NCBI GenBank assembly: GCA_048938855.1
Contig: JBHLLT010000008.1
Span: forward strand, 1 to 56,389
Length of the DNA: 56,389 bases
Direction of reading: 5' to 3'
Origin: Promethearchaeota archaeon
GTDB lineage: Archaea; Asgardarchaeota; Lokiarchaeia; Sigyniarchaeales; SOKP01
In this document: positions 1 through 56,389 of the stretch, one piece after another
How the letters are laid out: each line of letters starts with the position of its first letter
Position numbering within the stretch: position 1 is the stretch's first letter
Notes under the pieces: generated by a model
Told to the model about the DNA's origin: nothing
The model's database searches: none
Seen by the model: only the letters and a program-made list of their open reading frames with translations
Translations under genes and position numbers: made by a program

Positions 1-1857
1 ACATTTAGCTTTAAATTTTAAGTTTCCTAAGTTTTCATAAATTTCTAATATTTCATAGTAATAGTCCAATGCTTCGATAAGTTTCCCTTGATCATATTTA
101 ATTAAAGCTATATCACTAAGAGATGAAATTTTACCATTTAGATCTCCCAAATGCTCATAAATCTTTAATGTATTTACACTACATTTCAAAGCTTTAGGAT
201 AGTTTCCTTGAATCTTTAAAATTTTCGCAATATTATTAAGACATATAGCCTTCCCATTAAAATCTCCCAATTGTCTATTAATATTTAATCCACTCAAATA
301 ACACTTAAGAGCTTTAGAATAATCGCCCCTTATTGTAAAAATGTCCCCAATCTTTTTAAGATTAAAAGCCTTCCCGCTTAAATCTTTCAACTTTTCATTA
401 ATTTTTAATGCCTTTTTAAATCGTTTAAACGCTTCAAAAGAGTTTCCTTGTGTTTGATATATATTGGCGATCTTATTAAGACATAAGACTTTCCTTTTCA
501 AATTCCCTAATTTCTCTTCAATAGCTAATGAATCCTCAAAATTTTTTAATGCTTCAAAATATCTTTTTTGAGCTTGTTGAATACTACCTATGATATTGAG
601 AGTGATAGCTTTTATTGATAAAATTTCGCTTTGTGTATTGCTCTCATAAACTTTATTTTTCTCTTTCAGATTTCCTAGATTGTCTTGTTGGTAACGATAA
701 CTTTTTACAATAGCATCTTGCGCAAACGATTTCCAAAATTTTATATCTTCAAATGTAAGAAATTGAAGAACTGAACTAGTACATCTCATTGCATCATTGT
801 ACATACCAAAATTATAATATATCACAGCAGATATTAAAAATCTTACAACCATTTTTGGCGGTTTGAAATTGTTCTCAAGCCATTTCATTGGACTCATTGT
901 AAATTTTTTTGAACTTAGTTTTGGCTTAAATTGTAATAATTCTTTAGCCATGTTTTTAGTGTTTATATCAACAAGGTAAATTTTATTAACAATACCCATT
1001 CTTCGGATCTCTAATAGTTTCTTAACGATTTCTATTACATTTTTATTTAAATTATTTAATGAATGAATTTCGCGCGAGTTAATCTCGTAAATTTTTTCAT
1101 TACCAGTTTGAATTGATTCTGAATGGTTTATCCAAATAACTTCTTGAACATTTCTTAAAATCTTTATTATATTTAGTATATTAGAATCATTACTTTCTGA
1201 ATAACCCATTACAACTAAAGAGCATCCATTTGAGAGGTTGTCGAAAACTTTGCGTTTAAAAGGATCTACATGTAATATATTCTTACTCTCTTTATTTAAT
1301 CCGAGTGCTCTAATAGTTCCCACTATTGAATCTCTCGTATCTTCCCCTGAAATAATATTTCTAGGGCATCCATAGATCTTATATACTGTTTTAAATCCCT
1401 TCTTAAATAATTGAACAGGATTACCAAACACCTCAAAATCATTTTTAGTTATTACAGGGATTATTTTTTCATGAGGAACCTCGGAATTAAGGAGCGCATA
1501 TTCTATTAAAGAATCAAAATTTGTTGTCATTATAAAATTTCCTTTCTTAATTAAATCTGCCAAAAAGAAATGTTGAAGATTAGGTTTTTCATACAATCCA
1601 AAATAGTCAAAAATCTTAAGTTTTTCATCTAAATTTTGAGGAATTATTTCAATTAATTCCTCCAATTTTAGTTGTTCTATGTTTAATATTTTTTCTATTT
1701 CAGATTCTGCACAAAAATATTTAATGATAGCCTCCATCATTACCCGCTTATTTGGAAGGCTTGAGGGCGCATCCATAGAGCAACCTGTACCCACTAGAAA
1801 GGTTAATTTTTCTCTTTTAGATATTAAATTCTTTATTGTGAGGTTTGTATATTTCAT
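1..1857 (-). CDS. SIR2-like domain + TPR repeat protein (runs off the left edge; absent from ORF track)
   Basis: Manual translation from ATG at 1857: MKYTNLTIKNLISKREKLTFLVGTGCSMDAPSSLP...IMTTNFDSLIE...VYKIYG...VVMGYSESND (SIR2_2-like motifs), then TPR-like repeats (e.g. YYEILEIYENLGNLKFKAKC at 60..1, same frame). Confidence 0.85.
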   Translation of the reverse strand, partial: MKYTNLTIKNLISKREKLTFLVGTGCSMDAPSSLPNKRVMMEAIIKYFCAESEIEKILNIEQLKLEELIEIIPQNLDEKLKIFDYFGLYEKPNLQHFFLADLIKKGNFIMTTNFDSLIEYALLNSEVPHEKIIPVITKNDFEVFGNPVQLFKKGFKTVYKIYGCPRNIISGEDTRDSIVGTIRALGLNKESKNILHVDPFKRKVFDNLSNGCSLVVMGYSESNDSNILNIIKILRNVQEVIWINHSESIQTGNEKIYEINSREIHSLNNLNKNVIEIVKKLLEIRRMGIVNKIYLVDINTKNMAKELLQFKPKLSSKKFTMSPMKWLENNFKPPKMVVRFLISAVIYYNFGMYNDAMRCTSSVLQFLTFEDIKFWKSFAQDAIVKSYRYQQDNLGNLKEKNKVYESNTQSEILSIKAITLNIIGSIQQAQKRYFEALKNFEDSLAIEEKLGNLKRKVLCLNKIANIYQTQGNSFEAFKRFKKALKINEKLKDLSGKAFNLKKIGDIFTIRGDYSKALKCYLSGLNINRQLGDFNGKAICLNNIAKILKIQGNYPKALKCSVNTLKIYEHLGDLNGKISSLSDIALIKYDQGKLIEALDYYYEILEIYENLGNLKFKAKC

Positions 1858-2253
1858 TGGTAATTTCTATAAAAATAATCAGCTATTGTAATTTTAAGAT
1901 GCTTTATTATTTCTATATTTCGATAAAAACTAAATTTAATAGTATAATTTTCCATAATATCTTTAACATTTTGGTCTAATAACAAAATCAACTTGACGAG
2001 TTAATGAAAAGCAAGGATCTTAAGAATTAAAATATAATTCTCTGTGTTTATTTGAAACAAAAACCTACCTACAATTTGTTCTAAATTTCTTTAAATATTT
2101 TACTTATGTAATTGGAAAATTTTCTAATTTTAATATACAACAATATAACGAGTGAATTTTAAAAATATTTATAGTTGATTACTATATTTTGCATAATTTA
2201 TTTATTAGGAAATGTAAATTAACTTAATTATTAAAATAATAAATCAAAATAAA

Positions 2254-3261
2254 ATGAAATTGAGCATTGGAAGTATAGAAAGTGGAAACCTAATTGTAAA
2301 AGTGATTACATCAAATAGAACAAGTATGACATTGCCAAACACCAAAAAACTGGAAGGTAAAGTTATCCAACCAGGGCATGATTCTTTTGCGACTATGGCT
2401 GAACATGGGATCTCTATGACTATTAAAGTATTAGAGGAAGATTCAACTCATCTTATCTTATTTGACACAGCAGGTTATATGCGAACTATAATAAATAATC
2501 TAAAACAATTTAAAATAAAAACAAACGAAATTGACAAAGTAATAATAAGTCATGGGCATTTAGATCACTACGGAGCTTTAATTCCATTACTCTCCGCTTT
2601 GAAAAAAGGATGTGAGATATATTTAAGTCCATTGTGTCTTACTAAAGGTTATTATGCCAAAACTAAATCTGGAGTGGAACTCCCTCCCGAAGATTTTGGT
2701 CTTTCATTAAAAAAATTAAAAAATGAAGGTAAAATATCATATTCTAGAAGAACCCCTCTGAATAGAAATATCTTATACAACCGAGCAATTAAATCTAATG
2801 TAAAAATTATTGAAACAAATAAGCCTGAAAAAATGTATGAAGGAATAATTACAAGTGGAGAAATCGAGATTTTTGATGAAACTGAGCTTCCAAAAGGATT
2901 TTATTTAGGACTAAGTAAAACAGAATACAAAAAGAATACTTTTCAAGAAGAAATTGCATTATATATCAATATTAAAGACAAGGGTTTAATTGTTATTACG
3001 GGTTGTAGTCATGCTGGTATTATAAATATAATTAAACATGGTCAAAAGTTATTGGGAATTGATAAAATCTATGCTCTTATTGGTGGATTTCATAAGGAAA
3101 GGGAAAGCAGTAGAGATATTGAAAAGATTGTAAACTTTATAGAAGATCTAAACCCAGAAATAACATGTGGTATGCATTGCACAGGTTTTGAGTTTAACAG
3201 AATTATGCATCGCCATCCTTCTCATGTAATGGGTGTAATAGGAACCGAATTTCATTTATAA
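2254..3261 (+). CDS. MBL-fold metallo-hydrolase (MJ0301-like family)
   Basis: AEHGIS, LFDTA, SHGHLDH (HxHxDH), GCSHAG, GGFH, HCTG motifs. Confidence 0.85.
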   Translation: MKLSIGSIESGNLIVKVITSNRTSMTLPNTKKLEGKVIQPGHDSFATMAEHGISMTIKVLEEDSTHLILFDTAGYMRTIINNLKQFKIKTNEIDKVIISHGHLDHYGALIPLLSALKKGCEIYLSPLCLTKGYYAKTKSGVELPPEDFGLSLKKLKNEGKISYSRRTPLNRNILYNRAIKSNVKIIETNKPEKMYEGIITSGEIEIFDETELPKGFYLGLSKTEYKKNTFQEEIALYINIKDKGLIVITGCSHAGIINIIKHGQKLLGIDKIYALIGGFHKERESSRDIEKIVNFIEDLNPEITCGMHCTGFEFNRIMHRHPSHVMGVIGTEFHL

Positions 3262-3284
3262 AATTTAATTTTTAATTAGAAATC

Positions 3285-4085
3285 ATGAAGAATGTGTTAA
3301 AAGAGATAATCCCAGCCTCAATTAACAGTTATATCGAAAAAAATTTGGATGATTTTTATATAAAATCTTCTGAACATTCAAATTTTTCATTTAATATAGA
3401 TGAAAGAATAAAATGGGTCTTAGCCACGAATGCAGATTGGCCAGATTGTATATATAGAGCAAATTTTGAAAATCTTAATATAAGAAGCGAAATAAAAAGT
3501 GTTCGAAATTTAATTGGGACAGGAAAAGCTCCAAATGGATGGACTGTAGGACCATTAACAAAACCTAAAAACTTGGGTATGAAACTTGAGAATTATGGAT
3601 TTTCTAAAGTTTATCATCAAGCTGGAATGGCAGTTGAATTAAAGGATTTAATAAAGAAAAAATTTATAGAAAACGAATTAATAATTCAAAGAGTAAAGGA
3701 TGAGGAATCTCTCATACAATGGGCTAATGTTGTTTCAGAAGTCTTCAATCTAAAGTTAGATCTTGAGTATCTTAATTTCATGCTTTTACAAAAGGAAGCC
3801 ATATTTTATTTAGGATACTTTAAAGATAAGCCAATATCAACATTGTTATTATATCTCTCTTCAGGAGTTGCAGGAGTTCATGCTGTTTCTACTTTATCTG
3901 AATATAGAAAACGAGGATTTGGGTTTGCTATTAGTCGATTTGCTCTAATTGATGCTTTTAAGATAGGATATTACATTGGAGTGCTTCAGGCATCATCATT
4001 AGGCCAAGCTGTCTATAAAAAATTAGGATTTCAAAAATATTGTGATATTTATTCATATGCAATAATTGAGGATACAGATCTATAA
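3285..4085 (+). CDS. GNAT family N-acetyltransferase
   Basis: C-terminal VSTLSEYRKRGFG acetyl-CoA motif, LQASSLG..VYKKLGF. Confidence 0.85.
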   Translation: MKNVLKEIIPASINSYIEKNLDDFYIKSSEHSNFSFNIDERIKWVLATNADWPDCIYRANFENLNIRSEIKSVRNLIGTGKAPNGWTVGPLTKPKNLGMKLENYGFSKVYHQAGMAVELKDLIKKKFIENELIIQRVKDEESLIQWANVVSEVFNLKLDLEYLNFMLLQKEAIFYLGYFKDKPISTLLLYLSSGVAGVHAVSTLSEYRKRGFGFAISRFALIDAFKIGYYIGVLQASSLGQAVYKKLGFQKYCDIYSYAIIEDTDL

Positions 4086-4904
4086 ATATAAACTTTTAAT
4101 CTCGGTTTCTGTTAATTCGATATCTGCTGCTGTAGCATTTTCTTCAACATGTTTTAATTGTAATGCCTTTGGAATTGTAATAACATTCTTGTGATTGATA
4201 AGCCATGCAATAGCAATCTGTTGAATATTTGCATTATGCGTTTCAGCTAATTTATCTAATTTTTGTCGTATTTCTCCCCTCAAATCAGAATACCCCCTAT
4301 GGCTTAAAGGACTATAAGCTGTTAAAATAACTCCTTCTTTTTGATAATAAGGTAATGAGTTATGAATGTATTTTTGGTTCAGAATATTCGTATGTAGTTG
4401 ATTTGTAATTAATTCAGTTTTTTTGAGATTTTCTTGCCCAATTTTAAATTGTTCAACAGAATAATTACTCACACCAATATATCTTATTTTTCCTTCACTA
4501 TAAAGTTGTTCCATAACCTTCATATGCTTTTTGATCTTAGAAAATAAAAAAGAAGGAAAATGTACTAAATATAAATCCAGATATTTTATATCTAACCTTT
4601 TTAAGCTATTTTTACATGCTTTTAGCATTGATTTGTATCCAAAATGCCTAGGAAAAATTTTACTAGTAATAAATAGATCATCACGGTCAAATTCCTTTAT
4701 TACTTCACCAATAACCTTCTCTGAAGCTCCAAATCCGTAAAATTCTGCCGTATCAATATGGGTCATTCCCAATTCTATTCCTTTTCTTAAGGAATCCTTC
4801 CATTTTTCATAATACTTCTTGTTTCTTCCTTTCTTAATCCCCCAAGTTCCTTGTCCTAGAATAGGTATAGTTTCTCCTGTTTTCCCAATTTTAATCTTTC
4901 TCAT
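4080..4904 (-). CDS. Aldo/keto reductase
   Basis: LGQGTWG, IDTAEFYG, ITSK, DLYLVHFP, IGVSN, AYSPL, IPKA. Confidence 0.93.
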   Translation of the reverse strand: MRKIKIGKTGETIPILGQGTWGIKKGRNKKYYEKWKDSLRKGIELGMTHIDTAEFYGFGASEKVIGEVIKEFDRDDLFITSKIFPRHFGYKSMLKACKNSLKRLDIKYLDLYLVHFPSFLFSKIKKHMKVMEQLYSEGKIRYIGVSNYSVEQFKIGQENLKKTELITNQLHTNILNQKYIHNSLPYYQKEGVILTAYSPLSHRGYSDLRGEIRQKLDKLAETHNANIQQIAIAWLINHKNVITIPKALQLKHVEENATAADIELTETEIKSLYL

Positions 4905-5055
4905 TTTCTTAGAAAATGACTAATTAAATTTAATCCATATTATTTTAATTTATTAATAAATCGCAGTTTTTTAGATAAAAGGACTTCAAAACTTAAACTA
5001 TACAAAACTTTAATAGCAAAAGTGTTAATATCAATTAATATCAAACAATAGTTCG

Positions 5056-5772
5056 ATGATTATGGTAAAAGGAATAGAATATGAATTTGAAGTGAGACAA
5101 AAACCTACTTTTTCTTATATAGAAGTGGCTATGAAAAAAGGCCAAGAAATCCAATGTGAAGGGGGGACAATGATATTTTTTGATCCTACTTTGGAGATTT
5201 CCACAAAAAAAGCATCAAAAGGATTCTTAAAATCTCTTAAAAGAGTTCTTGCAGGTGAAACTTTTTTTATGAATACTTTCAAGGCTTTAGATGATGGTAG
5301 TTTAGGATTAGCTCCCGCTTTCCCTGGAGATTTAATGCACATTCCCCTAAATAAAAATGATAGTTGGATTCTGTTTAGTGGTTGTTTTGTGGCAAGTTCA
5401 ACACATTTTGAAACTGATACTAATTTTCTGGGGTTGAAAAGGTCATTTTTTGGTGGAGAAAGGGCATTTTATTTACAAATAGATGCATTAAATGGCCCTG
5501 GTGACTTGTTCGTTGGAGCAATGGGAGCTTTTCTTGAAATTGAATTAACTACTGGTGATGTATTTAATTGTGATAATGGCCATTTAGTAGCGATGGAATC
5601 GAGCGTATCATTCGATATCAAAAGAGTAGGAGGATTGAAGTCGACATTCCTCTCTGGAGAGGGAGTAGTTGTACAACTAACTGGTCCAGGAAAACTAATA
5701 ATGCAATCTAGAAATCCCCGAGAGTTTGCATTATGGTTGTATAATTTCATGCCAAGACAAAGATCCACTTAG
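5056..5772 (+). CDS. AIM24 / TIGR00266 family protein
   Basis: LKRVLAGETFFMNTF, APAFPGD, FFGGE, DNGHLVA, SGEG..GPG....QSR. Confidence 0.88.
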   Translation: MIMVKGIEYEFEVRQKPTFSYIEVAMKKGQEIQCEGGTMIFFDPTLEISTKKASKGFLKSLKRVLAGETFFMNTFKALDDGSLGLAPAFPGDLMHIPLNKNDSWILFSGCFVASSTHFETDTNFLGLKRSFFGGERAFYLQIDALNGPGDLFVGAMGAFLEIELTTGDVFNCDNGHLVAMESSVSFDIKRVGGLKSTFLSGEGVVVQLTGPGKLIMQSRNPREFALWLYNFMPRQRST

Positions 5773-5798
5773 ATTCCTTAATCATTAAAAATTTCACC

Positions 5799-5807
5799 TT
5801 TTTTTTT
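5799..5807 (+). terminator. Oligo-T tract, probable archaeal intrinsic terminator of the AIM24 gene
   Basis: T9 run about 26 nt after the stop codon at 5772. Confidence 0.4.
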
Positions 5808-5871
5808 ATAACACCAATGAGATGGGAATTTAAATTATTAAGATTTTGAAGTCGAAAGATAGTTCAGAGAC

Positions 5872-5884
5872 AAAAATTTATAAA
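5872..5884 (+). promoter_or_regulatory. BRE/TATA box of the RNase P RNA gene
   Basis: AAAAA-TTTATAAA ending about 23 nt upstream of the P1 5' strand at 5907. Confidence 0.65.
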
Positions 5885-5906
5885 TTTACTCTACCTTTTA
5901 TTAAAA

Positions 5907-6239
5907 GAGACGAGTGAGATTTGGAGCTGACGGTGGGTTAAACCCGCTGAGGAACTTCACCCCTCAACTCCAAGCAAGGATGTAGATAACTACTACGGTG
6001 AGAACCGTAATTTAGCAACTGAAACGACACTGCCTTTCTGCACATATTAATGACTTGGATATAAGCCAGAGAAATTGTAGGAAGGAATGGTTGGAACGAG
6101 CTAAATCCTTGGAGCAAGGCCAAATGAAAGCGATAATGTACTTGGAGCTAGCTTTAGGTAGGCCGCTTAGTTTGATGCTCCAACTGATACCTGGTGACGG
6201 GATCAGTACAGAAGGGTGAGTATAAATCTCAAGCGTCTC
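5907..6239 (+). ncRNA. rnpB: Archaeal RNase P RNA (type A-like)
   Basis: GC-richer island. P1 GAGACGagUGAGAUU/AAUCUCAagCGUCUC; P2 UUGGAGC/GCUCCAA; P4 GAGGAACUUCACCC/ACAGAAGGGUGAGU with bulged U; conserved GCAACUGAAAC, UGGAACG, GAGCAAGGCCAAAU, GGUAGGCCGCUUAG; P7, P8, P9 (GAGA loop), P12 and P19 can all be folded. Confidence 0.95.
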
Positions 6240-6244
6240 ATTAA

Positions 6245-7111
6245 TTATTCTCTTGGAAATCCGCATTTAGAACAGGTCCAACCTGCGGGTAAGTCAATTT
6301 CTTCTTCATTTCCACATTCTAAACAAACCCAATGTGCCTTTTGGCTAGAAGTACTTTCAATTTCATAATCTTTGGATTTTAAAATTTTCCGTTTAAAATA
6401 AGCTTTGGAACGACCACAGGAACCACATCTCCAATCCTCAGGTAATTCCTCTAAAGGAACCTCATATCCACATTCCATACATACCCAACCAGAAACTTCT
6501 TTTTGTTTTATCAATTTTTCATCTGTTATTAATTGCATAGTTTTTCTTTGAAAATAAGACTTAAAATGCCCACATGATGGGCAGCTGAAATCATTGGGTA
6601 ATTCATTCATTCCAACTTCATACCCACATGCTAAACACTTCCAAAAAGTAATGCTTCTTTGTTTAGAATAGGAATGACTATTGAACAAATTAAGGAACAT
6701 TTTCAATCTTTGAGATGAATTTCTTTCAGTTTGAGTAACTTCTTTAAATCTGTTAGCAATATCCATATGTCCTTCTATTTTAGCTGCGCTTTCAAAATCG
6801 GGATATAATTTTTGCCATAATTCATCGCTCTCATTTATACAAGCTTCTAAGTTTTCGATTGTTGTTCCAAAAGTAGTTGGTGTCTTAATTTCTACGACTA
6901 AATTTTCACTAACTTCATTAAATTTCAACTTTCTTAGAATTTTATAAAACGAGATAGCGCGTTCTTTTTTTTGAGTAGACAATTCTTTGAAAGTCTTGTA
7001 TAATAAAAGAAAGTTTTCTTTTCTTGCGATATCGGTATAAATTTCATATCTAGTACTAATTTGTGATTCTTTTACAAACCCTACCATCAAATTTCTTGCT
7101 GTGTTTCCCAC
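6245..7111 (-). CDS. Rubrerythrin-like ferritin-fold protein with three C-terminal rubredoxin-like CxxC..CxxC domains; di-iron ligands degenerate
   Basis: T..NL...F..ESQ...RY......A.KE, GTTIENL, LYP.F...A..EG; then WKCLACG..CPSCG, WVCMECG..CGSCG, WVCLECG..CSKCG. Confidence 0.8.
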   Translation of the reverse strand: MGNTARNLMVGFVKESQISTRYEIYTDIARKENFLLLYKTFKELSTQKKERAISFYKILRKLKFNEVSENLVVEIKTPTTFGTTIENLEACINESDELWQKLYPDFESAAKIEGHMDIANRFKEVTQTERNSSQRLKMFLNLFNSHSYSKQRSITFWKCLACGYEVGMNELPNDFSCPSCGHFKSYFQRKTMQLITDEKLIKQKEVSGWVCMECGYEVPLEELPEDWRCGSCGRSKAYFKRKILKSKDYEIESTSSQKAHWVCLECGNEEEIDLPAGWTCSKCGFPRE

Positions 7112-7182
7112 TTCTTTAACCTTTAATATTTTAATTATAAAAGAATAATGAAAAATAAAAAAATATGTAATTATGTTTTGTA

Positions 7183-7947
7183 TTAACTAAATTTTTTTAG
7201 TATATTGCCAATATCTGATGGCATAAAGATAACAATCTTCTGACTTGGTTCATGTGAAATATCTTGAATTGTTTGTAAGGATCTGAGCTGTATAGCTGCT
7301 GGATTTTGAGCCAGAAGCTCAGCTGCTTTCGCAATATTTTTTGCTGCTTCATATTCACCTTCTGAAGCTATAATTGTAGCTCTTTTCTCACGTTCTTTTT
7401 CTGCTTGTACTGCCATTGCTCTTTTCATATTCTCTGGTAATTCTATTTGCTGTATCTTAATTTGGGTAATTTGTATACCCCATTCTCTAGTTTCTTCATC
7501 AACTACATTACGTATTTCCTGAGAGATCCTTTCTCTTTGAGTTAATACTTCATCTAATTCCATTGCACCAATGACATCTCTTAATGCTCCTTGTGTATAA
7601 TTAAAAACAGCTCTCATATAGTTTTCAATTTTAGTGGTAGCATATTCAGGGTTCACAACTTTATAGAATACACTCGTATCCACAGTTACAGGAATATTAT
7701 CTTTAGATATTATATCTTGTTTGGCAATATCCAGAGTTTTAATTCTTATATCAACAACTAAGGATTTTTCTATAAGTGGTAGAACATATATAATCCCTGG
7801 ACCGATAGTTCTTTTATATCTTCCAAATCGAAAAATTATAAGTCGATTGTATTCTGTTGCTGTTTTAAAGCCTGTTAATAGCCAAATTGTAAGAATGACT
7901 AAGAAAACAGCGATTAATATACCTAAAATGAAAAAAATATCTGAAAT
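7183..7947 (-). CDS. SPFH/band 7 (stomatin-like) membrane protein; N-terminus extends beyond the ORF-track start
   Basis: Frame stays open upstream of 7683 to TAA at 7963-7965, adding a TM helix (DIFFILGILIAVFLVILTIWLL) and EYNRLIIFRFGRYKRTIGPG...VDIRIKTLDIAKQDIISKDN; downstream LRDVIGAMELDEVL, AMAVQAEKEREKRA. Start codon uncertain (ATT 7947 assumed). Confidence 0.88.
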   Translation of the reverse strand: MSDIFFILGILIAVFLVILTIWLLTGFKTATEYNRLIIFRFGRYKRTIGPGIIYVLPLIEKSLVVDIRIKTLDIAKQDIISKDNIPVTVDTSVFYKVVNPEYATTKIENYMRAVFNYTQGALRDVIGAMELDEVLTQRERISQEIRNVVDEETREWGIQITQIKIQQIELPENMKRAMAVQAEKEREKRATIIASEGEYEAAKNIAKAAELLAQNPAAIQLRSLQTIQDISHEPSQKIVIFMPSDIGNILKKFS

Positions 7948-8095
7948 TTGTATCCCTCCATTTTATTTTAAGAATTTTTTATATTTTTTTTTGTAAATTG
8001 GATTATTATTACTTTATAAAAAAGTAAGATATAAAAAAATTCCTCCGGAAAAAGTCGTATAAATATTCATTTGACATATTTTTCCAAAGCAAACA

Positions 8096-9382
8096 TTACC
8101 AATACAGATACTTATTAAACTCCCATTCCTTCTCTTTGTTGTTTGCTTTAGCAATTTCGAACTGTTGTAGTTCGCTGTACTTTAAATCTAAATAACGCTT
8201 CATAAGTTCCTTTCCTAAAGTTTTCTTGATAAAATTGCTTTTTTCAAATGCCTGGATAGAATCTTCTAGACTTCCAGGGAGCTTATTTATTGCCAATTTT
8301 TTCCGTTCTTCATCATCTAATAAATCAATATTTTTGGGAGTAGGATTATTGGGTTCAATTTTATTTTTTATTCCATCCAGACCAGCAGCTAATAACACAG
8401 CACTTCCGAGATAGATATTCATCATCCCATCGCCTGCTCTATACTCAATTCGAGCTGAATTTTCATAACCAGGTACACGCATTAATGCGGTTCTATTTCC
8501 AATGCCCCATGACACATATACTGGCGCTTCATGATGTGGTGTTAGCCGTTTATAAGAATTTGTTGTTGGGTTTAAAACTGCTGAGATTGCATTTATATGG
8601 TGTTGGATTCCTCCTATATAATATCTAAGAATATCACTTATGCCCTTTTCCTTATCAGAAAAAGCATTTTCTCCATTTTTAGTAAGATATTGATGTATAT
8701 GCAATCCATTTCCCGCTAAATTCTCAAAAGGTTTTGGGATATAAGTACTGATTAAATCTTTATTAAAAGCTCTAACTTTGGTGATTAACTTTCCTGTCTG
8801 TACATTATCCGCTTGTTTCAGTGCATTTTTAGCTACAAATTCAACTTCTTGTTGTCCTAACCCTACCTCATGATGTATAATTTTAACGTCAATGTCCATA
8901 GTTATCATATCATCTGTAATCTGACGACGTAAATTCTGAAATTTATCCATAGGGAGCATATCCATATATGTACCATTATCTCCAGGTTTCAGATCTTTAG
9001 TAATAAAATACCATTCTAATTCGGGTCTAGTTCTGTATTCATACCCTAATGAGTTAGCTTTAGTAATTATTTTCTTCAATAATCCACGAGGACATGAAGG
9101 ATAAGGTGTCCCTTCATTATCAGTAAGATCGCATATAAAGCGTCCTACTCGTGGATTCCAAGGAAGGGCATTAAACGTATTAAAATCTGGTATGATTTGC
9201 ATATCACTCTGTTCAGTTGAGAGAAAACCTAAACTTGATCCATCTATTCCGGTTCCATTTTTTAGCTCGTCCCAAATTTTAATCGGAAACTCAACTGCTT
9301 TAAATTCACCTAGGATTGTAGTGAATTGAAATTGGATATAATCGATTCCTTTTTCCTTAAAAATATTATTAAATTCTGTCAT
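8096..9382 (-). CDS. glnA: Glutamine synthetase type I
   Basis: DGSS, PELEW, HHEV, QQE, PKP..GNGLHIH, NSYKRL, EAP, NRTALMRVP, RIEYR intact. Confidence 0.9.
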   Translation of the reverse strand: MTEFNNIFKEKGIDYIQFQFTTILGEFKAVEFPIKIWDELKNGTGIDGSSLGFLSTEQSDMQIIPDFNTFNALPWNPRVGRFICDLTDNEGTPYPSCPRGLLKKIITKANSLGYEYRTRPELEWYFITKDLKPGDNGTYMDMLPMDKFQNLRRQITDDMITMDIDVKIIHHEVGLGQQEVEFVAKNALKQADNVQTGKLITKVRAFNKDLISTYIPKPFENLAGNGLHIHQYLTKNGENAFSDKEKGISDILRYYIGGIQHHINAISAVLNPTTNSYKRLTPHHEAPVYVSWGIGNRTALMRVPGYENSARIEYRAGDGMMNIYLGSAVLLAAGLDGIKNKIEPNNPTPKNIDLLDDEERKKLAINKLPGSLEDSIQAFEKSNFIKKTLGKELMKRYLDLKYSELQQFEIAKANNKEKEWEFNKYLYW

Positions 9383-9402
9383 TTCTTTACCTTATAAATC
9401 TC

Positions 9403-9609
9403 TTATTTTTTTAATACTAATTCGGCGAAATACTCAAAATCTCTATTATACGATCTTTCAGCATCTTCTGAAATTCTAGCAAAAGCACATCCAGGTAGTT
9501 GATGCATTGAAAGATGATACTGAATGCATTCACAACATTTCCCTCTTCGATGACAATCATAGGTGCATTTACAATCTTTCTTTAACTCTATTTGATTACA
9601 CTCAATCAT
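9403..9609 (-). CDS. Small Cys-rich protein (DUF6485-like)
   Basis: CKCTYDCHRRGKCCECIQYH....QLPGC.F....E..Y.R pattern. Confidence 0.75.
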   Translation of the reverse strand: MIECNQIELKKDCKCTYDCHRRGKCCECIQYHLSMHQLPGCAFARISEDAERSYNRDFEYFAELVLKK

Positions 9610-9767
9610 AATTCCAAAAAATGTTTAATAGCTCTTTTATACGCTAAATAATCAAAATTATTCATAGCATTTAAAATTGAAATAAAAAAGATGAAAATAT
9701 TTCAATACATTATCTTAAATTTAAGAGAGACTCTAAAATATAAAAAAAAAATATTTGAAAAAATTCT

Positions 9768-12218
9768 TTATTGATTCTTTTTACTTCTTTTCCATGTAAT
9801 GGATAAAACAGTAGATACCCCAAATATTGCACCGAGTAAAATAAATAAGTCATAACCAGGTATCATATTATTCTCGATTTTCTGTAGATTCCATTTTAAA
9901 TCATAAGGACTTCCAGAGTTATCACCAAAAATTCTAATGTAATATGTTCCATTAGAAGGAAGATCATGAATCAAGTATTCATTATCCCTCATAGTAAAAT
10001 TACTCGTTAATTTAGTAAGATCCCCATCATACAATTCAAGGCCTATTGGTCCCGCTGAATATTCATAAAGAATGTCAACTCTCAATTTTAAAAATTCTGT
10101 TCCAGGAGCAATCTGGATTTTATACCAATCATTATCACTTTGTATACCAATGTTGTTGATATTCCATAGAGATTTTCCCCAAATACCATAGTCATCATAA
10201 CGGTCAATTTGATGTGTTAAATCAAATGCTGTGGAAGCGACATCATTGTCTTCATAATTATCATCTGGTCTAAAATCGGTTCTTATGTCATCCCATACTA
10301 AATCGTATTTATTCATCATAAAATCTCCAAAAATTCTAACAAAGTAATCACCAGGATGAGGAACGGCACAATTAATATCAATATCATCAACACTAGTTCT
10401 GGACATATTGTCTATGTACCAACCCAATCTATCCACGACTGATATATCAATATTTCCCAGAGAATTGTTGAATTTTAAATTCATAATTAAATGTTGGAAA
10501 CCAGGAGTTATACTAATCTTATACCAATCATCATCTCCGGAAACTGCTAAACCATGAATATCACTCAACCATGTGTTTTCATCATCTCCAAGGTAATAAG
10601 CTTCATCAGGATTATCATTCCATTCATACGCATCATCTCTCTGAGGTTCTCTCTTATCAATCCATACTTCTAAATCGTAATATACCTGAGAAGCTCCGGA
10701 TATTTGATATACCTTAATTCGCCATTCACCAGGATCTTGTACCTTAAGTGAGATAAATTCCTCATGATAGGTAGGATTACTATTATAAGATCCTGCTACT
10801 AAATAATAACCAGGATGATAGAGCTCTAATTCCAGATCTCCAATATTATGATCAAAGTAGATTCTCACATTAATAGTGTCACCAACCTCCAAATAGGTCT
10901 TAAACCAATCTTCATCTCCACCTATAATCATAAGACCGCCATAATTTGTTGGATCAATCCACCAAGCACTCCAAAAATCATCATTCTCTTCTGCCCAGTC
11001 ATCTCCAGAATATCGCCAAATATCTAAATCATAAGGTACAGTGGAATTTTTATCCTCATGATATACTCGAATTCGCCAATCTCCAGAATAATCTGCGATA
11101 AAATTGATATATTCAGAATCCGTAGTATTAGAATGAGAACCGATTCGATAGCTTACAGAATCGAAAGGATCATAAAGTTCCAATTGTAAATTCCCTTGTA
11201 TATTGCTGAAATAAATAGAAACTGTGATTTGATCACCATAATTCAAATAAAATTGAAACCAATCCTCATCGAAATCGACAATCATCAAACTAGAATAATA
11301 ATTTGGATCAATCCACCAAGCACTCCAATAATCATCATTCTCCTCAAACATATCATCTCCAGGAACAAATGTATCCCATCTCATATCATAAGTGTTGTTT
11401 CCATTACCTGAATGGAGTCTGATATAATAGATTCCACTCGAAGGGACAATCATATCAATTTGTTCATGATTCTGGTCGGTCCAACTATTCCCAACCATAA
11501 CATAACTGGCATTACAGATATCCATATCTATGTTTCCAGACGCATTCGAGAAAATACAATCTACTACTAACCGTTCATAGCCAGTATTTACAAAAATTTC
11601 AAACCAATCATCATCACCCTGTATCCCTAGACCATTGATTTCACTTAGCCACATACCTTGATGAGTAGAAATGATAAACCCCGAACCAGGACCGTCATTT
11701 TCTTCATAAGCATCGTCCAATATTGCTGGATTCATATCATCCCATAGAAGATCATAGTTATTTCCCATATTACCAAAATACACTTTAATGTAATACTGTC
11801 CACTAGGTACAATTATATCAATGAATTCGCCATCAACTACGGAATAACTCCCAGCAATAAGGTTGAGAGTACTATTATATAGTTCAAGATCAATATCGCC
11901 TTCAATATGTTTAAAAATAAGGTTTACTATTAATCTTTCTTCTCCGGGGCTTACCATGATTTTATACCAATCATCATCCCATTGAGCTCCAGGACCATTT
12001 ATCATACTTAACCACGTTAGCTCATACATAGTGAGATCGTAAGCAGAAAATGGATCATTATTCGGTTCATAAGAATCTTCTGGGGCATTGGTAGAAAGTG
12101 AGTTTTCATCTATTGTAGGGTTCTTAAAATGATTTTGTATAAATGTAGTTCCAGATATAATCGAAAGAAGTAAAAATAATAAAAATATCCCCCGTTTATA
12201 TTTTTCGTTAATTCCCAT
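9768..12218 (-). CDS. Surface protein with six PPC-like acidic repeats and a Loki-CTERM-like sorting tail
   Basis: N-terminal signal/TM; six repeats D..E.ND...A...D.DW(Y/F)...D(L/I).LY...G.YY(I/V)R(I/V)...Y.L; C-terminus IPGYDLFILLGAIFGVSTVLSITWKRSKK. Confidence 0.85.
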   Translation of the reverse strand: MGINEKYKRGIFLLFLLLSIISGTTFIQNHFKNPTIDENSLSTNAPEDSYEPNNDPFSAYDLTMYELTWLSMINGPGAQWDDDWYKIMVSPGEERLIVNLIFKHIEGDIDLELYNSTLNLIAGSYSVVDGEFIDIIVPSGQYYIKVYFGNMGNNYDLLWDDMNPAILDDAYEENDGPGSGFIISTHQGMWLSEINGLGIQGDDDWFEIFVNTGYERLVVDCIFSNASGNIDMDICNASYVMVGNSWTDQNHEQIDMIVPSSGIYYIRLHSGNGNNTYDMRWDTFVPGDDMFEENDDYWSAWWIDPNYYSSLMIVDFDEDWFQFYLNYGDQITVSIYFSNIQGNLQLELYDPFDSVSYRIGSHSNTTDSEYINFIADYSGDWRIRVYHEDKNSTVPYDLDIWRYSGDDWAEENDDFWSAWWIDPTNYGGLMIIGGDEDWFKTYLEVGDTINVRIYFDHNIGDLELELYHPGYYLVAGSYNSNPTYHEEFISLKVQDPGEWRIKVYQISGASQVYYDLEVWIDKREPQRDDAYEWNDNPDEAYYLGDDENTWLSDIHGLAVSGDDDWYKISITPGFQHLIMNLKFNNSLGNIDISVVDRLGWYIDNMSRTSVDDIDINCAVPHPGDYFVRIFGDFMMNKYDLVWDDIRTDFRPDDNYEDNDVASTAFDLTHQIDRYDDYGIWGKSLWNINNIGIQSDNDWYKIQIAPGTEFLKLRVDILYEYSAGPIGLELYDGDLTKLTSNFTMRDNEYLIHDLPSNGTYYIRIFGDNSGSPYDLKWNLQKIENNMIPGYDLFILLGAIFGVSTVLSITWKRSKKNQ

Positions 12219-12414
12219 ATTAAATTAGCCTAATTTCAAACTTATAAATTTTCACATATTAGTAAAATAGGCATTTTGGAAGGAATAAATATAAAGTGAT
12301 TAACCTAATATTGAATTCCTCAGATCTAATTAAGGTGAATTACTAAATTAAATATTTTAGTGATAAGTTAAGAGGATATGAGATTCGTATGACTAAATTT
12401 TTAAAAAAGATTGA

Positions 12415-12531
12415 TTATTCTTCCAGAGTGAAAGTACAATCTGTATCTCCACATCCAGGGCATTTAAAATCTTCAGGTGGAAAATCATCTAATTCAAATT
12501 CATGCCCGCATTTGTCACATTTCCATTTCAA
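12415..12531 (-). CDS. Mini rubredoxin-like / zinc-ribbon protein, 38 aa (not in ORF track)
   Basis: TTG-start MKWKCDKCGHEFELDDFPPEDFKCPGCGDTDCTFTLEE*; alternative in-frame GTG at 12540. Confidence 0.8.
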   Translation of the reverse strand: MKWKCDKCGHEFELDDFPPEDFKCPGCGDTDCTFTLEE

Positions 12532-12663
12532 TATAATCACTAATTAGTAAAAAAAGTTTATATACCTTTATAAATAGATCTGTGAGTCCTATTTAGTATG
12601 ATAACAAAAATCAAAATTTAAATTTTAGGGAATAAAAAATTAGTTACAGTTTTATTTTTAGAG

Positions 12664-13197
12664 CTAAGTAATTATAGATGTCACTTTTTCAAATATATTC
12701 TGTGAATTTTGGCGATTTAATGTGAGTACTTCTATAAAAGCAAGATTCATAAGATAATTTTTGAGAGGATGGTTCAACTTCAAACTAATCGTCGCTATAA
12801 TGGGTAAATCTAATGAAAATATTTTTTTAATATAATTTTGAAAATTTTTAGAAAATAACTCCATTTTTCCAATTTCATCTATAATGATTAAATCAAGAGA
12901 TTTTTCACTTAAATCTAAATTATTATCAATAAATTCATCAAGATTTTCAACAAATATTTTATACTTTCCAAGTTGGTGTCTAGTATTATATTTTCCTACT
13001 CGTGCTAGTTGAGTAAGAGTACCTGTAAAAATATCAACTATATCAAAACCAATTCTATTTCCTCCTTCTCTAACCTCGGGAGTTAAAAAACCATAGGTAG
13101 TATAATTCTTTTGATGTGTATAATACTTAATTAATTTAGTAATGAGAGTACTCTTACCGCATCTAGGTGGTCCAGTGATAAGAATTTTATTATTCAT
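12664..13197 (-). CDS. Nucleoside-triphosphatase (THEP1/NTPase_1 family)
   Basis: ITGPPRCGKST Walker A, GFLTPEVREGGNRIGF, IIIDEIGKMEL. Confidence 0.92.
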   Translation of the reverse strand: MNNKILITGPPRCGKSTLITKLIKYYTHQKNYTTYGFLTPEVREGGNRIGFDIVDIFTGTLTQLARVGKYNTRHQLGKYKIFVENLDEFIDNNLDLSEKSLDLIIIDEIGKMELFSKNFQNYIKKIFSLDLPIIATISLKLNHPLKNYLMNLAFIEVLTLNRQNSQNIFEKVTSIIT

Positions 13198-13295
13198 TAA
13201 TTTACCATATGAAAGTTTTTTTAATTTAGTATTTTAAATCAAATTATAAAATAATTAATTAACAATATTATAAAAATAAAAATAGAGATAATAAT

Positions 13296-14243
13296 ATGAA
13301 AAGTTCAACATTTACCTTTAAAGATAAAGATGGACTCGAAATTTTCGTGTATAAATGGGAACCAGAAACAAAACCTAAAGCAATAGTACAGATCCTTCAT
13401 GGATTGGCAGAACATGCCAGACGATATGCTCGACTAGCAGAAGCGTTATGTAATGAAGGGTATATATGTTATGCTAATGATCATCCTGGACATGGATTAA
13501 CTGCTGGTGATTTAACGGAAGCTACTTTAAAAGGACATGCAGGCGTTTTAAGTGAGAGTGGATGGAGAGGTGTGGTAAATGATGTCCATGAGTTATCAAA
13601 GATTACGAAGAAAGAAAATCCTAACTTACCCTTGTTCCTAATTGGACATTCTTGGGGAGCCATTTTAGCTCAAGACTACATTCAAGAGTGGGGAAATGAA
13701 ATTAACGGGTGCATTTTAAGCGGGACTAATGGGAAAGTAAGAGGGATGGTAATTAAAGCCGGGAAGATATTAATTAAAAGTGAAATGAAGAAACTTGGTC
13801 CCACTGAACCAAGTCAAAAAATGTATGATATGAATTTTAAGAATAACAATCATGATTGGGACAATGATGAGGGTGCTACTGGTTTTGAATGGCTTAGTAG
13901 AGATAAAACTGAAGTTCAAAAATATATCGATGATCCTTGGTGTGGATTTGTCCCACCAGCACGGCTTTGGTTAGAATTTCTTTTAGGATTTGAGAAAATG
14001 TATGATGCAAAAAATGAGGCAAAAGTACCAAAAAATTTACCTGTTTTCTTTATCTCAGGAGCCTTATGCCCTATAGGAAATAAAACTAAATATGTACAAG
14101 GTATGATAGATCGGTATAAAAAGAATGGTATGATAGATGTTACTTATAAGTTCTACGAGAATGCGCGGCACGAAATTTTTAATGAGATTAATCGAGAAGA
14201 AGTTTATAAGGATGTAATTGATTGGCTGAATTCTCACTTATAA
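13296..14243 (+). CDS. Alpha/beta hydrolase, lysophospholipase/monoglyceride lipase-like
   Basis: QILHGLAEH..RY, DHPGHG, GHSWG nucleophile elbow, RHEIFNE; the usual acid position reads GALCP rather than GxxDP. Confidence 0.88.
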   Translation: MKSSTFTFKDKDGLEIFVYKWEPETKPKAIVQILHGLAEHARRYARLAEALCNEGYICYANDHPGHGLTAGDLTEATLKGHAGVLSESGWRGVVNDVHELSKITKKENPNLPLFLIGHSWGAILAQDYIQEWGNEINGCILSGTNGKVRGMVIKAGKILIKSEMKKLGPTEPSQKMYDMNFKNNNHDWDNDEGATGFEWLSRDKTEVQKYIDDPWCGFVPPARLWLEFLLGFEKMYDAKNEAKVPKNLPVFFISGALCPIGNKTKYVQGMIDRYKKNGMIDVTYKFYENARHEIFNEINREEVYKDVIDWLNSHL

Positions 14244-14279
14244 TTTATATATATTTACTACTTTTTTATTAAATTAGAA

Positions 14280-15413
14280 TTAATTATTCAATTCTTTAAA
14301 TTTTATCAACAATTCTTTCTGTTTTTCTGAAATTTTTTTTGGGATTTCAATATTAACTATCACATATTGATCTCCTTTTCCTCTCCCACGTAGGTATGAA
14401 ACTCCTCGATTTTTTATACGAAACTCAGTTCCTGGTTGTGTACCCGCGGGAATTGTAAGTTCTTTTTCAGTTAATTTTTCCTCTTTATAATCTAAGGTGG
14501 GGATTGTTATTTTTCCTCCAATTGTGGCAGTAACAAAATCAATATCAACAGGAGTATATAAGTCATTCCCACGTCGAATAAATTTATCATTGTCTGTTAT
14601 CCTAATTCTTAAATAGAGGTCACCAGGAATAGCATTAACAGAAGGTACATGTCCAGCTCCTTGAACTTTTAAATGAACTCCATCTTCAACTCCAGGAGGT
14701 ATATTTACATGAATAGTTTTTTCTTCAGGAACAACCTTCCTACCACCACAAACCTTGCACTTTTTATCAATAACTCTTCCAGTACCATTGCATATATTAC
14801 AGCCTGTTTCACGGATAATGGTACCAAAACCGGATTGCGACATTCTTCTAATTCGTCCCGTTCCTTGACATTCTGGACAAGTCTTTATACTATTAGGATC
14901 CTCTGCTCCTGTTCCTTCACATGCATCGCAAGGTGTATATCTTTCTATAGGGATATCCCTTTTTACACCAAACATTGCTTCTTCAAAAGTAATTTCAATA
15001 TAATCTTCTAAATCTTGTCCAACTTCTCTACGAGGAGCAGTAGTTCTACTCCTTGATCTTGAACCAAATCCACCGAAACCAAAATCGTCAAATCCACCAA
15101 AAGAACCAAAACCCCCAAAAATACTTCTAAGTAGTTCATCAATTCCAGGAATTCCCCCACTAAAAAAATCACTCATATCAACATGTACTCCACTGAATCC
15201 AAACCTATCATAATTTTGCCTTTTCTCTTGATCACTTAACACTTCATAAGCTTCTTGGAGTTCAATAAATTTCTCCTTGGCATTTGGATCAGTTTTGTTT
15301 AGGTCTGGATGCAACTTCCTGGCTAAACGTCGATACGCAAGCTTTATGTCGTTTAAGCTCGCATCCTTACTTACTCCAAGCACTTCATAATAGTCTCGTT
15401 TCTTAGAGCTCAT
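14280..15413 (-). CDS. dnaJ: Chaperone DnaJ
   Basis: J domain with HPD, G/F-rich region, four CxxCxGxG-type zinc motifs, C-terminal domain. Confidence 0.97.
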
Positions 15414-15641
15414 GATTCTTTAGTCCATTAGTATCATAAAATATGTTTAAAACTCAAGTAATTAAAATTGTTTCTGAAATTTAATTTTTTAGGTATACTG
15501 GTTTTATCTAAAATATTTTCTAGGACATTAATTCTGTTAAAAGAATAATAGAGACTTAAATAAGAGATAATCCTATATTGCCAAATTTAAGCTAATATTT
15601 TAATATTTTATTAAAAAAATTAAGGAAATAAATAAAAAAAT

Positions 15642-17654
15642 TTAATCTTCATCCCAGTCAACGTCTACTACTTTCTTTTTCTTGTCTTCTTCCTTGCTCT
15701 TATCTTTTTTATATGTAGCACCACCAGCTCCTGCCTCACCACCCATTCCACCCGGAGGTACACCACCCATTCCACCAGGGGGTACACCACTCATACCTCC
15801 TGCAGCACGTTGAGCTTGCTCTGCTGCCTGTTGATAAACTTGGTCTTGAGCTTGTGTTTGATAAATCCTTTGAGAAAAGCTATACATTGATTTTTGGAGA
15901 TTTTCTACTCCCATTTTAATTCTATTTACATCATCAGTCTTAATATCTTCCTCTAACGATGCAATAGCTGCTTCAATTTCCTTCTTTTCATTATCTTGAA
16001 TTTTATCCTTGTTGTCTTCCATAAGTTTTCGGGTTTGATAAATCATTGAGTCCGCATTATTTTTAACTTCAACTAATTCCCTGATTTTTTTATCTTCTTC
16101 TTCAAATTGTTCAGCAGTTTGAACTTTCTCTCTGATTTCCTCAGGAGTTAATCCTTGAGCACCAGTAACCGTAATGCCGGTCTCTTTTCCTGTTCCTAAG
16201 TCCTTAGCAGTGACATGTACAATACCATCAGCATCAATTGAGAATTTAACCTCTATTTGTGGAATACCTCGAGGCGCAGGAGGAATACCAGTTAAATGAA
16301 ACATACCAAGTGCTATATTATCTTTAGCCATAGCTCTTTCTCCTTGTAGAACGTTAATTGTTACTGCTGGTTGATTATCGGCTGCTGTACTAAATACTTG
16401 ACTTTTTTCTGTAGGAATTGTACTATTTCGTTCAATTAATTTAGTAAATACTCCACCTAAAGTTTCAACACCTAAAGATAATGGGGTAACATCTAAAAGT
16501 AATAAATCTTCTACATCTCCAGCAATAACGCCTCCCTGAATTGAGGCTCCAATAGCAACACATTCCATAGGGTCAACTGAATGTTCCGGTTCCTTTCCAC
16601 CGAAGAATTTTTTGAATCGTTGTTGGACAGAAGGCATCCTTGTTGGACCACCCACCAAAATTACTTTATCAATATTAATTGCTGATAATTTGGCATCTGA
16701 GACCGCTCTCTGCATAATTGGATCAAGTCGTCTAAGAGTAGGTTCGATTAATTGTTCTAATTTTGCCCTTGTAAGTTCCATTGTTAAATGAACAGGGTTT
16801 CCTTCTTTTTGGGAAATATATGGTAAATTGATTGTAGTCGATAACGTTGTAGATAATTCAATCTTAGCCTTCTCTGCGGCATCTTTAATTCTTATCCAAG
16901 CTTTACTGTCACCTGTTAAATCAATTCCTTCTTTCTTTTTGAATTCTTCAGTTATCCAATCTATTATTTGATTATCCATATCAGTACCGCCTAGCTGGGT
17001 GTCACCAGCAGTGGATAGAACTTCTACAACCCCTTCTCCATATTCCATGATTGTAATATCAAAAGTACCGCCTCCAAGGTCGAGAACGCATATTTTTAGT
17101 AATTTATCTTTTGTATCTTTATCCAAACCATAGGCTAGACAAGCTGCCGTAGGTTCATTAATCATCCGTACTACTTCGAGGCCAGCGATTTCACCAGCAT
17201 TCTTTGTGGCTGTTCGTTGGGCATCGTTAAAATAAGCTGGTACAGTAATTACTGCCTTCTTTACCTCTTCACCTAAATAGGCTGAAGCATCTGTCTTAAT
17301 TTTCTTAAGAATCATTGCGCTTATCTCTTCAGGTGAAAACTCTTGCCATTTATCCCCAACCTTAAGTTTTGCTTTGTAGGAAGTTCCCATCTTTCTCTTA
17401 ATGGCGGTAACTGTTCCATCAGGATTTGATACCGCCTGTCTTCGAGCTGGTTCACCGACAATTTTGCGTCCATTCTCATCAAATGCTACATAAGAAGGAA
17501 AAGCCTTCCCACCTAGAGTACGACCCTCTGCTGCGGGTACAATCTCTGGTTTTCCGGTTCCAGTTAAAACAGCACATGCACTATTAGAAGTTCCCAAATC
17601 TATTCCAATTATTTTCTCTTTTCTTTTTGGTTTTTCAGTTTTTTCTTCACTCAT
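15642..17654 (-). CDS. dnaK: Chaperone DnaK (Hsp70)
   Basis: [55 protein letters not shown]. Confidence 0.98.
15738..15800 (-). repeat. Coding tandem repeat GGM(S/G)GVPP in the DnaK C-terminal tail
   Basis: [21 protein letters not shown]; 24-nt imperfect unit visible in DNA; boundaries approximate. Confidence 0.7.
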
Positions 17655-17907
17655 CGCAATATCAACTTCATTATTGGATTAATATGTATTAAAAATCTTA
17701 ATTTTCAATGGTTTTCTAGAATTTAATAATTTAATTATTTTAATTTGTAAATTTATTCTTGTGAATTTAATATTAATATTAATTATACGTAATAATTAAA
17801 TTTTATTTATAATGATCTATATATCATAAAGAATAAATCTGAGTATCAATTTTAATTTATATATTTACAGTTCATATTAAATATTAATCGAGTTATAAGG
17901 GATCATT

Positions 17908-18726
17908 ATGACTGAAGAGAACAATAATGATTTAAAAGAAGAATCTAAACCAGCAGAATCTAGTGATACAAAAACAAATCCTATAGAAGAACAAGAAAAT
18001 GCTGAAATTGAGATAGAGCCACAAGAAGTGAAAAAATTAGAGGAAAAAGAGCATTATGAGTTAGATTATTTCTCAAAAGAAGATTTGATTAAAGAAAAAG
18101 AAGAACTTGAAAAGAAATCAAACGATCTTAAAGAGAAAGTTGAAAAACTACAAAAAGAAAAAGATGACTCGAAAAATAAATATATGCATCTTCAAGCTGA
18201 ATTTGAAAATGCTCAAAAGAGATGGGATAAGAATCGACAAAATCTGAGAACAGAATACACCGCTTCTGTTTTAAAAAACTTCCTACCTTTATATGATTCC
18301 TTTAAAAAAGCAATGGAAGCTGCAAATGAAGCAGAAAAGAAACATTTAAATGGTTTCTTTAATCAATTTATGAGTATTTTTAAATCATATGGAGCTGAAC
18401 CAATTGAAGTAAAAATCAATGATCCTTTTGATTATAATGTACATGAAGCCTTAACATCAGTTGAAAAAGAAGATGTACCAGAGAATAGAATTCTTGAAAT
18501 AGTCCAAGATGGTTTTAAATATGGTAAAGAGATAATTCGTTATACAAAAGTTATAATATCACGAAAACCAAAGCCTCCAGAGCCTGAACCAGAGATTAAA
18601 GAAGAACCTGCAGAAACATTAATAGGTGAAGAAGCTGGAGCTAAAGAGGAAAGCGTTGAAAAAAAGGAAATCAAAGACGAAAAACCAAAAGAAAAAAAGC
18701 ATAAAAAAGATAAAAAGATAGATTAA
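17908..18726 (+). CDS. grpE: Nucleotide exchange factor GrpE
   Basis: LQAEFENAQKR, FLPLYDSF, FDYNVHEAL, EIVQDGF; charged N- and C-terminal extensions; divergent from dnaK. Confidence 0.93.
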   Translation: MTEENNNDLKEESKPAESSDTKTNPIEEQENAEIEIEPQEVKKLEEKEHYELDYFSKEDLIKEKEELEKKSNDLKEKVEKLQKEKDDSKNKYMHLQAEFENAQKRWDKNRQNLRTEYTASVLKNFLPLYDSFKKAMEAANEAEKKHLNGFFNQFMSIFKSYGAEPIEVKINDPFDYNVHEALTSVEKEDVPENRILEIVQDGFKYGKEIIRYTKVIISRKPKPPEPEPEIKEEPAETLIGEEAGAKEESVEKKEIKDEKPKEKKHKKDKKID

Positions 18727-18852
18727 TTTATAATTTAATTTTATTTTTAAGCTTGTTATTATTATCGCTAGGAATAACCAGAAAAAAAAAAGGAATTGTA
18801 AGATAGCTTGAATTGCTATCCTTATTTATTTTTAGGGTGCTCCATTGTTTCT

Positions 18853-21534
18853 TTAAGGATCTTCGAATACTATGTATGTTGCCCAGTTTTTACCCTCGAA
18901 ACCTGGGCCATATCCCCAAGCGGTTTCAATATTGGTGTAAACTTCATCGCAAATCACGTAGAATTCCTGCACTATTGCGTGAGCTGCGATATATAGTGTT
19001 GTTCCTGGATCCCAATCCCATGAAATAGTATAGGTGTATTCCTGTACTGGTGGAGCATGTTCCATTTGGTAATCAAAATGCCCCGGGATTGGGTTATTGT
19101 TCTTAGTTTGAGGGATACCATCTAAAGAGTCAGCAACATGTAAGTGCGTCTCAGTCATAAACCAACCATCTGTAGTCACATATGTTATATAGAGAAAGTC
19201 CGGATCATCTGTCCAAATAATAATCTCTCCAACATCAATGGCACTTTTAGGATTTCCACCCCCGGCTATCAAGTCTGTGACAAATGGATGAACCGTTATA
19301 TAAGCCTGAGGAATATCAACAAATCCAATGTAATTTCCCTCGTAATCGCCGTATTCGACTATTGCCTCTCCTTCTACATCAACTTCCAAATCGTCTCCGC
19401 ATATTTTAGATTTTATATCGAAAGATAGAAGCACAGTTTCATCTGCACTTAAGTCAGGGTCATCATCAGCATACATTCCGATATTTTCCCAGAAAATAAT
19501 AGTGGTTCCATCAAGATTGTGGCTGATACTGTCTGGATCAATGTTAAAGCTAGACTCATCCACAACGATGTAACTCTGTGTAACTTCGGTTACATTGACA
19601 AAATGTGGTATTGTGCTTGAAACTATCTCTTCATATATCGCATCATAAATTTCGTCAAGATTTTCCGGTGAAGGTGCTGAATAATACTCCCCACCTGTCG
19701 CATCTGCCATGTCCTGTAAGGGGGCAAAATTTATTGGGTCGTCTCCCTGCAAACCAATTGAATAAATTACATATCCTTTATTCGCAGCATCATCAGCTGG
19801 TGATCCAGGAGAACCTGAAGGAGTATAATAACTGGACCAACCATCAGTAAGGAATATAATTATCTCACTAGATGGACCAACACGAGGGTTGGCATCAAGC
19901 ATAGCTATAGCACCTAAAAGTCCAGCATTGAGGTTTGTTCCACCCGAACTGTCTATTAGGTCTATCCTGTTTTTCAACGTTGTAAAATCTTGAGTTAAGC
20001 CATAGGTTTGTGGAGTATGTACAGTGCTATCCCAGTCTACAACACTGCCTTGATCCCGTGTGTCAACCATCTTGTCAATGAAATCTTTCGCTGCAGCTAA
20101 TCGTAGATTAGCTGGGTCGTTCCAGCTCATACTTCCAGAGCTATCAATTGCAAACACAACATCCATAGGTGTAATTGTAGTCTCAGTACCCCCCGCACCT
20201 GTCACATTTATGGTTACAGTTGCCATATCCCCAGTTCCAAAAATAATTTCCTTGGGTAAAACAGTCTTCCTAACCTCGGGCGGAAGAATTTCTACTGGTG
20301 GTGGTGGAGCTATTTTTTCTAGGTTAAGAAGATTCCAAGCTGTTGAAAGAACATTGCCGGACATTGAACCCCAACTTCCTCCAGGCCAAACATAACTTGG
20401 GGATGAATCCCAAGAGCCGTCAGGATTTTGGTGAGCTATTAAAACATCTGCAAACTCTTGATACCAGTCATGCTCCGGATCACCAACGCCATCTAAGTCA
20501 AGTAGATCTATTCCACAATATTCAAGACCTTTCATAAGGCAATACATCGCTTGATAATGCGCGGGTGGACCTTGGAGATAACCCCATCCAGGTTGATAGT
20601 CGGTATCATGCCAATGCCGTTCGATATAATCCAATGCATTGTCGAACCGTGCAACACCGGGACCTTCTCCACAGAATTTCATCTCAAAAATTAAATTACC
20701 AGTTTTAAGTTCATTAACCCAGTCAGTAGGCTGATAGTACCCCGAACCACCATCAGGAGTAGGCTGCCCACCATCATCCCCCGGACCCGGATCGTTTTGT
20801 ATATAATCAATCCAAGTATTAAGTTTTGATTTCACAGCAAGAGGAATAGTACATCCATAACCTTCAGCTGCTGCAAGTCCAAGCACTGCATATCCTGTGA
20901 CGGAATTATCACCCCCAGAATTTGCAGTATATCCCCATGCCCCCAATCGAACTCCAGAATCAATCTGAGCCCAACAAAGCCAATCAACGACCTCTTGGAT
21001 GATCTCTCCATACGTGTCAGCACCACCAAGTCCATCGAAATCGAGACCTGCTTCATTTGGTCTGGTTAACCCAATGGGTCCAGTAGCTGCAAGACTCATC
21101 AAACTGATACCTGTGTAGTAATCATTATCTCCAACGGATATTCCCCAGCCATTCATATTGGTATCTGAACCATATGAATCAGAGATAGGTCTTTTAATAA
21201 AATAGTTAAGCAAATAGTTCCAACCAAGGATAACCTCATCAGCATATTCATAATAGTCTGGTTCAAGATTGTCTGTCTCAAATGGGTCGAGTCCTAACTC
21301 ATATGCACGATCCTGAAGCTTGATGAGTACGAATCCTGTGACTCCTGGGTCAGGCCATCCATTATAATCCCAACTTCCACTAGGATCTTGCTGTGATATA
21401 AGATAGTTTATTCCATATTCTATTGCATCTTCAATATCCTCCTCAGTAGCTGCACTCACATTCAATGGTATCATAACAAATGAAAATAACAGGCTCATTG
21501 CAATTATTGTCGGTATTATAATTTTTTTATTCAT
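18853..21534 (-). CDS. Secreted alpha/alpha-toroid (prenyltransferase/squalene-oxidase repeat) + vWA domain protein
   Basis: Signal peptide (..VSA|A); QW-like repeats YLISQQDPSGSW, LIAHQNPDGSW; vWA DVVFAIDSSGSM, GGT, IFLTDG, YSIG; C-terminal ETHLHV..NPIPGHF..YIAAHA..ETAW domain. Confidence 0.82.
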   Translation of the reverse strand: MNKKIIIPTIIAMSLLFSFVMIPLNVSAATEEDIEDAIEYGINYLISQQDPSGSWDYNGWPDPGVTGFVLIKLQDRAYELGLDPFETDNLEPDYYEYADEVILGWNYLLNYFIKRPISDSYGSDTNMNGWGISVGDNDYYTGISLMSLAATGPIGLTRPNEAGLDFDGLGGADTYGEIIQEVVDWLCWAQIDSGVRLGAWGYTANSGGDNSVTGYAVLGLAAAEGYGCTIPLAVKSKLNTWIDYIQNDPGPGDDGGQPTPDGGSGYYQPTDWVNELKTGNLIFEMKFCGEGPGVARFDNALDYIERHWHDTDYQPGWGYLQGPPAHYQAMYCLMKGLEYCGIDLLDLDGVGDPEHDWYQEFADVLIAHQNPDGSWDSSPSYVWPGGSWGSMSGNVLSTAWNLLNLEKIAPPPPVEILPPEVRKTVLPKEIIFGTGDMATVTINVTGAGGTETTITPMDVVFAIDSSGSMSWNDPANLRLAAAKDFIDKMVDTRDQGSVVDWDSTVHTPQTYGLTQDFTTLKNRIDLIDSSGGTNLNAGLLGAIAMLDANPRVGPSSEIIIFLTDGWSSYYTPSGSPGSPADDAANKGYVIYSIGLQGDDPINFAPLQDMADATGGEYYSAPSPENLDEIYDAIYEEIVSSTIPHFVNVTEVTQSYIVVDESSFNIDPDSISHNLDGTTIIFWENIGMYADDDPDLSADETVLLSFDIKSKICGDDLEVDVEGEAIVEYGDYEGNYIGFVDIPQAYITVHPFVTDLIAGGGNPKSAIDVGEIIIWTDDPDFLYITYVTTDGWFMTETHLHVADSLDGIPQTKNNNPIPGHFDYQMEHAPPVQEYTYTISWDWDPGTTLYIAAHAIVQEFYVICDEVYTNIETAWGYGPGFEGKNWATYIVFEDP

Positions 21535-21812
21535 ACTTTTCTCCTTTTATTTAATTTTTTGTGAAATTGATTATCCATAATTCGATCTATAATCCATGAT
21601 TTTCATAATCTATAGTGATAATTTTGAAATTAAATATGCAAATATTGGATTCGCGATCAAATATGAACAAATAAAATTTAGTACTGCTCAATATTTAACA
21701 CTTTTGTAAAGAAAAATAACTGTAGTGATAGTTTTAAAAATTAATGAATTACGACCAAGAGCCCTTAGAAAAAATTTAATACCTGATAAATACCAAAAAT
21801 AAATAATTCATC

Positions 21813-21926
21813 CTAATAATGTAGCAAAGAACTCCATAAAAAGCAACCAAAGATGGAGACTAATATGGGTGTTAAGATTAAAAAAAGGACATATGTTATT
21901 CCAAGTGGTATAGCACGCAAACCCAA
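21813..21926 (-). pseudogene. Possible DMT/SMR-like transporter fragment or 37-aa hydrophobic peptide
   Basis: TTG-start MGLRAIPLGITYVLFLILTPILVSIFGCFLWSSLLHY*; resembles the 'L+.IP.G.AY' DMT motif. Confidence 0.25.
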
Positions 21927-21943
21927 TCAATAATAACTTCTTA

Positions 21944-22903
21944 TTAAATTGTATTATTTTTAATATGCAAATTAAAACCTTCAGATTGGTTAATAATTTC
22001 ATTTGTAGTTTTGTTAAAATTGACTTTAAGTCCATATCCTGAATTTCTATAGTAACTTTCTGCTAGTAGAATAGTGACACTTATTGTATTATCAAATTCT
22101 GTGATAAAAGGAATTCTGTCTTCCCATTTAGAAAAAAAGCTATATTTTTCTGCTAAAAGTAACGATTTTTCATAAAAGATTGTTTGAATTGAATTTAATT
22201 TGAGTGTTGTATCTATTAGAATTTTGGAATTTGAGGTAAAAATACTCTTTTTGACGAGTCTAAAATGTTGCTCTTCGTTCTTCCTTTTAGTAGAATAGAT
22301 ATAATAAGTAAAGGGAGTAATCCCAGGAATGAAACGATGAGATGAGGGCAAATTAACTTTAAAATATACTTTCATAATAATACGCCATAAAAAGTAAAAT
22401 ATGTAAAACCCACTTACAAAGTAGGAATATAGAATCAGATTAAATGTTGGCCAAACGAAAAATATTATCACGTATGATAACATAATACCGATGGAGATTA
22501 ATAGCATATTAAAGTTTATTGCCCGATCGATGAAAAAACGATATTTTTTTTTTGATATTGGATAAAATATTGGAGTTTTCGAGGCTGCTAAGAAATCCAA
22601 GGTAATATGCAAACTATAAAACAAAAAACCTAATGGCCAAACATATAAAAATGCTATTTGAGTAAAAAATGAGAATATTGCTCCTATAATTGCTGTTATA
22701 CCAACAGCAAATACATAAGAGTGTGATACTCCCTTATGAGCTAAATTTTTATTTCTACGTATGAACTTAAACGATTCAAAAATAACATCAAAATCAGGAG
22801 TTATTGCCATAATGGCCATATAAATCACTATAGCAAATCCGAACTGATTAAGCGTAAACGCACTAATTAAAAGCCCTATCAAAAAATGAGTAAAAGAATC
22901 CAT
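21944..22903 (-). CDS. Membrane-bound metal-dependent hydrolase (YdjM/DUF457-like)
   Basis: MDSFTH, PDFD, HKGVSHS, LHITLD, TM helices. Confidence 0.82.
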   Translation of the reverse strand: MDSFTHFLIGLLISAFTLNQFGFAIVIYMAIMAITPDFDVIFESFKFIRRNKNLAHKGVSHSYVFAVGITAIIGAIFSFFTQIAFLYVWPLGFLFYSLHITLDFLAASKTPIFYPISKKKYRFFIDRAINFNMLLISIGIMLSYVIIFFVWPTFNLILYSYFVSGFYIFYFLWRIIMKVYFKVNLPSSHRFIPGITPFTYYIYSTKRKNEEQHFRLVKKSIFTSNSKILIDTTLKLNSIQTIFYEKSLLLAEKYSFFSKWEDRIPFITEFDNTISVTILLAESYYRNSGYGLKVNFNKTTNEIINQSEGFNLHIKNNTI

Positions 22904-23143
22904 CTCTGCAAAAATATTAAATCGAAATGCCTATTTTAAAATTAATATTAATTTTTATATAAAAAACCGTAAATTCGTTTAATTTATGAAATTTAATATT
23001 ACTATTTTATTAAGCATTTAGGTAATATTTCTTTTGAATTTTAGACGAATATTATAAATTCTCTATATTATTATATTAATTAAAATATTAATCCTATTTT
23101 TTTGCTAATTATCAATTCTATAAATGAGGAAATTAATTGAATT

Positions 23144-23401
23144 ATGAGCGAAGAGCCCCAGCTTCCCGAAGTTCCCTCGATCACTGATGATTGGGACCGT
23201 AAAAAAAGATTTGTCGAAAAAAAATATAGCGTTGTTAAATGCGGGCAATGTAATGAAAAAGTAACACGTTCATTTAAACCTGGAGATTTTGTTTTTAAAA
23301 AACTTACAGATGAAGAATGTGAAAAATGTCATAAGAATCAATCCTTAACAATTGTAGAAATATATTCAGAATGGGTTGATCCTAAAAAACAGAAAAAATA
23401 G
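23144..23401 (+). CDS. Conserved archaeal zinc-ribbon protein
   Basis: CGQC...RSFKPGDFVFK...CEKC...IVEIYSE. Confidence 0.75.
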   Translation: MSEEPQLPEVPSITDDWDRKKRFVEKKYSVVKCGQCNEKVTRSFKPGDFVFKKLTDEECEKCHKNQSLTIVEIYSEWVDPKKQKK

Positions 23402-23412
23402 AATATTTAACT

Positions 23413-25035
23413 TTAAAGAACTTGCGTATTATTTGATTCTATTGACGGTCTTTTTTTGTGGAAATCTGTTTTATCCTGAAAAGCTTTTGCTAAAGCTAAT
23501 ACTTGATCCTCCTTGTAAAGATTCCCAGTAAATGTAATGCTTGTTGGAATTCCATTTTCTGTAAAACCATTTGGTACAACAACCGCAGGATGACCCGTTA
23601 AGTTCGTTAACAGTATGGTCTTATAAAATGAAGGGGCAACAAACGCATCGATAGTTTGGAATAATTTTTTCATCTCTTGCATCAAAATCGTTCGTGCACG
23701 ATTTGCTTTAAGATATTCTACTGCTGGAATCAATCTTGATTGTCTGAATTCATTCGGCCAGGCATCTTTTACCTGCCGAACCAGTTCATCATCTCTATTA
23801 CTCAGTGTCAACTCATCAAAAGCAGTAGCAGCTTCAGCAGATAATATGAAAGAAAGCGCTTCAACTGGGAATTCTGGTAATTCAATAGGTATGAGTTTGA
23901 TTCCAATTGATTGTAGGACTGTAAGTACCTGATCATCATGAGCTTTATACTCCCTTTCTTCTTCAAACGCAGTTTTAATATAACCAACTCGTAAATCTAA
24001 CACATCAAAAGAATAATCCCAATTAAAAGGTATGTTCATAACTGTCTGATCTTTACCATCTGATCCTTTGATAATATCAAACACTATCGCACAATCTTCT
24101 ACTGTGCGACATATTGGTCCTATCTTATCCATAGACCAACTCAAAGCCATAGCTCCAAACCTACTAATTCTTCCAAATGTTGGTCGTAAGCCTGTTGTTC
24201 CGCATTTAGTTGAAGGAGAAATAATAGAGCCATACGTCTCAGTTCCTATTGCGAAACCAAGTAATCCTGCTGCTACAGCAGCTGCAGATCCTGCTGAGGA
24301 TCCGCTTGAACCTTCCTCAATATTCCATGGAGATTTTGTCTGTCCTCCAAACCATACATCACCCCAAGCTAATGCCCCTAAGGTCATTTTTCCGAGCATT
24401 ACTGCACCTGCATCCTCCAACTTTTTAATAATCGTTGCAGTTTCATTAATAACCTGCTCTTTATATGGAGTAGCGCCCCATGTAGTAGGGAAATCTGGAT
24501 ATGCAAACAAATCTTTTACCCCATATGGGATTCCATGCAAACTACTTCTATAGTGACCATCATTTATCTCTTTATCTGCTCTTTTTGCTTGATTAAGAGC
24601 TAATTCTTCAGTTATAGTAATACAACATTTAAGGATTGGATCGTATTTTTTTAACCGTTTAAGATACATCTTCGTGAGATCGAGTGAAGTAATTTTCTGC
24701 TCTTTTACCAATTGCGATAAATCTTTTATTGGCCAAAATGCTGTTTCTTCTAAATTTTCAGGGATTTGTAAATCAGGATTAGGACTTATTTTAATTGGTT
24801 TTTGTACATTTGAAAATTTCATACCAGGTAAAACTGGTGTAAAATATAATGCTGGAGGTATATGATTTTCTATTTTTAATTTTCTTAGCTTTAAATAATT
24901 CTCAAGATTTTCATTAACACCTTCAAATAATAAATCTCTTTCCTCATTTGTAAATTGTAATCCAGCAACGATTTCTGCTTTAGAAATATCATCTTTTGAA
25001 ATTTTATAATCCTCTTCTTTTTTTTCTTCCGTCAT
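23413..25035 (-). CDS. Amidase-signature family enzyme
   Basis: LHGIPYGVKD (Lys), SSGSSAGS, GTETYGSI (Ser-cisSer-Lys triad), NLTGHPA. Confidence 0.92.
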   Translation of the reverse strand: MTEEKKEEDYKISKDDISKAEIVAGLQFTNEERDLLFEGVNENLENYLKLRKLKIENHIPPALYFTPVLPGMKFSNVQKPIKISPNPDLQIPENLEETAFWPIKDLSQLVKEQKITSLDLTKMYLKRLKKYDPILKCCITITEELALNQAKRADKEINDGHYRSSLHGIPYGVKDLFAYPDFPTTWGATPYKEQVINETATIIKKLEDAGAVMLGKMTLGALAWGDVWFGGQTKSPWNIEEGSSGSSAGSAAAVAAGLLGFAIGTETYGSIISPSTKCGTTGLRPTFGRISRFGAMALSWSMDKIGPICRTVEDCAIVFDIIKGSDGKDQTVMNIPFNWDYSFDVLDLRVGYIKTAFEEEREYKAHDDQVLTVLQSIGIKLIPIELPEFPVEALSFILSAEAATAFDELTLSNRDDELVRQVKDAWPNEFRQSRLIPAVEYLKANRARTILMQEMKKLFQTIDAFVAPSFYKTILLTNLTGHPAVVVPNGFTENGIPTSITFTGNLYKEDQVLALAKAFQDKTDFHKKRPSIESNNTQVL

Positions 25036-25065
25036 GGTTTAATGAGACCCTTCAAATTTACTGTT

Positions 25066-25698
25066 TTATGATGTTTTCCATCTATTAATCGCAATATAAA
25101 GACATCCTAAAGCTAAACCTACTGCAATTAGAATTGAAATAAATATAAAGTATCCTGAAATACCGAGTGCGTTGATATCTAAAAAATAATAAATGTAATT
25201 TCCTGTGAAGGTACCATATATAAAAACAAATACCAGATAACATAAAGGATATATCATCCAATATAATATATAGTTCCACTTGTATCTTAATTTAGTTTCA
25301 GTTAATACCCAATCGAGTATAAATGCGATTGGGGTAATATAATGTAAGACAAGATTACTAAATGCTGCCCAACCAGTAGGGTGATAAAATGGGCTTAAAA
25401 GAATCGCAAAGAAAAGGAATGTTATCGTTATATAAAGAGTAAAAGCACCTTTAACAGGCCTTAGGAACTTTTCAAGAAGCTCTGGTTTATTAAACCAAAA
25501 AATGGCGAATGTAAACCAAAGGGTAACAATTAAGTTTGTTTGCATTGTAAATGCTATAAAGCTATTAAACCAACCGAGAATTGAACCATAAGTGAAACTA
25601 TAAATAATTGCTCCCGCTATTAATGTAAACCAGCTTAGTCCAGCAAAACAAATACGGTAAATGGTAATAATTTTGTTTGGAAGTGTTAAATTTCTCAT
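25066..25698 (-). CDS. Pr6Pr / FAR-17a-AIG1-like membrane protein
   Basis: FTMQTN, LHYITP....DW, YP..Y, Y.Y.FLD; about 6 TM helices. Confidence 0.8.
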   Translation of the reverse strand: MRNLTLPNKIITIYRICFAGLSWFTLIAGAIIYSFTYGSILGWFNSFIAFTMQTNLIVTLWFTFAIFWFNKPELLEKFLRPVKGAFTLYITITFLFFAILLSPFYHPTGWAAFSNLVLHYITPIAFILDWVLTETKLRYKWNYILYWMIYPLCYLVFVFIYGTFTGNYIYYFLDINALGISGYFIFISILIAVGLALGCLYIAINRWKTS

Positions 25699-25813
25699 TT
25701 TAAAAATGTCCTAATAAATATTAAATTATATTAATTAATAGAATTATTAAATTAAAACCATTTTTTTAAAGAGAAAGATCTCTTTATTTTGTCTCCAGAA
25801 CTAAGTAAAAACG

Positions 25814-26809
25814 CTAATTAGCAAGCCCCAACATTTTTATTATTAGATTAGCCATGGAATAAGGATCTAATGATTTTTGTATAGCTTGTTCAATATATTC
25901 TCCAATTTTTTTATCAGTGTTAAGTAATTCTTCTACTTTTTCCGTCAATTTATGCTTTAATATTTGTAGAGTTTCATTAGTAATTCTATTCTTCATATAA
26001 TTCGAAAATACACCGGAATCTTCCAAGAATGCTTTATGTTTTTTTATTAATTCAAGAAGCTCATTAAAATTCTCTCCGGTCTTAGAATTTACCTTAGTAA
26101 TTTCTGGTGTCCACAGTTCAATTTTTGCGTATTTTTTACTTATACCGTTTAAATCATATTTATAGTTTTTTCTGAATTCTAACATTTGCTTTATTTCAGC
26201 TATTTTTTTGTCTGCTCCTTGTAAGTCCATTTTATTTACAACAAATATATCAGTAATTTCCATGATACCTGATTTGATAGCCTGAATGTCGTCTCCTAAG
26301 CCTGGAACTAATAATACCACAACGGTTTGGGCAGATTTAAAAATATCTACTTCAGATTGACCCACCCCAACTGTCTCAACGATGATTATATCACAACCAT
26401 ATGCATCAAGAATTTTTATGGAATCCTCGGTAGCTCGAGCAAGTCCCCCCAATTGTCCTCTATTTGCCATGCTTCTTATAAATACATTATTTAAGGAGAA
26501 GTTCTGTTTCATGCGTATTCTATCTCCTAAAAGTGCGCCGCCTGTTAAAGGGGATGTTGGATCAACGCAGATTATCCCTACTTTTTTCCCTTGTTCCACA
26601 TAGAATTTAGTTAATGTTGAAATAAAAGTCGACTTACCTGTACCTGGTGCACCTGTAATACCTAAGATATATGCTTTACCAGTGTATTCATAAATTAAAT
26701 TGACAATCTCTTCAGCAGCTTCAATATCATTCTCAACAAAAGTAATTAGACGCGCAACAGCTCTCGGACTGCCATTCAATAATTGAGAAATAAAATTAGA
26801 ATAATCCAT
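25814..26809 (-). CDS. meaB: MeaB/ArgK GTPase chaperone of B12 mutases
   Basis: GITGAPGTGKST, VDPTSP.TGGALLGDRIRM, ETVGVGQSE, NKMD. Confidence 0.95.
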   Translation of the reverse strand: MDYSNFISQLLNGSPRAVARLITFVENDIEAAEEIVNLIYEYTGKAYILGITGAPGTGKSTFISTLTKFYVEQGKKVGIICVDPTSPLTGGALLGDRIRMKQNFSLNNVFIRSMANRGQLGGLARATEDSIKILDAYGCDIIIVETVGVGQSEVDIFKSAQTVVVLLVPGLGDDIQAIKSGIMEITDIFVVNKMDLQGADKKIAEIKQMLEFRKNYKYDLNGISKKYAKIELWTPEITKVNSKTGENFNELLELIKKHKAFLEDSGVFSNYMKNRITNETLQILKHKLTEKVEELLNTDKKIGEYIEQAIQKSLDPYSMANLIIKMLGLAN

Positions 26810-26817
26810 TCTATCTA

Positions 26818-27219
26818 TTATCTTTTTAAGTTGTTTTTAACAAATTCAACTATAGTTTTTAAATCAGTACCTGGTCCATAAAATCCTTCTAGTCCATGAT
26901 TTTTTAAAAATTCTTTGTCTTCATCCGGAATAATACCTCCAACAGCGACAAGGACATCATCAATCCCCTGTTCTTTTAGTTTTTCCATGATCACAGGACA
27001 TAATGCATTATGAGCTCCAGATAACATGCTTAGCATTACAGCATCGGGATCTTCTTGTATAACCGTATTTACTACATCGTCTGGTGTTTGATGTATACCT
27101 GTGTAAATTACTTCCATACCCGCATCTCTCAATGCTCTAGCTAAGACTTTAGCACCTCTATCATGTCCATCAAGTCCTGGTTTACAAACTAAAACTTTTA
27201 TTTTTCTTTCTTCATTCAT
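26818..27219 (-). CDS. Acyl-CoA mutase small, cobalamin-binding subunit
   Basis: KPGLDGHDRG (DxHxxG), SMLSGAH, GGIIP. Confidence 0.95.
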   Translation of the reverse strand: MNEERKIKVLVCKPGLDGHDRGAKVLARALRDAGMEVIYTGIHQTPDDVVNTVIQEDPDAVMLSMLSGAHNALCPVIMEKLKEQGIDDVLVAVGGIIPDEDKEFLKNHGLEGFYGPGTDLKTIVEFVKNNLKR

Positions 27220-27233
27220 ATTCGATTATCTCT

Positions 27234-28889
27234 TTAAAATATTGAATCTTCATGATATGTTCCAAATACTTCTGTTAATGCATTTATAATTTCTCCTATG
27301 GAAGTGTATTCTCTCACAGCATCTATAATAAATGGCATTAAATTTTCTGTCCCTCTTGCAGCTTCCTTTAACCTCTCAATCTTTTCGCTTACTTTATCAT
27401 TGTCTCTTCGTTCTTTTAACTCATTGAGTTTTCTAATTTGGTCTTTTGCCACGTTTTCATCAATTTTTAATAATGGGACCGAACATGGTTCTTTTTGTCC
27501 GAATTGATTGACTGCCACAAAAGTTCTTTCCTTATTTTCGATTTCTTGTTGATATTTGTAAGAAGCATTGGCAATTTCTTTTTGGAAGAAATTAGCTTTT
27601 ATTGCTGGAATTACTCCGCCTAGATCTTCTATTCTTTTAAAATAATCTTCTGCTTCTTCTTCCATCTTATTAGTAAGCCATTCAACATAATAAGACCCTG
27701 CTAAAGGATCGACTGTATCCGTTACACCTGATTCATGTGCTATAATTTGTTGTGTTCTTAAAGCTATTTTTACCGCATTTTCAGTTGGAAGACATAGAGC
27801 CTCATCAAATGAATTAGTGTGTAAAGATTGTGTACCACCAAGAATAGAAGCTAATGCTTGTAATGTTACTCTAGCAATATTATTCTCTGGCTCTTGAGCA
27901 GCCAATGATACACCTGCAGTTTGAGTATGAAAGCGTAAACGCATGGATTTAGGTTTTTTTGCTCCATATCTATTTTTCATATGTCTCGCCCATATTCGCC
28001 TAGCAGTCCTATATTTGCAAATTTCTTCAAAGAAATTATTATGCGAATTAAAGAAGAAGGATAAACGAGGTGCAAAATCATCAATATCTAACCCCCTTTC
28101 AAGAGCAGCTTCTACATATGCAAAACCATCGGCTAATGTGAAAGCTAATTCTTGTACAGCAGTGGATCCCGCTTCCCTTATATGGTATCCGCTAATACTT
28201 ATTGTATACCACTGAGGTACATATTTAGTACAATACTCTATTGTATCGACAATGATTCTCATAGAAGCGCCAGGGGGAAAAATCCATGATTTCTGAGCAA
28301 TATATTCTTTTAATATATCGTTTTGAATAGTTCCTCTCAGTTGTTCTGGAGAATGCCCTTGCTTTTCAGCAGTTACAATATATAATGCTAATAGTATGGA
28401 AGCAGGTCCATTTATAGTCATAGAAGTACTGATTTTAGAGAGATCTATTCCATCAAATAACGTCTCCATATCCTCAAGAGAATCAATTGCAACACCCTCT
28501 TTTCCAATTTCACCAAGAGCTCTAGGATCAGTAGCCTCGATACCATAAATAGTATGCAAACTAAAAGCTACACTTAGTCCAGTATTCCCATTCTCAATTA
28601 AGAATTTATATCGTTTATTAGTTTGATCTGCATTTCCAAATCCAGCGAATTGACGCATAGTCCATAGCTGTCCTCGATACATATTTGGATAAGTGCCTCG
28701 GGTGAATGGATATTGCCCTGGAAATCCTAAGTCGAGTCCATAATTTAAATCTTTAATATCATTAGGAGTATATAATCTATTAATTTCTAATTCAGATAAA
28801 TTTCTGAAACTTTTTTTTCTTTCTTTTTTAAGGGAAATGGAATTCTCCCATTCTTCCTTATCTTGTTTGATTTTATCATATTCAGTCAT
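27234..28889 (-). CDS. Acyl-CoA mutase large subunit (methylmalonyl-CoA mutase family, isobutyryl-CoA mutase-type signature)
   Basis: PGQYPFTRG, TMRQFAGFG, GTIQNDILKEYIAQK, SISGYHIREAG, QSLHTN. Confidence 0.93.
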   Translation of the reverse strand: MTEYDKIKQDKEEWENSISLKKERKKSFRNLSELEINRLYTPNDIKDLNYGLDLGFPGQYPFTRGTYPNMYRGQLWTMRQFAGFGNADQTNKRYKFLIENGNTGLSVAFSLHTIYGIEATDPRALGEIGKEGVAIDSLEDMETLFDGIDLSKISTSMTINGPASILLALYIVTAEKQGHSPEQLRGTIQNDILKEYIAQKSWIFPPGASMRIIVDTIEYCTKYVPQWYTISISGYHIREAGSTAVQELAFTLADGFAYVEAALERGLDIDDFAPRLSFFFNSHNNFFEEICKYRTARRIWARHMKNRYGAKKPKSMRLRFHTQTAGVSLAAQEPENNIARVTLQALASILGGTQSLHTNSFDEALCLPTENAVKIALRTQQIIAHESGVTDTVDPLAGSYYVEWLTNKMEEEAEDYFKRIEDLGGVIPAIKANFFQKEIANASYKYQQEIENKERTFVAVNQFGQKEPCSVPLLKIDENVAKDQIRKLNELKERRDNDKVSEKIERLKEAARGTENLMPFIIDAVREYTSIGEIINALTEVFGTYHEDSIF

Positions 28890-29059
28890 AATACTTATCC
28901 CTCTTGAACGACATTGGAGGGTTTAATCTACTATTTTGTGATTATTATTATTAGTTCTTCAATAAGATAAGAGTATAAAATTATTTTAACTTTATTTTAT
29001 CCTTCTAAAAGAATAAGAATAATTGAAAAGTAGATTTATAACCTAAAAAAAAATTATGT

Positions 29060-29935
29060 TTAACGTTTTATCATGAAATCTATAAATTTGCCTAGATTTT
29101 TCACATTCTCAAAAATTTTTGGTTCTTTTTCTTCTAAGTAAGGTTTGAATACTTCCCAATTCTCTTTCTTCCCAGAGGGTGCCTCACTTAGCATTTTTTT
29201 TATTTCAAAGAAGTCCCAGGTAAACATGAGAGCATTATCAATTCTATTAGCTTCATCAGACAACAAAAAGACATAAAAATCATTTAAATCCTTAGGATCT
29301 AAAACATGAGGAGGCTTGTTTCCATCTCCTGCTTTTTTACCCCTTAAGAGAGTAGTATCTACCTGGGTTGGTAGTACCATATTAAAATTTATGTTTTCTT
29401 TTTTATATTCTAAAGCCATTGCCTTTTGCATTCCAACAACAGCATATTTACTTGCAACATATGCAGTTAATTTTGGTGGGGCATTTGGATATGCTTCACT
29501 TCCCGTTATAATAAATCGAGCTTTATCTTTTTTATCATCTTTTTTAAAATATGGATAAGCAGCCTTAAAAGTGTAGAACACTCCAAGTACATTCACATTT
29601 AATATTTCAGAGAATTTTTCATTGATAAACTCATGAGTCGCCCACATTCGAGAATAACCAGCATTGGCGATTACGCCATTAAATGAACCTAGTTCATCTT
29701 TAAATGCCATAAAAGCTTCCATTAATTGCTCAAACTTACTAATATCTGCAGTTTTAACAACTACCTTCACATTAAAATCTAGATCTTCAATTTCTTTTTT
29801 TGTTTCATTTAATTCATCTAGAGTTCTTGATGTTAAACCTACATTTGCTCCTTCTTTAGCGCAAGCGATTGCTATCGCTTTTCCAATACCTCGACCTGAG
29901 CCAGTTATTACTACATTCTTTCCTTTTAATAGCAT
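29060..29935 (-). CDS. Short-chain dehydrogenase/reductase
   Basis: TGSGRGIG, ANAG, S..YVASK (YxxxK). Confidence 0.92.
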   Translation of the reverse strand: MLLKGKNVVITGSGRGIGKAIAIACAKEGANVGLTSRTLDELNETKKEIEDLDFNVKVVVKTADISKFEQLMEAFMAFKDELGSFNGVIANAGYSRMWATHEFINEKFSEILNVNVLGVFYTFKAAYPYFKKDDKKDKARFIITGSEAYPNAPPKLTAYVASKYAVVGMQKAMALEYKKENINFNMVLPTQVDTTLLRGKKAGDGNKPPHVLDPKDLNDFYVFLLSDEANRIDNALMFTWDFFEIKKMLSEAPSGKKENWEVFKPYLEEKEPKIFENVKNLGKFIDFMIKR

Positions 29936-30065
29936 AATATCCTTTTATAATTTGATTTAAAATATTAATTTAATTAAAACACAAAACGTATTTTAAAATT
30001 TAAAAGTCTTAAAAGAAAAAACAAATTTTTGATTAAAGCTAGATTATTTATGATTAAATGTCTAA

Positions 30066-31535
30066 ATGGTGAAAATTTTTAAAGTCGCTTTAGTAAATCC
30101 TGGACCGGGTGAAATTTTAGAAAAAGGCAGAATTGTAGCAAATGCCGATCATATTTATCCACCTTTGGGCATCTGTTATTTAAGTGCAATATTAAAGAAT
30201 GAGAATTATCATGTTGAATTAATTGACCAAGCAGCTATGGGATTTAGTTTACAACAAATTATAAAATGGATTAAAAAGCAAGATCCTGATGTTTTAGGGT
30301 TTTCTACATTGACTGCTTCTGGATCAGGGATTAGTGCTGCATTAACTTCTTTTGAAGTAAAGAAATGGAATCCAAATATAAAAATTGTGTTTGGAAATCG
30401 ACATGTGAATCATAATGACTATAGGGTTTTAAAAAAGTATCCCGAGATTGATGTTTGTGTAAGGGATGAGGGAGAATTTACCTTTCTTGAATTAGTTAAA
30501 GCTTTGGAAAAAAATCAATCATTGAAAGATATTAAAGGTTTAACCTATAGAGACAATGGAAAGATAAAGAGGAATGAAAAACGTCCTTTGATTAAAGATC
30601 TTGATGCTGTACCTTTTCCAGATAGAAAAGCTTTAAAAATTGAATATACGGGGAGTTTTGGTGGGCTTGAGTTTGCTCCAGAAGGATTTACTTCAATGAT
30701 TTCTTCCCGAGGATGTCCGTATAACTGTACATTTTGCTATGGGAAAAGGACTGTTGGCTTTAGAACTCGTTCTGTTGAAAATATATTGAAAGAAATTCTA
30801 CTCTTAGAAAGTCAAGGATATAAATATCTAAATTTTGTAGATGATAATTTCACGGTATCGAGGAAAAGAGTAATAAAACTTTGTCGATTGATGCAAAAAG
30901 AAAAAGTCGCTTTAGATTGGATATGCGAGGGAAGAGTTAATCAAGTATCTGATGATATGTTAAGGGAAATGCGTAAAGCTCATTGCAGAATTATTTTTTA
31001 TGGGATTGAGAGTGCTAACCAAAGAACTCTTGATTATTACCATAAAAATATAACGCCATCTCAATCAATTCAGGCAGTAAAAAAAACTCGTAAAGCAAAA
31101 ATACCTTTTATTTTAGGCTCGTTTATTGTTGGAGCGCCAGGCGAGACCTATTCAGAGATATATAATACATTGAAATTCGCGCAAAAATTAGATATTGACT
31201 TTCCAGTCTTTAATCTTCTCGGAACAATGCCAGGTACAGATATTTGGGATGAATTGGTTGAAAAAAAAATCCTTGATGAGGATAAATATTGGGAGGAAGG
31301 AGTACATATCTCTGATATTGATCCTAATGGAGTCCCAACTGAAAAAATTTCAAATTTAATTTTAGAAATGTTAAAAAAATTTTTTATGAATCCCAAATAT
31401 ATGATAAAAGCAATATATAGAAATACCACAAGTTCTTACAAATTTTTTTCTATGCTCAAGATCGTTTCCCAGAATGTAAAAAACTTTGAGAATTTCCATG
31501 GAGTAAAATCATTTTGGAATCCAGATAATGTCTAA
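30066..31535 (+). CDS. B12-binding domain radical SAM protein (paralog 1)
   Basis: PPLG, EGE, SSRGCPYNCTFC, FVDDNF, GIES, FIVG.PGE, PGT. Confidence 0.93.
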   Translation: MVKIFKVALVNPGPGEILEKGRIVANADHIYPPLGICYLSAILKNENYHVELIDQAAMGFSLQQIIKWIKKQDPDVLGFSTLTASGSGISAALTSFEVKKWNPNIKIVFGNRHVNHNDYRVLKKYPEIDVCVRDEGEFTFLELVKALEKNQSLKDIKGLTYRDNGKIKRNEKRPLIKDLDAVPFPDRKALKIEYTGSFGGLEFAPEGFTSMISSRGCPYNCTFCYGKRTVGFRTRSVENILKEILLLESQGYKYLNFVDDNFTVSRKRVIKLCRLMQKEKVALDWICEGRVNQVSDDMLREMRKAHCRIIFYGIESANQRTLDYYHKNITPSQSIQAVKKTRKAKIPFILGSFIVGAPGETYSEIYNTLKFAQKLDIDFPVFNLLGTMPGTDIWDELVEKKILDEDKYWEEGVHISDIDPNGVPTEKISNLILEMLKKFFMNPKYMIKAIYRNTTSSYKFFSMLKIVSQNVKNFENFHGVKSFWNPDNV

Positions 31536-31672
31536 CGATATATTTTTTAATAAATGTGTAATCTGACATATTTTATATACATTTCTCAATAATTTTCATT
31601 TAAAAAAAGATTATTAAGACCTATTTCCTAGTGTATAATAATTATAAATTGAATTTATACGAGGGTAATGAA

Positions 31673-31840
31673 ATGAGTGATGTTAAAGATTCAAATGATA
31701 GTATTGTTAATGAATTAAAGATGATCAATAAACGGCTAAATAGAATATATTATTGGCTAGCTGCTTTCATTGTTATTTCTGTATTATTCTATCTATTTGT
31801 ATTTGTCAATATTCAAATTATTCTATCTAGAATTCCATAA
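31673..31840 (+). CDS. Small single-pass membrane protein, 55 aa
   Basis: GAGGGT then ATG at 31673; coiled segment ELKMINKRLNRI followed by a TM helix. Confidence 0.6.
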   Translation: MSDVKDSNDSIVNELKMINKRLNRIYYWLAAFIVISVLFYLFVFVNIQIILSRIP

Positions 31841-31880
31841 TAACTTTACAAGGATAAGGTTCCCTATTCTTGTGAAGTTA

Positions 31881-33344
31881 TTATCCCCAGAATGGTTTCC
31901 AACTGTTCCATAAATCCCAATGTTTAACATTTTTAAAATTTTGTCCTATTGCCATTAATCTATACTTACTCTTTAAGGTTTTAAGAAGTTGCCGATAAAT
32001 ATATCTTGGTCGCCGCATAAATTTTAGGTGAGTTTCTCTTATTCGCATCATCAATTCGCTTAATGGAATAGGAAGGACCGCGGTACCAATCTCCCAACAT
32101 ACTTCGGGATTAATTCTTTTTTCACTTACCATCTGATCCCAAATCCAATTTCCAGGGATTATACCTAAAATATGAAATTGTGGGAAATCAATATCCAATT
32201 TAAGTGAAAAATTTAATGTCTTAATAATTTCCTCACGAGTTTCTATTGGTGCCCCTACTATAAAATTGGCAAGAACCATATCGATTCCAACTTTTTTGGA
32301 ATTTTTTATTGCTTGGTGAACTTGCTTCAAATTAATTTGTTTATTGTACCAATCTAAAATTCTTTGGGATCCACTTTCAACTCCATAACTCAAAATTTTA
32401 CATCCCATTTGTTTCATGGCATTTAATAATTCTATAGAACTTTGAGTAACTCTCCCTTCAGCCATCCAATAGAAATCTAAATGTTCTTTCTTAAGTAAAT
32501 TTGATAGTTTCATTAATCTTTTTCTACTTATCGTAAAATTATCATCAACCCAGAGTAAGTTTTGATAACCTTGGTCTTCAAGAAGAGATAACTCTTCAAC
32601 TATATTTTCTGGAGATCTTGGACGCCAATTACCCCAAAACATAGAACTTGAACAAAATGAGCACTTAAAAGCACACCCTCTCGATGAGGCTGCTGATGTG
32701 AATTTTGCCACTGATAGATCCAATCCTTCTACTTTATTCTTATATTCGACATTCCCTAACAATTTCCTGTTTGGAAACGGTAAACTATCGATATTTTTTA
32801 TAAGAGGTCTATCATCATTTCTAATTATTCTACCGTTTTCCCTATAAGTTAAACCTCTTATATCTTCAAAATTTTTACCTTTCTCTAATTTCTCGGCAAT
32901 TTCTAATAATGTATTTTCTCCTTCGCCTCTTACGCAACCATCAATAAATGGATATTTATTTAAAATCCGGGTATCATTGAAAGTAGCATGATAATTCCCA
33001 AACAAAATTTTTATATTTGGGTTTACTTTTTCTTTGACACTTCTAGCAATATTTGCAGAACTCTTCCCAGTTCCAGCTGTAGTTATCGTTGAGAAACCAA
33101 GAATATCTGGATCTTCCCTTTTTATCCAATTTATTGTTTCTTCATTTGAGAAATCCCTAGCAAATTGATCAAGGATAGATACCTCAAAGTTATTTTCACT
33201 TAGATATGTACCGAGGTATAAGATTCCCATAGGTGGGAATCCATAAAATTCTATTTTCTCTTTGTTAAACTTCTCTGCATCTTTGACAGTTTTACAAAAT
33301 ATTCCTTCTTTAGGGGGTTTTGGAAAAATTAATGATATTTTCAA
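31881..33344 (-). CDS. B12-binding domain radical SAM protein (paralog 2)
   Basis: PPMG, RGEGE, SSRGCAFKCSFC, WVDDNF, GVESG, FIVGAP.E. Confidence 0.93.
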   Translation of the reverse strand: MKISLIFPKPPKEGIFCKTVKDAEKFNKEKIEFYGFPPMGILYLGTYLSENNFEVSILDQFARDFSNEETINWIKREDPDILGFSTITTAGTGKSSANIARSVKEKVNPNIKILFGNYHATFNDTRILNKYPFIDGCVRGEGENTLLEIAEKLEKGKNFEDIRGLTYRENGRIIRNDDRPLIKNIDSLPFPNRKLLGNVEYKNKVEGLDLSVAKFTSAASSRGCAFKCSFCSSSMFWGNWRPRSPENIVEELSLLEDQGYQNLLWVDDNFTISRKRLMKLSNLLKKEHLDFYWMAEGRVTQSSIELLNAMKQMGCKILSYGVESGSQRILDWYNKQINLKQVHQAIKNSKKVGIDMVLANFIVGAPIETREEIIKTLNFSLKLDIDFPQFHILGIIPGNWIWDQMVSEKRINPEVCWEIGTAVLPIPLSELMMRIRETHLKFMRRPRYIYRQLLKTLKSKYRLMAIGQNFKNVKHWDLWNSWKPFWG

Positions 33345-33516
33345 AAAATCAATCCGAATCTGAATTTATATATAAATAATAAATGAGGTAATTTTTCCTT
33401 AAAATTAAAACTACATGATCACAATTCTTTTAACAGTCATGAAAGAAGAAAAATAAATCTTATAATCAAATTCTTTTTTGATATACATACTAAGTTATAA
33501 TTATTTTAACAATTAA

Positions 33517-34953
33517 ATGAAATTAAATACTACACAAGTTCAAAGAGTAGCCTTAGTTAACCCAAATTTTATTACTAAGAGCATTACTGATAAATTTACG
33601 ATCCCCGCACTAGGTTTAGAATCTATTGCTGCAAATATCATAGATTTAGTTGAAGTTAAAATTATTGATGGAAAGGTTAGAAATTTAACGCTTAATGAAA
33701 TTATAAAAGAAATTAATGAATTCGACCCAGATATAGTTGGAATATCATGCTGTTTCACAATTGGAATTAATTTTGCTTTGAAAATTGCATATGAATCAAA
33801 AAAGTTAGGATATAAAACTATATTAGGAGGTTGGCATCCAAGTTTTGCTCATTCTGAGATAATAAAATACCCTTTTATTGATATTATAGTCCGAGGAGAG
33901 GGAGAATTTACTTTTCGAGAACTTATTGAAAATAAAAACTTGGAAGAAATCAAAGGAATATCCTATAAATATAATGGAGATGTTATTAATAACGCTGAAC
34001 GTCCTTTAATTAAGGATCTAAATAGATTGCCCCTTCCAGCTAGAAAATTGAGAGATACTACGACTTATTTTCAAATATTTCAAATGCCTTTAGATGCAAT
34101 TGAAACCTCAAGGGGTTGCCCTTATAATTGTACATTCTGTAATATACATCTTTTTCATCGAGGAATCTATAGAACAAAGAATACTTTACGAGTTATTCAA
34201 GAGTTAAAAATTATATCCCATCAAAAAAGACGTAAAAATGTACTAATAATAGATGATAATTTCACTGCGAATGTGGAGCGGGTTGAGAAAATTTGTGATG
34301 AGATAATAAAAGAGGGAATTAAGTTAGATTTAATTTGTCAAAGTCGGATTGATGTAATTAAAAACAATCCAAATATAATAAAAAAGATGGCTCAAGCAGG
34401 ATTTTGGTTGTTCTTCCTTGGTATTGAATCATTTAACCAAAAATCATTAAATGATATTCAAAAAAGGATCCAGTTTAGAGATATTGTTGAAGCAATAAAA
34501 ATCCTTCATGAGAACGATATTTTAATAATAGGGAGTATGTTAATTGGTTCAAGTCTGGATGAAGAAGAGAAAGACATAGATCTCATGATTAAGATTGTTA
34601 AAAAATTAGGAATCGATTTTCCTATCTATTCTATTATGACACCATTGCCAGGTACTAAATTTAGAGAGATTTTGATTGACAATGATCTTTTGCTTTCTCG
34701 AGATTGGAGTAAGTACAATTTTACAACAGCAGTTAACCGACTTAATAAACTTTCTAAAGAAAAATTAGAAGAACTATTGTCTAAAGCATATTATTCTGGA
34801 TATTTTAATAGGGGGTGGAAAGATACTCTTATTAGATTATATAAACAGAAAGGTATTCAATTTCTCTTAAATTTTAGGAGAATCTCTAGCATTATTAAAG
34901 ATTTTTTGAATTTTTTCATAAATATTATACGAATGAAAGCTAGTACAAAGTAG
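33517..34953 (+). CDS. B12-binding domain radical SAM protein (paralog 3)
   Basis: PALG, GGWHPS, RGEGE, ETSRGCPYNCTFC, IDDNF, GIES, TPLPGT. Confidence 0.93.
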   Translation: MKLNTTQVQRVALVNPNFITKSITDKFTIPALGLESIAANIIDLVEVKIIDGKVRNLTLNEIIKEINEFDPDIVGISCCFTIGINFALKIAYESKKLGYKTILGGWHPSFAHSEIIKYPFIDIIVRGEGEFTFRELIENKNLEEIKGISYKYNGDVINNAERPLIKDLNRLPLPARKLRDTTTYFQIFQMPLDAIETSRGCPYNCTFCNIHLFHRGIYRTKNTLRVIQELKIISHQKRRKNVLIIDDNFTANVERVEKICDEIIKEGIKLDLICQSRIDVIKNNPNIIKKMAQAGFWLFFLGIESFNQKSLNDIQKRIQFRDIVEAIKILHENDILIIGSMLIGSSLDEEEKDIDLMIKIVKKLGIDFPIYSIMTPLPGTKFREILIDNDLLLSRDWSKYNFTTAVNRLNKLSKEKLEELLSKAYYSGYFNRGWKDTLIRLYKQKGIQFLLNFRRISSIIKDFLNFFINIIRMKASTK

Positions 34954-35698
34954 TTAATTGTTTTAGAGTTATGAATTCAGCCTTTTTATTGAGAGAGTCC
35001 TTGATAAATTTTCTAAGTCTGGTAAGGAAGGAGTTTCCTGTATTAATCCATCGATCTAATCTAAAAAAAAAATTTATGAATAGACTAAAATTTTTTTTTT
35101 GATTGAACATCAAAGTTTTGACATTTATTGCTTCCCATGAATGGAAATATAATGTCATTAATTTCTTTCTTAGAATCCATTTTCTTACCAAATAAAAAAT
35201 TAAAGGTAATCTGAAGAAGACATTAAAACTGGAAGGGTATAATTCTTTAATCTTGTAGTTATTAGGTTGAGAGAATTTAGACCTTTTACTATATTTAATG
35301 GAAGAATCATATTTAAAATTTAAATCCTTCAATATTTGGAATAGAAATCTAGGTGGTTTTAAATATGGAGCTCGAAAACCAATTATTTCTGAATTTTGGG
35401 TTCTATTTTCAATCATTGTTTTGCTCTTCGAGATAATATTTTTACATTGTTCAAATGATAAATTATTTAATCGTTCATGATTTAAACTATGACAAGCAAT
35501 TTCATGTCCTTTACCTTCAATCAAATCCACAATTTGAGGCTGCTTTTCAATAACGCTTCCAGTACAAAAAAAAGTACTTTTGATTTGAAAATCGTCTAAT
35601 ATTTTTAAAATCTTAAACAATCCTATCTTCAAGCCTAAATCAGTATCAAGAAAATTAGGAATATCTCTTTCAATATCAAAAGTTAGAGCAATTTTCAT
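34940..35698 (-). CDS. CE4 polysaccharide deacetylase (NodB/PuuE-like)
   Basis: LTFDIE, STFF, EIACHSLNH, GFRAP, YDSS, YFHSWE; ATG at 35698 preferred over the TTG at 35716. Confidence 0.88.
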   Translation of the reverse strand: MKIALTFDIERDIPNFLDTDLGLKIGLFKILKILDDFQIKSTFFCTGSVIEKQPQIVDLIEGKGHEIACHSLNHERLNNLSFEQCKNIISKSKTMIENRTQNSEIIGFRAPYLKPPRFLFQILKDLNFKYDSSIKYSKRSKFSQPNNYKIKELYPSSFNVFFRLPLIFYLVRKWILRKKLMTLYFHSWEAINVKTLMFNQKKNFSLFINFFFRLDRWINTGNSFLTRLRKFIKDSLNKKAEFITLKQLTTLY

Positions 35699-35789
35699 TA
35701 TCAGATTATTGATCAATTTATTTGTTTAAGAAATTATATATTTATTTTAAAATTTATTTCAATATTTAAGTTCAGATTAAATGTAAAAA

Positions 35790-36908
35790 ATGCGAATTTT
35801 AGTAGTAGGTGCAGGGCTTACAGGCTGTAGTATAGCACGCTTGATGAAAAATAAAGGGCATACTGTTTCAATGATAGAAAAAGAACCTCATATTGGAGGC
35901 TTATGTTATACTGAGACAAGTTCAAATGGTATCATGTACGAGCCTTATGGTGGCCATGCATTTCACACTAAAGATAGTCGTGTAAGAGACTTGGTTCTTG
36001 AATTTTCAGAATTTAATGATTATAGGCATAACAAGGGAATTATAATTAATGGTAAATTGCTACATTTTCCTCTAAGTAAAGAATCTATACTAAAAATGGA
36101 AGATAGTCACCAAATAATTAAAGATCTGGAAAATAAACCTAAAAAACCGGATTTAACTAACTTTGAAACCTATGCAATCTCTCAGTTCGGTGTTACGTTA
36201 TACAAACTATTTATTTATAATTATTCAAAGAAAATGTGGGGTTTAGAACCAAAGGAATTAACAACGGAATATATTAAAAATCGTATTGAACTTAAAAATA
36301 CTAATACTCACATATTTAAAGACAAGTTCCAAGGGTTGCCTGTAAAAGGTTATACAGTTTTACTTCATAACATGATTCATGATATTCCCTTAGAATTAAA
36401 CACAAGTGAATTTGACGATTCGATATACGATCTTATTCTATTTTCAGGAAGAATTGACGAACTACTAAAATTAAATTTTGGAAAATTGGAATTTAGGTCA
36501 CTACTCTATCATAATGTTGAAAATGAATACTGGGAAAATGAAAACTATGGAACAATCAATCTTCCACAAGATCCTAATTATATACGTAAAGTAAATTTTA
36601 AGGTTATGCATCAACAAAAAATTAATGAATCTTTAATCCAATATCAAGAACCTGTACAAGCCAATGGACAACATCCTCCACTATATCCAATATATACTAA
36701 GAGAAATCTTAAATTATTTAATCAGTATTTAGTCGAGGCTTGCAAATCTGAAAACTTTGTTCCTATTGGTCGATTAGGTCTATATAAGTATTTAGAAATG
36801 GGCCAGGCAATTTCTCTGGTTATGAATATGATTCCACTGATAGAAAAATGGAAAATATTAACCCCTGAAGCTCGATATCATGGAATTAAAAATCTACTAA
36901 CCAATTAA
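35790..36908 (+). CDS. glf: UDP-galactopyranose mutase
   Basis: VVGAGLTG FAD motif, IGGLC, YGGHAFHT, YSKKMWG, FQGLP..GYT, YP, GRLGLYKYLEM. Confidence 0.85.
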   Translation: MRILVVGAGLTGCSIARLMKNKGHTVSMIEKEPHIGGLCYTETSSNGIMYEPYGGHAFHTKDSRVRDLVLEFSEFNDYRHNKGIIINGKLLHFPLSKESILKMEDSHQIIKDLENKPKKPDLTNFETYAISQFGVTLYKLFIYNYSKKMWGLEPKELTTEYIKNRIELKNTNTHIFKDKFQGLPVKGYTVLLHNMIHDIPLELNTSEFDDSIYDLILFSGRIDELLKLNFGKLEFRSLLYHNVENEYWENENYGTINLPQDPNYIRKVNFKVMHQQKINESLIQYQEPVQANGQHPPLYPIYTKRNLKLFNQYLVEACKSENFVPIGRLGLYKYLEMGQAISLVMNMIPLIEKWKILTPEARYHGIKNLLTN

Positions 36909-36929
36909 AAAGTTTTTAAGAACAGATTA

Positions 36930-37694
36930 CTATTTTTCCCAATTAATATCTTTTGCCAAATTATAAAATATATCCTTTTTCGAACGATATTGAGTAATAC
37001 GCCCTAAGCTACGACGAGTATTTAGAAATCTTCCACTTGTTAATACAGAAACAAAATTGAGTGTCATTATTTTACCTCTTTTCATTTTTCTTGTGAGATA
37101 TATTAATGAATCTGAAAAAACTTTGTCAATTCCTATCAGATTGTGTGGTAGTTGCTTAAATCCACCAACTTTAGAGAAAATGTCCCTTCTAACAATTATA
37201 TTACATCCAATAAGTTCAGGATATCCAAGTAGAGTTTTAAAAAAATAATATACATGCATATTAAAATTAAGAAAAAAATAATGAGTAATTGTAAAATTTT
37301 TAGAACCTAAATTAAATGAGAAAGCCTTTCCATCATAATATTTCACTCTTGCACTACAAGCAAAAAGATTTTTATGCTTTTCGAATATTCTATAAATCTT
37401 TTGCAAGAAGAGAGGATCTATTAAAGTATCAGCATCTAGAAATACTAGTAACTCACCAGAAGTTTTTGGAACTACATAGTTTAATTGAAGAGCTTTTCCT
37501 TTTTCAGGTGAAATATATACTGTCGCAAAATTTTTTGCAATGGTGACAGTATTATCAGCACTATGGCCATCAACTACTATAATTTCATATGGAATATCAC
37601 ATCTTTGCTTTTTAATAGCTAATAATGTACGTTTGATGTTGTTTTCCTCGTTATAAGTAGGGATTATTACCGATATCTTTGGATTGTGATTCAT
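36930..37694 (-). CDS. GT2 glycosyltransferase
   Basis: SVIIPTYNEE, VDGHSAD, FLDADT, G.N...RR..F..VGGF, TSGR. Confidence 0.92.
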   Translation of the reverse strand: MNHNPKISVIIPTYNEENNIKRTLLAIKKQRCDIPYEIIVVDGHSADNTVTIAKNFATVYISPEKGKALQLNYVVPKTSGELLVFLDADTLIDPLFLQKIYRIFEKHKNLFACSARVKYYDGKAFSFNLGSKNFTITHYFFLNFNMHVYYFFKTLLGYPELIGCNIIVRRDIFSKVGGFKQLPHNLIGIDKVFSDSLIYLTRKMKRGKIMTLNFVSVLTSGRFLNTRRSLGRITQYRSKKDIFYNLAKDINWEK

Positions 37695-37808
37695 TGTTTA
37701 TCTGGGGTAATTGAAAACAGAAAATCTATATATTTTAGAAGATGATGTGTTATTATTCAATACAAGTATTAGATTTATTATATAATTAATTGATTTATAA
37801 ATAAAACT

Positions 37809-38939
37809 ATGCCGAAAGTCTCAGGTAAAATGAAATTCTTAACAAAGGGATTCATAATTTCATTTCTTTTCTTAATCTTAAGTGCTTCATTAATTATATT
37901 ATTAATTCTAAATCACGTCTTTCTATCGATTCCTTGGATTAATGATTTTTATGAACTTATAAGACCTTGGTTATTAATTTTCTTCTATGATTATAACCTG
38001 TTTATTTATGCTGCAATTTTCATTTGTTATTCTGTTTTACTTGTATTATATGTTTTTGGGTATAATTTAGCAAAAGTAAAACATATGACAGGTTCAATAA
38101 TATTTGTTTTCAGTTTGTTAGGATTCGTTCTAGTTACTTTTATTGCTTCTCAATATTCTTACATAAGCATATTGTTTAACCAAGATATTACACTTAATAC
38201 AAGATTAATGTTACTTTTGTTATTTTTACCTATGAATTTTGCGCTAAGTCTATTTTTATTTTTAGTAAATACAGATTTCCTAATATTTTTAAAGGATTTA
38301 TTGAAGTCTAGAAAAATCTGGAAACGAAGAAGACCCGAATTCGAAATTGAAGTGAAAGGTAAAATTACAAATATAAATATACACACAAAAGAACATATTT
38401 TTACTCCTGTGCCTATGTTGATTATTGCGAAATATCTGCAGTCTAAAGGCTTTTCGGTATCTTGGTTTGTAAGAGGTGCCTTTAATCACTTAATCTCTAT
38501 AATTATTACTTATTTGACTGGGTGGCCGAGGGCTAGAAATATCTTATTTCGATTTACAGGAATGAAAATTGGTAAAAATTGCCATATCTCTCAAAAAGCA
38601 ATACCTGATCCTTTATTACCTGAATTAATTGAATTTGAAGAAGGTAGTGGGTGTGGTATTGGTGTCAAATTACTAACTCATAATGCGATGAATATACAAC
38701 ATGGAAGTTTCAGTTTTGGCCCTATAAAAGTGGGTAAAAATGCTAGAATTGGAGCTTATTCAGTCGTATTACCGGGAGTTACTATAGGAGAGGGTTCTAT
38801 CATAGGTGCAAATTCATTAATTAGTGAAGATATACCACCTTATTCGATAGCATTTGGTTCTCCTGCCAAAGTGATACGTGAATTAACAGATGATGAAAAA
38901 AAAATGGTAAATAAAGAATATGGAGATACTATTGGATAA
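37809..38939 (+). CDS. Membrane-anchored left-handed beta-helix (hexapeptide) acyltransferase
   Basis: About 4 N-terminal TM helices; GMKIGKNCHI, LLTH, PIKVGKNARIGAYSVVLPGVTIGEGSIIGANS, GSPAKVIR. Confidence 0.87.
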   Translation: MPKVSGKMKFLTKGFIISFLFLILSASLIILLILNHVFLSIPWINDFYELIRPWLLIFFYDYNLFIYAAIFICYSVLLVLYVFGYNLAKVKHMTGSIIFVFSLLGFVLVTFIASQYSYISILFNQDITLNTRLMLLLLFLPMNFALSLFLFLVNTDFLIFLKDLLKSRKIWKRRRPEFEIEVKGKITNINIHTKEHIFTPVPMLIIAKYLQSKGFSVSWFVRGAFNHLISIIITYLTGWPRARNILFRFTGMKIGKNCHISQKAIPDPLLPELIEFEEGSGCGIGVKLLTHNAMNIQHGSFSFGPIKVGKNARIGAYSVVLPGVTIGEGSIIGANSLISEDIPPYSIAFGSPAKVIRELTDDEKKMVNKEYGDTIG

Positions 38940-39708
38940 ACTTTTCAATCAATCCATTAACTTTTACACTATTATCATACATTGTTCTGTGTGAACCTTT
39001 ATCAATTATGAATAACTCTGTTTTAGGAATGTAATCATTTAACTCATTAATTGCTGCTTTAGAAACAATCCGGTCTTCACTACCATAAATTAAAATTGTT
39101 GGTTGAGAAATTGCACATAATCCCTCTTTTAATTTATACGTGTACGTCATGTTTTTAAAAGTTTTTAGAACAACAGCTTTAGGTAGTTTTAATGCATTTT
39201 TATATAATTTTTTAAACTCTCTAAATTCCTCTTCAGGGGATATGATTTTTCCAATAATCTTTTTCAGAAGTGCCCTATAAAACATTTTAAATAGAATATT
39301 TATCCAAAAAATCATTATTCTTTCTAATATTGATTGAGGCTTTCCTGAAGTTGAGCTTATAAGGATTAGTTTTTTCACTATTTTTGGCTTTTTAAGCACA
39401 ATGTCTTGTGCTATTAAACCACCTAAAGAATGGCCAATGAGAATGACCTTGTTATATTTAAGCAATTTAAGCAAATCAATTATCTGTTTAGTGTAGAACT
39501 CAATAGTATAATCTTCTCTAGGTTTATCTGATTTTCCAAAACCGGGTAAATCAAGTAAAATAATATGATTCTTAAGATTAAAATGATATAATTGATATTT
39601 CCATTCAAGAGAACTTCCTAACCATCCATGAATGAATACAAGGGGTATTCCTTCTAATTTATTATCATAATAAAAGATTTTGAGGTGATTTATATTGATA
39701 AGCGGCAT
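38929..39708 (-). CDS. Alpha/beta hydrolase
   Basis: FIHGW, DLPGFG.S, GHSLGG, GSEDRIV, GSH catalytic triad. Confidence 0.9.
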   Translation of the reverse strand: MPLININHLKIFYYDNKLEGIPLVFIHGWLGSSLEWKYQLYHFNLKNHIILLDLPGFGKSDKPREDYTIEFYTKQIIDLLKLLKYNKVILIGHSLGGLIAQDIVLKKPKIVKKLILISSTSGKPQSILERIMIFWINILFKMFYRALLKKIIGKIISPEEEFREFKKLYKNALKLPKAVVLKTFKNMTYTYKLKEGLCAISQPTILIYGSEDRIVSKAAINELNDYIPKTELFIIDKGSHRTMYDNSVKVNGLIEKFIQ

Positions 39709-39723
39709 TCTAAATGATACTTT

Positions 39724-40755
39724 CTATCTTAATATGTAATTATGAATAAAATTTCTCATTGGGTGTTTAACAAAATTGGTCGGATTCCAATAACATGGTT
39801 TAAAACAATCGCAGTAATCAAATTTAAATTTTCTTATCTTATTAACTCTTTCCTTATATGATAAATTTATGAAATCGTCGAATTTAATTGATGTATTAAC
39901 ATCTTCACAAAGCATTACTGTTCCATCATTATCAATTGAATAATATAAATCACCGGCATCACATTTCCAAGAATATTTATTATTATACCATTTATTCATA
40001 AAATAATAATAACTATTAGGAGACATAAGTTGAATTCCATGTCTCTTAAGATTTTGGATTACTTTCCTTAATTTATTCATTGTCTTCCTTTCTAACAATA
40101 AATTTGGGCAGAAACTTCGATATTTATATTGTTCATTAGGACTCTTAGACGAATGTACTGGATCTATTGAGAATCGGCAATCTAACCTTGCTATAATAGC
40201 TTTTATTAGCGGAATAAGTTCTTTTATATTATCTCTTGTGTTTATAATATGAATACTATAATCAATATTTTCAGGATATCTATTTTTAATATCTTGAAGT
40301 AAGTCAATTAATTCAGGCCGAAATCTTTTAGGAGTAAAAGCTGTTTCTTTAAAACTATCAATACTTATACCAAGTAGAAAATATCCATATGATGCAAATT
40401 CTTCTAGTAGATCTTTAGTTAATAAAGCTCCGTTTGTAACTACATGAGTGAATATGTTTAAATCTATACAATGTTTTAAAATTTTCCCCAAATCGGATCT
40501 AAGTGTAGGTTCACCACCATAAATTGTAATAAATCTACATCCTTGATTGTATAACTGGTTTACAATGTTTTTCCAATGCTGTAATGAGATGTCTGATTTT
40601 AAATTGCCTTTAGAAGTAGCACAATAATAACAATTAAAATTACATCTACGAGTAAAAAATATACTTACAAATGTTGGACCATTATTTACTCTAAATATCC
40701 TCTTCAAATAACTAATTCCTAAATTTCTCAGTACTCTATTTTTTATATCATTCAT
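39724..40755 (-). CDS. Radical SAM protein with C-terminal Cys-rich (Twitch/SPASM-like) domain
   Basis: CNFNCYYC, GGEP, TNG, CDAG..Y..ID.DG....C, CDCFKPC; ATG at 40755 preferred. Confidence 0.88.
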   Translation of the reverse strand: MNDIKNRVLRNLGISYLKRIFRVNNGPTFVSIFFTRRCNFNCYYCATSKGNLKSDISLQHWKNIVNQLYNQGCRFITIYGGEPTLRSDLGKILKHCIDLNIFTHVVTNGALLTKDLLEEFASYGYFLLGISIDSFKETAFTPKRFRPELIDLLQDIKNRYPENIDYSIHIINTRDNIKELIPLIKAIIARLDCRFSIDPVHSSKSPNEQYKYRSFCPNLLLERKTMNKLRKVIQNLKRHGIQLMSPNSYYYFMNKWYNNKYSWKCDAGDLYYSIDNDGTVMLCEDVNTSIKFDDFINLSYKERVNKIRKFKFDYCDCFKPCYWNPTNFVKHPMRNFIHNYILR

Positions 40756-40816
40756 TTCAATTTCATGATGATTTAAACAGAACAAAACATTTTAAATATT
40801 TATTTAATATTTAATT

Positions 40817-41842
40817 TTGGTATTAAACATATTGACGATTTCAACTTCAAATCCAGTATCCATTGTCGTTCCCATAAAGAACAGACGTGATCTTTTACCT
40901 AACCTAATTAAGAATCTATCTAATATTGATTACAACGAATATGAAATAATAATTGTTGATGATTGTTCAACGGATAATACAAAGGATCTATTAAAACAAT
41001 ATTCAATTAAATCCATACTTTTAGAAAGATCAGTAGGATCTGCAGAAGCTAGAAACCTTGGAATTAAACAAGCAAAAAATGAAATTATTGCACTAACTGA
41101 TTCTGATTGCTTTGTTTCAAGAAATTGGTTGAAAAATCTAGTACCATATCTTAACTCCTATGATGTGGTTGGGGGAAGAGTTATATTTTGTGATGATGCG
41201 GAAAAAAAAATTAATCCTTTCAATACAAAAGAAGAAACAGTATTAAAGAAGGATACTTCGATTAATTTTCTTAATACAAGTAATATGTTATTTAAAAAAA
41301 AAACATGGAAGTCCTCTGGTGGTTTTCTAAGCTATAGGATTGAAGATTTGGAGTTTTCATGGAGATTATTAAATAAAGGCTTTAAGTTAATTTATTCTCC
41401 TAAAGGTTTTGTAATTCATCATGGTAATAGGACACCTATCCAAAATATTAAGAAATATTTCCTATATGGAAAGTCATATTCGAAAATAGCTTTTATTCAT
41501 AAAATGAGTTTCACATTTAAAACAGATCGAATTCTTGATAAAAGTAATCTTTTTGATTATCTAAAACTAATATCACTTCCCTTTCTTTTACTATTGGCTT
41601 CAATTCTTTCGGGTTTTATAATTTTTAATATCTATTTAAATATGTCTGCAAGTTTTCTTTCAATAACAATATGTTTTCTCCTTCTATTCCGACTCATAAG
41701 AAGAATTGATATTTTATTCAAAATCTATAAAACGACTATAATATTTGGAATTGTAAATTATTCGATAATATATATGTTTAAGAAGAAATACAACTTAGGG
41801 AGAAATAAGAATAAAGCATATGATTTAAAGTTGAAATCTTGA
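40817..41842 (+). CDS. GT2 glycosyltransferase with C-terminal TM helices
   Basis: SIVVP.KNR, VDDCSTD, ARN.G, TDSDC, EDLEFSWR. Confidence 0.9.
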   Translation: MVLNILTISTSNPVSIVVPIKNRRDLLPNLIKNLSNIDYNEYEIIIVDDCSTDNTKDLLKQYSIKSILLERSVGSAEARNLGIKQAKNEIIALTDSDCFVSRNWLKNLVPYLNSYDVVGGRVIFCDDAEKKINPFNTKEETVLKKDTSINFLNTSNMLFKKKTWKSSGGFLSYRIEDLEFSWRLLNKGFKLIYSPKGFVIHHGNRTPIQNIKKYFLYGKSYSKIAFIHKMSFTFKTDRILDKSNLFDYLKLISLPFLLLLASILSGFIIFNIYLNMSASFLSITICFLLLFRLIRRIDILFKIYKTTIIFGIVNYSIIYMFKKKYNLGRNKNKAYDLKLKS

Positions 41843-42946
41843 CTTTATTTCTTCTGTAATATCAGAAATATCTGAACATTCCTGATCAGAGAAATTTGGA
41901 TAATAATAAGTGGGTTTATGCAAATTTCTACAATAGTGTTTCTTGAATACTGTGAATTTTTCTGTAGATAATTCCGTGTGATCGAGTATTTTATCTATTA
42001 CAATTTCTGGAGTCTCACATAACTCATCATACCTAATTATAAGGGTTGCTTTTTTTAAGTTCTTATTAGTTTCAATTTGATCTGCAATAAAATTATAGAT
42101 CGATGCCCAATAGTGTGCCCAACCTTTTACATAGGTTTTTTTTTTTCTCCATAATTTATGAATCTCATTAATTAAATCTGTATTACCCACATTGATGCAG
42201 ATTTGATTGCGACCAAATTCATTATGGCCTACTATTTTCAACCAATCGGGTAGTAGAGGATTTTCTTGTTCTAGTATTCTAAAGAGTTTTGATTGTTTTA
42301 TCATTGAAGCAATATGCTCTTCAGGGTTACGAATAATCAAGAGAATCTTAGAATCTGGGAAAATTTTCAGCAAGTAATCCAATCTGCTAACAAGATAATT
42401 ATTTTTTGCTAAATACCTTTGACATTTCTGATTTATTATTAATTTTTTCAAATGAGTTTTATAGAATTTCTCAAATTTTGGATTTGAATCACTTTTAGTG
42501 AGGATATTGGGAACATTTTCATTATGTAGATTTTTAAAAAATTTTAACCAAAATGCCTCTTCAACCGCTTCAGGACTTTCACGGTTAACGAAAATACCAT
42601 CTCTATGGAGTCTTTCAAAAGGTTGTTTATAAAAATTGAACTTTTTAGCCATTTCGCTAAACCAATCGGGAAGATATGGCATAAGAACATTTTGATATTT
42701 ATGCGACGCTAAATCTGGATGTTTATCTAACATTTCTAAAATAATTGTTGTTCCTGCACGAGCAAGACCGGTTATATAAATAGGTCTGTCAATATTTATC
42801 TTTTTTATATCTCTATGCATAAAAATCGTTTCAATTTTGTCAAGCAATAAGGAGATTGATTTAAATGAACTAAAAAATTTAGTTATTCCGTATCCAGCAT
42901 AACTCGTGAGTGGAAATTTATGTGAATTTTGATCATTAGATTTCAA
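41825..42946 (-). CDS. PAPS-dependent sulfotransferase
   Basis: PIYITGLARAGTT (5'-PSB), KNN, IRNPEEHIAS (3'-PB), RYDEL; GGAGA before the TTG start. Confidence 0.9.
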   Translation of the reverse strand: MKSNDQNSHKFPLTSYAGYGITKFFSSFKSISLLLDKIETIFMHRDIKKINIDRPIYITGLARAGTTIILEMLDKHPDLASHKYQNVLMPYLPDWFSEMAKKFNFYKQPFERLHRDGIFVNRESPEAVEEAFWLKFFKNLHNENVPNILTKSDSNPKFEKFYKTHLKKLIINQKCQRYLAKNNYLVSRLDYLLKIFPDSKILLIIRNPEEHIASMIKQSKLFRILEQENPLLPDWLKIVGHNEFGRNQICINVGNTDLINEIHKLWRKKKTYVKGWAHYWASIYNFIADQIETNKNLKKATLIIRYDELCETPEIVIDKILDHTELSTEKFTVFKKHYCRNLHKPTYYYPNFSDQECSDISDITEEIKSRFQL

Positions 42947-43195
42947 GTTCTCATCTCCTATTAGTTAAGTGAACATTTTTTTATGTAAATAACGATTGAA
43001 TGATTTGATTTCCCCTTAACTCTAAATTCAAACTAATTTCATGTTTTTACATGTTAATTAAAGATTTTTAATTAATTTATAGAGAATTTTCTTTAATATT
43101 TATTTTAATTGTCAAATAATATATAAACATCACAAGATCTATTCTGATCTTAAATTATATTTGAATAAAAAATTAAATTCGAGTATAGAGAAAAA

Positions 43196-44047
43196 ATGTT
43201 TAAAATTAAATCTGATTCTTGGCAAAGTAAAATTATTATCCTTGCTGTCTTTATTATCGTAATCATTCTGACAGCAGAAGTAGATTGGGCCGCAGAAAAC
43301 TCCGGGGTAGGACTTATGACTCGACTTTTTTGGTTAATTAGTTTACTAATTTTAGGACTAGTTTTACCAATTGGATTTATGTATCTTGCTGGTAATAAAG
43401 AAATAGAAAGAGGCGAATCTGACAAAAAAGGGTTAATTATTGCGATAGTCCTATTTTTGATTGCTAATGGGATCCCAATTATCTTTTATGTTGTTCTTGG
43501 AACTCCACCTGGTCCTTTATTATATCTACAATTATCACTATTTGGTTTAATCCCTGCTTTTTTTCTACAACCAAAAAGAAAACAATATAGAATCCTTATA
43601 CTAGTAATTCTATTTGCAGTAATTATTATCCCTATTGGTATTCTTGTGAATTTTGCCATTGATGATCTATGGGCAGGTGCACTTGATAACACGATGTATT
43701 ACTTATCTTTTTGGGGACTTTTGATGACATTCTTTTATCTTATTCTTGCTATTGGCTGGAAATTGGGTGGTGGATCTAAAAGACAAAGTTGGAACATTTT
43801 TCTAGCGGGAACACTATTACAATTTAGTACACTTGAAGATTTCTTTTATTTTCTACTAAATGGGCAATCACTTCCGGGATTATGGCCTTGGATGAATAAT
43901 TTTGTAATTAATCTTGAAGTTTTGTTTGGTCACATTCCAACTGATTTAGATCTTCTTGTTTTTTGTTTAATAACAAGCGCTATAGCGATCCTTATCCTTT
44001 TTGATATTCATGGAATTATCTGGACAAAAATCAAGGAAAAAAAATAA
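43196..44047 (+). CDS. Multi-pass membrane protein of unknown function
   Basis: About 8 hydrophobic helices; LEDFFYF..W.W motif. Confidence 0.75.
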   Translation: MFKIKSDSWQSKIIILAVFIIVIILTAEVDWAAENSGVGLMTRLFWLISLLILGLVLPIGFMYLAGNKEIERGESDKKGLIIAIVLFLIANGIPIIFYVVLGTPPGPLLYLQLSLFGLIPAFFLQPKRKQYRILILVILFAVIIIPIGILVNFAIDDLWAGALDNTMYYLSFWGLLMTFFYLILAIGWKLGGGSKRQSWNIFLAGTLLQFSTLEDFFYFLLNGQSLPGLWPWMNNFVINLEVLFGHIPTDLDLLVFCLITSAIAILILFDIHGIIWTKIKEKK

Positions 44048-44074
44048 TTTTTTTTATATTTATTAAGAATTGAT

Positions 44075-44578
44075 TTAATAAATCAAAGTAAGTCCAATTA
44101 TTAAGAATATTGAATTTAATACAAGTCCTGCAATTCCCAAACCCTTTCCTGCCTTCAATACCCCAGTTTCTGGTTCAAATCCACTAGCTGTATTACTATT
44201 TACTATAGAAACTATTCCAAATATTATACCTATAACACGAGCAACACTAAGACCTATACGTATTCCATATAAATAATATATTGGCAAACCATATCCAATT
44301 TGGAGTGTAACTAATGCAATAATTAAAGAGATAATACCAAAAGCTAAAGAAATCTTTGAATGCTTGCCCGGTTCTGACCCCTTTTGAAACTTAGAGGGGT
44401 ATTGCGGTACTGGGATACGGGTAGTTGGTGTGGTTGGCTGCTGTACCCCGTATGTTGGTTGTTGTACTCTATATGTTGGTTGTGGTGGTTCAGGTTCCTT
44501 TATAATTTCAGATCCGCAGTTCTGGCAAAACCTTTGATTTTCACTTTCTAATTTTACGCCACAATTTTGACAAAACAT
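44075..44578 (-). CDS. Zinc-ribbon + Pro/Thr-rich linker + 3-TM protein (paralog A)
   Basis: MFCQNCG...FCQNCG, QPTY repeats, hydrophobic C-terminus; ATG 44578 chosen by alignment to paralog B. Confidence 0.85.
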   Translation of the reverse strand: MFCQNCGVKLESENQRFCQNCGSEIIKEPEPPQPTYRVQQPTYGVQQPTTPTTRIPVPQYPSKFQKGSEPGKHSKISLAFGIISLIIALVTLQIGYGLPIYYLYGIRIGLSVARVIGIIFGIVSIVNSNTASGFEPETGVLKAGKGLGIAGLVLNSIFLIIGLTLIY

Positions 44579-44782
44579 AATACGACCTTCAAAAGTCTTG
44601 ATATTCATATCATATATGTTTATTAAATATAATTATAGTATTAAAAATAAATACTTGCTATACATATAGAATATTTCAAAATTTCTTCATGGAATGTTTA
44701 TTAGTTTTAATAAATCCAGTTTATTATAGATGAACAACAATTTTCTTTTATTTTTGTAAAATATTCATTCAAAAATTTTTCT

Positions 44783-45280
44783 CTAAATCCTAGTAAGTGC
44801 AAATACAAGAAATATTGCATTTATTATAAGTCCTATAATACCTAAAGCATTTCCTGCTTTTAAAATAGAGGTTTCTGGTTCCACTCCTTTTGCTTTCCCG
44901 CTATTTACTACAGATACAATTCCAAATATTATGCCTATGCCACGAGCGATAGCAAGGCCTACATATATTCTAGGCACATAATAAAATCCCATGCTATATC
45001 CAAATTGGAGTGAAAATAATCCAATAATTAAAGAGACAATACCAAAACCTAAAGCTATTTTTGAATATTTTCCTGGTATACCCCCTGTTTTAAACTTAGA
45101 GGGATATTGTGGGACTGGTATTGGGGTCGTTGAGGTTGGTGTGGTTGTTGGTGCAGTTACTTGTCCTACTCCAAAGGTTGTTTTCGGTGGTTCAGAAACA
45201 TCTATAATTTCGCTTCCACAATTTTGACAAAACCTTTGATTTTCCATTTCTAATTCTGCACCACAGTTTTGACAAAACAT
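44783..45280 (-). CDS. Zinc-ribbon + Pro/Thr-rich linker + 3-TM protein (paralog B)
   Basis: MFCQNCG...FCQNCGSEII; PVPQYPSKF and GIIFGIVS.VNS shared with paralog A. Confidence 0.87.
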   Translation of the reverse strand: MFCQNCGAELEMENQRFCQNCGSEIIDVSEPPKTTFGVGQVTAPTTTPTSTTPIPVPQYPSKFKTGGIPGKYSKIALGFGIVSLIIGLFSLQFGYSMGFYYVPRIYVGLAIARGIGIIFGIVSVVNSGKAKGVEPETSILKAGNALGIIGLIINAIFLVFALTRI

Positions 45281-45413
45281 AATTTATCCTCCAAAATTTT
45301 TGACTTTCAAATAATATATATTATAATTATTTAATATAATTATAATAACAAAAATAAATACTTCCACTACTTAGAGAATCTTTTGTTATATCTTTAATTT
45401 TTATTTTTCCTTT

Positions 45414-46715
45414 CTAATAAACCCAATTAATTATTGAAGAGCAACTTTTACCTTGAGCGTTCTTTAATCGTCCCAAAACCCTAAAAGCAGCACCTTCATA
45501 TCCACATTCGGGACATTTACTTTCTGTGATGAGCTCTACAATATCATCTACCAAAACAGCTTGATTTATACTTCCATTCACCCCATAGGGTGTGATTACT
45601 TCGAGTAAACCTTCCATCCCTTTACTAACAGGATCTAATGTGTCTAAATCTCTTACTATAATTCGTGAAGTATTAGGACAATGTAATATAAAATCTTGGT
45701 ATTTCTCGGACCAATGCCCTCCAAAAAGTGTGGGGCCTTCTGTAAATGCGTAAATATCCGCTATATCCTTAGGTTTGATATTAAATACTTTTTCATAACA
45801 TTCAATAAATCTACTTTTATCCACTTCACCCATCTTAGCTTCACCCTTGACACCGTCCCATCCTCCGCCCCCACAACCAACAAAGGAAATCCCATCAAGA
45901 TCGTTGTAAATATTTTCTTTTAGCAATCTCTTCTCAAACATATTATTCATTAAAAGAGCACTTCCGCCAAAAATTATTTTACTTACTTCAATATCCTTCC
46001 AATAACCTGTATCTTTAACTTGTTTAATCATTTTTAGCATTTTAGAAACATCTAAAATAAATCCCCCTTTTAATGATAGAGTTGAAATAATTGCCCATAT
46101 TGTTTTTAAAACTTTCATTTTTACCAGATATTCCTCATGTCCATAATATTCCCAAGGTTTATTCATACATGCTGTAAAATAACGTGTTTTTTCGATATAC
46201 GCAAATCCCTTTGCACTTCTTTTAGCCATTACCGTCATAAATAAACGATCCGGCGAGAAATTAAATACAAGGCATCTTTTGGCATCAATATTTAATTCTC
46301 TCCATCCAAAAAATTCAGAAAATACTTTAATAGAATTGTATTGTAATTGATCAAAATCATCTAAAGTTCGTGGAACTATCGATGGATCTCCAGTTGTAGA
46401 AGAAGAACACGAATAGAGAGCGATATTTTCATGAGGAACTTTTAATAAGTTTAATGTCCGATTTCCTGATTTTTTATATATATCTGAAGGAATAAAAGGA
46501 ATGTGCTCTAGATCCTCAATAGATAATTCATCAGGAATTTTAAAATCAAATTTACTACATAAATTATCTTTGTAATATTTACAGTTTTTAAACGATAAAC
46601 TAATTTGTTGTAGTAAATCCTTGCAAAATACATCATCTGGGTAATTACGAAATTCAAAATCAAAATATTTCTTTTTTAATTCTTCAGGTAAGTGATCATG
46701 AAACTTAAGGAACAA
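45414..46715 (-). CDS. LuxE-like acyl-protein synthetase (ANL adenylating fold)
   Basis: IPFIPSDIYK, SCSSSTTGDPS P-loop, GGGGWDG, DIYAFTE, EGLLEV, LVDD, FRVLGR....GKSCS (LuxE C-terminal Cys); GGAG before the TTG start. Confidence 0.8.
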   Translation of the reverse strand: MFLKFHDHLPEELKKKYFDFEFRNYPDDVFCKDLLQQISLSFKNCKYYKDNLCSKFDFKIPDELSIEDLEHIPFIPSDIYKKSGNRTLNLLKVPHENIALYSCSSSTTGDPSIVPRTLDDFDQLQYNSIKVFSEFFGWRELNIDAKRCLVFNFSPDRLFMTVMAKRSAKGFAYIEKTRYFTACMNKPWEYYGHEEYLVKMKVLKTIWAIISTLSLKGGFILDVSKMLKMIKQVKDTGYWKDIEVSKIIFGGSALLMNNMFEKRLLKENIYNDLDGISFVGCGGGGWDGVKGEAKMGEVDKSRFIECYEKVFNIKPKDIADIYAFTEGPTLFGGHWSEKYQDFILHCPNTSRIIVRDLDTLDPVSKGMEGLLEVITPYGVNGSINQAVLVDDIVELITESKCPECGYEGAAFRVLGRLKNAQGKSCSSIINWVY

Positions 46716-46812
46716 TGTAGGTTTCTCCTAAATAATGATTATATCTCATAATTCATAATCATTTAAGATTGATATGCAAATAAATGTAGAATAAAAAATT
46801 ATAAAAAAATTA

Positions 46813-48165
46813 TTAAATATTTGAAAGAGCCATTATTTCTGCTTCTTCTCGCTCCAATAACATTGGAGTTTTCTCCCAACTTATTTCTTTTGGAAGTTTA
46901 AATTGCCGTAAAAACATATAAAGATGTATAAAACCACTTATTGGCCAATAAAATATAAGACTGAAATGTTTATCACAATATTTTCTTATAGTATTGAATA
47001 AGAAGCCAAATTGAAAGAAAATACAAGATAATGTCCAGAATAGTAAATAATATTCACCAAAAACAAACTGAAATATTGCAAATGCAATTTCGATTGGTAA
47101 CCAAGTATCCATATTTGCTAAAACCATCATGGTCATATTTCTTGCAATTATTAGTTTTTTCCCATCTTTATATTCGCTTTTCATGCTCATTAATGTTGGC
47201 ATATCTCCGGTAAATCCTGCTAACCACCGTGTGCGTTGTTTTACTAAAATCTCCCAACTATTGGGAACATACTCATAGATTTTAGCTTTTGGGGAAAATT
47301 TAATTAATACACCATCTAAATTTAAAAGTGCTGAAAGATAAAGATCTTCTGTCATTGAATTTTCATTAAAACCCCCATACTTCTTAAGATATTTTGTTCT
47401 CACCGCAAAATTTCGTCCAAATGAATAAGCAGAAGATCCCAATCTATTTTTAACTTCAAATAATAATCCCCCACCAGAAACCATACCATAATCCAAAAAA
47501 ATTCCCCTAGTCAGACTATTATCTTTCCAGTTTTTAACAAGAACAGGGCCAATAACAGCATCAATCTTTTCGCGATGAAAGGCAGAAATTAAGTTTTTAA
47601 GAGTATTAGATTTTAATATACACCCCGAATCGTATAGAACAACAATATCATTTTTTACATGTTCCAAACCATAATTTAGCGCTGCAGGTTTTCCTTTTTT
47701 AGGTAAGTCTTTTGATAATACCATTATGTCTATGTTACTATTTTCTCTAGCAAAATGATTTGAAAATTCCGTAGTATCATCCGTAGACCCACTAGTTATT
47801 ACTATTATTTGGATCTTTTCTTTAGGATAATCAGATTCAACAATAGAATTTAATGTTCTCTCTAATAGTACTTTCTCATTTTTGGAGGCAATAAGAATAC
47901 TAATAGCTTCATAATATGGTGTTTTCGGTTTATAGCCACTTCCAAAAGAGGCTATGAAATGAATTCCATAATATAGAATTAATCCTAATAACATTAATAG
48001 CCCAATTAATGGAAAGATAAACCACCAATAAGTTAAAGGATCTAGGATAAATGTATCAATTGCTTCTTTTACTCCAGAAGACCAAAATGGTGGAAAATAC
48101 ATATGCATTACAATAAATAACACTAACCAAACAGAACCATATAATAAATATCTATAAAGTTTCAT
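46813..48165 (-). CDS. Membrane GT2, cellulose-synthase-like (QxxRW) family
   Basis: N- and C-terminal TMs, GKPAALN.G, TEDL, QRTRW, WEKT. Confidence 0.9.
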   Translation of the reverse strand: MKLYRYLLYGSVWLVLFIVMHMYFPPFWSSGVKEAIDTFILDPLTYWWFIFPLIGLLMLLGLILYYGIHFIASFGSGYKPKTPYYEAISILIASKNEKVLLERTLNSIVESDYPKEKIQIIVITSGSTDDTTEFSNHFARENSNIDIMVLSKDLPKKGKPAALNYGLEHVKNDIVVLYDSGCILKSNTLKNLISAFHREKIDAVIGPVLVKNWKDNSLTRGIFLDYGMVSGGGLLFEVKNRLGSSAYSFGRNFAVRTKYLKKYGGFNENSMTEDLYLSALLNLDGVLIKFSPKAKIYEYVPNSWEILVKQRTRWLAGFTGDMPTLMSMKSEYKDGKKLIIARNMTMMVLANMDTWLPIEIAFAIFQFVFGEYYLLFWTLSCIFFQFGFLFNTIRKYCDKHFSLIFYWPISGFIHLYMFLRQFKLPKEISWEKTPMLLEREEAEIMALSNI

Positions 48166-48192
48166 TTTTTCAATCTCCTTTTTTGAATATTA

Positions 48193-49131
48193 TTACTTAT
48201 TTATGTTATCGATCTTCTTTAAGTTCTTCCATATATACTTTCCAAAAAGAATTATAGAAAGCACCATAATAACTAATAAAGTAATTTGGTATATGAACAT
48301 AGTCCATGTGATTATCCAAGTGTGCGAAGCATTCCAGATTGTAGCAGAAGGGTTAATCATATTAGTTATTAATGTAGCAATACTTGACACCCCATACATT
48401 ACAAAAAAAGTAGTTTGAACAATAACACGTGTTATTCTCTCACCAATGAAAGGTTTCGTTTCACTCAACCCCAAACCTTCATGTCTTGCTCTCATATACT
48501 CATAAATGAATATAAGGTATATATTTGTCCATACTAACCATGTAAAATCAAGTCCATATGTCGATAAAATCAACATACTTGTAGGTATTAAACCAACGAG
48601 CATTAAAATATCACTAACCCGATCTATCACATTATCAAACCAAGCACCAGTTTTTGATTTAATATCAAGTAGTCTCGCTATTGCTCCATCAATTCCATCA
48701 ATTATTCCTGTAAATAATACTAGTAATCCAAGTACGAAAAACCAGGATCCATATAATGGTTGCACGGTAATCGGGTCAAGTGAATGTCCCACACTAGCCA
48801 CTATAACACCCCAGAATATGAGAATTGATAGAACTAAATTCAGAATTGTAACTTTATTCGGACTTACTCCCATTTTTATAAAAAGTTTTGCTCCTGCATA
48901 TGTTATTGGCATGTATAACTTTCCTGCAGGATCTTTTTTCATTTGTGCAAATTGTTCATCTAATTTATGAGCTTGTCCATGATCCTTGAGCCAATCTTTT
49001 ATGAATTCATCACAAGTCATAAATTCTTGTTTTGGTCTTCTTTTTGGTATCCCACTAAGTAGAATAATGACTATAATTACAACTAAAATTAAAGGAAACA
49101 CTACTGTAAATAATAAAGCATATAATGTCAT
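48193..49131 (-). CDS. CDP-alcohol phosphatidyltransferase family (archaetidyl headgroup synthase-like)
   Basis: SPNKVT, DGIDGAIAR....SKTGAWFDNVIDR signature, YMRAR.E, GER. Confidence 0.9.
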   Translation of the reverse strand: MTLYALLFTVVFPLILVVIIVIILLSGIPKRRPKQEFMTCDEFIKDWLKDHGQAHKLDEQFAQMKKDPAGKLYMPITYAGAKLFIKMGVSPNKVTILNLVLSILIFWGVIVASVGHSLDPITVQPLYGSWFFVLGLLVLFTGIIDGIDGAIARLLDIKSKTGAWFDNVIDRVSDILMLVGLIPTSMLILSTYGLDFTWLVWTNIYLIFIYEYMRARHEGLGLSETKPFIGERITRVIVQTTFFVMYGVSSIATLITNMINPSATIWNASHTWIITWTMFIYQITLLVIMVLSIILFGKYIWKNLKKIDNINK

Positions 49132-49380
49132 CTTGTCCGCCTAAGCCATTCCTTAATTTTTTTCTTTAAATATTTTTGAAAATGTAATTTTAATTAGAAT
49201 TTAAAATATTTTAAATTTACTTTATTTATTCTTAACTTTACTATTAAAAGATTAAGCAATGTTAATGAATTCTTAACTAAATTGGATATGGCTATTTTGA
49301 AAATTGGACTACTAAAAATATATATTTCCAGTTATGGTTATAATACTAGAAAAACAATATATATAGATGTGACAACGTAA

Positions 49381-50175
49381 ATGTCAAGTTCGAGTTTAGA
49401 AGTAAAATGGGTTGATTTTGTTAAAAAACTTCGAGGTGTGGGCGCCTTATTATTCTTTGTATTCGTTCCATATTTAGCATTTTTTATAATTCCAATCCAG
49501 TTCGTTTTAACTCTAATCGCTATAAGGGATATCAAAATTATTAATCAAGAATTGAACAACTCACTTCTTTACAATTTTTATTCAAAATACCAAACAGCAA
49601 CTATAGTTAAATTCATTGGTTCAATAGTAGTTCATTTAGGAGCAGCGTTGATGGCAGCAGTCATAACTTTTGGTTTTCCTCATCTTTTACCCTACAATGG
49701 ATTACCACCTGCCATCGTTTTATTAATCATTGGATTTATAATAATGATTATTGGTAGTGCTGTTGAAGTTGGTGCTTGGGATAATCTCAAATTTTTTATA
49801 AAGGATCACAAAGATATGTTTCCAGCAAGAAATCTTTATGATACTATATCAAGCATAGAAAATTTACGTACAGGAGCTTTCCTTTGGGCTCTTGGTTTTC
49901 TAATTATTCCAATAGTGATAGGGTGGATATTTCAGCTTATAGGATATTTCACTTTAAGTAATATTGCCAAATGGGGTATGAAACTTGAACCAATCATCCC
50001 AATGTCTCAAGATTTCGAATCAGTATCTAATATACCTCAAAAACTTCAGTCAGTTCCCATATCTCCTCTAGAAACAGAACTAAAAGATATTATTAAGTTT
50101 TGTCCTATGTGTGGAGCTAAAATTCCTGAAGGAGCTATATATTGTGGAGAATGTGGGGTGAATTTAAGAAGTTAA
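49381..50175 (+). CDS. Membrane protein with C-terminal zinc ribbon
   Basis: Several TM helices, C-terminal FCPMCG...YCGECG. Confidence 0.8.
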   Translation: MSSSSLEVKWVDFVKKLRGVGALLFFVFVPYLAFFIIPIQFVLTLIAIRDIKIINQELNNSLLYNFYSKYQTATIVKFIGSIVVHLGAALMAAVITFGFPHLLPYNGLPPAIVLLIIGFIIMIIGSAVEVGAWDNLKFFIKDHKDMFPARNLYDTISSIENLRTGAFLWALGFLIIPIVIGWIFQLIGYFTLSNIAKWGMKLEPIIPMSQDFESVSNIPQKLQSVPISPLETELKDIIKFCPMCGAKIPEGAIYCGECGVNLRS

Positions 50176-50217
50176 ATAATAATTAATCCCTTTTTTTAAT
50201 TATTATTTACTTATAAT

Positions 50218-51351
50218 TTAGAATGCAATATATGCTTCTTTTATTGCTGAACAACCACCACATTTTACACAACCAGCTTTATTCTTTAAAGGGTTAACAT
50301 CATACTGTTTCATTAATTTTGCTGCAATTGTGTAAATTTCTAATAATTCACTATAATTTGTGGCGGGTAATTCTTTTTTTCCGGGAATTGACCTTACTGG
50401 TGTAATATAAGGAATAACACCAATAGCAATTACGTTCTCTAAATCTTTTAAAAATTTTTCTTTGGATTCTCCGAATCCAGTTAATATATAGCTACTAACC
50501 TGATTCTTTCCAAAGACATCTATGGCATGGTTCCAATTCTCCTCGAAAATTTCATAGGAAATACTAGATTTACCAGGCGTAATCTCCTTTCTTAGTGATT
50601 CATCAAGAACTTCAATATGAATTCCAATCGAATCCGCACCAGCTTCTTTCAACCTATCTATATAACTTAAATCATCTAAAGCTTCAATTTGAACATGTAC
50701 AGGAATATCAGGGTGTTTTGCTTTAATTCCATTTAATAACTCAATATAACGATTTGCTCCCTTATCGATTTTTTCATCTGTTCCGCTTGTTAATGTCATA
50801 TGAGAGCATCTCCCTTCTTTTTTTGCTGCCGTAATTACTTCAGACATCTGTGTAGCATTTTTTTCTTCTATTGTTGTATCATATTGTAGACTTAATTCAA
50901 TACCGCAAAATGCACAAGGTTCACCACATGCCCAATAAACACATTTTTGGTATATTGTACTGGCTAAGCAATCGATACCATGCACCAGAGCTACTTTTTT
51001 CATGTCTATCCCATCTGAAGTCTTTTGTGTATAAAATCTTGGATTTTTAACAAGTTCTACTTCCGCAAAAGATCGATCATTTATTCTATCATAGATTTTA
51101 AAATATTCTCCATTCTTTTCTCCAAGGACTAAGTTTGTTTTTTCTTGACGATTCCAAAGAGCAACATTAACTAAAGTGCTATTATCCTCTAATATAAAAT
51201 ATCTCCCACCGAGAGGTCCAGCTCCGCCTTTCCTTCCAAAATCAATTTCAATTCCTTGGTCTTTATATTTATTGAACAATTCTTTGTCTAAGTATAGTCC
51301 TTTACACAATAATTCAGTTTTTTGGATAAGTGCAGTTTTTGCATCAATCAT
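50218..51351 (-). CDS. Radical SAM protein, MSMEG_0568/NitD-like family
   Basis: KTELLCKG, RKGGAGP, TSDG....VALVHG.D.LAST, C....CGEPCAFC, TPGK, C-terminal AGCVKCGGCS. Confidence 0.8.
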   Translation of the reverse strand: MIDAKTALIQKTELLCKGLYLDKELFNKYKDQGIEIDFGRKGGAGPLGGRYFILEDNSTLVNVALWNRQEKTNLVLGEKNGEYFKIYDRINDRSFAEVELVKNPRFYTQKTSDGIDMKKVALVHGIDCLASTIYQKCVYWACGEPCAFCGIELSLQYDTTIEEKNATQMSEVITAAKKEGRCSHMTLTSGTDEKIDKGANRYIELLNGIKAKHPDIPVHVQIEALDDLSYIDRLKEAGADSIGIHIEVLDESLRKEITPGKSSISYEIFEENWNHAIDVFGKNQVSSYILTGFGESKEKFLKDLENVIAIGVIPYITPVRSIPGKKELPATNYSELLEIYTIAAKLMKQYDVNPLKNKAGCVKCGGCSAIKEAYIAF

Positions 51352-51551
51352 GGTTTTCTAAAGAGCTAAATATTATTTCTGATGATATTTTAAATTACTA
51401 TTTGTTAATTATTTCCAATGGAATTTAAATTTAGAGCTTATTTAATTTTGAGTTTTATTGAAAATAAATTATAAATATAAACTTTTATTAACAACATTAT
51501 CCAATTACATTTCACTATAAAAGAAAAAGGAAATCTAAAAGTGATTAAATA

Positions 51552-51965
51552 ATGCCTAAATTAGAAAGAAAAGTGGATATTAATGCATCTCAAGATATAA
51601 TTTGGAAAATAATTGACGACGATGATAATTATGCAAAATGGAATATTGTTGTAAATGAAGTAAAAAAACTTGGTGAAGGAAATTATTTTTTTAAGACTAA
51701 TGTTGGAGACATCACCTCCACTCGCCTTGAAACAAATCCTCCTAAAAGTTTAGCGGCCACTCAAGAAGGGAGTCCAATGACCAGTTTAGGATATAAATTA
51801 GAACCAAAAGGAGATGTTATAGAAGCAACCATATGGGCTGAATTTGATGATGCTAAACAAGAACCTATTTTAGGAATTGCTGGAGAAATGCTTTTGAAAA
51901 GTTTACAAAAATATGCTGAATATTTAGATTCTGGAGGAAATCCAGATACTTTTAGTAAAAAATAA
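51552..51965 (+). CDS. SRPBCC (START-like) ligand-binding protein
   Basis: VDINAS...IW..I.D...Y.KW, C-terminal helix LKSLQKYAE. Confidence 0.75.
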   Translation: MPKLERKVDINASQDIIWKIIDDDDNYAKWNIVVNEVKKLGEGNYFFKTNVGDITSTRLETNPPKSLAATQEGSPMTSLGYKLEPKGDVIEATIWAEFDDAKQEPILGIAGEMLLKSLQKYAEYLDSGGNPDTFSKK

Positions 51966-52175
51966 TCTACCAAATTGATAAATTTCTTTTTTTTTATTGT
52001 TTAACAAATATCTATATTTCTTCATCGAATCTACATAAAATACTGTTTTGCTATGATAAAACTTATTAGAAATAACAAATTTTAAACAATCATAACAAAA
52101 TATATTTGATATATTTAAATATACCGTTTATTAGAAATATTAAAGAAAACTAACTGAAATGGTGATCTAGAAGAA

Positions 52176-52808
52176 ATGGCGCATAAAAGACCATGGCATT
52201 GTTATTCTAGCTGGAGTAGAAGGCCATTCCAATATAAAAGATCCTCAAACCGTAGACGTGAGTATGCTAGAGGTGGTTCTCAATCAAAAATACAAAGGTA
52301 CTGGGGTGGGAACACTAATGAAGCTTGGGAAGATTGGGAACTTGTTATTGGATTAAAAGCAAACAACCAAGTTCAAATCTCATCAAATACTTTAGAAGCA
52401 ATAAGAGTTACAATAAATGGTGTTCTTCAAAGAAAACTCGGACGACAAAACTATCGACTTCGAATAAGACCAAAACCATTTCAAAAATATAGAGAGAACC
52501 GAATGTTAGCTTTTGCAGGGGCAGATCGTGTTCAATCGGGAATGAGAAATTCATTTGGAAGATCCACAGGTGTATGTGCTCGAATTAGGGCAGGACAGGT
52601 AGTTGCAGATGTAGGATGCTACCTTAGAAATCTTCCCCTAATTAGAGATAGATTGAGAGTGGCATCCATGAAAATATCAGGATCTTGTCAGATTGTAGTT
52701 TTGAAATATAAAACCCCAGAACTGCTAAAAAAATCAGGATTACCATTATATGATGACAAAAAAAGAAGAGAAATACCTCTTTATGAATTAGAATATGTTA
52801 CTGTTTAA
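52176..52808 (+). CDS. rpl10e: 50S ribosomal protein uL16 (L10e)
   Basis: KRP..CY, QI.SNTLEA.R, RENRML.FAGADR.QSGMR.SFG; GGTGA SD at 52161. Confidence 0.95.
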   Translation: MAHKRPWHCYSSWSRRPFQYKRSSNRRREYARGGSQSKIQRYWGGNTNEAWEDWELVIGLKANNQVQISSNTLEAIRVTINGVLQRKLGRQNYRLRIRPKPFQKYRENRMLAFAGADRVQSGMRNSFGRSTGVCARIRAGQVVADVGCYLRNLPLIRDRLRVASMKISGSCQIVVLKYKTPELLKKSGLPLYDDKKRREIPLYELEYVTV

Positions 52809-52820
52809 AATTCATTAAAA

Positions 52821-53702
52821 TTAAGATATTTCTGTATTATTCTTTTTTTCTGGCTCTTCTTTCTTTTTCTTGAAAATGTTCATTAAGAAAACTCCGATAA
52901 TAATTACTATAATAGATAATATTATTCCTAAGGAAACACTTGCTCCTTCGACAATTAGAACCTCAAAAAGTACAGGTGCCGAAATATATAAAGAATTATA
53001 CATAGGGACTAACCGTGAAGCATCAGCCCCTTTAGCAAATCCTATTTGAGTTATAATTAATGCGAAAAATCCAGCAAGGAAACTAAACAGGAAAATAAAA
53101 CTGTCAAGTTCTAATCTAAAAAGACCAACTAAAGCATCAATAAAATTACTTGACGATAATCCAATTCTTTTTAAAACGTTATCGGTCCCCCCTAAAGTTC
53201 CGGCTACAGCCCCGAATATAAAAGCTATAGCAATCTTAGTTTTCCATGAAAATCCTATAAGGAGTGTAAATAGGATAATAATTACTAATATTAATATAAA
53301 AAAGTTCACATAGTTTACATTTTCTTCTGGTATTGGAGGTTCCAGTATAAAGAAAACTCCAACCATTGTTGTTCCAATGATGATTAAAATTGCTCCTAAC
53401 AATTCGGTTTTTGAGATCTCTTCATATAAAATATATCGGGAATATAACATTAATAAAATTAGTCCTAATCCAAAGACACTAGAAAATATTGATGCTGAGG
53501 CAAAAGTAGTTCCTAATATCTGCCATATAATAACTGTGTTATTTAATATAAACCCTATAATATAAATTAGTGGTTTTTTACCTTTTTCTTTAAAAGATTT
53601 CTTTCTAGAAAATATCTCAATACCATGCCTTTCCATGGCTTTTGATAGATGCAATACTAAGGTACTAATTATTCCAAATAACAATCCTAAAGCAACCGAC
53701 AT
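52821..53702 (-). CDS. DMT-superfamily (NIPA-like) transporter
   Basis: About 9 TM helices, E.I...ELLG..LI..G, Q.GF..G.AS..VP. Confidence 0.7.
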   Translation of the reverse strand: MSVALGLLFGIISTLVLHLSKAMERHGIEIFSRKKSFKEKGKKPLIYIIGFILNNTVIIWQILGTTFASASIFSSVFGLGLILLMLYSRYILYEEISKTELLGAILIIIGTTMVGVFFILEPPIPEENVNYVNFFILILVIIILFTLLIGFSWKTKIAIAFIFGAVAGTLGGTDNVLKRIGLSSSNFIDALVGLFRLELDSFIFLFSFLAGFFALIITQIGFAKGADASRLVPMYNSLYISAPVLFEVLIVEGASVSLGIILSIIVIIIGVFLMNIFKKKKEEPEKKNNTEIS

Positions 53703-53808
53703 TAAAGATAACTCTAGATATCTTAATTTATAGATTATCTGAAATACTTAAATAAATCTAGGTAAATTATAAAATATTATATACTGTTAATAAAAATATT
53801 AAAATCAT

Positions 53809-55170
53809 TTGAATTTAAAATTGAGAAATCTCGAACCATTTTTCAATCCTAAGAGTATTTTAATAGTGGGGGTTTCAAGAAAAGCTTATACTTTTAGTTA
53901 TACTATTCTTAAGAATCTTTTAGAAATCTTTTATCGGGGTAAGGTTTACATTCTAAATCCAAATGCAGATGAAATTCTCGGTATTCAATCTTATCATGCT
54001 TTGGAGGAGTTGCCAGAAAAACCAGAACTAGCAGTAATTGTAGTAGGTAAGAAAATTGCAGAAATTTTTGAAAAATTAGCGAAATTCGGAGTTAAAAACA
54101 TCGCTATTGAATCAGAACTAAGAATAGAATTAGAAGATCCCATACTTATAGCAAATTTGCAACATATCAGTCAACAATATGGTGTATCATTCATGGGGCC
54201 TTCTATGTTAGGTATTATTAATTTTAATAATAATTTTACAACTTCAATAATTCCAGTTAGACAATATCTAATGCAAAAGCATAAAAAAATAAAGGAAGGT
54301 ATTAGTTTTATTGCCCAATCAGGTGGTTTAGCCGGTGCAATGGGTTGGTGGGCGCCTTCTCAAGATTTACCAATCTCTAAAGTAATCCATTTAGGATATG
54401 GATTTGATGTAAATGACGCAGATGTCTTGGAGTATTTTAAAGAGGATGAAACCACTAAAGTTATTTCACTTTTTTTAAGGGAAATTACTGATGATATAAT
54501 TTCTGTTGTGGAAAAATTAGCTCCTATTAAACCAGTCTTATTTTTTTATGTAGGAAAAGATGAGGAAAGAGAAAAAAAATTAATTCAAGTTGGGGGAATC
54601 AGTGTTGTAAATTATATTGAACTTTTTGATATTGCAAAGATATTTCTTTGGTGTCCAGAGCCTAAAGGATCTAATTTGGGAATAATAGGGCCAAGTTCTG
54701 GAGCAATTTATTTAATTGTCAAGGAAATGAGAAACCAAGAATTATCACTTGCTAAGGTAACACAAGAACACAGAGATATTATTCTCGATAAAGTAGGAGG
54801 CTCAACCTGTAAATTAGGAAATCCAGTAGATTATTGGCCACCAGAAAAGTTTGTGGGTACAAAGATTTGTGAGATATATAATACTTCTTCTAAAACACTT
54901 TTAAATGATGATGCGGTTGATGGATTAATTCTTGCTTTGGAGTTCTTTATTGAAATTGAATTTGATTTTATCATTTTTGAGAAGATAAAGAAAGCTTTTC
55001 CTAATAAACCAATTATAACAATATTAATTCAAGCTGAACACGAAGGGGCAAAAAGAGTCGTTAAGGCGGCTTCGAATCTCAAAATTCCTGTTTTTGATAA
55101 TGAAATAGAGCGCGCTGTCAGAGGTTATAAATTACTGTACGATTGGCATTCAAAAATAAAAAAGAAATAG
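53809..55170 (+). CDS. ADP-forming acyl-CoA synthetase alpha-subunit-like protein lacking the phospho-His loop
   Basis: FFNPKSI..VGVS, NP, GP..LG, QSGG, GNPVD; no SHTG motif. Confidence 0.78.
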   Translation: MNLKLRNLEPFFNPKSILIVGVSRKAYTFSYTILKNLLEIFYRGKVYILNPNADEILGIQSYHALEELPEKPELAVIVVGKKIAEIFEKLAKFGVKNIAIESELRIELEDPILIANLQHISQQYGVSFMGPSMLGIINFNNNFTTSIIPVRQYLMQKHKKIKEGISFIAQSGGLAGAMGWWAPSQDLPISKVIHLGYGFDVNDADVLEYFKEDETTKVISLFLREITDDIISVVEKLAPIKPVLFFYVGKDEEREKKLIQVGGISVVNYIELFDIAKIFLWCPEPKGSNLGIIGPSSGAIYLIVKEMRNQELSLAKVTQEHRDIILDKVGGSTCKLGNPVDYWPPEKFVGTKICEIYNTSSKTLLNDDAVDGLILALEFFIEIEFDFIIFEKIKKAFPNKPIITILIQAEHEGAKRVVKAASNLKIPVFDNEIERAVRGYKLLYDWHSKIKKK

Positions 55171-55174
55171 AAAA

Positions 55175-56389
55175 TTAACTTCTAAAAATATCTCTCAATT
55201 CATCGGGAATTTCTGCTGATTCATCCATTAATGAAAGAGCATAGACTTGATCCCCGCACATACATTTTTTTCCTTCAAATAAGTAGAATTTGAACTGGTT
55301 CTTCCAATTACATATTTGAACACTTTTAAATTCAGCAATTTCTCCACAAACACAATAAATCGCCATTTCTTCCGAGTAGTTAGGCATAATAATTGAAAAA
55401 TCATTTGGTGCTTTATCGAATTCAGAATCGTTTAACATTTCGTTAATCTTATCGGCAAATTTATCTCTTAAAACTGGTTCAAAATAGTCAATTATCCCAT
55501 CATGTCCCTTCATACTAGCAAGAACGATAAAGTTTTTCTCTGGTTTTTCAATCGCTCTTCTTTCAGGAATAATAGGTTGGTCATATTGCTGAAGCTGTGG
55601 AGGCACTGAGAAAGGTACTATACCAGAAGGATATTCAAAGGTATAAATGTACTGCATTGTTCCTCTTACATTCCTTTGGCTTACTAAATTTAAATTTTCA
55701 TAATCTTGGCTATGCAGAACAAATTTTATTAATTGAAGAGGAACGTGCAATTCAATAAGTCTCGCTCGAATATTCTCTAATAATTCACTTGCATAATTCT
55801 TCAAGATCATAATATCTTCTCTGTATTCAGAATAGATTAGATTCTTATTTTCTTCTTTAAATGCAAACCATTTTTTTACAACACTATTTCTAATTAATTG
55901 AGGCGCCAAACAAAAGACACACAATAAAGGAAGCACAAAATAAGTAAGATCAGGCCAAATAAAAGCAATTATTACAGGAATAAACATTGGTAGCATAAGC
56001 ATTAATGATATTTTTCGTAATCGCTTTTCAACTGAGTTCTTAACACCCTTACTAATCGCAAGCTTTTCTGACTCCGTTTTTAACTTATTTACAATATCTA
56101 ATATCTCTCTTGATTCAAAAGTCTGTTTTAAAAGTTTATCTTCTTCTCTTACTAAACTGTTTAAATGTGAGGTTGTTTCCTTTATATATTGATTTAGTAC
56201 ATTATCATTAAAGATGAATTGCAATGTTTCTTCAGAAAAATAGTCTAAAAACCGAACAATTCTCAGTTTCTTTTCGATATCTTTTATATCAATTTCATTC
56301 AGACCAAGTGCTTCTTGGATCATTTGACCCTGTGTTTTTCTTGTTTGTCTTCCGAACTTTTTCTTATTTTTCTTTTCAGTCCCCGAGCT
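55175..56389 (-). CDS. Hypothetical 2-TM protein with C-terminal CxC..CxC motif; probably N-terminally truncated by the window edge
   Basis: Frame is open from the 56323 ATG to the window end (SSGTEKKNKKKFGRQTRKTQGQM...); CVCG and CMCG in the C-terminus. Confidence 0.7.
   Translation of the reverse strand, partial: SSGTEKKNKKKFGRQTRKTQGQMIQEALGLNEIDIKDIEKKLRIVRFLDYFSEETLQFIFNDNVLNQYIKETTSHLNSLVREEDKLLKQTFESREILDIVNKLKTESEKLAISKGVKNSVEKRLRKISLMLMLPMFIPVIIAFIWPDLTYFVLPLLCVFCLAPQLIRNSVVKKWFAFKEENKNLIYSEYREDIMILKNYASELLENIRARLIELHVPLQLIKFVLHSQDYENLNLVSQRNVRGTMQYIYTFEYPSGIVPFSVPPQLQQYDQPIIPERRAIEKPEKNFIVLASMKGHDGIIDYFEPVLRDKFADKINEMLNDSEFDKAPNDFSIIMPNYSEEMAIYCVCGEIAEFKSVQICNWKNQFKFYLFEGKKCMCGDQVYALSLMDESAEIPDELRDIFRS

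Follow-up and report, generated by a model that had tools for sequence, protein, structure and literature searches.

What might an archaeon assemble when radical SAM enzymes, glycosyltransferases, a de-N-acetylase, acyl-activating and sulfating enzymes and a CDP-alcohol phosphotransferase are all encoded side by side? The question is posed by an island of ~20 kb and ~18 genes (positions 30066-50175) that occurs in some Lokiarchaeia and is missing from close relatives, and that lies within a 56,389-nucleotide stretch of DNA analysed here (the window). The original prediction saw one pathway building a lipid head group and then decorating it. All of the domains it listed are present in Pfam searches, at the coordinates it gave and with their catalytic motifs intact. 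No island protein reached an NCBIfam equivalog cut-off, so all names used below are family-level. Domains, motifs, the fold of one glycosyltransferase (GT2c), the island's insertion or deletion and its gene linkage were computed, and we infer substrates and products. The reading we favour, with roughly even confidence, is that the island makes one membrane-anchored, tailored glycoconjugate, which could be anything between a phosphoglycolipid and a glycan primed on a lipid.

An island gained or lost as a block

The genes flanking the island, an SDR and an MSMEG_0568-type radical SAM, are adjacent in three island-less genomes of the same genus, with gaps of 139, 391 and 68 nt; the block is an insertion/deletion, gained or lost whole within the genus. 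Synthase-type GT2c was found in 26 of 53 genus genomes, and a CDP-alcohol (CDP-OH) transferase lies directly upstream of it and co-directional in 25 of the 27 loci surveyed, which span families f1, f3, f4, f6 and f7 together with f19, a family of another class represented by one genome. The partners of this pair, in shuffled order, are class-B radical SAMs (21/27), a LuxE-like enzyme (19/27), the small glycosyltransferase GT2a (16/27, extending to other families and another class), an LbH acetyltransferase (15/27) and a CE4 deacetylase (11/27), all of these counts being lower bounds since many contigs are cut. In one genome of another class (G149), eight core genes form a single co-directional, operon-like run.

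Two observations count against the favoured reading: two divergent GT2c homologs (G164, G169) have no neighbouring CDP-OH transferase, and in the window the strands alternate almost gene by gene, ruling out a single transcript here. Alternating strands, and the failure of every protein to reach equivalog level, are also what might be expected of unrelated genes sitting together by chance in a variable region. That explanation is contradicted by the synteny survey and strikes us as highly improbable, as the genes stay linked, however shuffled, in two classes and no fewer than six families, and the block is gained or lost whole. The same survey looked for orthologs scattered through related genomes with no conserved linkage, and instead recovered linked core genes, in keeping with the proposal that they act as one unit. 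Conservation of the block in relatives shows that the genes were not brought together by chance.

A synthase paired with a CDP-alcohol phosphotransferase

At the heart of the proposal stands GT2c (46813-48165, - strand; Glyco_tranf_2_3, 109 bits), a membrane-integrated enzyme in which D179, TED (residues 273-275) and QRTRW (309-313) are invariant in 19 homologs. Its AF2 model (pLDDT 90.7) matches BcsA, PcManGT and hyaluronan synthases with VIA Z of 25-27 over 320-370 residues, TM helices included, and as modelled it has the full cellulose/hyaluronan-synthase membrane fold. Synthases of the BcsA/hyaluronan-synthase type do not need a separate exporter. Wzx, Wzy, ABC-transporter and STT3/AglB domains are absent from the block, as had been reported, and the genome's only STT3 match lies on another contig. 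The argument built on this absence, that the locus is not one for a polysaccharide, does not survive: with a synthase fold (Z 25-27, ~360 residues) and TED and QRTRW motifs in GT2c, lack of Wzx/Wzy does not exclude a polymer.

GT2c might belong to a pathway whose glycan is not lipid-anchored at all, the CDP-alcohol enzyme adding only a phospho-alcohol substituent. The product would be a secreted or wall poly- or oligosaccharide, following PNAG/Ica or Nod-factor logic, or a variable S-layer protein glycan. To the fold, which is also that of chitin synthases, and the motifs may be added a best NCBIfam match to PgaC (102 against a cut-off of 422; NodC is weaker, 45 against 550), and a presence/absence pattern within the genus that is typical of surface-glycan loci. 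Enzymes of the CDP-alcohol family are also able to move phospho-alcohols to non-lipid acceptors, and synthase-type GT2s usually extrude their polymer while making it, a poor fit with cytoplasmic tailoring of the chain; both points count against the favoured reading. We nevertheless regard an unanchored glycan as possible but doubtful. A mere decorating role leaves the CDP-OH/GT2c adjacency unexplained; the two or three tandem GT2c copies of some genomes suit stepwise sugar addition over a single polymerase; AglB is encoded on another contig, with no Dol-P flippase or NodIJ-type exporter; and no cytidylyltransferase was found that would supply a CDP-alcohol donor other than CDP-archaeol.

The partner in question, a divergent CDP-alcohol phosphotransferase (48193-49131, - strand; CDP-OH_P_transf, 36.7 bits against a cut-off of 22), has an N-terminal TM helix with an amphipathic extension and a complete DxxDGxxARx8GxxxDxxxD motif (residues 144-172). 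The genome's fifth paralog, it lies furthest from AIP synthase, at 62 bits where three others reach 130-154. Pfam showed no nucleotidyltransferase domain in the window's island or in the scanned genes of G149, which makes the cell's own CDP-archaeol the probable CDP donor. A search of 41 genomes from the order recovered no myo-inositol-phosphate synthase, which makes inositol an unlikely head group.

Such a pairing has a parallel in the pneumococcal type 3 capsule synthase Cps3S, a processive GT2 whose polymer is begun on phosphatidylglycerol, a glycerophospholipid acceptor that comes from a CDP-alcohol phosphatidyltransferase, without the need for Wzx/Wzy or an ABC exporter (PMC12220298). Cps3S and GT2c share a synthase fold class, whereas the island encodes a dedicated, divergent CDP-alcohol transferase beside its GT2, its lipid would be an archaeal ether lipid, and the pair is accompanied by radical SAMs and by many enzymes that would tailor in the cytoplasm.

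A tailoring set with cytoplasmic topology

The CE4 de-N-acetylase (34940-35716, - strand; Polysacc_deac_1, 72 bits) carries the motifs TFD..E, HSLNH and RAPY, matches NodB at 53 bits against a cut-off of 240 (NCBIfam) and has no HpnK match. With neither signal peptide nor TM helix it is predicted to be cytoplasmic, and the same holds true of the sequences of the sulfotransferase, LuxE-like enzyme and radical SAMs, which lack both. In the LuxE-like acyl-adenylate/acyl-Cys-forming enzyme (45414-46715, - strand; LuxE, 89 bits), the adenylation motif SSS(T/S)xG is kept in 24 of 24 homologs from both paralog classes, and the C-terminal G(K/R)xC(S/T) cysteine is invariant in the 23 whose sequence includes the C-terminus. 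The LbH O-acetyltransferase (37809-38939, + strand; Hexapep domain at residues 305-338) is membrane-anchored by four N-terminal TM helices, and the K/R-rich stretch that follows them would place the LbH domain in the cytoplasm. GT2a (36930-37694, - strand; Glycos_transf_2, 106 bits) is small and soluble, with a DAD motif and a best PDB sequence match to GalT1 (5hea, 42 bits). These topologies, and the cofactors, agree with a membrane-bound pathway working at the cytoplasmic face.

Other enzymes come and go. A pyranose/furanose mutase of the GLF family (35790-36908, + strand; GLF, 129 bits; TIGR00031, 228 bits against a cut-off of 304) is found only in this genus among the 27 loci, and a PAPS-type sulfotransferase (41825-42946, - strand; Sulfotransfer_3, 71 bits; AGTT and RNP motifs) only in this genus, where 10 of 24 genomes carry it, and one neighbouring genus; a gene for APS kinase is present elsewhere in the genome. 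The mutase and sulfotransferase of the original prediction are present but lineage-specific extras, and Galf and sulfate are not core steps. Accessories of island variant A, the first of them absent from variant B, are an alpha/beta hydrolase (38929-39708, - strand; Abhydrolase_1, 107 bits; GHSLGG nucleophile elbow) and GT2b (40817-41842, + strand; Glycos_transf_2, 110 bits; MftF-like, 132 bits against a cut-off of 280), which has C-terminal TM helices at residues 251-301.

As a set, CE4, LbH, sulfotransferase and acyl-activating enzymes resemble NodB/NodL/NodH/NodA decoration, a further point for a glycan that is not lipid-anchored. Nod factor (NodC/B/A/H/L) and PNAG (PgaC/PgaB, IcaA/IcaB/IcaC) systems share with the island a synthase GT2, CE4, acylation, sulfation and LbH O-acetylation, and the Nod enzymes also tailor entirely in the cytoplasm. 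The island, however, lacks NodA and NodIJ/PgaA-type export, all its scores are below cut-off, and those systems lack a CDP-alcohol transferase or B12 radical SAMs; its cytoplasmic CE4, moreover, is unlike PgaB/IcaB. In the mycobacterial PI/PIM operon and in eukaryotic/archaeal GlcN-PI (GPI-type) synthesis, a CDP-alcohol transferase acts first, followed by glycosylation, de-N-acetylation and acylation of the phospholipid head group. The island would follow the same sequence, with GT2 and CE4 in place of GT4 and LmbE.

Radical SAM enzymes

Three class-B radical SAMs of 478-489 aa, each with Pfam B12-binding and Radical_SAM domains, open the island. No. 1 (30066-31535, + strand) is confined to variant A, shares 47% identity with no. 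2 and falls within a clade (SH-aLRT 99) of cluster-linked radical SAMs. No. 2 (31881-33344, - strand), also placed in that tree, occurs in variants A and B, with orthologs at 75-90% identity in 8 genus genomes. No. 3 (33517-34953, + strand) forms a separate clade of its own (SH-aLRT 100), at ~32-33% identity to no. 2; for these latter two, NCBIfam scores for BchE and HpnJ are about equal. A fourth radical SAM (39724-40785, - strand; CxxxCxxC at residues 48-55), an accessory of variant A that is not in variant B, is read as Twitch/SPASM-like because of its five C-terminal cysteines (275, 293, 325, 327, 331).

HpnI, HpnK and HpnJ, together with the calditol synthase Cds, place GlcNAc onto a lipid, deacetylate it and contract the ring by radical SAM chemistry to a cyclitol head group (PMC13459092). 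The island would share this logic, and HpnJ is the best NCBIfam match of radical SAM no. 1, but at 199 bits against a cut-off of 578, with HpnI at 32 against 310; its deacetylase is CE4 and it has no hopanoid genes. Archaeal GrsA/B, Gmm, Cgm/Pgm and Ted share the class-B architecture, the level at which they were compared. The parallels originally drawn with GrsA/B and HpnH/I/J/K accordingly hold as analogies only, HpnJ, HpnI and BchE all scoring far below cut-off.

B12 radical SAMs are the known tailoring enzymes of archaeal core lipids (10.1101/2025.10.20.683597); the Ted homologs of that study have 500 aa or more, against 478-489 aa in the island. Many lipid-tailoring genes stand alone, and so do the Bathyarchaeia homologs of the island's radical SAMs. 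Two functions might be co-located, the radical SAMs independently methylating, desaturating or forming rings on archaeol/GDGT tails, like Grs, Gmm, Cgm/Pgm and Ted, while the sugar genes make a simple glycolipid head group. The closest non-Asgard relatives of the cluster clade are indeed standalone Bathyarchaeia genes (45-50% identity), nested within it, with no conserved neighbours and no CDP-OH/GT2 pair, which suggests that the substrate may be a general archaeal lipid and not this glycoconjugate; standalone copies also occur in several Promethearchaeota loci (L076, L080-L085). We judge this division of labour improbable, for within the genus the radical SAMs come and go with the GT2/CDP-OH pair, in G149 they belong to its co-directional run, and in the cluster they have multiplied, so that G189, L084 and L086 have three in tandem.

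Membrane and zinc-ribbon proteins

An 8-TM membrane protein (43196-44047, + strand) has no Pfam or NCBIfam match and is 72-92% conserved inside the island of relatives; its AF2 model (pLDDT 48.5) is too poor for use and the ESM Atlas gave no lead. It may act as a flippase or polymerase. Two tandem zinc-ribbon proteins (44075-45280, - strand; Zn_Ribbon_1), with three TM helices each, have counterparts next to the LuxE/GT2 genes of most loci, and L084 carries as many as four. A DUF996-like membrane protein with a C-terminal zinc ribbon (49381-50175, + strand) is a frequent edge gene. Most loci of the genus have it where the CDP-OH transferase gene meets the right flank, though G012 and G004 lack it there.

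A proposed pathway

In the anchored-glycoconjugate pathway that we favour, the CDP-OH transferase would join CDP-archaeol to a non-inositol alcohol, yielding a dedicated phospholipid acceptor. Going by fold and context, GT2c, aided by GT2a, would then use UDP-sugars on the cytoplasmic side to attach one or more sugars, N-acetyl-hexosamine among them. The product may leave by the TM domain of GT2c itself, and the absence of Wzx/Wzy/ABC would then be accounted for. The cytoplasmic CE4 would remove an N-acetyl group, and the amine thus exposed would probably be acylated anew, with a carboxylic acid that one or more LuxE-like enzymes convert first to acyl-AMP and next to acyl-Cys; the membrane-tethered LbH enzyme would O-acetylate. 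Between one and four class-B radical SAMs may act on unactivated carbons, either in the lipid tails or in the sugar, and in this genus the mutase and the PAPS sulfotransferase would add furanose extension and sulfation. Of the single glycolipid pathway first proposed, the behaviour as a unit stands, while the case against a polysaccharide and the placing of Galf and sulfate at its core do not. The island is a concrete candidate for envelope chemistry not yet described in Asgard archaea.

Composition of the island

The island is a run of 18 open reading frames at 30066-50175, separated by short spacers or overlapping slightly, in a 3.95 Mb metagenome-assembled genome of the Lokiarchaeia (Promethearchaeota; contig C20). 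It matches no characterised system and is a new combination of known kinds of enzyme, largely confined to Lokiarchaeia among the genomes sampled. Pfam bears out every domain named in the original prediction. Four proteins are radical SAMs, three of them B12-binding and the fourth Twitch-like with a Cys cluster near its C-terminus. Next to these are three GT2 glycosyltransferases, a CDP-alcohol phosphotransferase, a GLF-family mutase, a CE4 deacetylase, a LuxE-family protein, a Sulfotransfer_3 protein, an alpha/beta hydrolase and a four-TM protein whose C-terminal domain is an LbH acetyltransferase. The remaining genes encode an eight-TM protein, a DUF996-like membrane protein and two tandem zinc-ribbon/three-TM proteins. 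Wherever catalytic motifs can be read, they are intact. None of the proteins reaches an NCBIfam equivalog cut-off, and all names are therefore at family level only.

The eight-TM protein (43196-44047) matches no Pfam or NCBIfam family, its ESM Atlas matches are all sub-threshold and its AF2 model has a pLDDT of 48.5. Beside it, at 44075-45280, the tandem paralogs each combine a zinc ribbon, a Pro-Thr-rich linker and three TM helices; such genes adjoin those for the LuxE-like protein and the membrane synthase-type glycosyltransferase (GT2c) in most loci, in up to four copies (locus L084, 18150-21000).

A linked set of genes in shuffled order

The cluster is anchored by the CDP-alcohol phosphotransferase (48193-49131, reverse strand) and GT2c (46813-48165, reverse strand). 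In a phmmer survey of 27 GT2c loci, where many contigs are incomplete and the counts are thus lower bounds, the transferase gene lies directly upstream of GT2c in 25. Class-B (B12-binding) radical SAM genes stand by GT2c in 21 loci, LuxE-like genes in 19, the small soluble GT2a in 16, the membrane LbH gene in 15, CE4 in 11, the sulfotransferase in 10 and the mutase in eight, all of these last in the source genus. That genus shows two arrangements, the window's own and a second from which radical SAM no. 1, the Twitch-like radical SAM, GT2b (40817-41842, forward strand in the window) and the hydrolase are missing, and in which most genomes have an additional LuxE paralog. Outside the genus, GT2c loci occur in families f3 to f7, in other genera of f1 and in one genome of another class (G149, family f19). 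There, eight co-directional genes encode a small TM protein, a B12 radical SAM, an FrhB-like protein, a further radical SAM, the CDP-alcohol transferase, GT2c, GT2a and CE4, followed by two more radical SAM genes and an LbH gene. Named homologs of GT2c come without exception from metagenome-assembled Asgard genomes.

Genes that stay linked while their order is shuffled typically form a functional unit. The proposal that the island serves one pathway is thus supported, its partners staying together across families and in another class, and the scattering of unlinked orthologs that would have spoken against it was looked for in the surveyed loci and not seen. Co-location by chance is exceedingly improbable in the face of such linkage.

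Some loci have features of their own. The FrhB/FdhB-like Fe-S protein of G149 (contig C60, 8960-10066; locus L043) may supply the radical SAMs with electrons. Two adjacent GT2c copies occur in L037 (G166:C139, 11225-13949) and three in L051 (G281:C47, 2023-9063), where a CDP-alcohol transferase gene separates one from the other two.

The island as an insertion or deletion

Of 53 genomes of the genus, 26 carry GT2c, as do 58 of the 134 in the family; the sulfotransferase occurs in 10 of 24 genomes of the genus. In three cluster-less genomes of the genus the SDR of the left flank and the MSMEG_0568-type radical SAM of the right flank lie next to each other (gaps of 139, 391 and 68 nt), so the whole stretch 29935-50218 is an insertion or deletion. 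These two flanking genes (29060-29935 and 50218-51351) are a conserved pair of their own, separate from the island; the radical SAM scores 279 bits to its family model, whose cut-off is 304. The GC content of the island does not differ from that of its flanks. Immediately to the left (25814-28889) lie genes for the large subunit of a B12-dependent acyl-CoA mutase, a small B12 subunit and MeaB, a set that here adjoins an island rich in B12 enzymes and that occurs in island-less genomes too. Just to the right, beside the MSMEG_0568-type radical SAM, is a START/Bet v 1-like (Polyketide_cyc2) protein (51552-51965); Asgard START proteins have been described in a 2026 preprint, and one of them transfers phospholipids (10.1101/2025.05.16.653879).

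The anchor pair

CDP-alcohol phosphotransferases (PF01066) are recognised by the motif D(x)2DG(x)2AR(x)8G(x)3D(x)3D and by a Pfam score that clears the gathering threshold. The island protein carries the full motif at residues 144-172, scores 36.7 bits (cut-off 22), and is extended at its N-terminus by an extra TM helix and an amphipathic segment. Its genome encodes five such paralogs, of which this one is the most divergent. Archaetidylinositol-phosphate synthase (NF040950) was considered as an identity and rejected at 61.6 bits against an equivalog cut-off of 180; three other paralogs score 130-154 bits to the same model. Such an identity would also require that the cell can obtain myo-inositol-1-phosphate. 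Myo-inositol-phosphate synthase (PF07994) had no real match in the source genome or 40 relatives, while control genomes did match, and its absence from these 41 genomes makes an inositol or GPI-like head group unlikely. Since neither the island genes in the window nor the scanned G149 genes have a nucleotidyltransferase domain among their Pfam matches, the CDP donor would most simply be CDP-archaeol.

Two features mark membrane-integrated synthase-type GT2 enzymes: a GT-A domain bearing the motifs D, DxD-like, TED and Q(R/Q)xRW, and TM and interface helices on either side of it. In GT2c the GT-A domain lies between a pair of N-terminal TM helices and a helical bundle at the C-terminus, and D179, TED (273-275) and QRTRW (309-313) are invariant in 19 homologs, which places it in the fold of BcsA, HAS, chitin synthase, NodC, PgaC and PcManGT. 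Its AF2 model (pLDDT 90.7) gives VIA Z scores of 27.2 to BcsA, 26.1 to PcManGT, 25.6 to Cv-HAS (hyaluronan synthases about 25) and 23.7 to Chs1, over alignments of 320-370 residues that include the TM region; soluble GT2 domains reach only about 19. Scores against NCBIfam models all fall below their cut-offs (PgaC 102.5 vs 422, NodC 45.1 vs 550, HpnI 32.2 vs 310). A search for fused CDP-alcohol transferase/GT2 proteins or longer GT2c forms found none of at least 789 aa, which is weak evidence.

The fold of GT2c bears on what the island makes. Among the Pfam matches in 30066-50175 there is no Wzx, Wzy, ABC or STT3/AglB domain (the eight-TM protein there being without a family), and the only STT3 of the genome lies on another contig (C34:398120); the island accordingly resembles neither a Wzx/Wzy- or ABC-dependent polysaccharide locus nor an agl N-glycosylation locus. 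The original prediction had read these absences as favouring a glycolipid over a polysaccharide; the absences stand, but the argument is weaker than stated because GT2c is of the exporter-independent synthase type. The product might then be a glycan that is not lipid-borne, made by the logic of PNAG or Nod factor, or a protein glycan. A synthase-type enzyme and a deacetylase would suit the former; the CDP-alcohol transferase upstream of GT2c and the distant STT3 speak against these non-lipid alternatives, which we consider unlikely. Nor is the synthase-type fold alone proof of a polymer, as PcManGT illustrates.

Probable tailoring enzymes

The CE4 protein (34940-35716, reverse strand), the sulfotransferase (41825-42946, reverse strand), the LuxE-like protein and all the radical SAMs are without TM helices or signal peptides, and their cofactors are cytoplasmic. 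The LbH domain (37809-38939, forward strand) faces the cytoplasm on a membrane tether, since a K/R-rich loop precedes it after four TM helices. An APS kinase gene elsewhere in the genome implies that PAPS is available. The mutase (35790-36908, forward strand) belongs by sequence to the GLF family (Pfam GLF, PF03275, 129 bits; NAD_binding_8 58 bits), and its sugar is not certain (228 bits vs cut-off 304 for TIGR00031, the model of UDP-galactopyranose mutase).

The LuxE-like protein (45414-46715, reverse strand) matches PF04443, the family of LuxE acyl-protein synthetase, at 89 bits (cut-off 25). The SSS(T/S)xG adenylation motif is kept in 24 of 24 homologs from both paralog classes, and the Cys of the C-terminal G(K/R)xC(S/T) motif is invariant in all 23 with that terminus present, a pattern consistent with a mechanism passing from acyl-AMP to acyl-Cys. 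No domain of the reductase partner LuxC was found in the window, which argues against a lux-type role. Sequence searches of the PDB with the LuxE-like protein, GT2a (36930-37694, reverse strand) and radical SAM no. 1 returned generic family matches only.

The class-B radical SAMs

Radical SAMs no. 1 (30066-31535, forward strand) and no. 2 (31881-33344, reverse strand) share 47% identity and, with copies from the clusters of other families, form one clade (SH-aLRT 99); no. 3 (33517-34953, forward strand) belongs to a separate one. The 345-nt spacer between nos. 1 and 2 (31536-31880) contains a 69-aa ORF with a hydrophobic tail, a candidate membrane peptide of 55 aa, but the matching gap is 7-42 nt in three other genomes (G007, G003 and G011), and as the long spacer is peculiar to the source genome the ORF is probably no gene. 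Models for HpnJ, BchE and PhpK score 145-200 bits on these proteins, all far under their cut-offs, including 199 bits for no. 1 against HpnJ (TIGR03471, cut-off 578) and 185 and 183 bits for nos. 2 and 3 against BchE (TIGR02026, cut-off 481). Known B12 radical SAMs acting on archaeal lipids are Grs, Gmm, Cgm/Pgm and Ted (10.1101/2025.10.20.683597). TIGR04190 was tried as a proxy for the GDGT ring synthase and discarded as not a Grs model, because it has no match in the control genome of Sulfolobus acidocaldarius.

Stand-alone homologs from Bathyarchaeia (L058-L074 and L078; 42-50% identity to no. 1) nest within the cluster-linked clade (SH-aLRT 99). They have no conserved neighbours and no CDP-alcohol transferase/GT2c pair close by, and the distant GT2c-like genes of the same genomes have no adjoining CDP-alcohol transferase. 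This nesting suggests transfer between phyla or a common substrate, and the target of the enzymes may be a general archaeal lipid feature or the cluster's own product. Such free-standing copies would suit radical SAMs that tailor core lipids separately and are merely co-located with the rest; their place in one co-directional run with the CDP-alcohol transferase/GT2c pair in G149 speaks against this, and we judge separate tailoring distinctly unlikely.

A proposed pathway

Our preferred reading, which we hold with about even confidence, is that the island makes a tailored glycoconjugate built on a phospholipid. The CDP-alcohol transferase would produce a dedicated phospholipid, to which the synthase-fold GT2 would add sugar. 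On the cytoplasmic side of the membrane the sugar moiety would then be de-N-acetylated, acylated and O-acetylated, with a furanose and sulfate also attached in the source genus; the substrates at each of these steps are putative. The radical SAMs would alter unactivated carbons. That a synthase-type GT2 can be primed by a phospholipid has a direct precedent in the pneumococcal type 3 synthase, whose starting point is phosphatidylglycerol (PMC12220298). HpnI, HpnK and HpnJ with Cds are a precedent for lipid head groups worked on by a glycosyltransferase, a deacetylase and a radical SAM (PMC13459092).

A bolder and rather improbable version is an unseen class of membrane lipid, in which the amino sugar on an ether phospholipid loses its N-acetyl group and is acylated anew, or else is ring-contracted to an aminocyclitol. 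Were it true, re-acylation would use a carboxylic, possibly fatty, acid delivered by the LuxE-type acyl-Cys enzyme, mixing isoprenoid and acyl chains in an archaeal counterpart of lipid A, Nod-factor or GPI chemistry; ring contraction would fall to an HpnJ-like B12 radical SAM and yield a head group comparable to calditol or the BHT cyclitol ether.

Implications

The pairing would be the first CDP-alcohol phosphotransferase genetically coupled to a GT2 of the cellulose/hyaluronan-synthase fold, and archaeal lipid chassis already available allow this minimal core to be expressed. The island as a whole is a defined, testable gene set with natural presence/absence pairs inside one genus. Its class-B radical SAM clade, common to Bathyarchaeia, joins the candidate tailoring enzymes of archaeal lipids and glycans, and is relevant for reading sedimentary lipid biomarkers. 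Asgard polar lipids and surface glycans, of which almost nothing is known, bear on contact with partner organisms and on the debate over the membrane transition in eukaryogenesis.

Follow-up and report, generated by a model that had tools for sequence, protein, structure and literature searches.

A Lokiarchaeia-specific gene cluster joining a CDP-alcohol phosphotransferase, a membrane GT2 and a LuxE homolog, with a possible role in glyco-phospholipid assembly

Nod-factor synthesis combines a membrane GT2 oligomer synthase (NodC), a cytoplasmic CE4 deacetylase (NodB), fatty N-acylation of the freed amine (NodA), sulfation (NodH/NoeE) and hexapeptide O-acetylation (NodL). In mycobacteria, neighboring genes specify a CDP-alcohol phosphatidyltransferase, a glycosyltransferase and an acylating enzyme: PgsA1 (Rv2612c), PatA (Rv2611c) and PimA (Rv2610c) make acylated phosphatidylinositol mannosides, acylated glyco-phospholipids that are also primers for lipoglycans (PMC4792965). 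A third set of enzymes, HpnI, HpnK and HpnJ, converts bacteriohopanetetrol (BHT) to its cyclitol ether, the lipid alcohol being glycosylated by a GT2, de-N-acetylated and rearranged by a B12 radical SAM enzyme (PMC5462960). In LuxE of the lux system, the Cys that accepts the acyl group, C364, lies on a flexible C-terminal tail, nine residues after the catalytic R355 (TRxxKGCxLS; PMC9157457). Here, we describe an archaeal locus that shows likenesses to all four.

The locus lies on contig JBHLLT010000008.1 of a Promethearchaeota archaeon (Lokiarchaeia, assembly GCA_048938855.1); the window is this whole stretch of 56,389 nt, and the genome searched comprises 3.95 Mb (97% complete). An initial annotation had singled out three co-directional genes, separated by gaps of 27 and 97 nt, for a CDP-alcohol phosphotransferase (CDPOH), a membrane GT2 (GT2L) and a LuxE homolog, and on re-reading their arrangement, domains and motifs were all borne out. 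The linkage of the three also stood, but the picture of a self-contained trio did not. CDPOH and GT2L make up an invariant core to which LuxE is an accessory, and the three together form the conserved border of a bigger Lokiarchaeia-specific accessory cluster, not previously described, of about 19 kb (window 30066-49131; Table 1). The reading that we prefer, to which we give a probability of roughly 0.45, is that the cluster directs the assembly and tailoring, at the cytoplasmic side of the membrane, of a glyco-phospholipid or short lipoglycan anchored there, every step being deduced from family chemistry and gene linkage. The product would best be read as an archaetidyl-primed, glycosylated, acyl-decorated lipid.

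Table 1. Features of the cluster and its borders, in window positions
Feature	Position	Strand	Remarks
B12-binding radical SAM	30066-31535	+	Pfam; synteny
B12-binding radical SAM	31881-33344	-	Pfam; synteny
B12-binding radical SAM	33517-34953	+	Pfam; synteny
CE4 polysaccharide deacetylase	34940-35716	-	PF01522 72 bits; NodB 53 bits; syntenic in most loci
UDP-galactopyranose mutase (Glf)	35790-36908	+	Pfam/NCBIfam; syntenic
GT2, 254 aa	36930-37694	-	Pfam/NCBIfam; syntenic
Polytopic membrane domain fused to left-handed beta-helix (LbH, hexapeptide) acyltransferase	37809-38939	+	
Alpha/beta hydrolase	38929-39708	-	
Radical SAM	39724-40785	-	
MftF-like GT2	40817-41842	+	
Sulfotransferase	41825-42946	-	
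Polytopic membrane protein, no family	43196-44047	+	
Zinc-ribbon/PT-linker/TM protein	44075-44608	-	
Zinc-ribbon/PT-linker/TM protein	44783-45280	-	
LuxE-clade acyl-protein synthetase homolog, 433 aa	45414-46715	-	TTG start; PF04443; disordered C-terminal tail with Cys425
Spacer between GT2L and LuxE, 97 nt	46716-46812	-	Conserved; oligo-T run, TATA-like box
GT2L, 450 aa	46813-48165	-	GT-A core between 2 N-terminal and 4 C-terminal helices; TED, QRTRW
CDPOH, 312 aa	48193-49131	-	Extra N-terminal TM helix and linker; PF01066, complete catalytic motif
DUF996-like membrane protein, C-terminal zinc ribbon	49381-50175	+	Divergent from CDPOH; syntenic in ~13 loci

Linkage was counted over 37 informative Lokiarchaeia loci from at least 8 genera. 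CDPOH directly adjoins GT2L in 35 of the 37, and a LuxE ortholog comes next after GT2L in 24 of those loci, the order of the trio persisting while the flanks are rearranged. This adjacency exceeds chance, and a functional link between the three genes is supported. LuxE orthologs were encountered only in genomes with CDPOH, with the single exception of a fragment at a contig edge, and in 8 loci a second LuxE paralog lineage (the copy at C54 in this genome) has its gene within this cluster, one of these loci, in another family, showing the order CDPOH-GT2L-GT2L-LuxE. Nine of the 37 loci, within the range taken for each, hold no LuxE-family gene, so LuxE acylation cannot be essential to the core product; of the family's genomes, only about half have the cluster.

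Could the LuxE homolog simply be a neighbor by inherited synteny that works elsewhere, for example in activating carboxylic acids for catabolism? The nine loci without it would fit such an arrangement, as would two other LuxE paralogs that this genome encodes in contexts unrelated to the cluster, and the spacer before LuxE points the same way. An oligo-T run follows immediately on the GT2L stop, and a TATA-like box, TTTAT(A/T)T(A/G), then ATCAA, precedes the LuxE start by about 55-60 nt; the motif is kept in 8 of 9 close relatives. The spacer measures 43-176 nt at 19 other loci, the gaps between CDPOH and GT2L being shorter (7-86 nt). Since the T-run and TATA-like spacer are conserved, simple co-transcription of LuxE with CDPOH-GT2L is argued against, and LuxE is probably transcribed from its own promoter, though in such AT-rich DNA the promoter and terminator roles of the spacer are putative. 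Nevertheless, an unrelated function is quite improbable, considering that the genes have stayed adjacent across these genera in spite of rearrangement on both sides, that the second LuxE lineage joined this cluster independently, in one case in another family, and that the orthologs were found in CDPOH-carrying genomes only.

CDPOH scores 36.7 bits against CDP-OH_P_transf (PF01066; gathering cut-off 22), and its catalytic motif (D-x2-D-G-x2-A-R-x8-G-x3-D-x3-D, here DGIDGAIAR-x8-G-AWF-D-NVI-D) aligns to AF2299, the nearest solved sequence. It is the most divergent of five CDP-alcohol transferase paralogs in the genome, and its orthologs are confined to Lokiarchaeia. The top-scoring characterised subfamilies, AIPS, PIPS and BT_1523, have an identical catalytic motif but lack the additional N-terminal helix and linker, and CDPOH falls far below their cut-offs (75 bits against 350 for the BT_1523-type PIP synthase, 61.6 against 180 for AIP synthase, NF040950). 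Identification as an archaetidylinositol-phosphate synthase was rejected on the latter score and on the lack of inositol-phosphate synthase (MIPS, PF01658), none of which was found in the genome; three other paralogs, at 130-154 bits, are more AIPS-like. Inositol phosphate, one head group considered at the outset, is likewise unlikely because no MIPS was found. The earlier suggestion of CDP-archaeol as donor has fared better: CarS is present in a single copy and the genome search found no separate CdsA, so that CDP-archaeol is the sole CDP-lipid donor whose synthesis is visible. In one genus (g5), a glucose-1-phosphate cytidylyltransferase comes after GT2L, a hint that the donor for CDPOH might instead be a CDP-sugar or a CDP-alcohol.

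GT2L reaches 109 bits against Glyco_tranf_2_3 (Pfam; gathering cut-off 27), and its TED and QRTRW motifs are invariant across 25 orthologs. Its AF2 model (pLDDT 88.5) matches hyaluronan synthase, PcManGT, BcsA and Chs1 best. By these features it is a membrane-integrated GT2 synthase of the HAS, BcsA, Chs, NodC and PgaC type; the fold does not discriminate between processive and single-transfer enzymes. Two observations run against a glycolipid product: every NCBIfam equivalog score is far under its cut-off (for GT2L, PgaC 102 bits with a cut-off of 422, and NodC at 45 and HpnI at 32, also sub-cut-off), and the closest folds are those of processive polymer synthases, which a secreted polysaccharide fits as well.

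Such a polysaccharide, secreted or capsular, is a real if doubtful possibility. Here, GT2L would be a processive synthase-translocase of the PgaC, NodC or hyaluronan synthase type that extrudes a beta-glycan, CDPOH would give a phospholipid primer or phospho-alcohol substituents, and LuxE and the other enzymes would decorate precursors or oligomers in the manner of NodB, NodA, NodH and NodL. A precedent for the primer exists in the pneumococcal type 3 capsule, which is built on phosphatidylglycerol. The fold matches to hyaluronan synthase, BcsA and chitin synthase, the leading NCBIfam match to PgaC along with that to NodC, the TED and QxxRW motifs, the NodB match of the CE4 enzyme, the faint NoeE match of the sulfotransferase (23 bits) and a patchy, shuffled distribution typical of surface-polysaccharide loci are all consistent with this. 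However, PcManGT, a non-processive archaeal enzyme, is an equally good fold match, and nothing in the cluster was recognised as PgaD, PgaA, Wzx, Wzy or an ABC exporter. Moreover, the tailoring enzymes (radical SAMs, ATP-dependent LuxE, CE4) all look cytoplasmic, which would put an extruded polymer out of their reach. The CE4 deacetylase has no signal peptide or TM helix and is therefore predicted to be cytoplasmic like NodB; together with the SAM- and ATP-dependent enzymes, it favors tailoring on the cytoplasmic side.

The LuxE homolog scores 89.4 bits against PF04443 (gathering cut-off 24.9). A profile of 60 relatives finds the solved LuxE chain 7XC6_E with an E value of 2.7e-55 (residues 25-370 of 373), compared to 1.3e-15 for the best PaaK-family chain, which places the protein, by sequence, in the true LuxE clade, nearer LuxE than PaaK. 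The P-loop (SSSTTGDPS) and the C-terminal Cys (tail GR-x6-GKSCS) that the initial annotation had reported are both there. Among the ANL adenylation motifs, S104, T107, S112, E326 and D391 show no or almost no variation among the 60 sequences, while R416 and C425 are each kept in 59 and align to RR...KGC of LuxE, their spacing of nine residues being that of R355 and C364 (PMC9157457). The P-loop, a GGGW-K motif and the catalytic Arg are shared with LuxE of the bacterial lux fatty-acid reductase (LuxC-LuxE; PDB 7XC6, PMC9157457). The model (pLDDT 89) has a PaaK-family ANL fold with a disordered tail at 420-433 (pLDDT <50), as is the LuxE tail (PMC9157457). In contrast to LuxE, the homolog has 60 more residues, it carries an N-terminal extension and, near residues 200-220, a hydrophobic insert, its tail terminates in CSSxxxW, and it sits in a glycolipid-type cluster without LuxC.

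The lack of LuxC, first noticed in the window, extends to the entire genome (no PF05893 match) and to all 37 related loci. LuxE paired with LuxC in relatives and unlinked to the other two genes had been named beforehand as the contrary outcome; instead, LuxC is never its partner and the linkage recurs. Assignment to a lux fatty-acid reductase system was rejected, no LuxC partner having been found. By family, the protein should first make acyl-AMP and next, independently of CoA, an acyl-Cys thioester. The acid activated in the lux system is a C14 fatty acid. A fatty acid as substrate here is not assured, given that PaaK-family relatives activate aromatic or small acids.

The three B12-binding radical SAM proteins match HpnJ and BchE best (145-199 bits, under cut-off), with weaker matches to HpnR at 22-42% of its cut-off, and in other genomes their genes form a triplet directly downstream of CDPOH-GT2L(-LuxE). 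Four loci (L055, L058, L074 and L078) have CDPOH, GT2L, LuxE and then the triplet, co-directional throughout. This order, and the likeness to the lipid-modifying HpnJ and HpnR, would suit a scheme in which LuxE is a tether: an acyl group on the Cys425 tail would be the radical SAM substrate (for methylation, cyclisation or rearrangement), and the modified chain would be built into a new lipid tail or head group instead of serving as a simple fatty-acyl decoration. We consider this decidedly unlikely. The triplet follows CDPOH-GT2L at four other loci without LuxE (L070, L072, L076 and L077), so the radical SAM substrate cannot depend on LuxE, and the substrate of HpnJ is a sugar, not an acyl chain.

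How might the enzymes of the preferred glyco-phospholipid pathway act together? CDPOH would attach a dedicated alcohol head group, probably not inositol phosphate, using CDP-archaeol from CarS, and the co-transcribed, HAS/NodC/PgaC-like GT2L would then add one or a few sugars to the head group. The sugar could be tailored by the cytoplasmic CE4 deacetylase, the B12 radical SAMs, Glf with the further GT2s, and the sulfotransferase. The LuxE homolog would adenylate a carboxylic acid, probably a fatty acid, and form a thioester on its own Cys425 tail, combining synthetase and acyl carrier in a single protein where the organism has no ACP; no PP-binding/ACP domain was found in the 97%-complete genome. 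In place of LuxC, another partner would receive the acyl group, most likely the membrane LbH acyltransferase or an alpha/beta hydrolase, perhaps after modification of the chain by the B12 radical SAMs. The outcome would be an O- or N-acylated glycolipid, with LuxE as an optional module. A stronger proposal, that the self-acylating LuxE is a CoA/ACP-free activator and carrier hanging ester- or amide-linked fatty or radical SAM-modified acyl chains on an archaeol-anchored glycolipid, giving a hybrid ether/acyl lipid by a pathway without described counterpart, is tentative and rather unlikely.

Set beside this scheme, the mycobacterial genes are similar in logic, not by homology: they use a soluble GT4 where the cluster has a membrane GT2, their acyl donor is palmitoyl-CoA with a PlsC-type acyltransferase rather than a self-acylating LuxE, and their head group is inositol, for which MIPS is missing here. 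HpnI weakly matches GT2L, and HpnJ is the best or second-best match of the B12 radical SAMs, but the scores are far sub-cut-off, the deacetylase is CE4 and not of the HpnK type, hopanoid genes are missing, and that system has nothing equivalent to CDPOH or LuxE. The Nod-factor parts list is matched by a membrane GT2, CE4, acyl activation, a sulfotransferase and a hexapeptide acyltransferase, with weak HMM matches (NodC 45, NodB 53, NoeE 23 bits); the cluster differs in having no NodA homolog, in acyl activation by LuxE and in its CDP-alcohol transferase.

The initial annotation had also drawn an analogy to GPI anchors, with the acylated glyco-phospholipid moved to C-terminal sorting signals such as those of Loki-CTERM proteins. 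The sole support is an order of chemistry resembling early GPI steps (head group, GlcNAc, de-N-acetylation, acylation), with CE4 in the cluster. Such an anchor is highly improbable: transamidase, archaeosortase and PIG-like genes were not recognised in the 37 loci or in Pfam scans of the cluster, inositol is unlikely with MIPS not found, and about half of the related genomes do without the cluster.

Among known organisms, none is closer kin to eukaryotes than the Asgard archaea, and the chemistry of their envelopes and lipids has hardly been explored. The cluster is conserved and tightly linked, is specific to its lineage, and unites an archaeal phospholipid head-group enzyme, a synthase-type GT2, a LuxC-less LuxE and B12 radical SAMs. 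To our knowledge, LuxE-family proteins have so far been understood in bioluminescence only; if the glycolipids are acylated and archaeol-anchored, the family would gain a second role as ACP-independent acyl donors. Speculatively, they would also offer a testable case of mixed acyl/isoprenoid lipids in a lineage central to the lipid-divide debate. Should the cluster make no more than a variable surface glycan, it would be less surprising, yet still useful for Asgard envelope diversity.

The most constant companion of CDPOH-GT2L is the membrane LbH acyltransferase, found in most loci with or without LuxE. At two loci (L051 and L052), LuxE and GT2L are separated by the gene for a second alpha/beta hydrolase. 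Copies of the three proteins encoded at 43196-45280 flank the cluster in most loci.

Three minus-strand genes of the window, encoding a CDP-alcohol phosphotransferase (CDPOH), a membrane-integrated family-2 glycosyltransferase (GT2L) and a LuxE homolog, follow one another with gaps of 27 and 97 nt. Open reading frames, Pfam and the sequence itself agree with the initial annotation on the common direction, spacing and domains of the three and on the LuxE motifs. They belong to a larger set of genes (see the table), the domains of which were confirmed by Pfam. The genome that holds the window, as contig C20, comprises 3.95 Mb and is 97% complete, with 7% contamination.

Features of the cluster and its flank in the window (aa, amino acids; LbH, left-handed beta-helix)
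Feature	Position	Strand	Remarks
CDPOH, 312 aa	48193-49131	minus	Pfam CDP-OH_P_transf, above gathering threshold
GT2L, 450 aa	46813-48165	minus	Pfam family-2 glycosyltransferase, above gathering threshold
LuxE homolog, 433 aa	45414-46715	minus	TTG start; Pfam LuxE, above gathering threshold
Two zinc-ribbon membrane proteins	44075-44608, 44783-45280		
Further zinc-ribbon membrane protein	49381-50175		same family as the preceding two
Radical SAM and MftF-like GT2	39724-41842		divergent pair; radical SAM best matches PTO1314 family
Three B12-binding radical SAM proteins	within 30066-49131		best HMM matches HpnJ, BchE, well below cut-off
Polysaccharide deacetylase (CE4)	within 30066-49131		
UDP-galactopyranose mutase (Glf)	within 30066-49131		
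GT2, 254 aa	within 30066-49131		
Polytopic membrane domain fused to LbH acyltransferase	within 30066-49131		
Alpha/beta hydrolase	within 30066-49131		
Sulfotransferase	within 30066-49131		
Orphan polytopic protein	within 30066-49131		

The linkage proposed in the initial annotation is borne out in related Lokiarchaeia loci. Queries with the LuxE and CDPOH proteins covered 300 genomes from the phylum and 70 from the family, and the window's proteins were mapped onto 38 fetched loci with a CDPOH ortholog (numbered with the prefix L), 37 of which were informative. GT2L lies directly downstream of CDPOH, in the same direction and after a gap of 7-86 nt, in 35 of the 37; the exceptions are L071, with an inserted ORF, and L057, in which GT2L is absent and LuxE directly follows CDPOH. 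A LuxE ortholog (62-84% identity) comes next in 24 loci, directly adjacent in 19 of them with a spacer of 43-176 nt, and in L051, L052, L056 and L058 after one or two inserted genes, which encode an alpha/beta hydrolase, a B12 radical SAM or unknown products. The gene adjoining LuxE varies by genus: L044 and L079, for example, have the LbH gene there, L040-L046 have zinc-ribbon genes, and L048 and L053 a GT2; since the flanks differ between genera, inherited synteny alone does not explain the adjacency. Among the genomes searched, LuxE orthologs occur only where CDPOH is also carried, apart from one case, a contig-edge fragment. CDPOH orthologs are restricted to a single Lokiarchaeia family, where 32 of the 68 genomes sampled have one, and a second family with a copy of 49% identity. 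Nor did the relatives examined show LuxE paired with LuxC and unlinked to these genes, the arrangement that the initial annotation had named as contrary to its proposal. The genome with L057 also holds a second copy of the cluster (L081, G135:C47:1-16000), in which three GT2L paralogs surround a CDPOH gene with an in-frame TGA.

Are the three genes one transcription unit? The gap between CDPOH and GT2L is short in all loci. The GT2L-LuxE spacer always starts with an oligo-T run, and a TTTATATA-like box followed by ATCAA, some 55-60 nt before the LuxE start, is conserved in 8 of 9 close relatives. The two elements resemble an archaeal terminator with a promoter after it, so that LuxE probably forms a unit of its own or has an additional promoter, a reading drawn from motifs in DNA of 30% GC.

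In the features that sequence defines, the third gene is a LuxE, and LuxC, the partner that defines the system, is missing. As first noted, the protein retains its P-loop (SSSTTGDPS) and the C-terminal Cys, the end reading GR-LKNAQ-GKSCSSIINWVY. The single sequence returned only noise, and nothing convincing, from a phmmer search of the PDB; a profile of 60 relatives matches the solved Photobacterium LuxE (7XC6_E) over nearly its full length with an E-value of 2.7e-55, against 1e-15 for the PaaK family. The alignment pairs R416 with the catalytic Arg of LuxE and Cys425 with the acylated Cys364, with a spacing of 9 residues in both proteins (for the motif TRxxKGCxLS and the roles of its residues, see PMC9157457), and each of the two residues is conserved in 59 of the 60 sequences. 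An AlphaFold model (pLDDT 89) has the ANL fold of the PaaK family, with a disordered tail at 420-433. The chemistry of its family predicts an acyl-AMP, followed by an acyl-Cys thioester on this mobile tail. Reduction to an aldehyde in the manner of LuxC was rejected, since a search of the whole 3.95-Mb genome for LuxC (PF05893), already missing from the window, gave no match. The subfamily is small: of 1.84 billion representatives, only 289 match at E <= 1e-3, and a single 50%-identity cluster takes in the LuxE orthologs. Residues ~200-220, which face a gap in true LuxE, form a hydrophobic helix of lower confidence (VLKTIWAIISTLSL) that may mediate membrane association or the binding of a partner. 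Elsewhere in the genome, PlsC-type acyltransferase domains (PF01553) lie at G000:C62:1862-3028 and C25:19341-19715, two in one 560-aa frame, and no PP-binding/ACP domain (PF00550) was found; both observations bear on the capacity for ester lipids in Lokiarchaeia.

CDPOH has the complete D-x2-D-G-x2-A-R-x8-G-x3-D-x3-D motif and is the most divergent of five family members in the genome, the others being three proteins like archaetidylinositol-phosphate synthase (AIPS; 130-154 bits) and one like archaetidylserine synthase. Its own scores, 75 bits for the BT_1523-type phosphatidylinositol-phosphate synthase and 62 bits for AIPS, fall far below the cut-offs; the closest solved relative is AF2299, and CDPOH has an extra N-terminal transmembrane helix. 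Inositol phosphate was rejected as an unlikely head group because no inositol-phosphate synthase (MIPS) was found in the genome. CDP-archaeol is the expected lipid donor, since the genome has one CarS, the enzyme that makes it, and no separate CdsA, which led to the rejection of CDP-diacylglycerol. GT2L carries the motifs TED and QRTRW, and the folds nearest to its model (pLDDT 88.5) are those of hyaluronan synthase, the archaeal mannosyltransferase PcManGT, BcsA and chitin synthase. Its two N-terminal and four C-terminal helices resemble a minimal membrane synthase, with a fold and motifs that fit single and processive transfer alike.

The invariant core is CDPOH-GT2L, within a unit that extends beyond the trio; here the initial interpretation has to be amended, while its linkage and general chemistry stand and a fatty-acid substrate and a bearing on the lipid divide are its speculative parts. 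In loci that lack the LuxE ortholog, what comes after the pair is either a triplet of B12-binding radical SAM genes (L070, L072, L076, L077) or, in genus g5, a glucose-1-phosphate cytidylyltransferase gene scoring 282-294 bits (cut-off 300). CDPOH, GT2L and LuxE, in this order, precede three B12-binding radical SAM genes in L055, L058, L074 and L078. The window has this gene set, with the further members listed in the table, dispersed over 30066-49131. In genera g1 and g4 the divergent radical SAM/MftF-like pair moves with the LuxE side of the cluster. That LuxE serves as a tether for tailoring by radical SAM enzymes is improbable. The g5 cytidylyltransferase gene, directly after CDPOH-GT2L or beside CE4 (L073:11251-12018, plus strand; L075:6605-7363, minus strand; L057:15780-16535), could supply CDP-glucose, either for the CDP-alcohol transferase to use as donor or as a precursor of deoxysugars; it was dropped as a lead here, being limited to that genus with no ortholog in this genome.

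Does LuxE chemistry belong to the pathway at all? A LuxE-family gene is present in 28 of the 37 loci. The genome has three LuxE paralogs, the other two in unrelated contexts, and the lineage of the copy on contig C54 lies within the cluster in other genomes: between CE4 and Glf (L084, L085), next to a small GT2 (L058, L071), next to LbH (L047, L049, L050) and, in a different family, in the order CDPOH-GT2L-GT2L-LuxE (L082). No argument for a place of LuxE chemistry in the pathway is stronger than this repeated recruitment. That LuxE shares no pathway with the CDPOH-GT2L pair is very improbable. The neighbourhoods of the own-genome paralogs gave no lead, with an APH kinase and an NHL protein near C54:40937-42127 and an FMN reductase by C20:82966-84147. 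The latter paralog (393 aa) lies directly upstream of, and co-directional with, the NADPH-dependent FMN reductase-like gene (G000:C20:81945-84147; L006:5946-8148), a pairing with a superficial resemblance to lux systems.

Most of the tailoring enzymes are cytoplasmic and depend on SAM, ATP or PAPS, and CE4 has no signal peptide. This favours lipid-bound assembly at the inner membrane face over decoration of an extruded polymer. A secreted polysaccharide, the leading rival, is fairly unlikely. The best reading, with a probability of roughly 0.45, is a glycosylated, tailored and acylated archaetidyl lipid, made in steps all of which we infer. CDPOH would join CDP-archaeol to a dedicated alcohol, giving an archaetidyl-X primer that GT2L would glycosylate; the sugar would be deacetylated, rearranged or methylated, glycosylated further and sulfated; and acyl-S-LuxE would deliver an acyl group via the LbH acyltransferase or an alpha/beta hydrolase. 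A GPI-like protein anchor is the least probable product. The logic of Nod-factor synthesis, for which only HMM matches were computed here, is similar to that of the proposed glycolipid pathway. Parallel logic is also found in mycobacterial PgsA1, PatA and PimA (PMC4792965) and in HpnI, HpnK and HpnJ of hopanoid producers (PMC5462960). Each enzyme comes from a known family; what is new is the combination, of which the literature search found no description as a CDPOH-GT2L-LuxE association, and a LuxE without LuxC in a putative glyco-phospholipid cluster.

Nearly all loci have, at the flanks of the cluster, small membrane proteins with a zinc ribbon, a Pro/Thr-rich linker and 3-4 transmembrane helices, frequently as two or three tandem copies, and the window has members on both sides of the trio. 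An MSMEG_0568-like radical SAM gene (50218-51351, minus strand; 279 bits, slightly below the cut-off of 304 bits) stands alone without other Nit1C-cluster genes, and is syntenic with a DUF996-zinc-ribbon gene beside CDPOH in about 10 loci.
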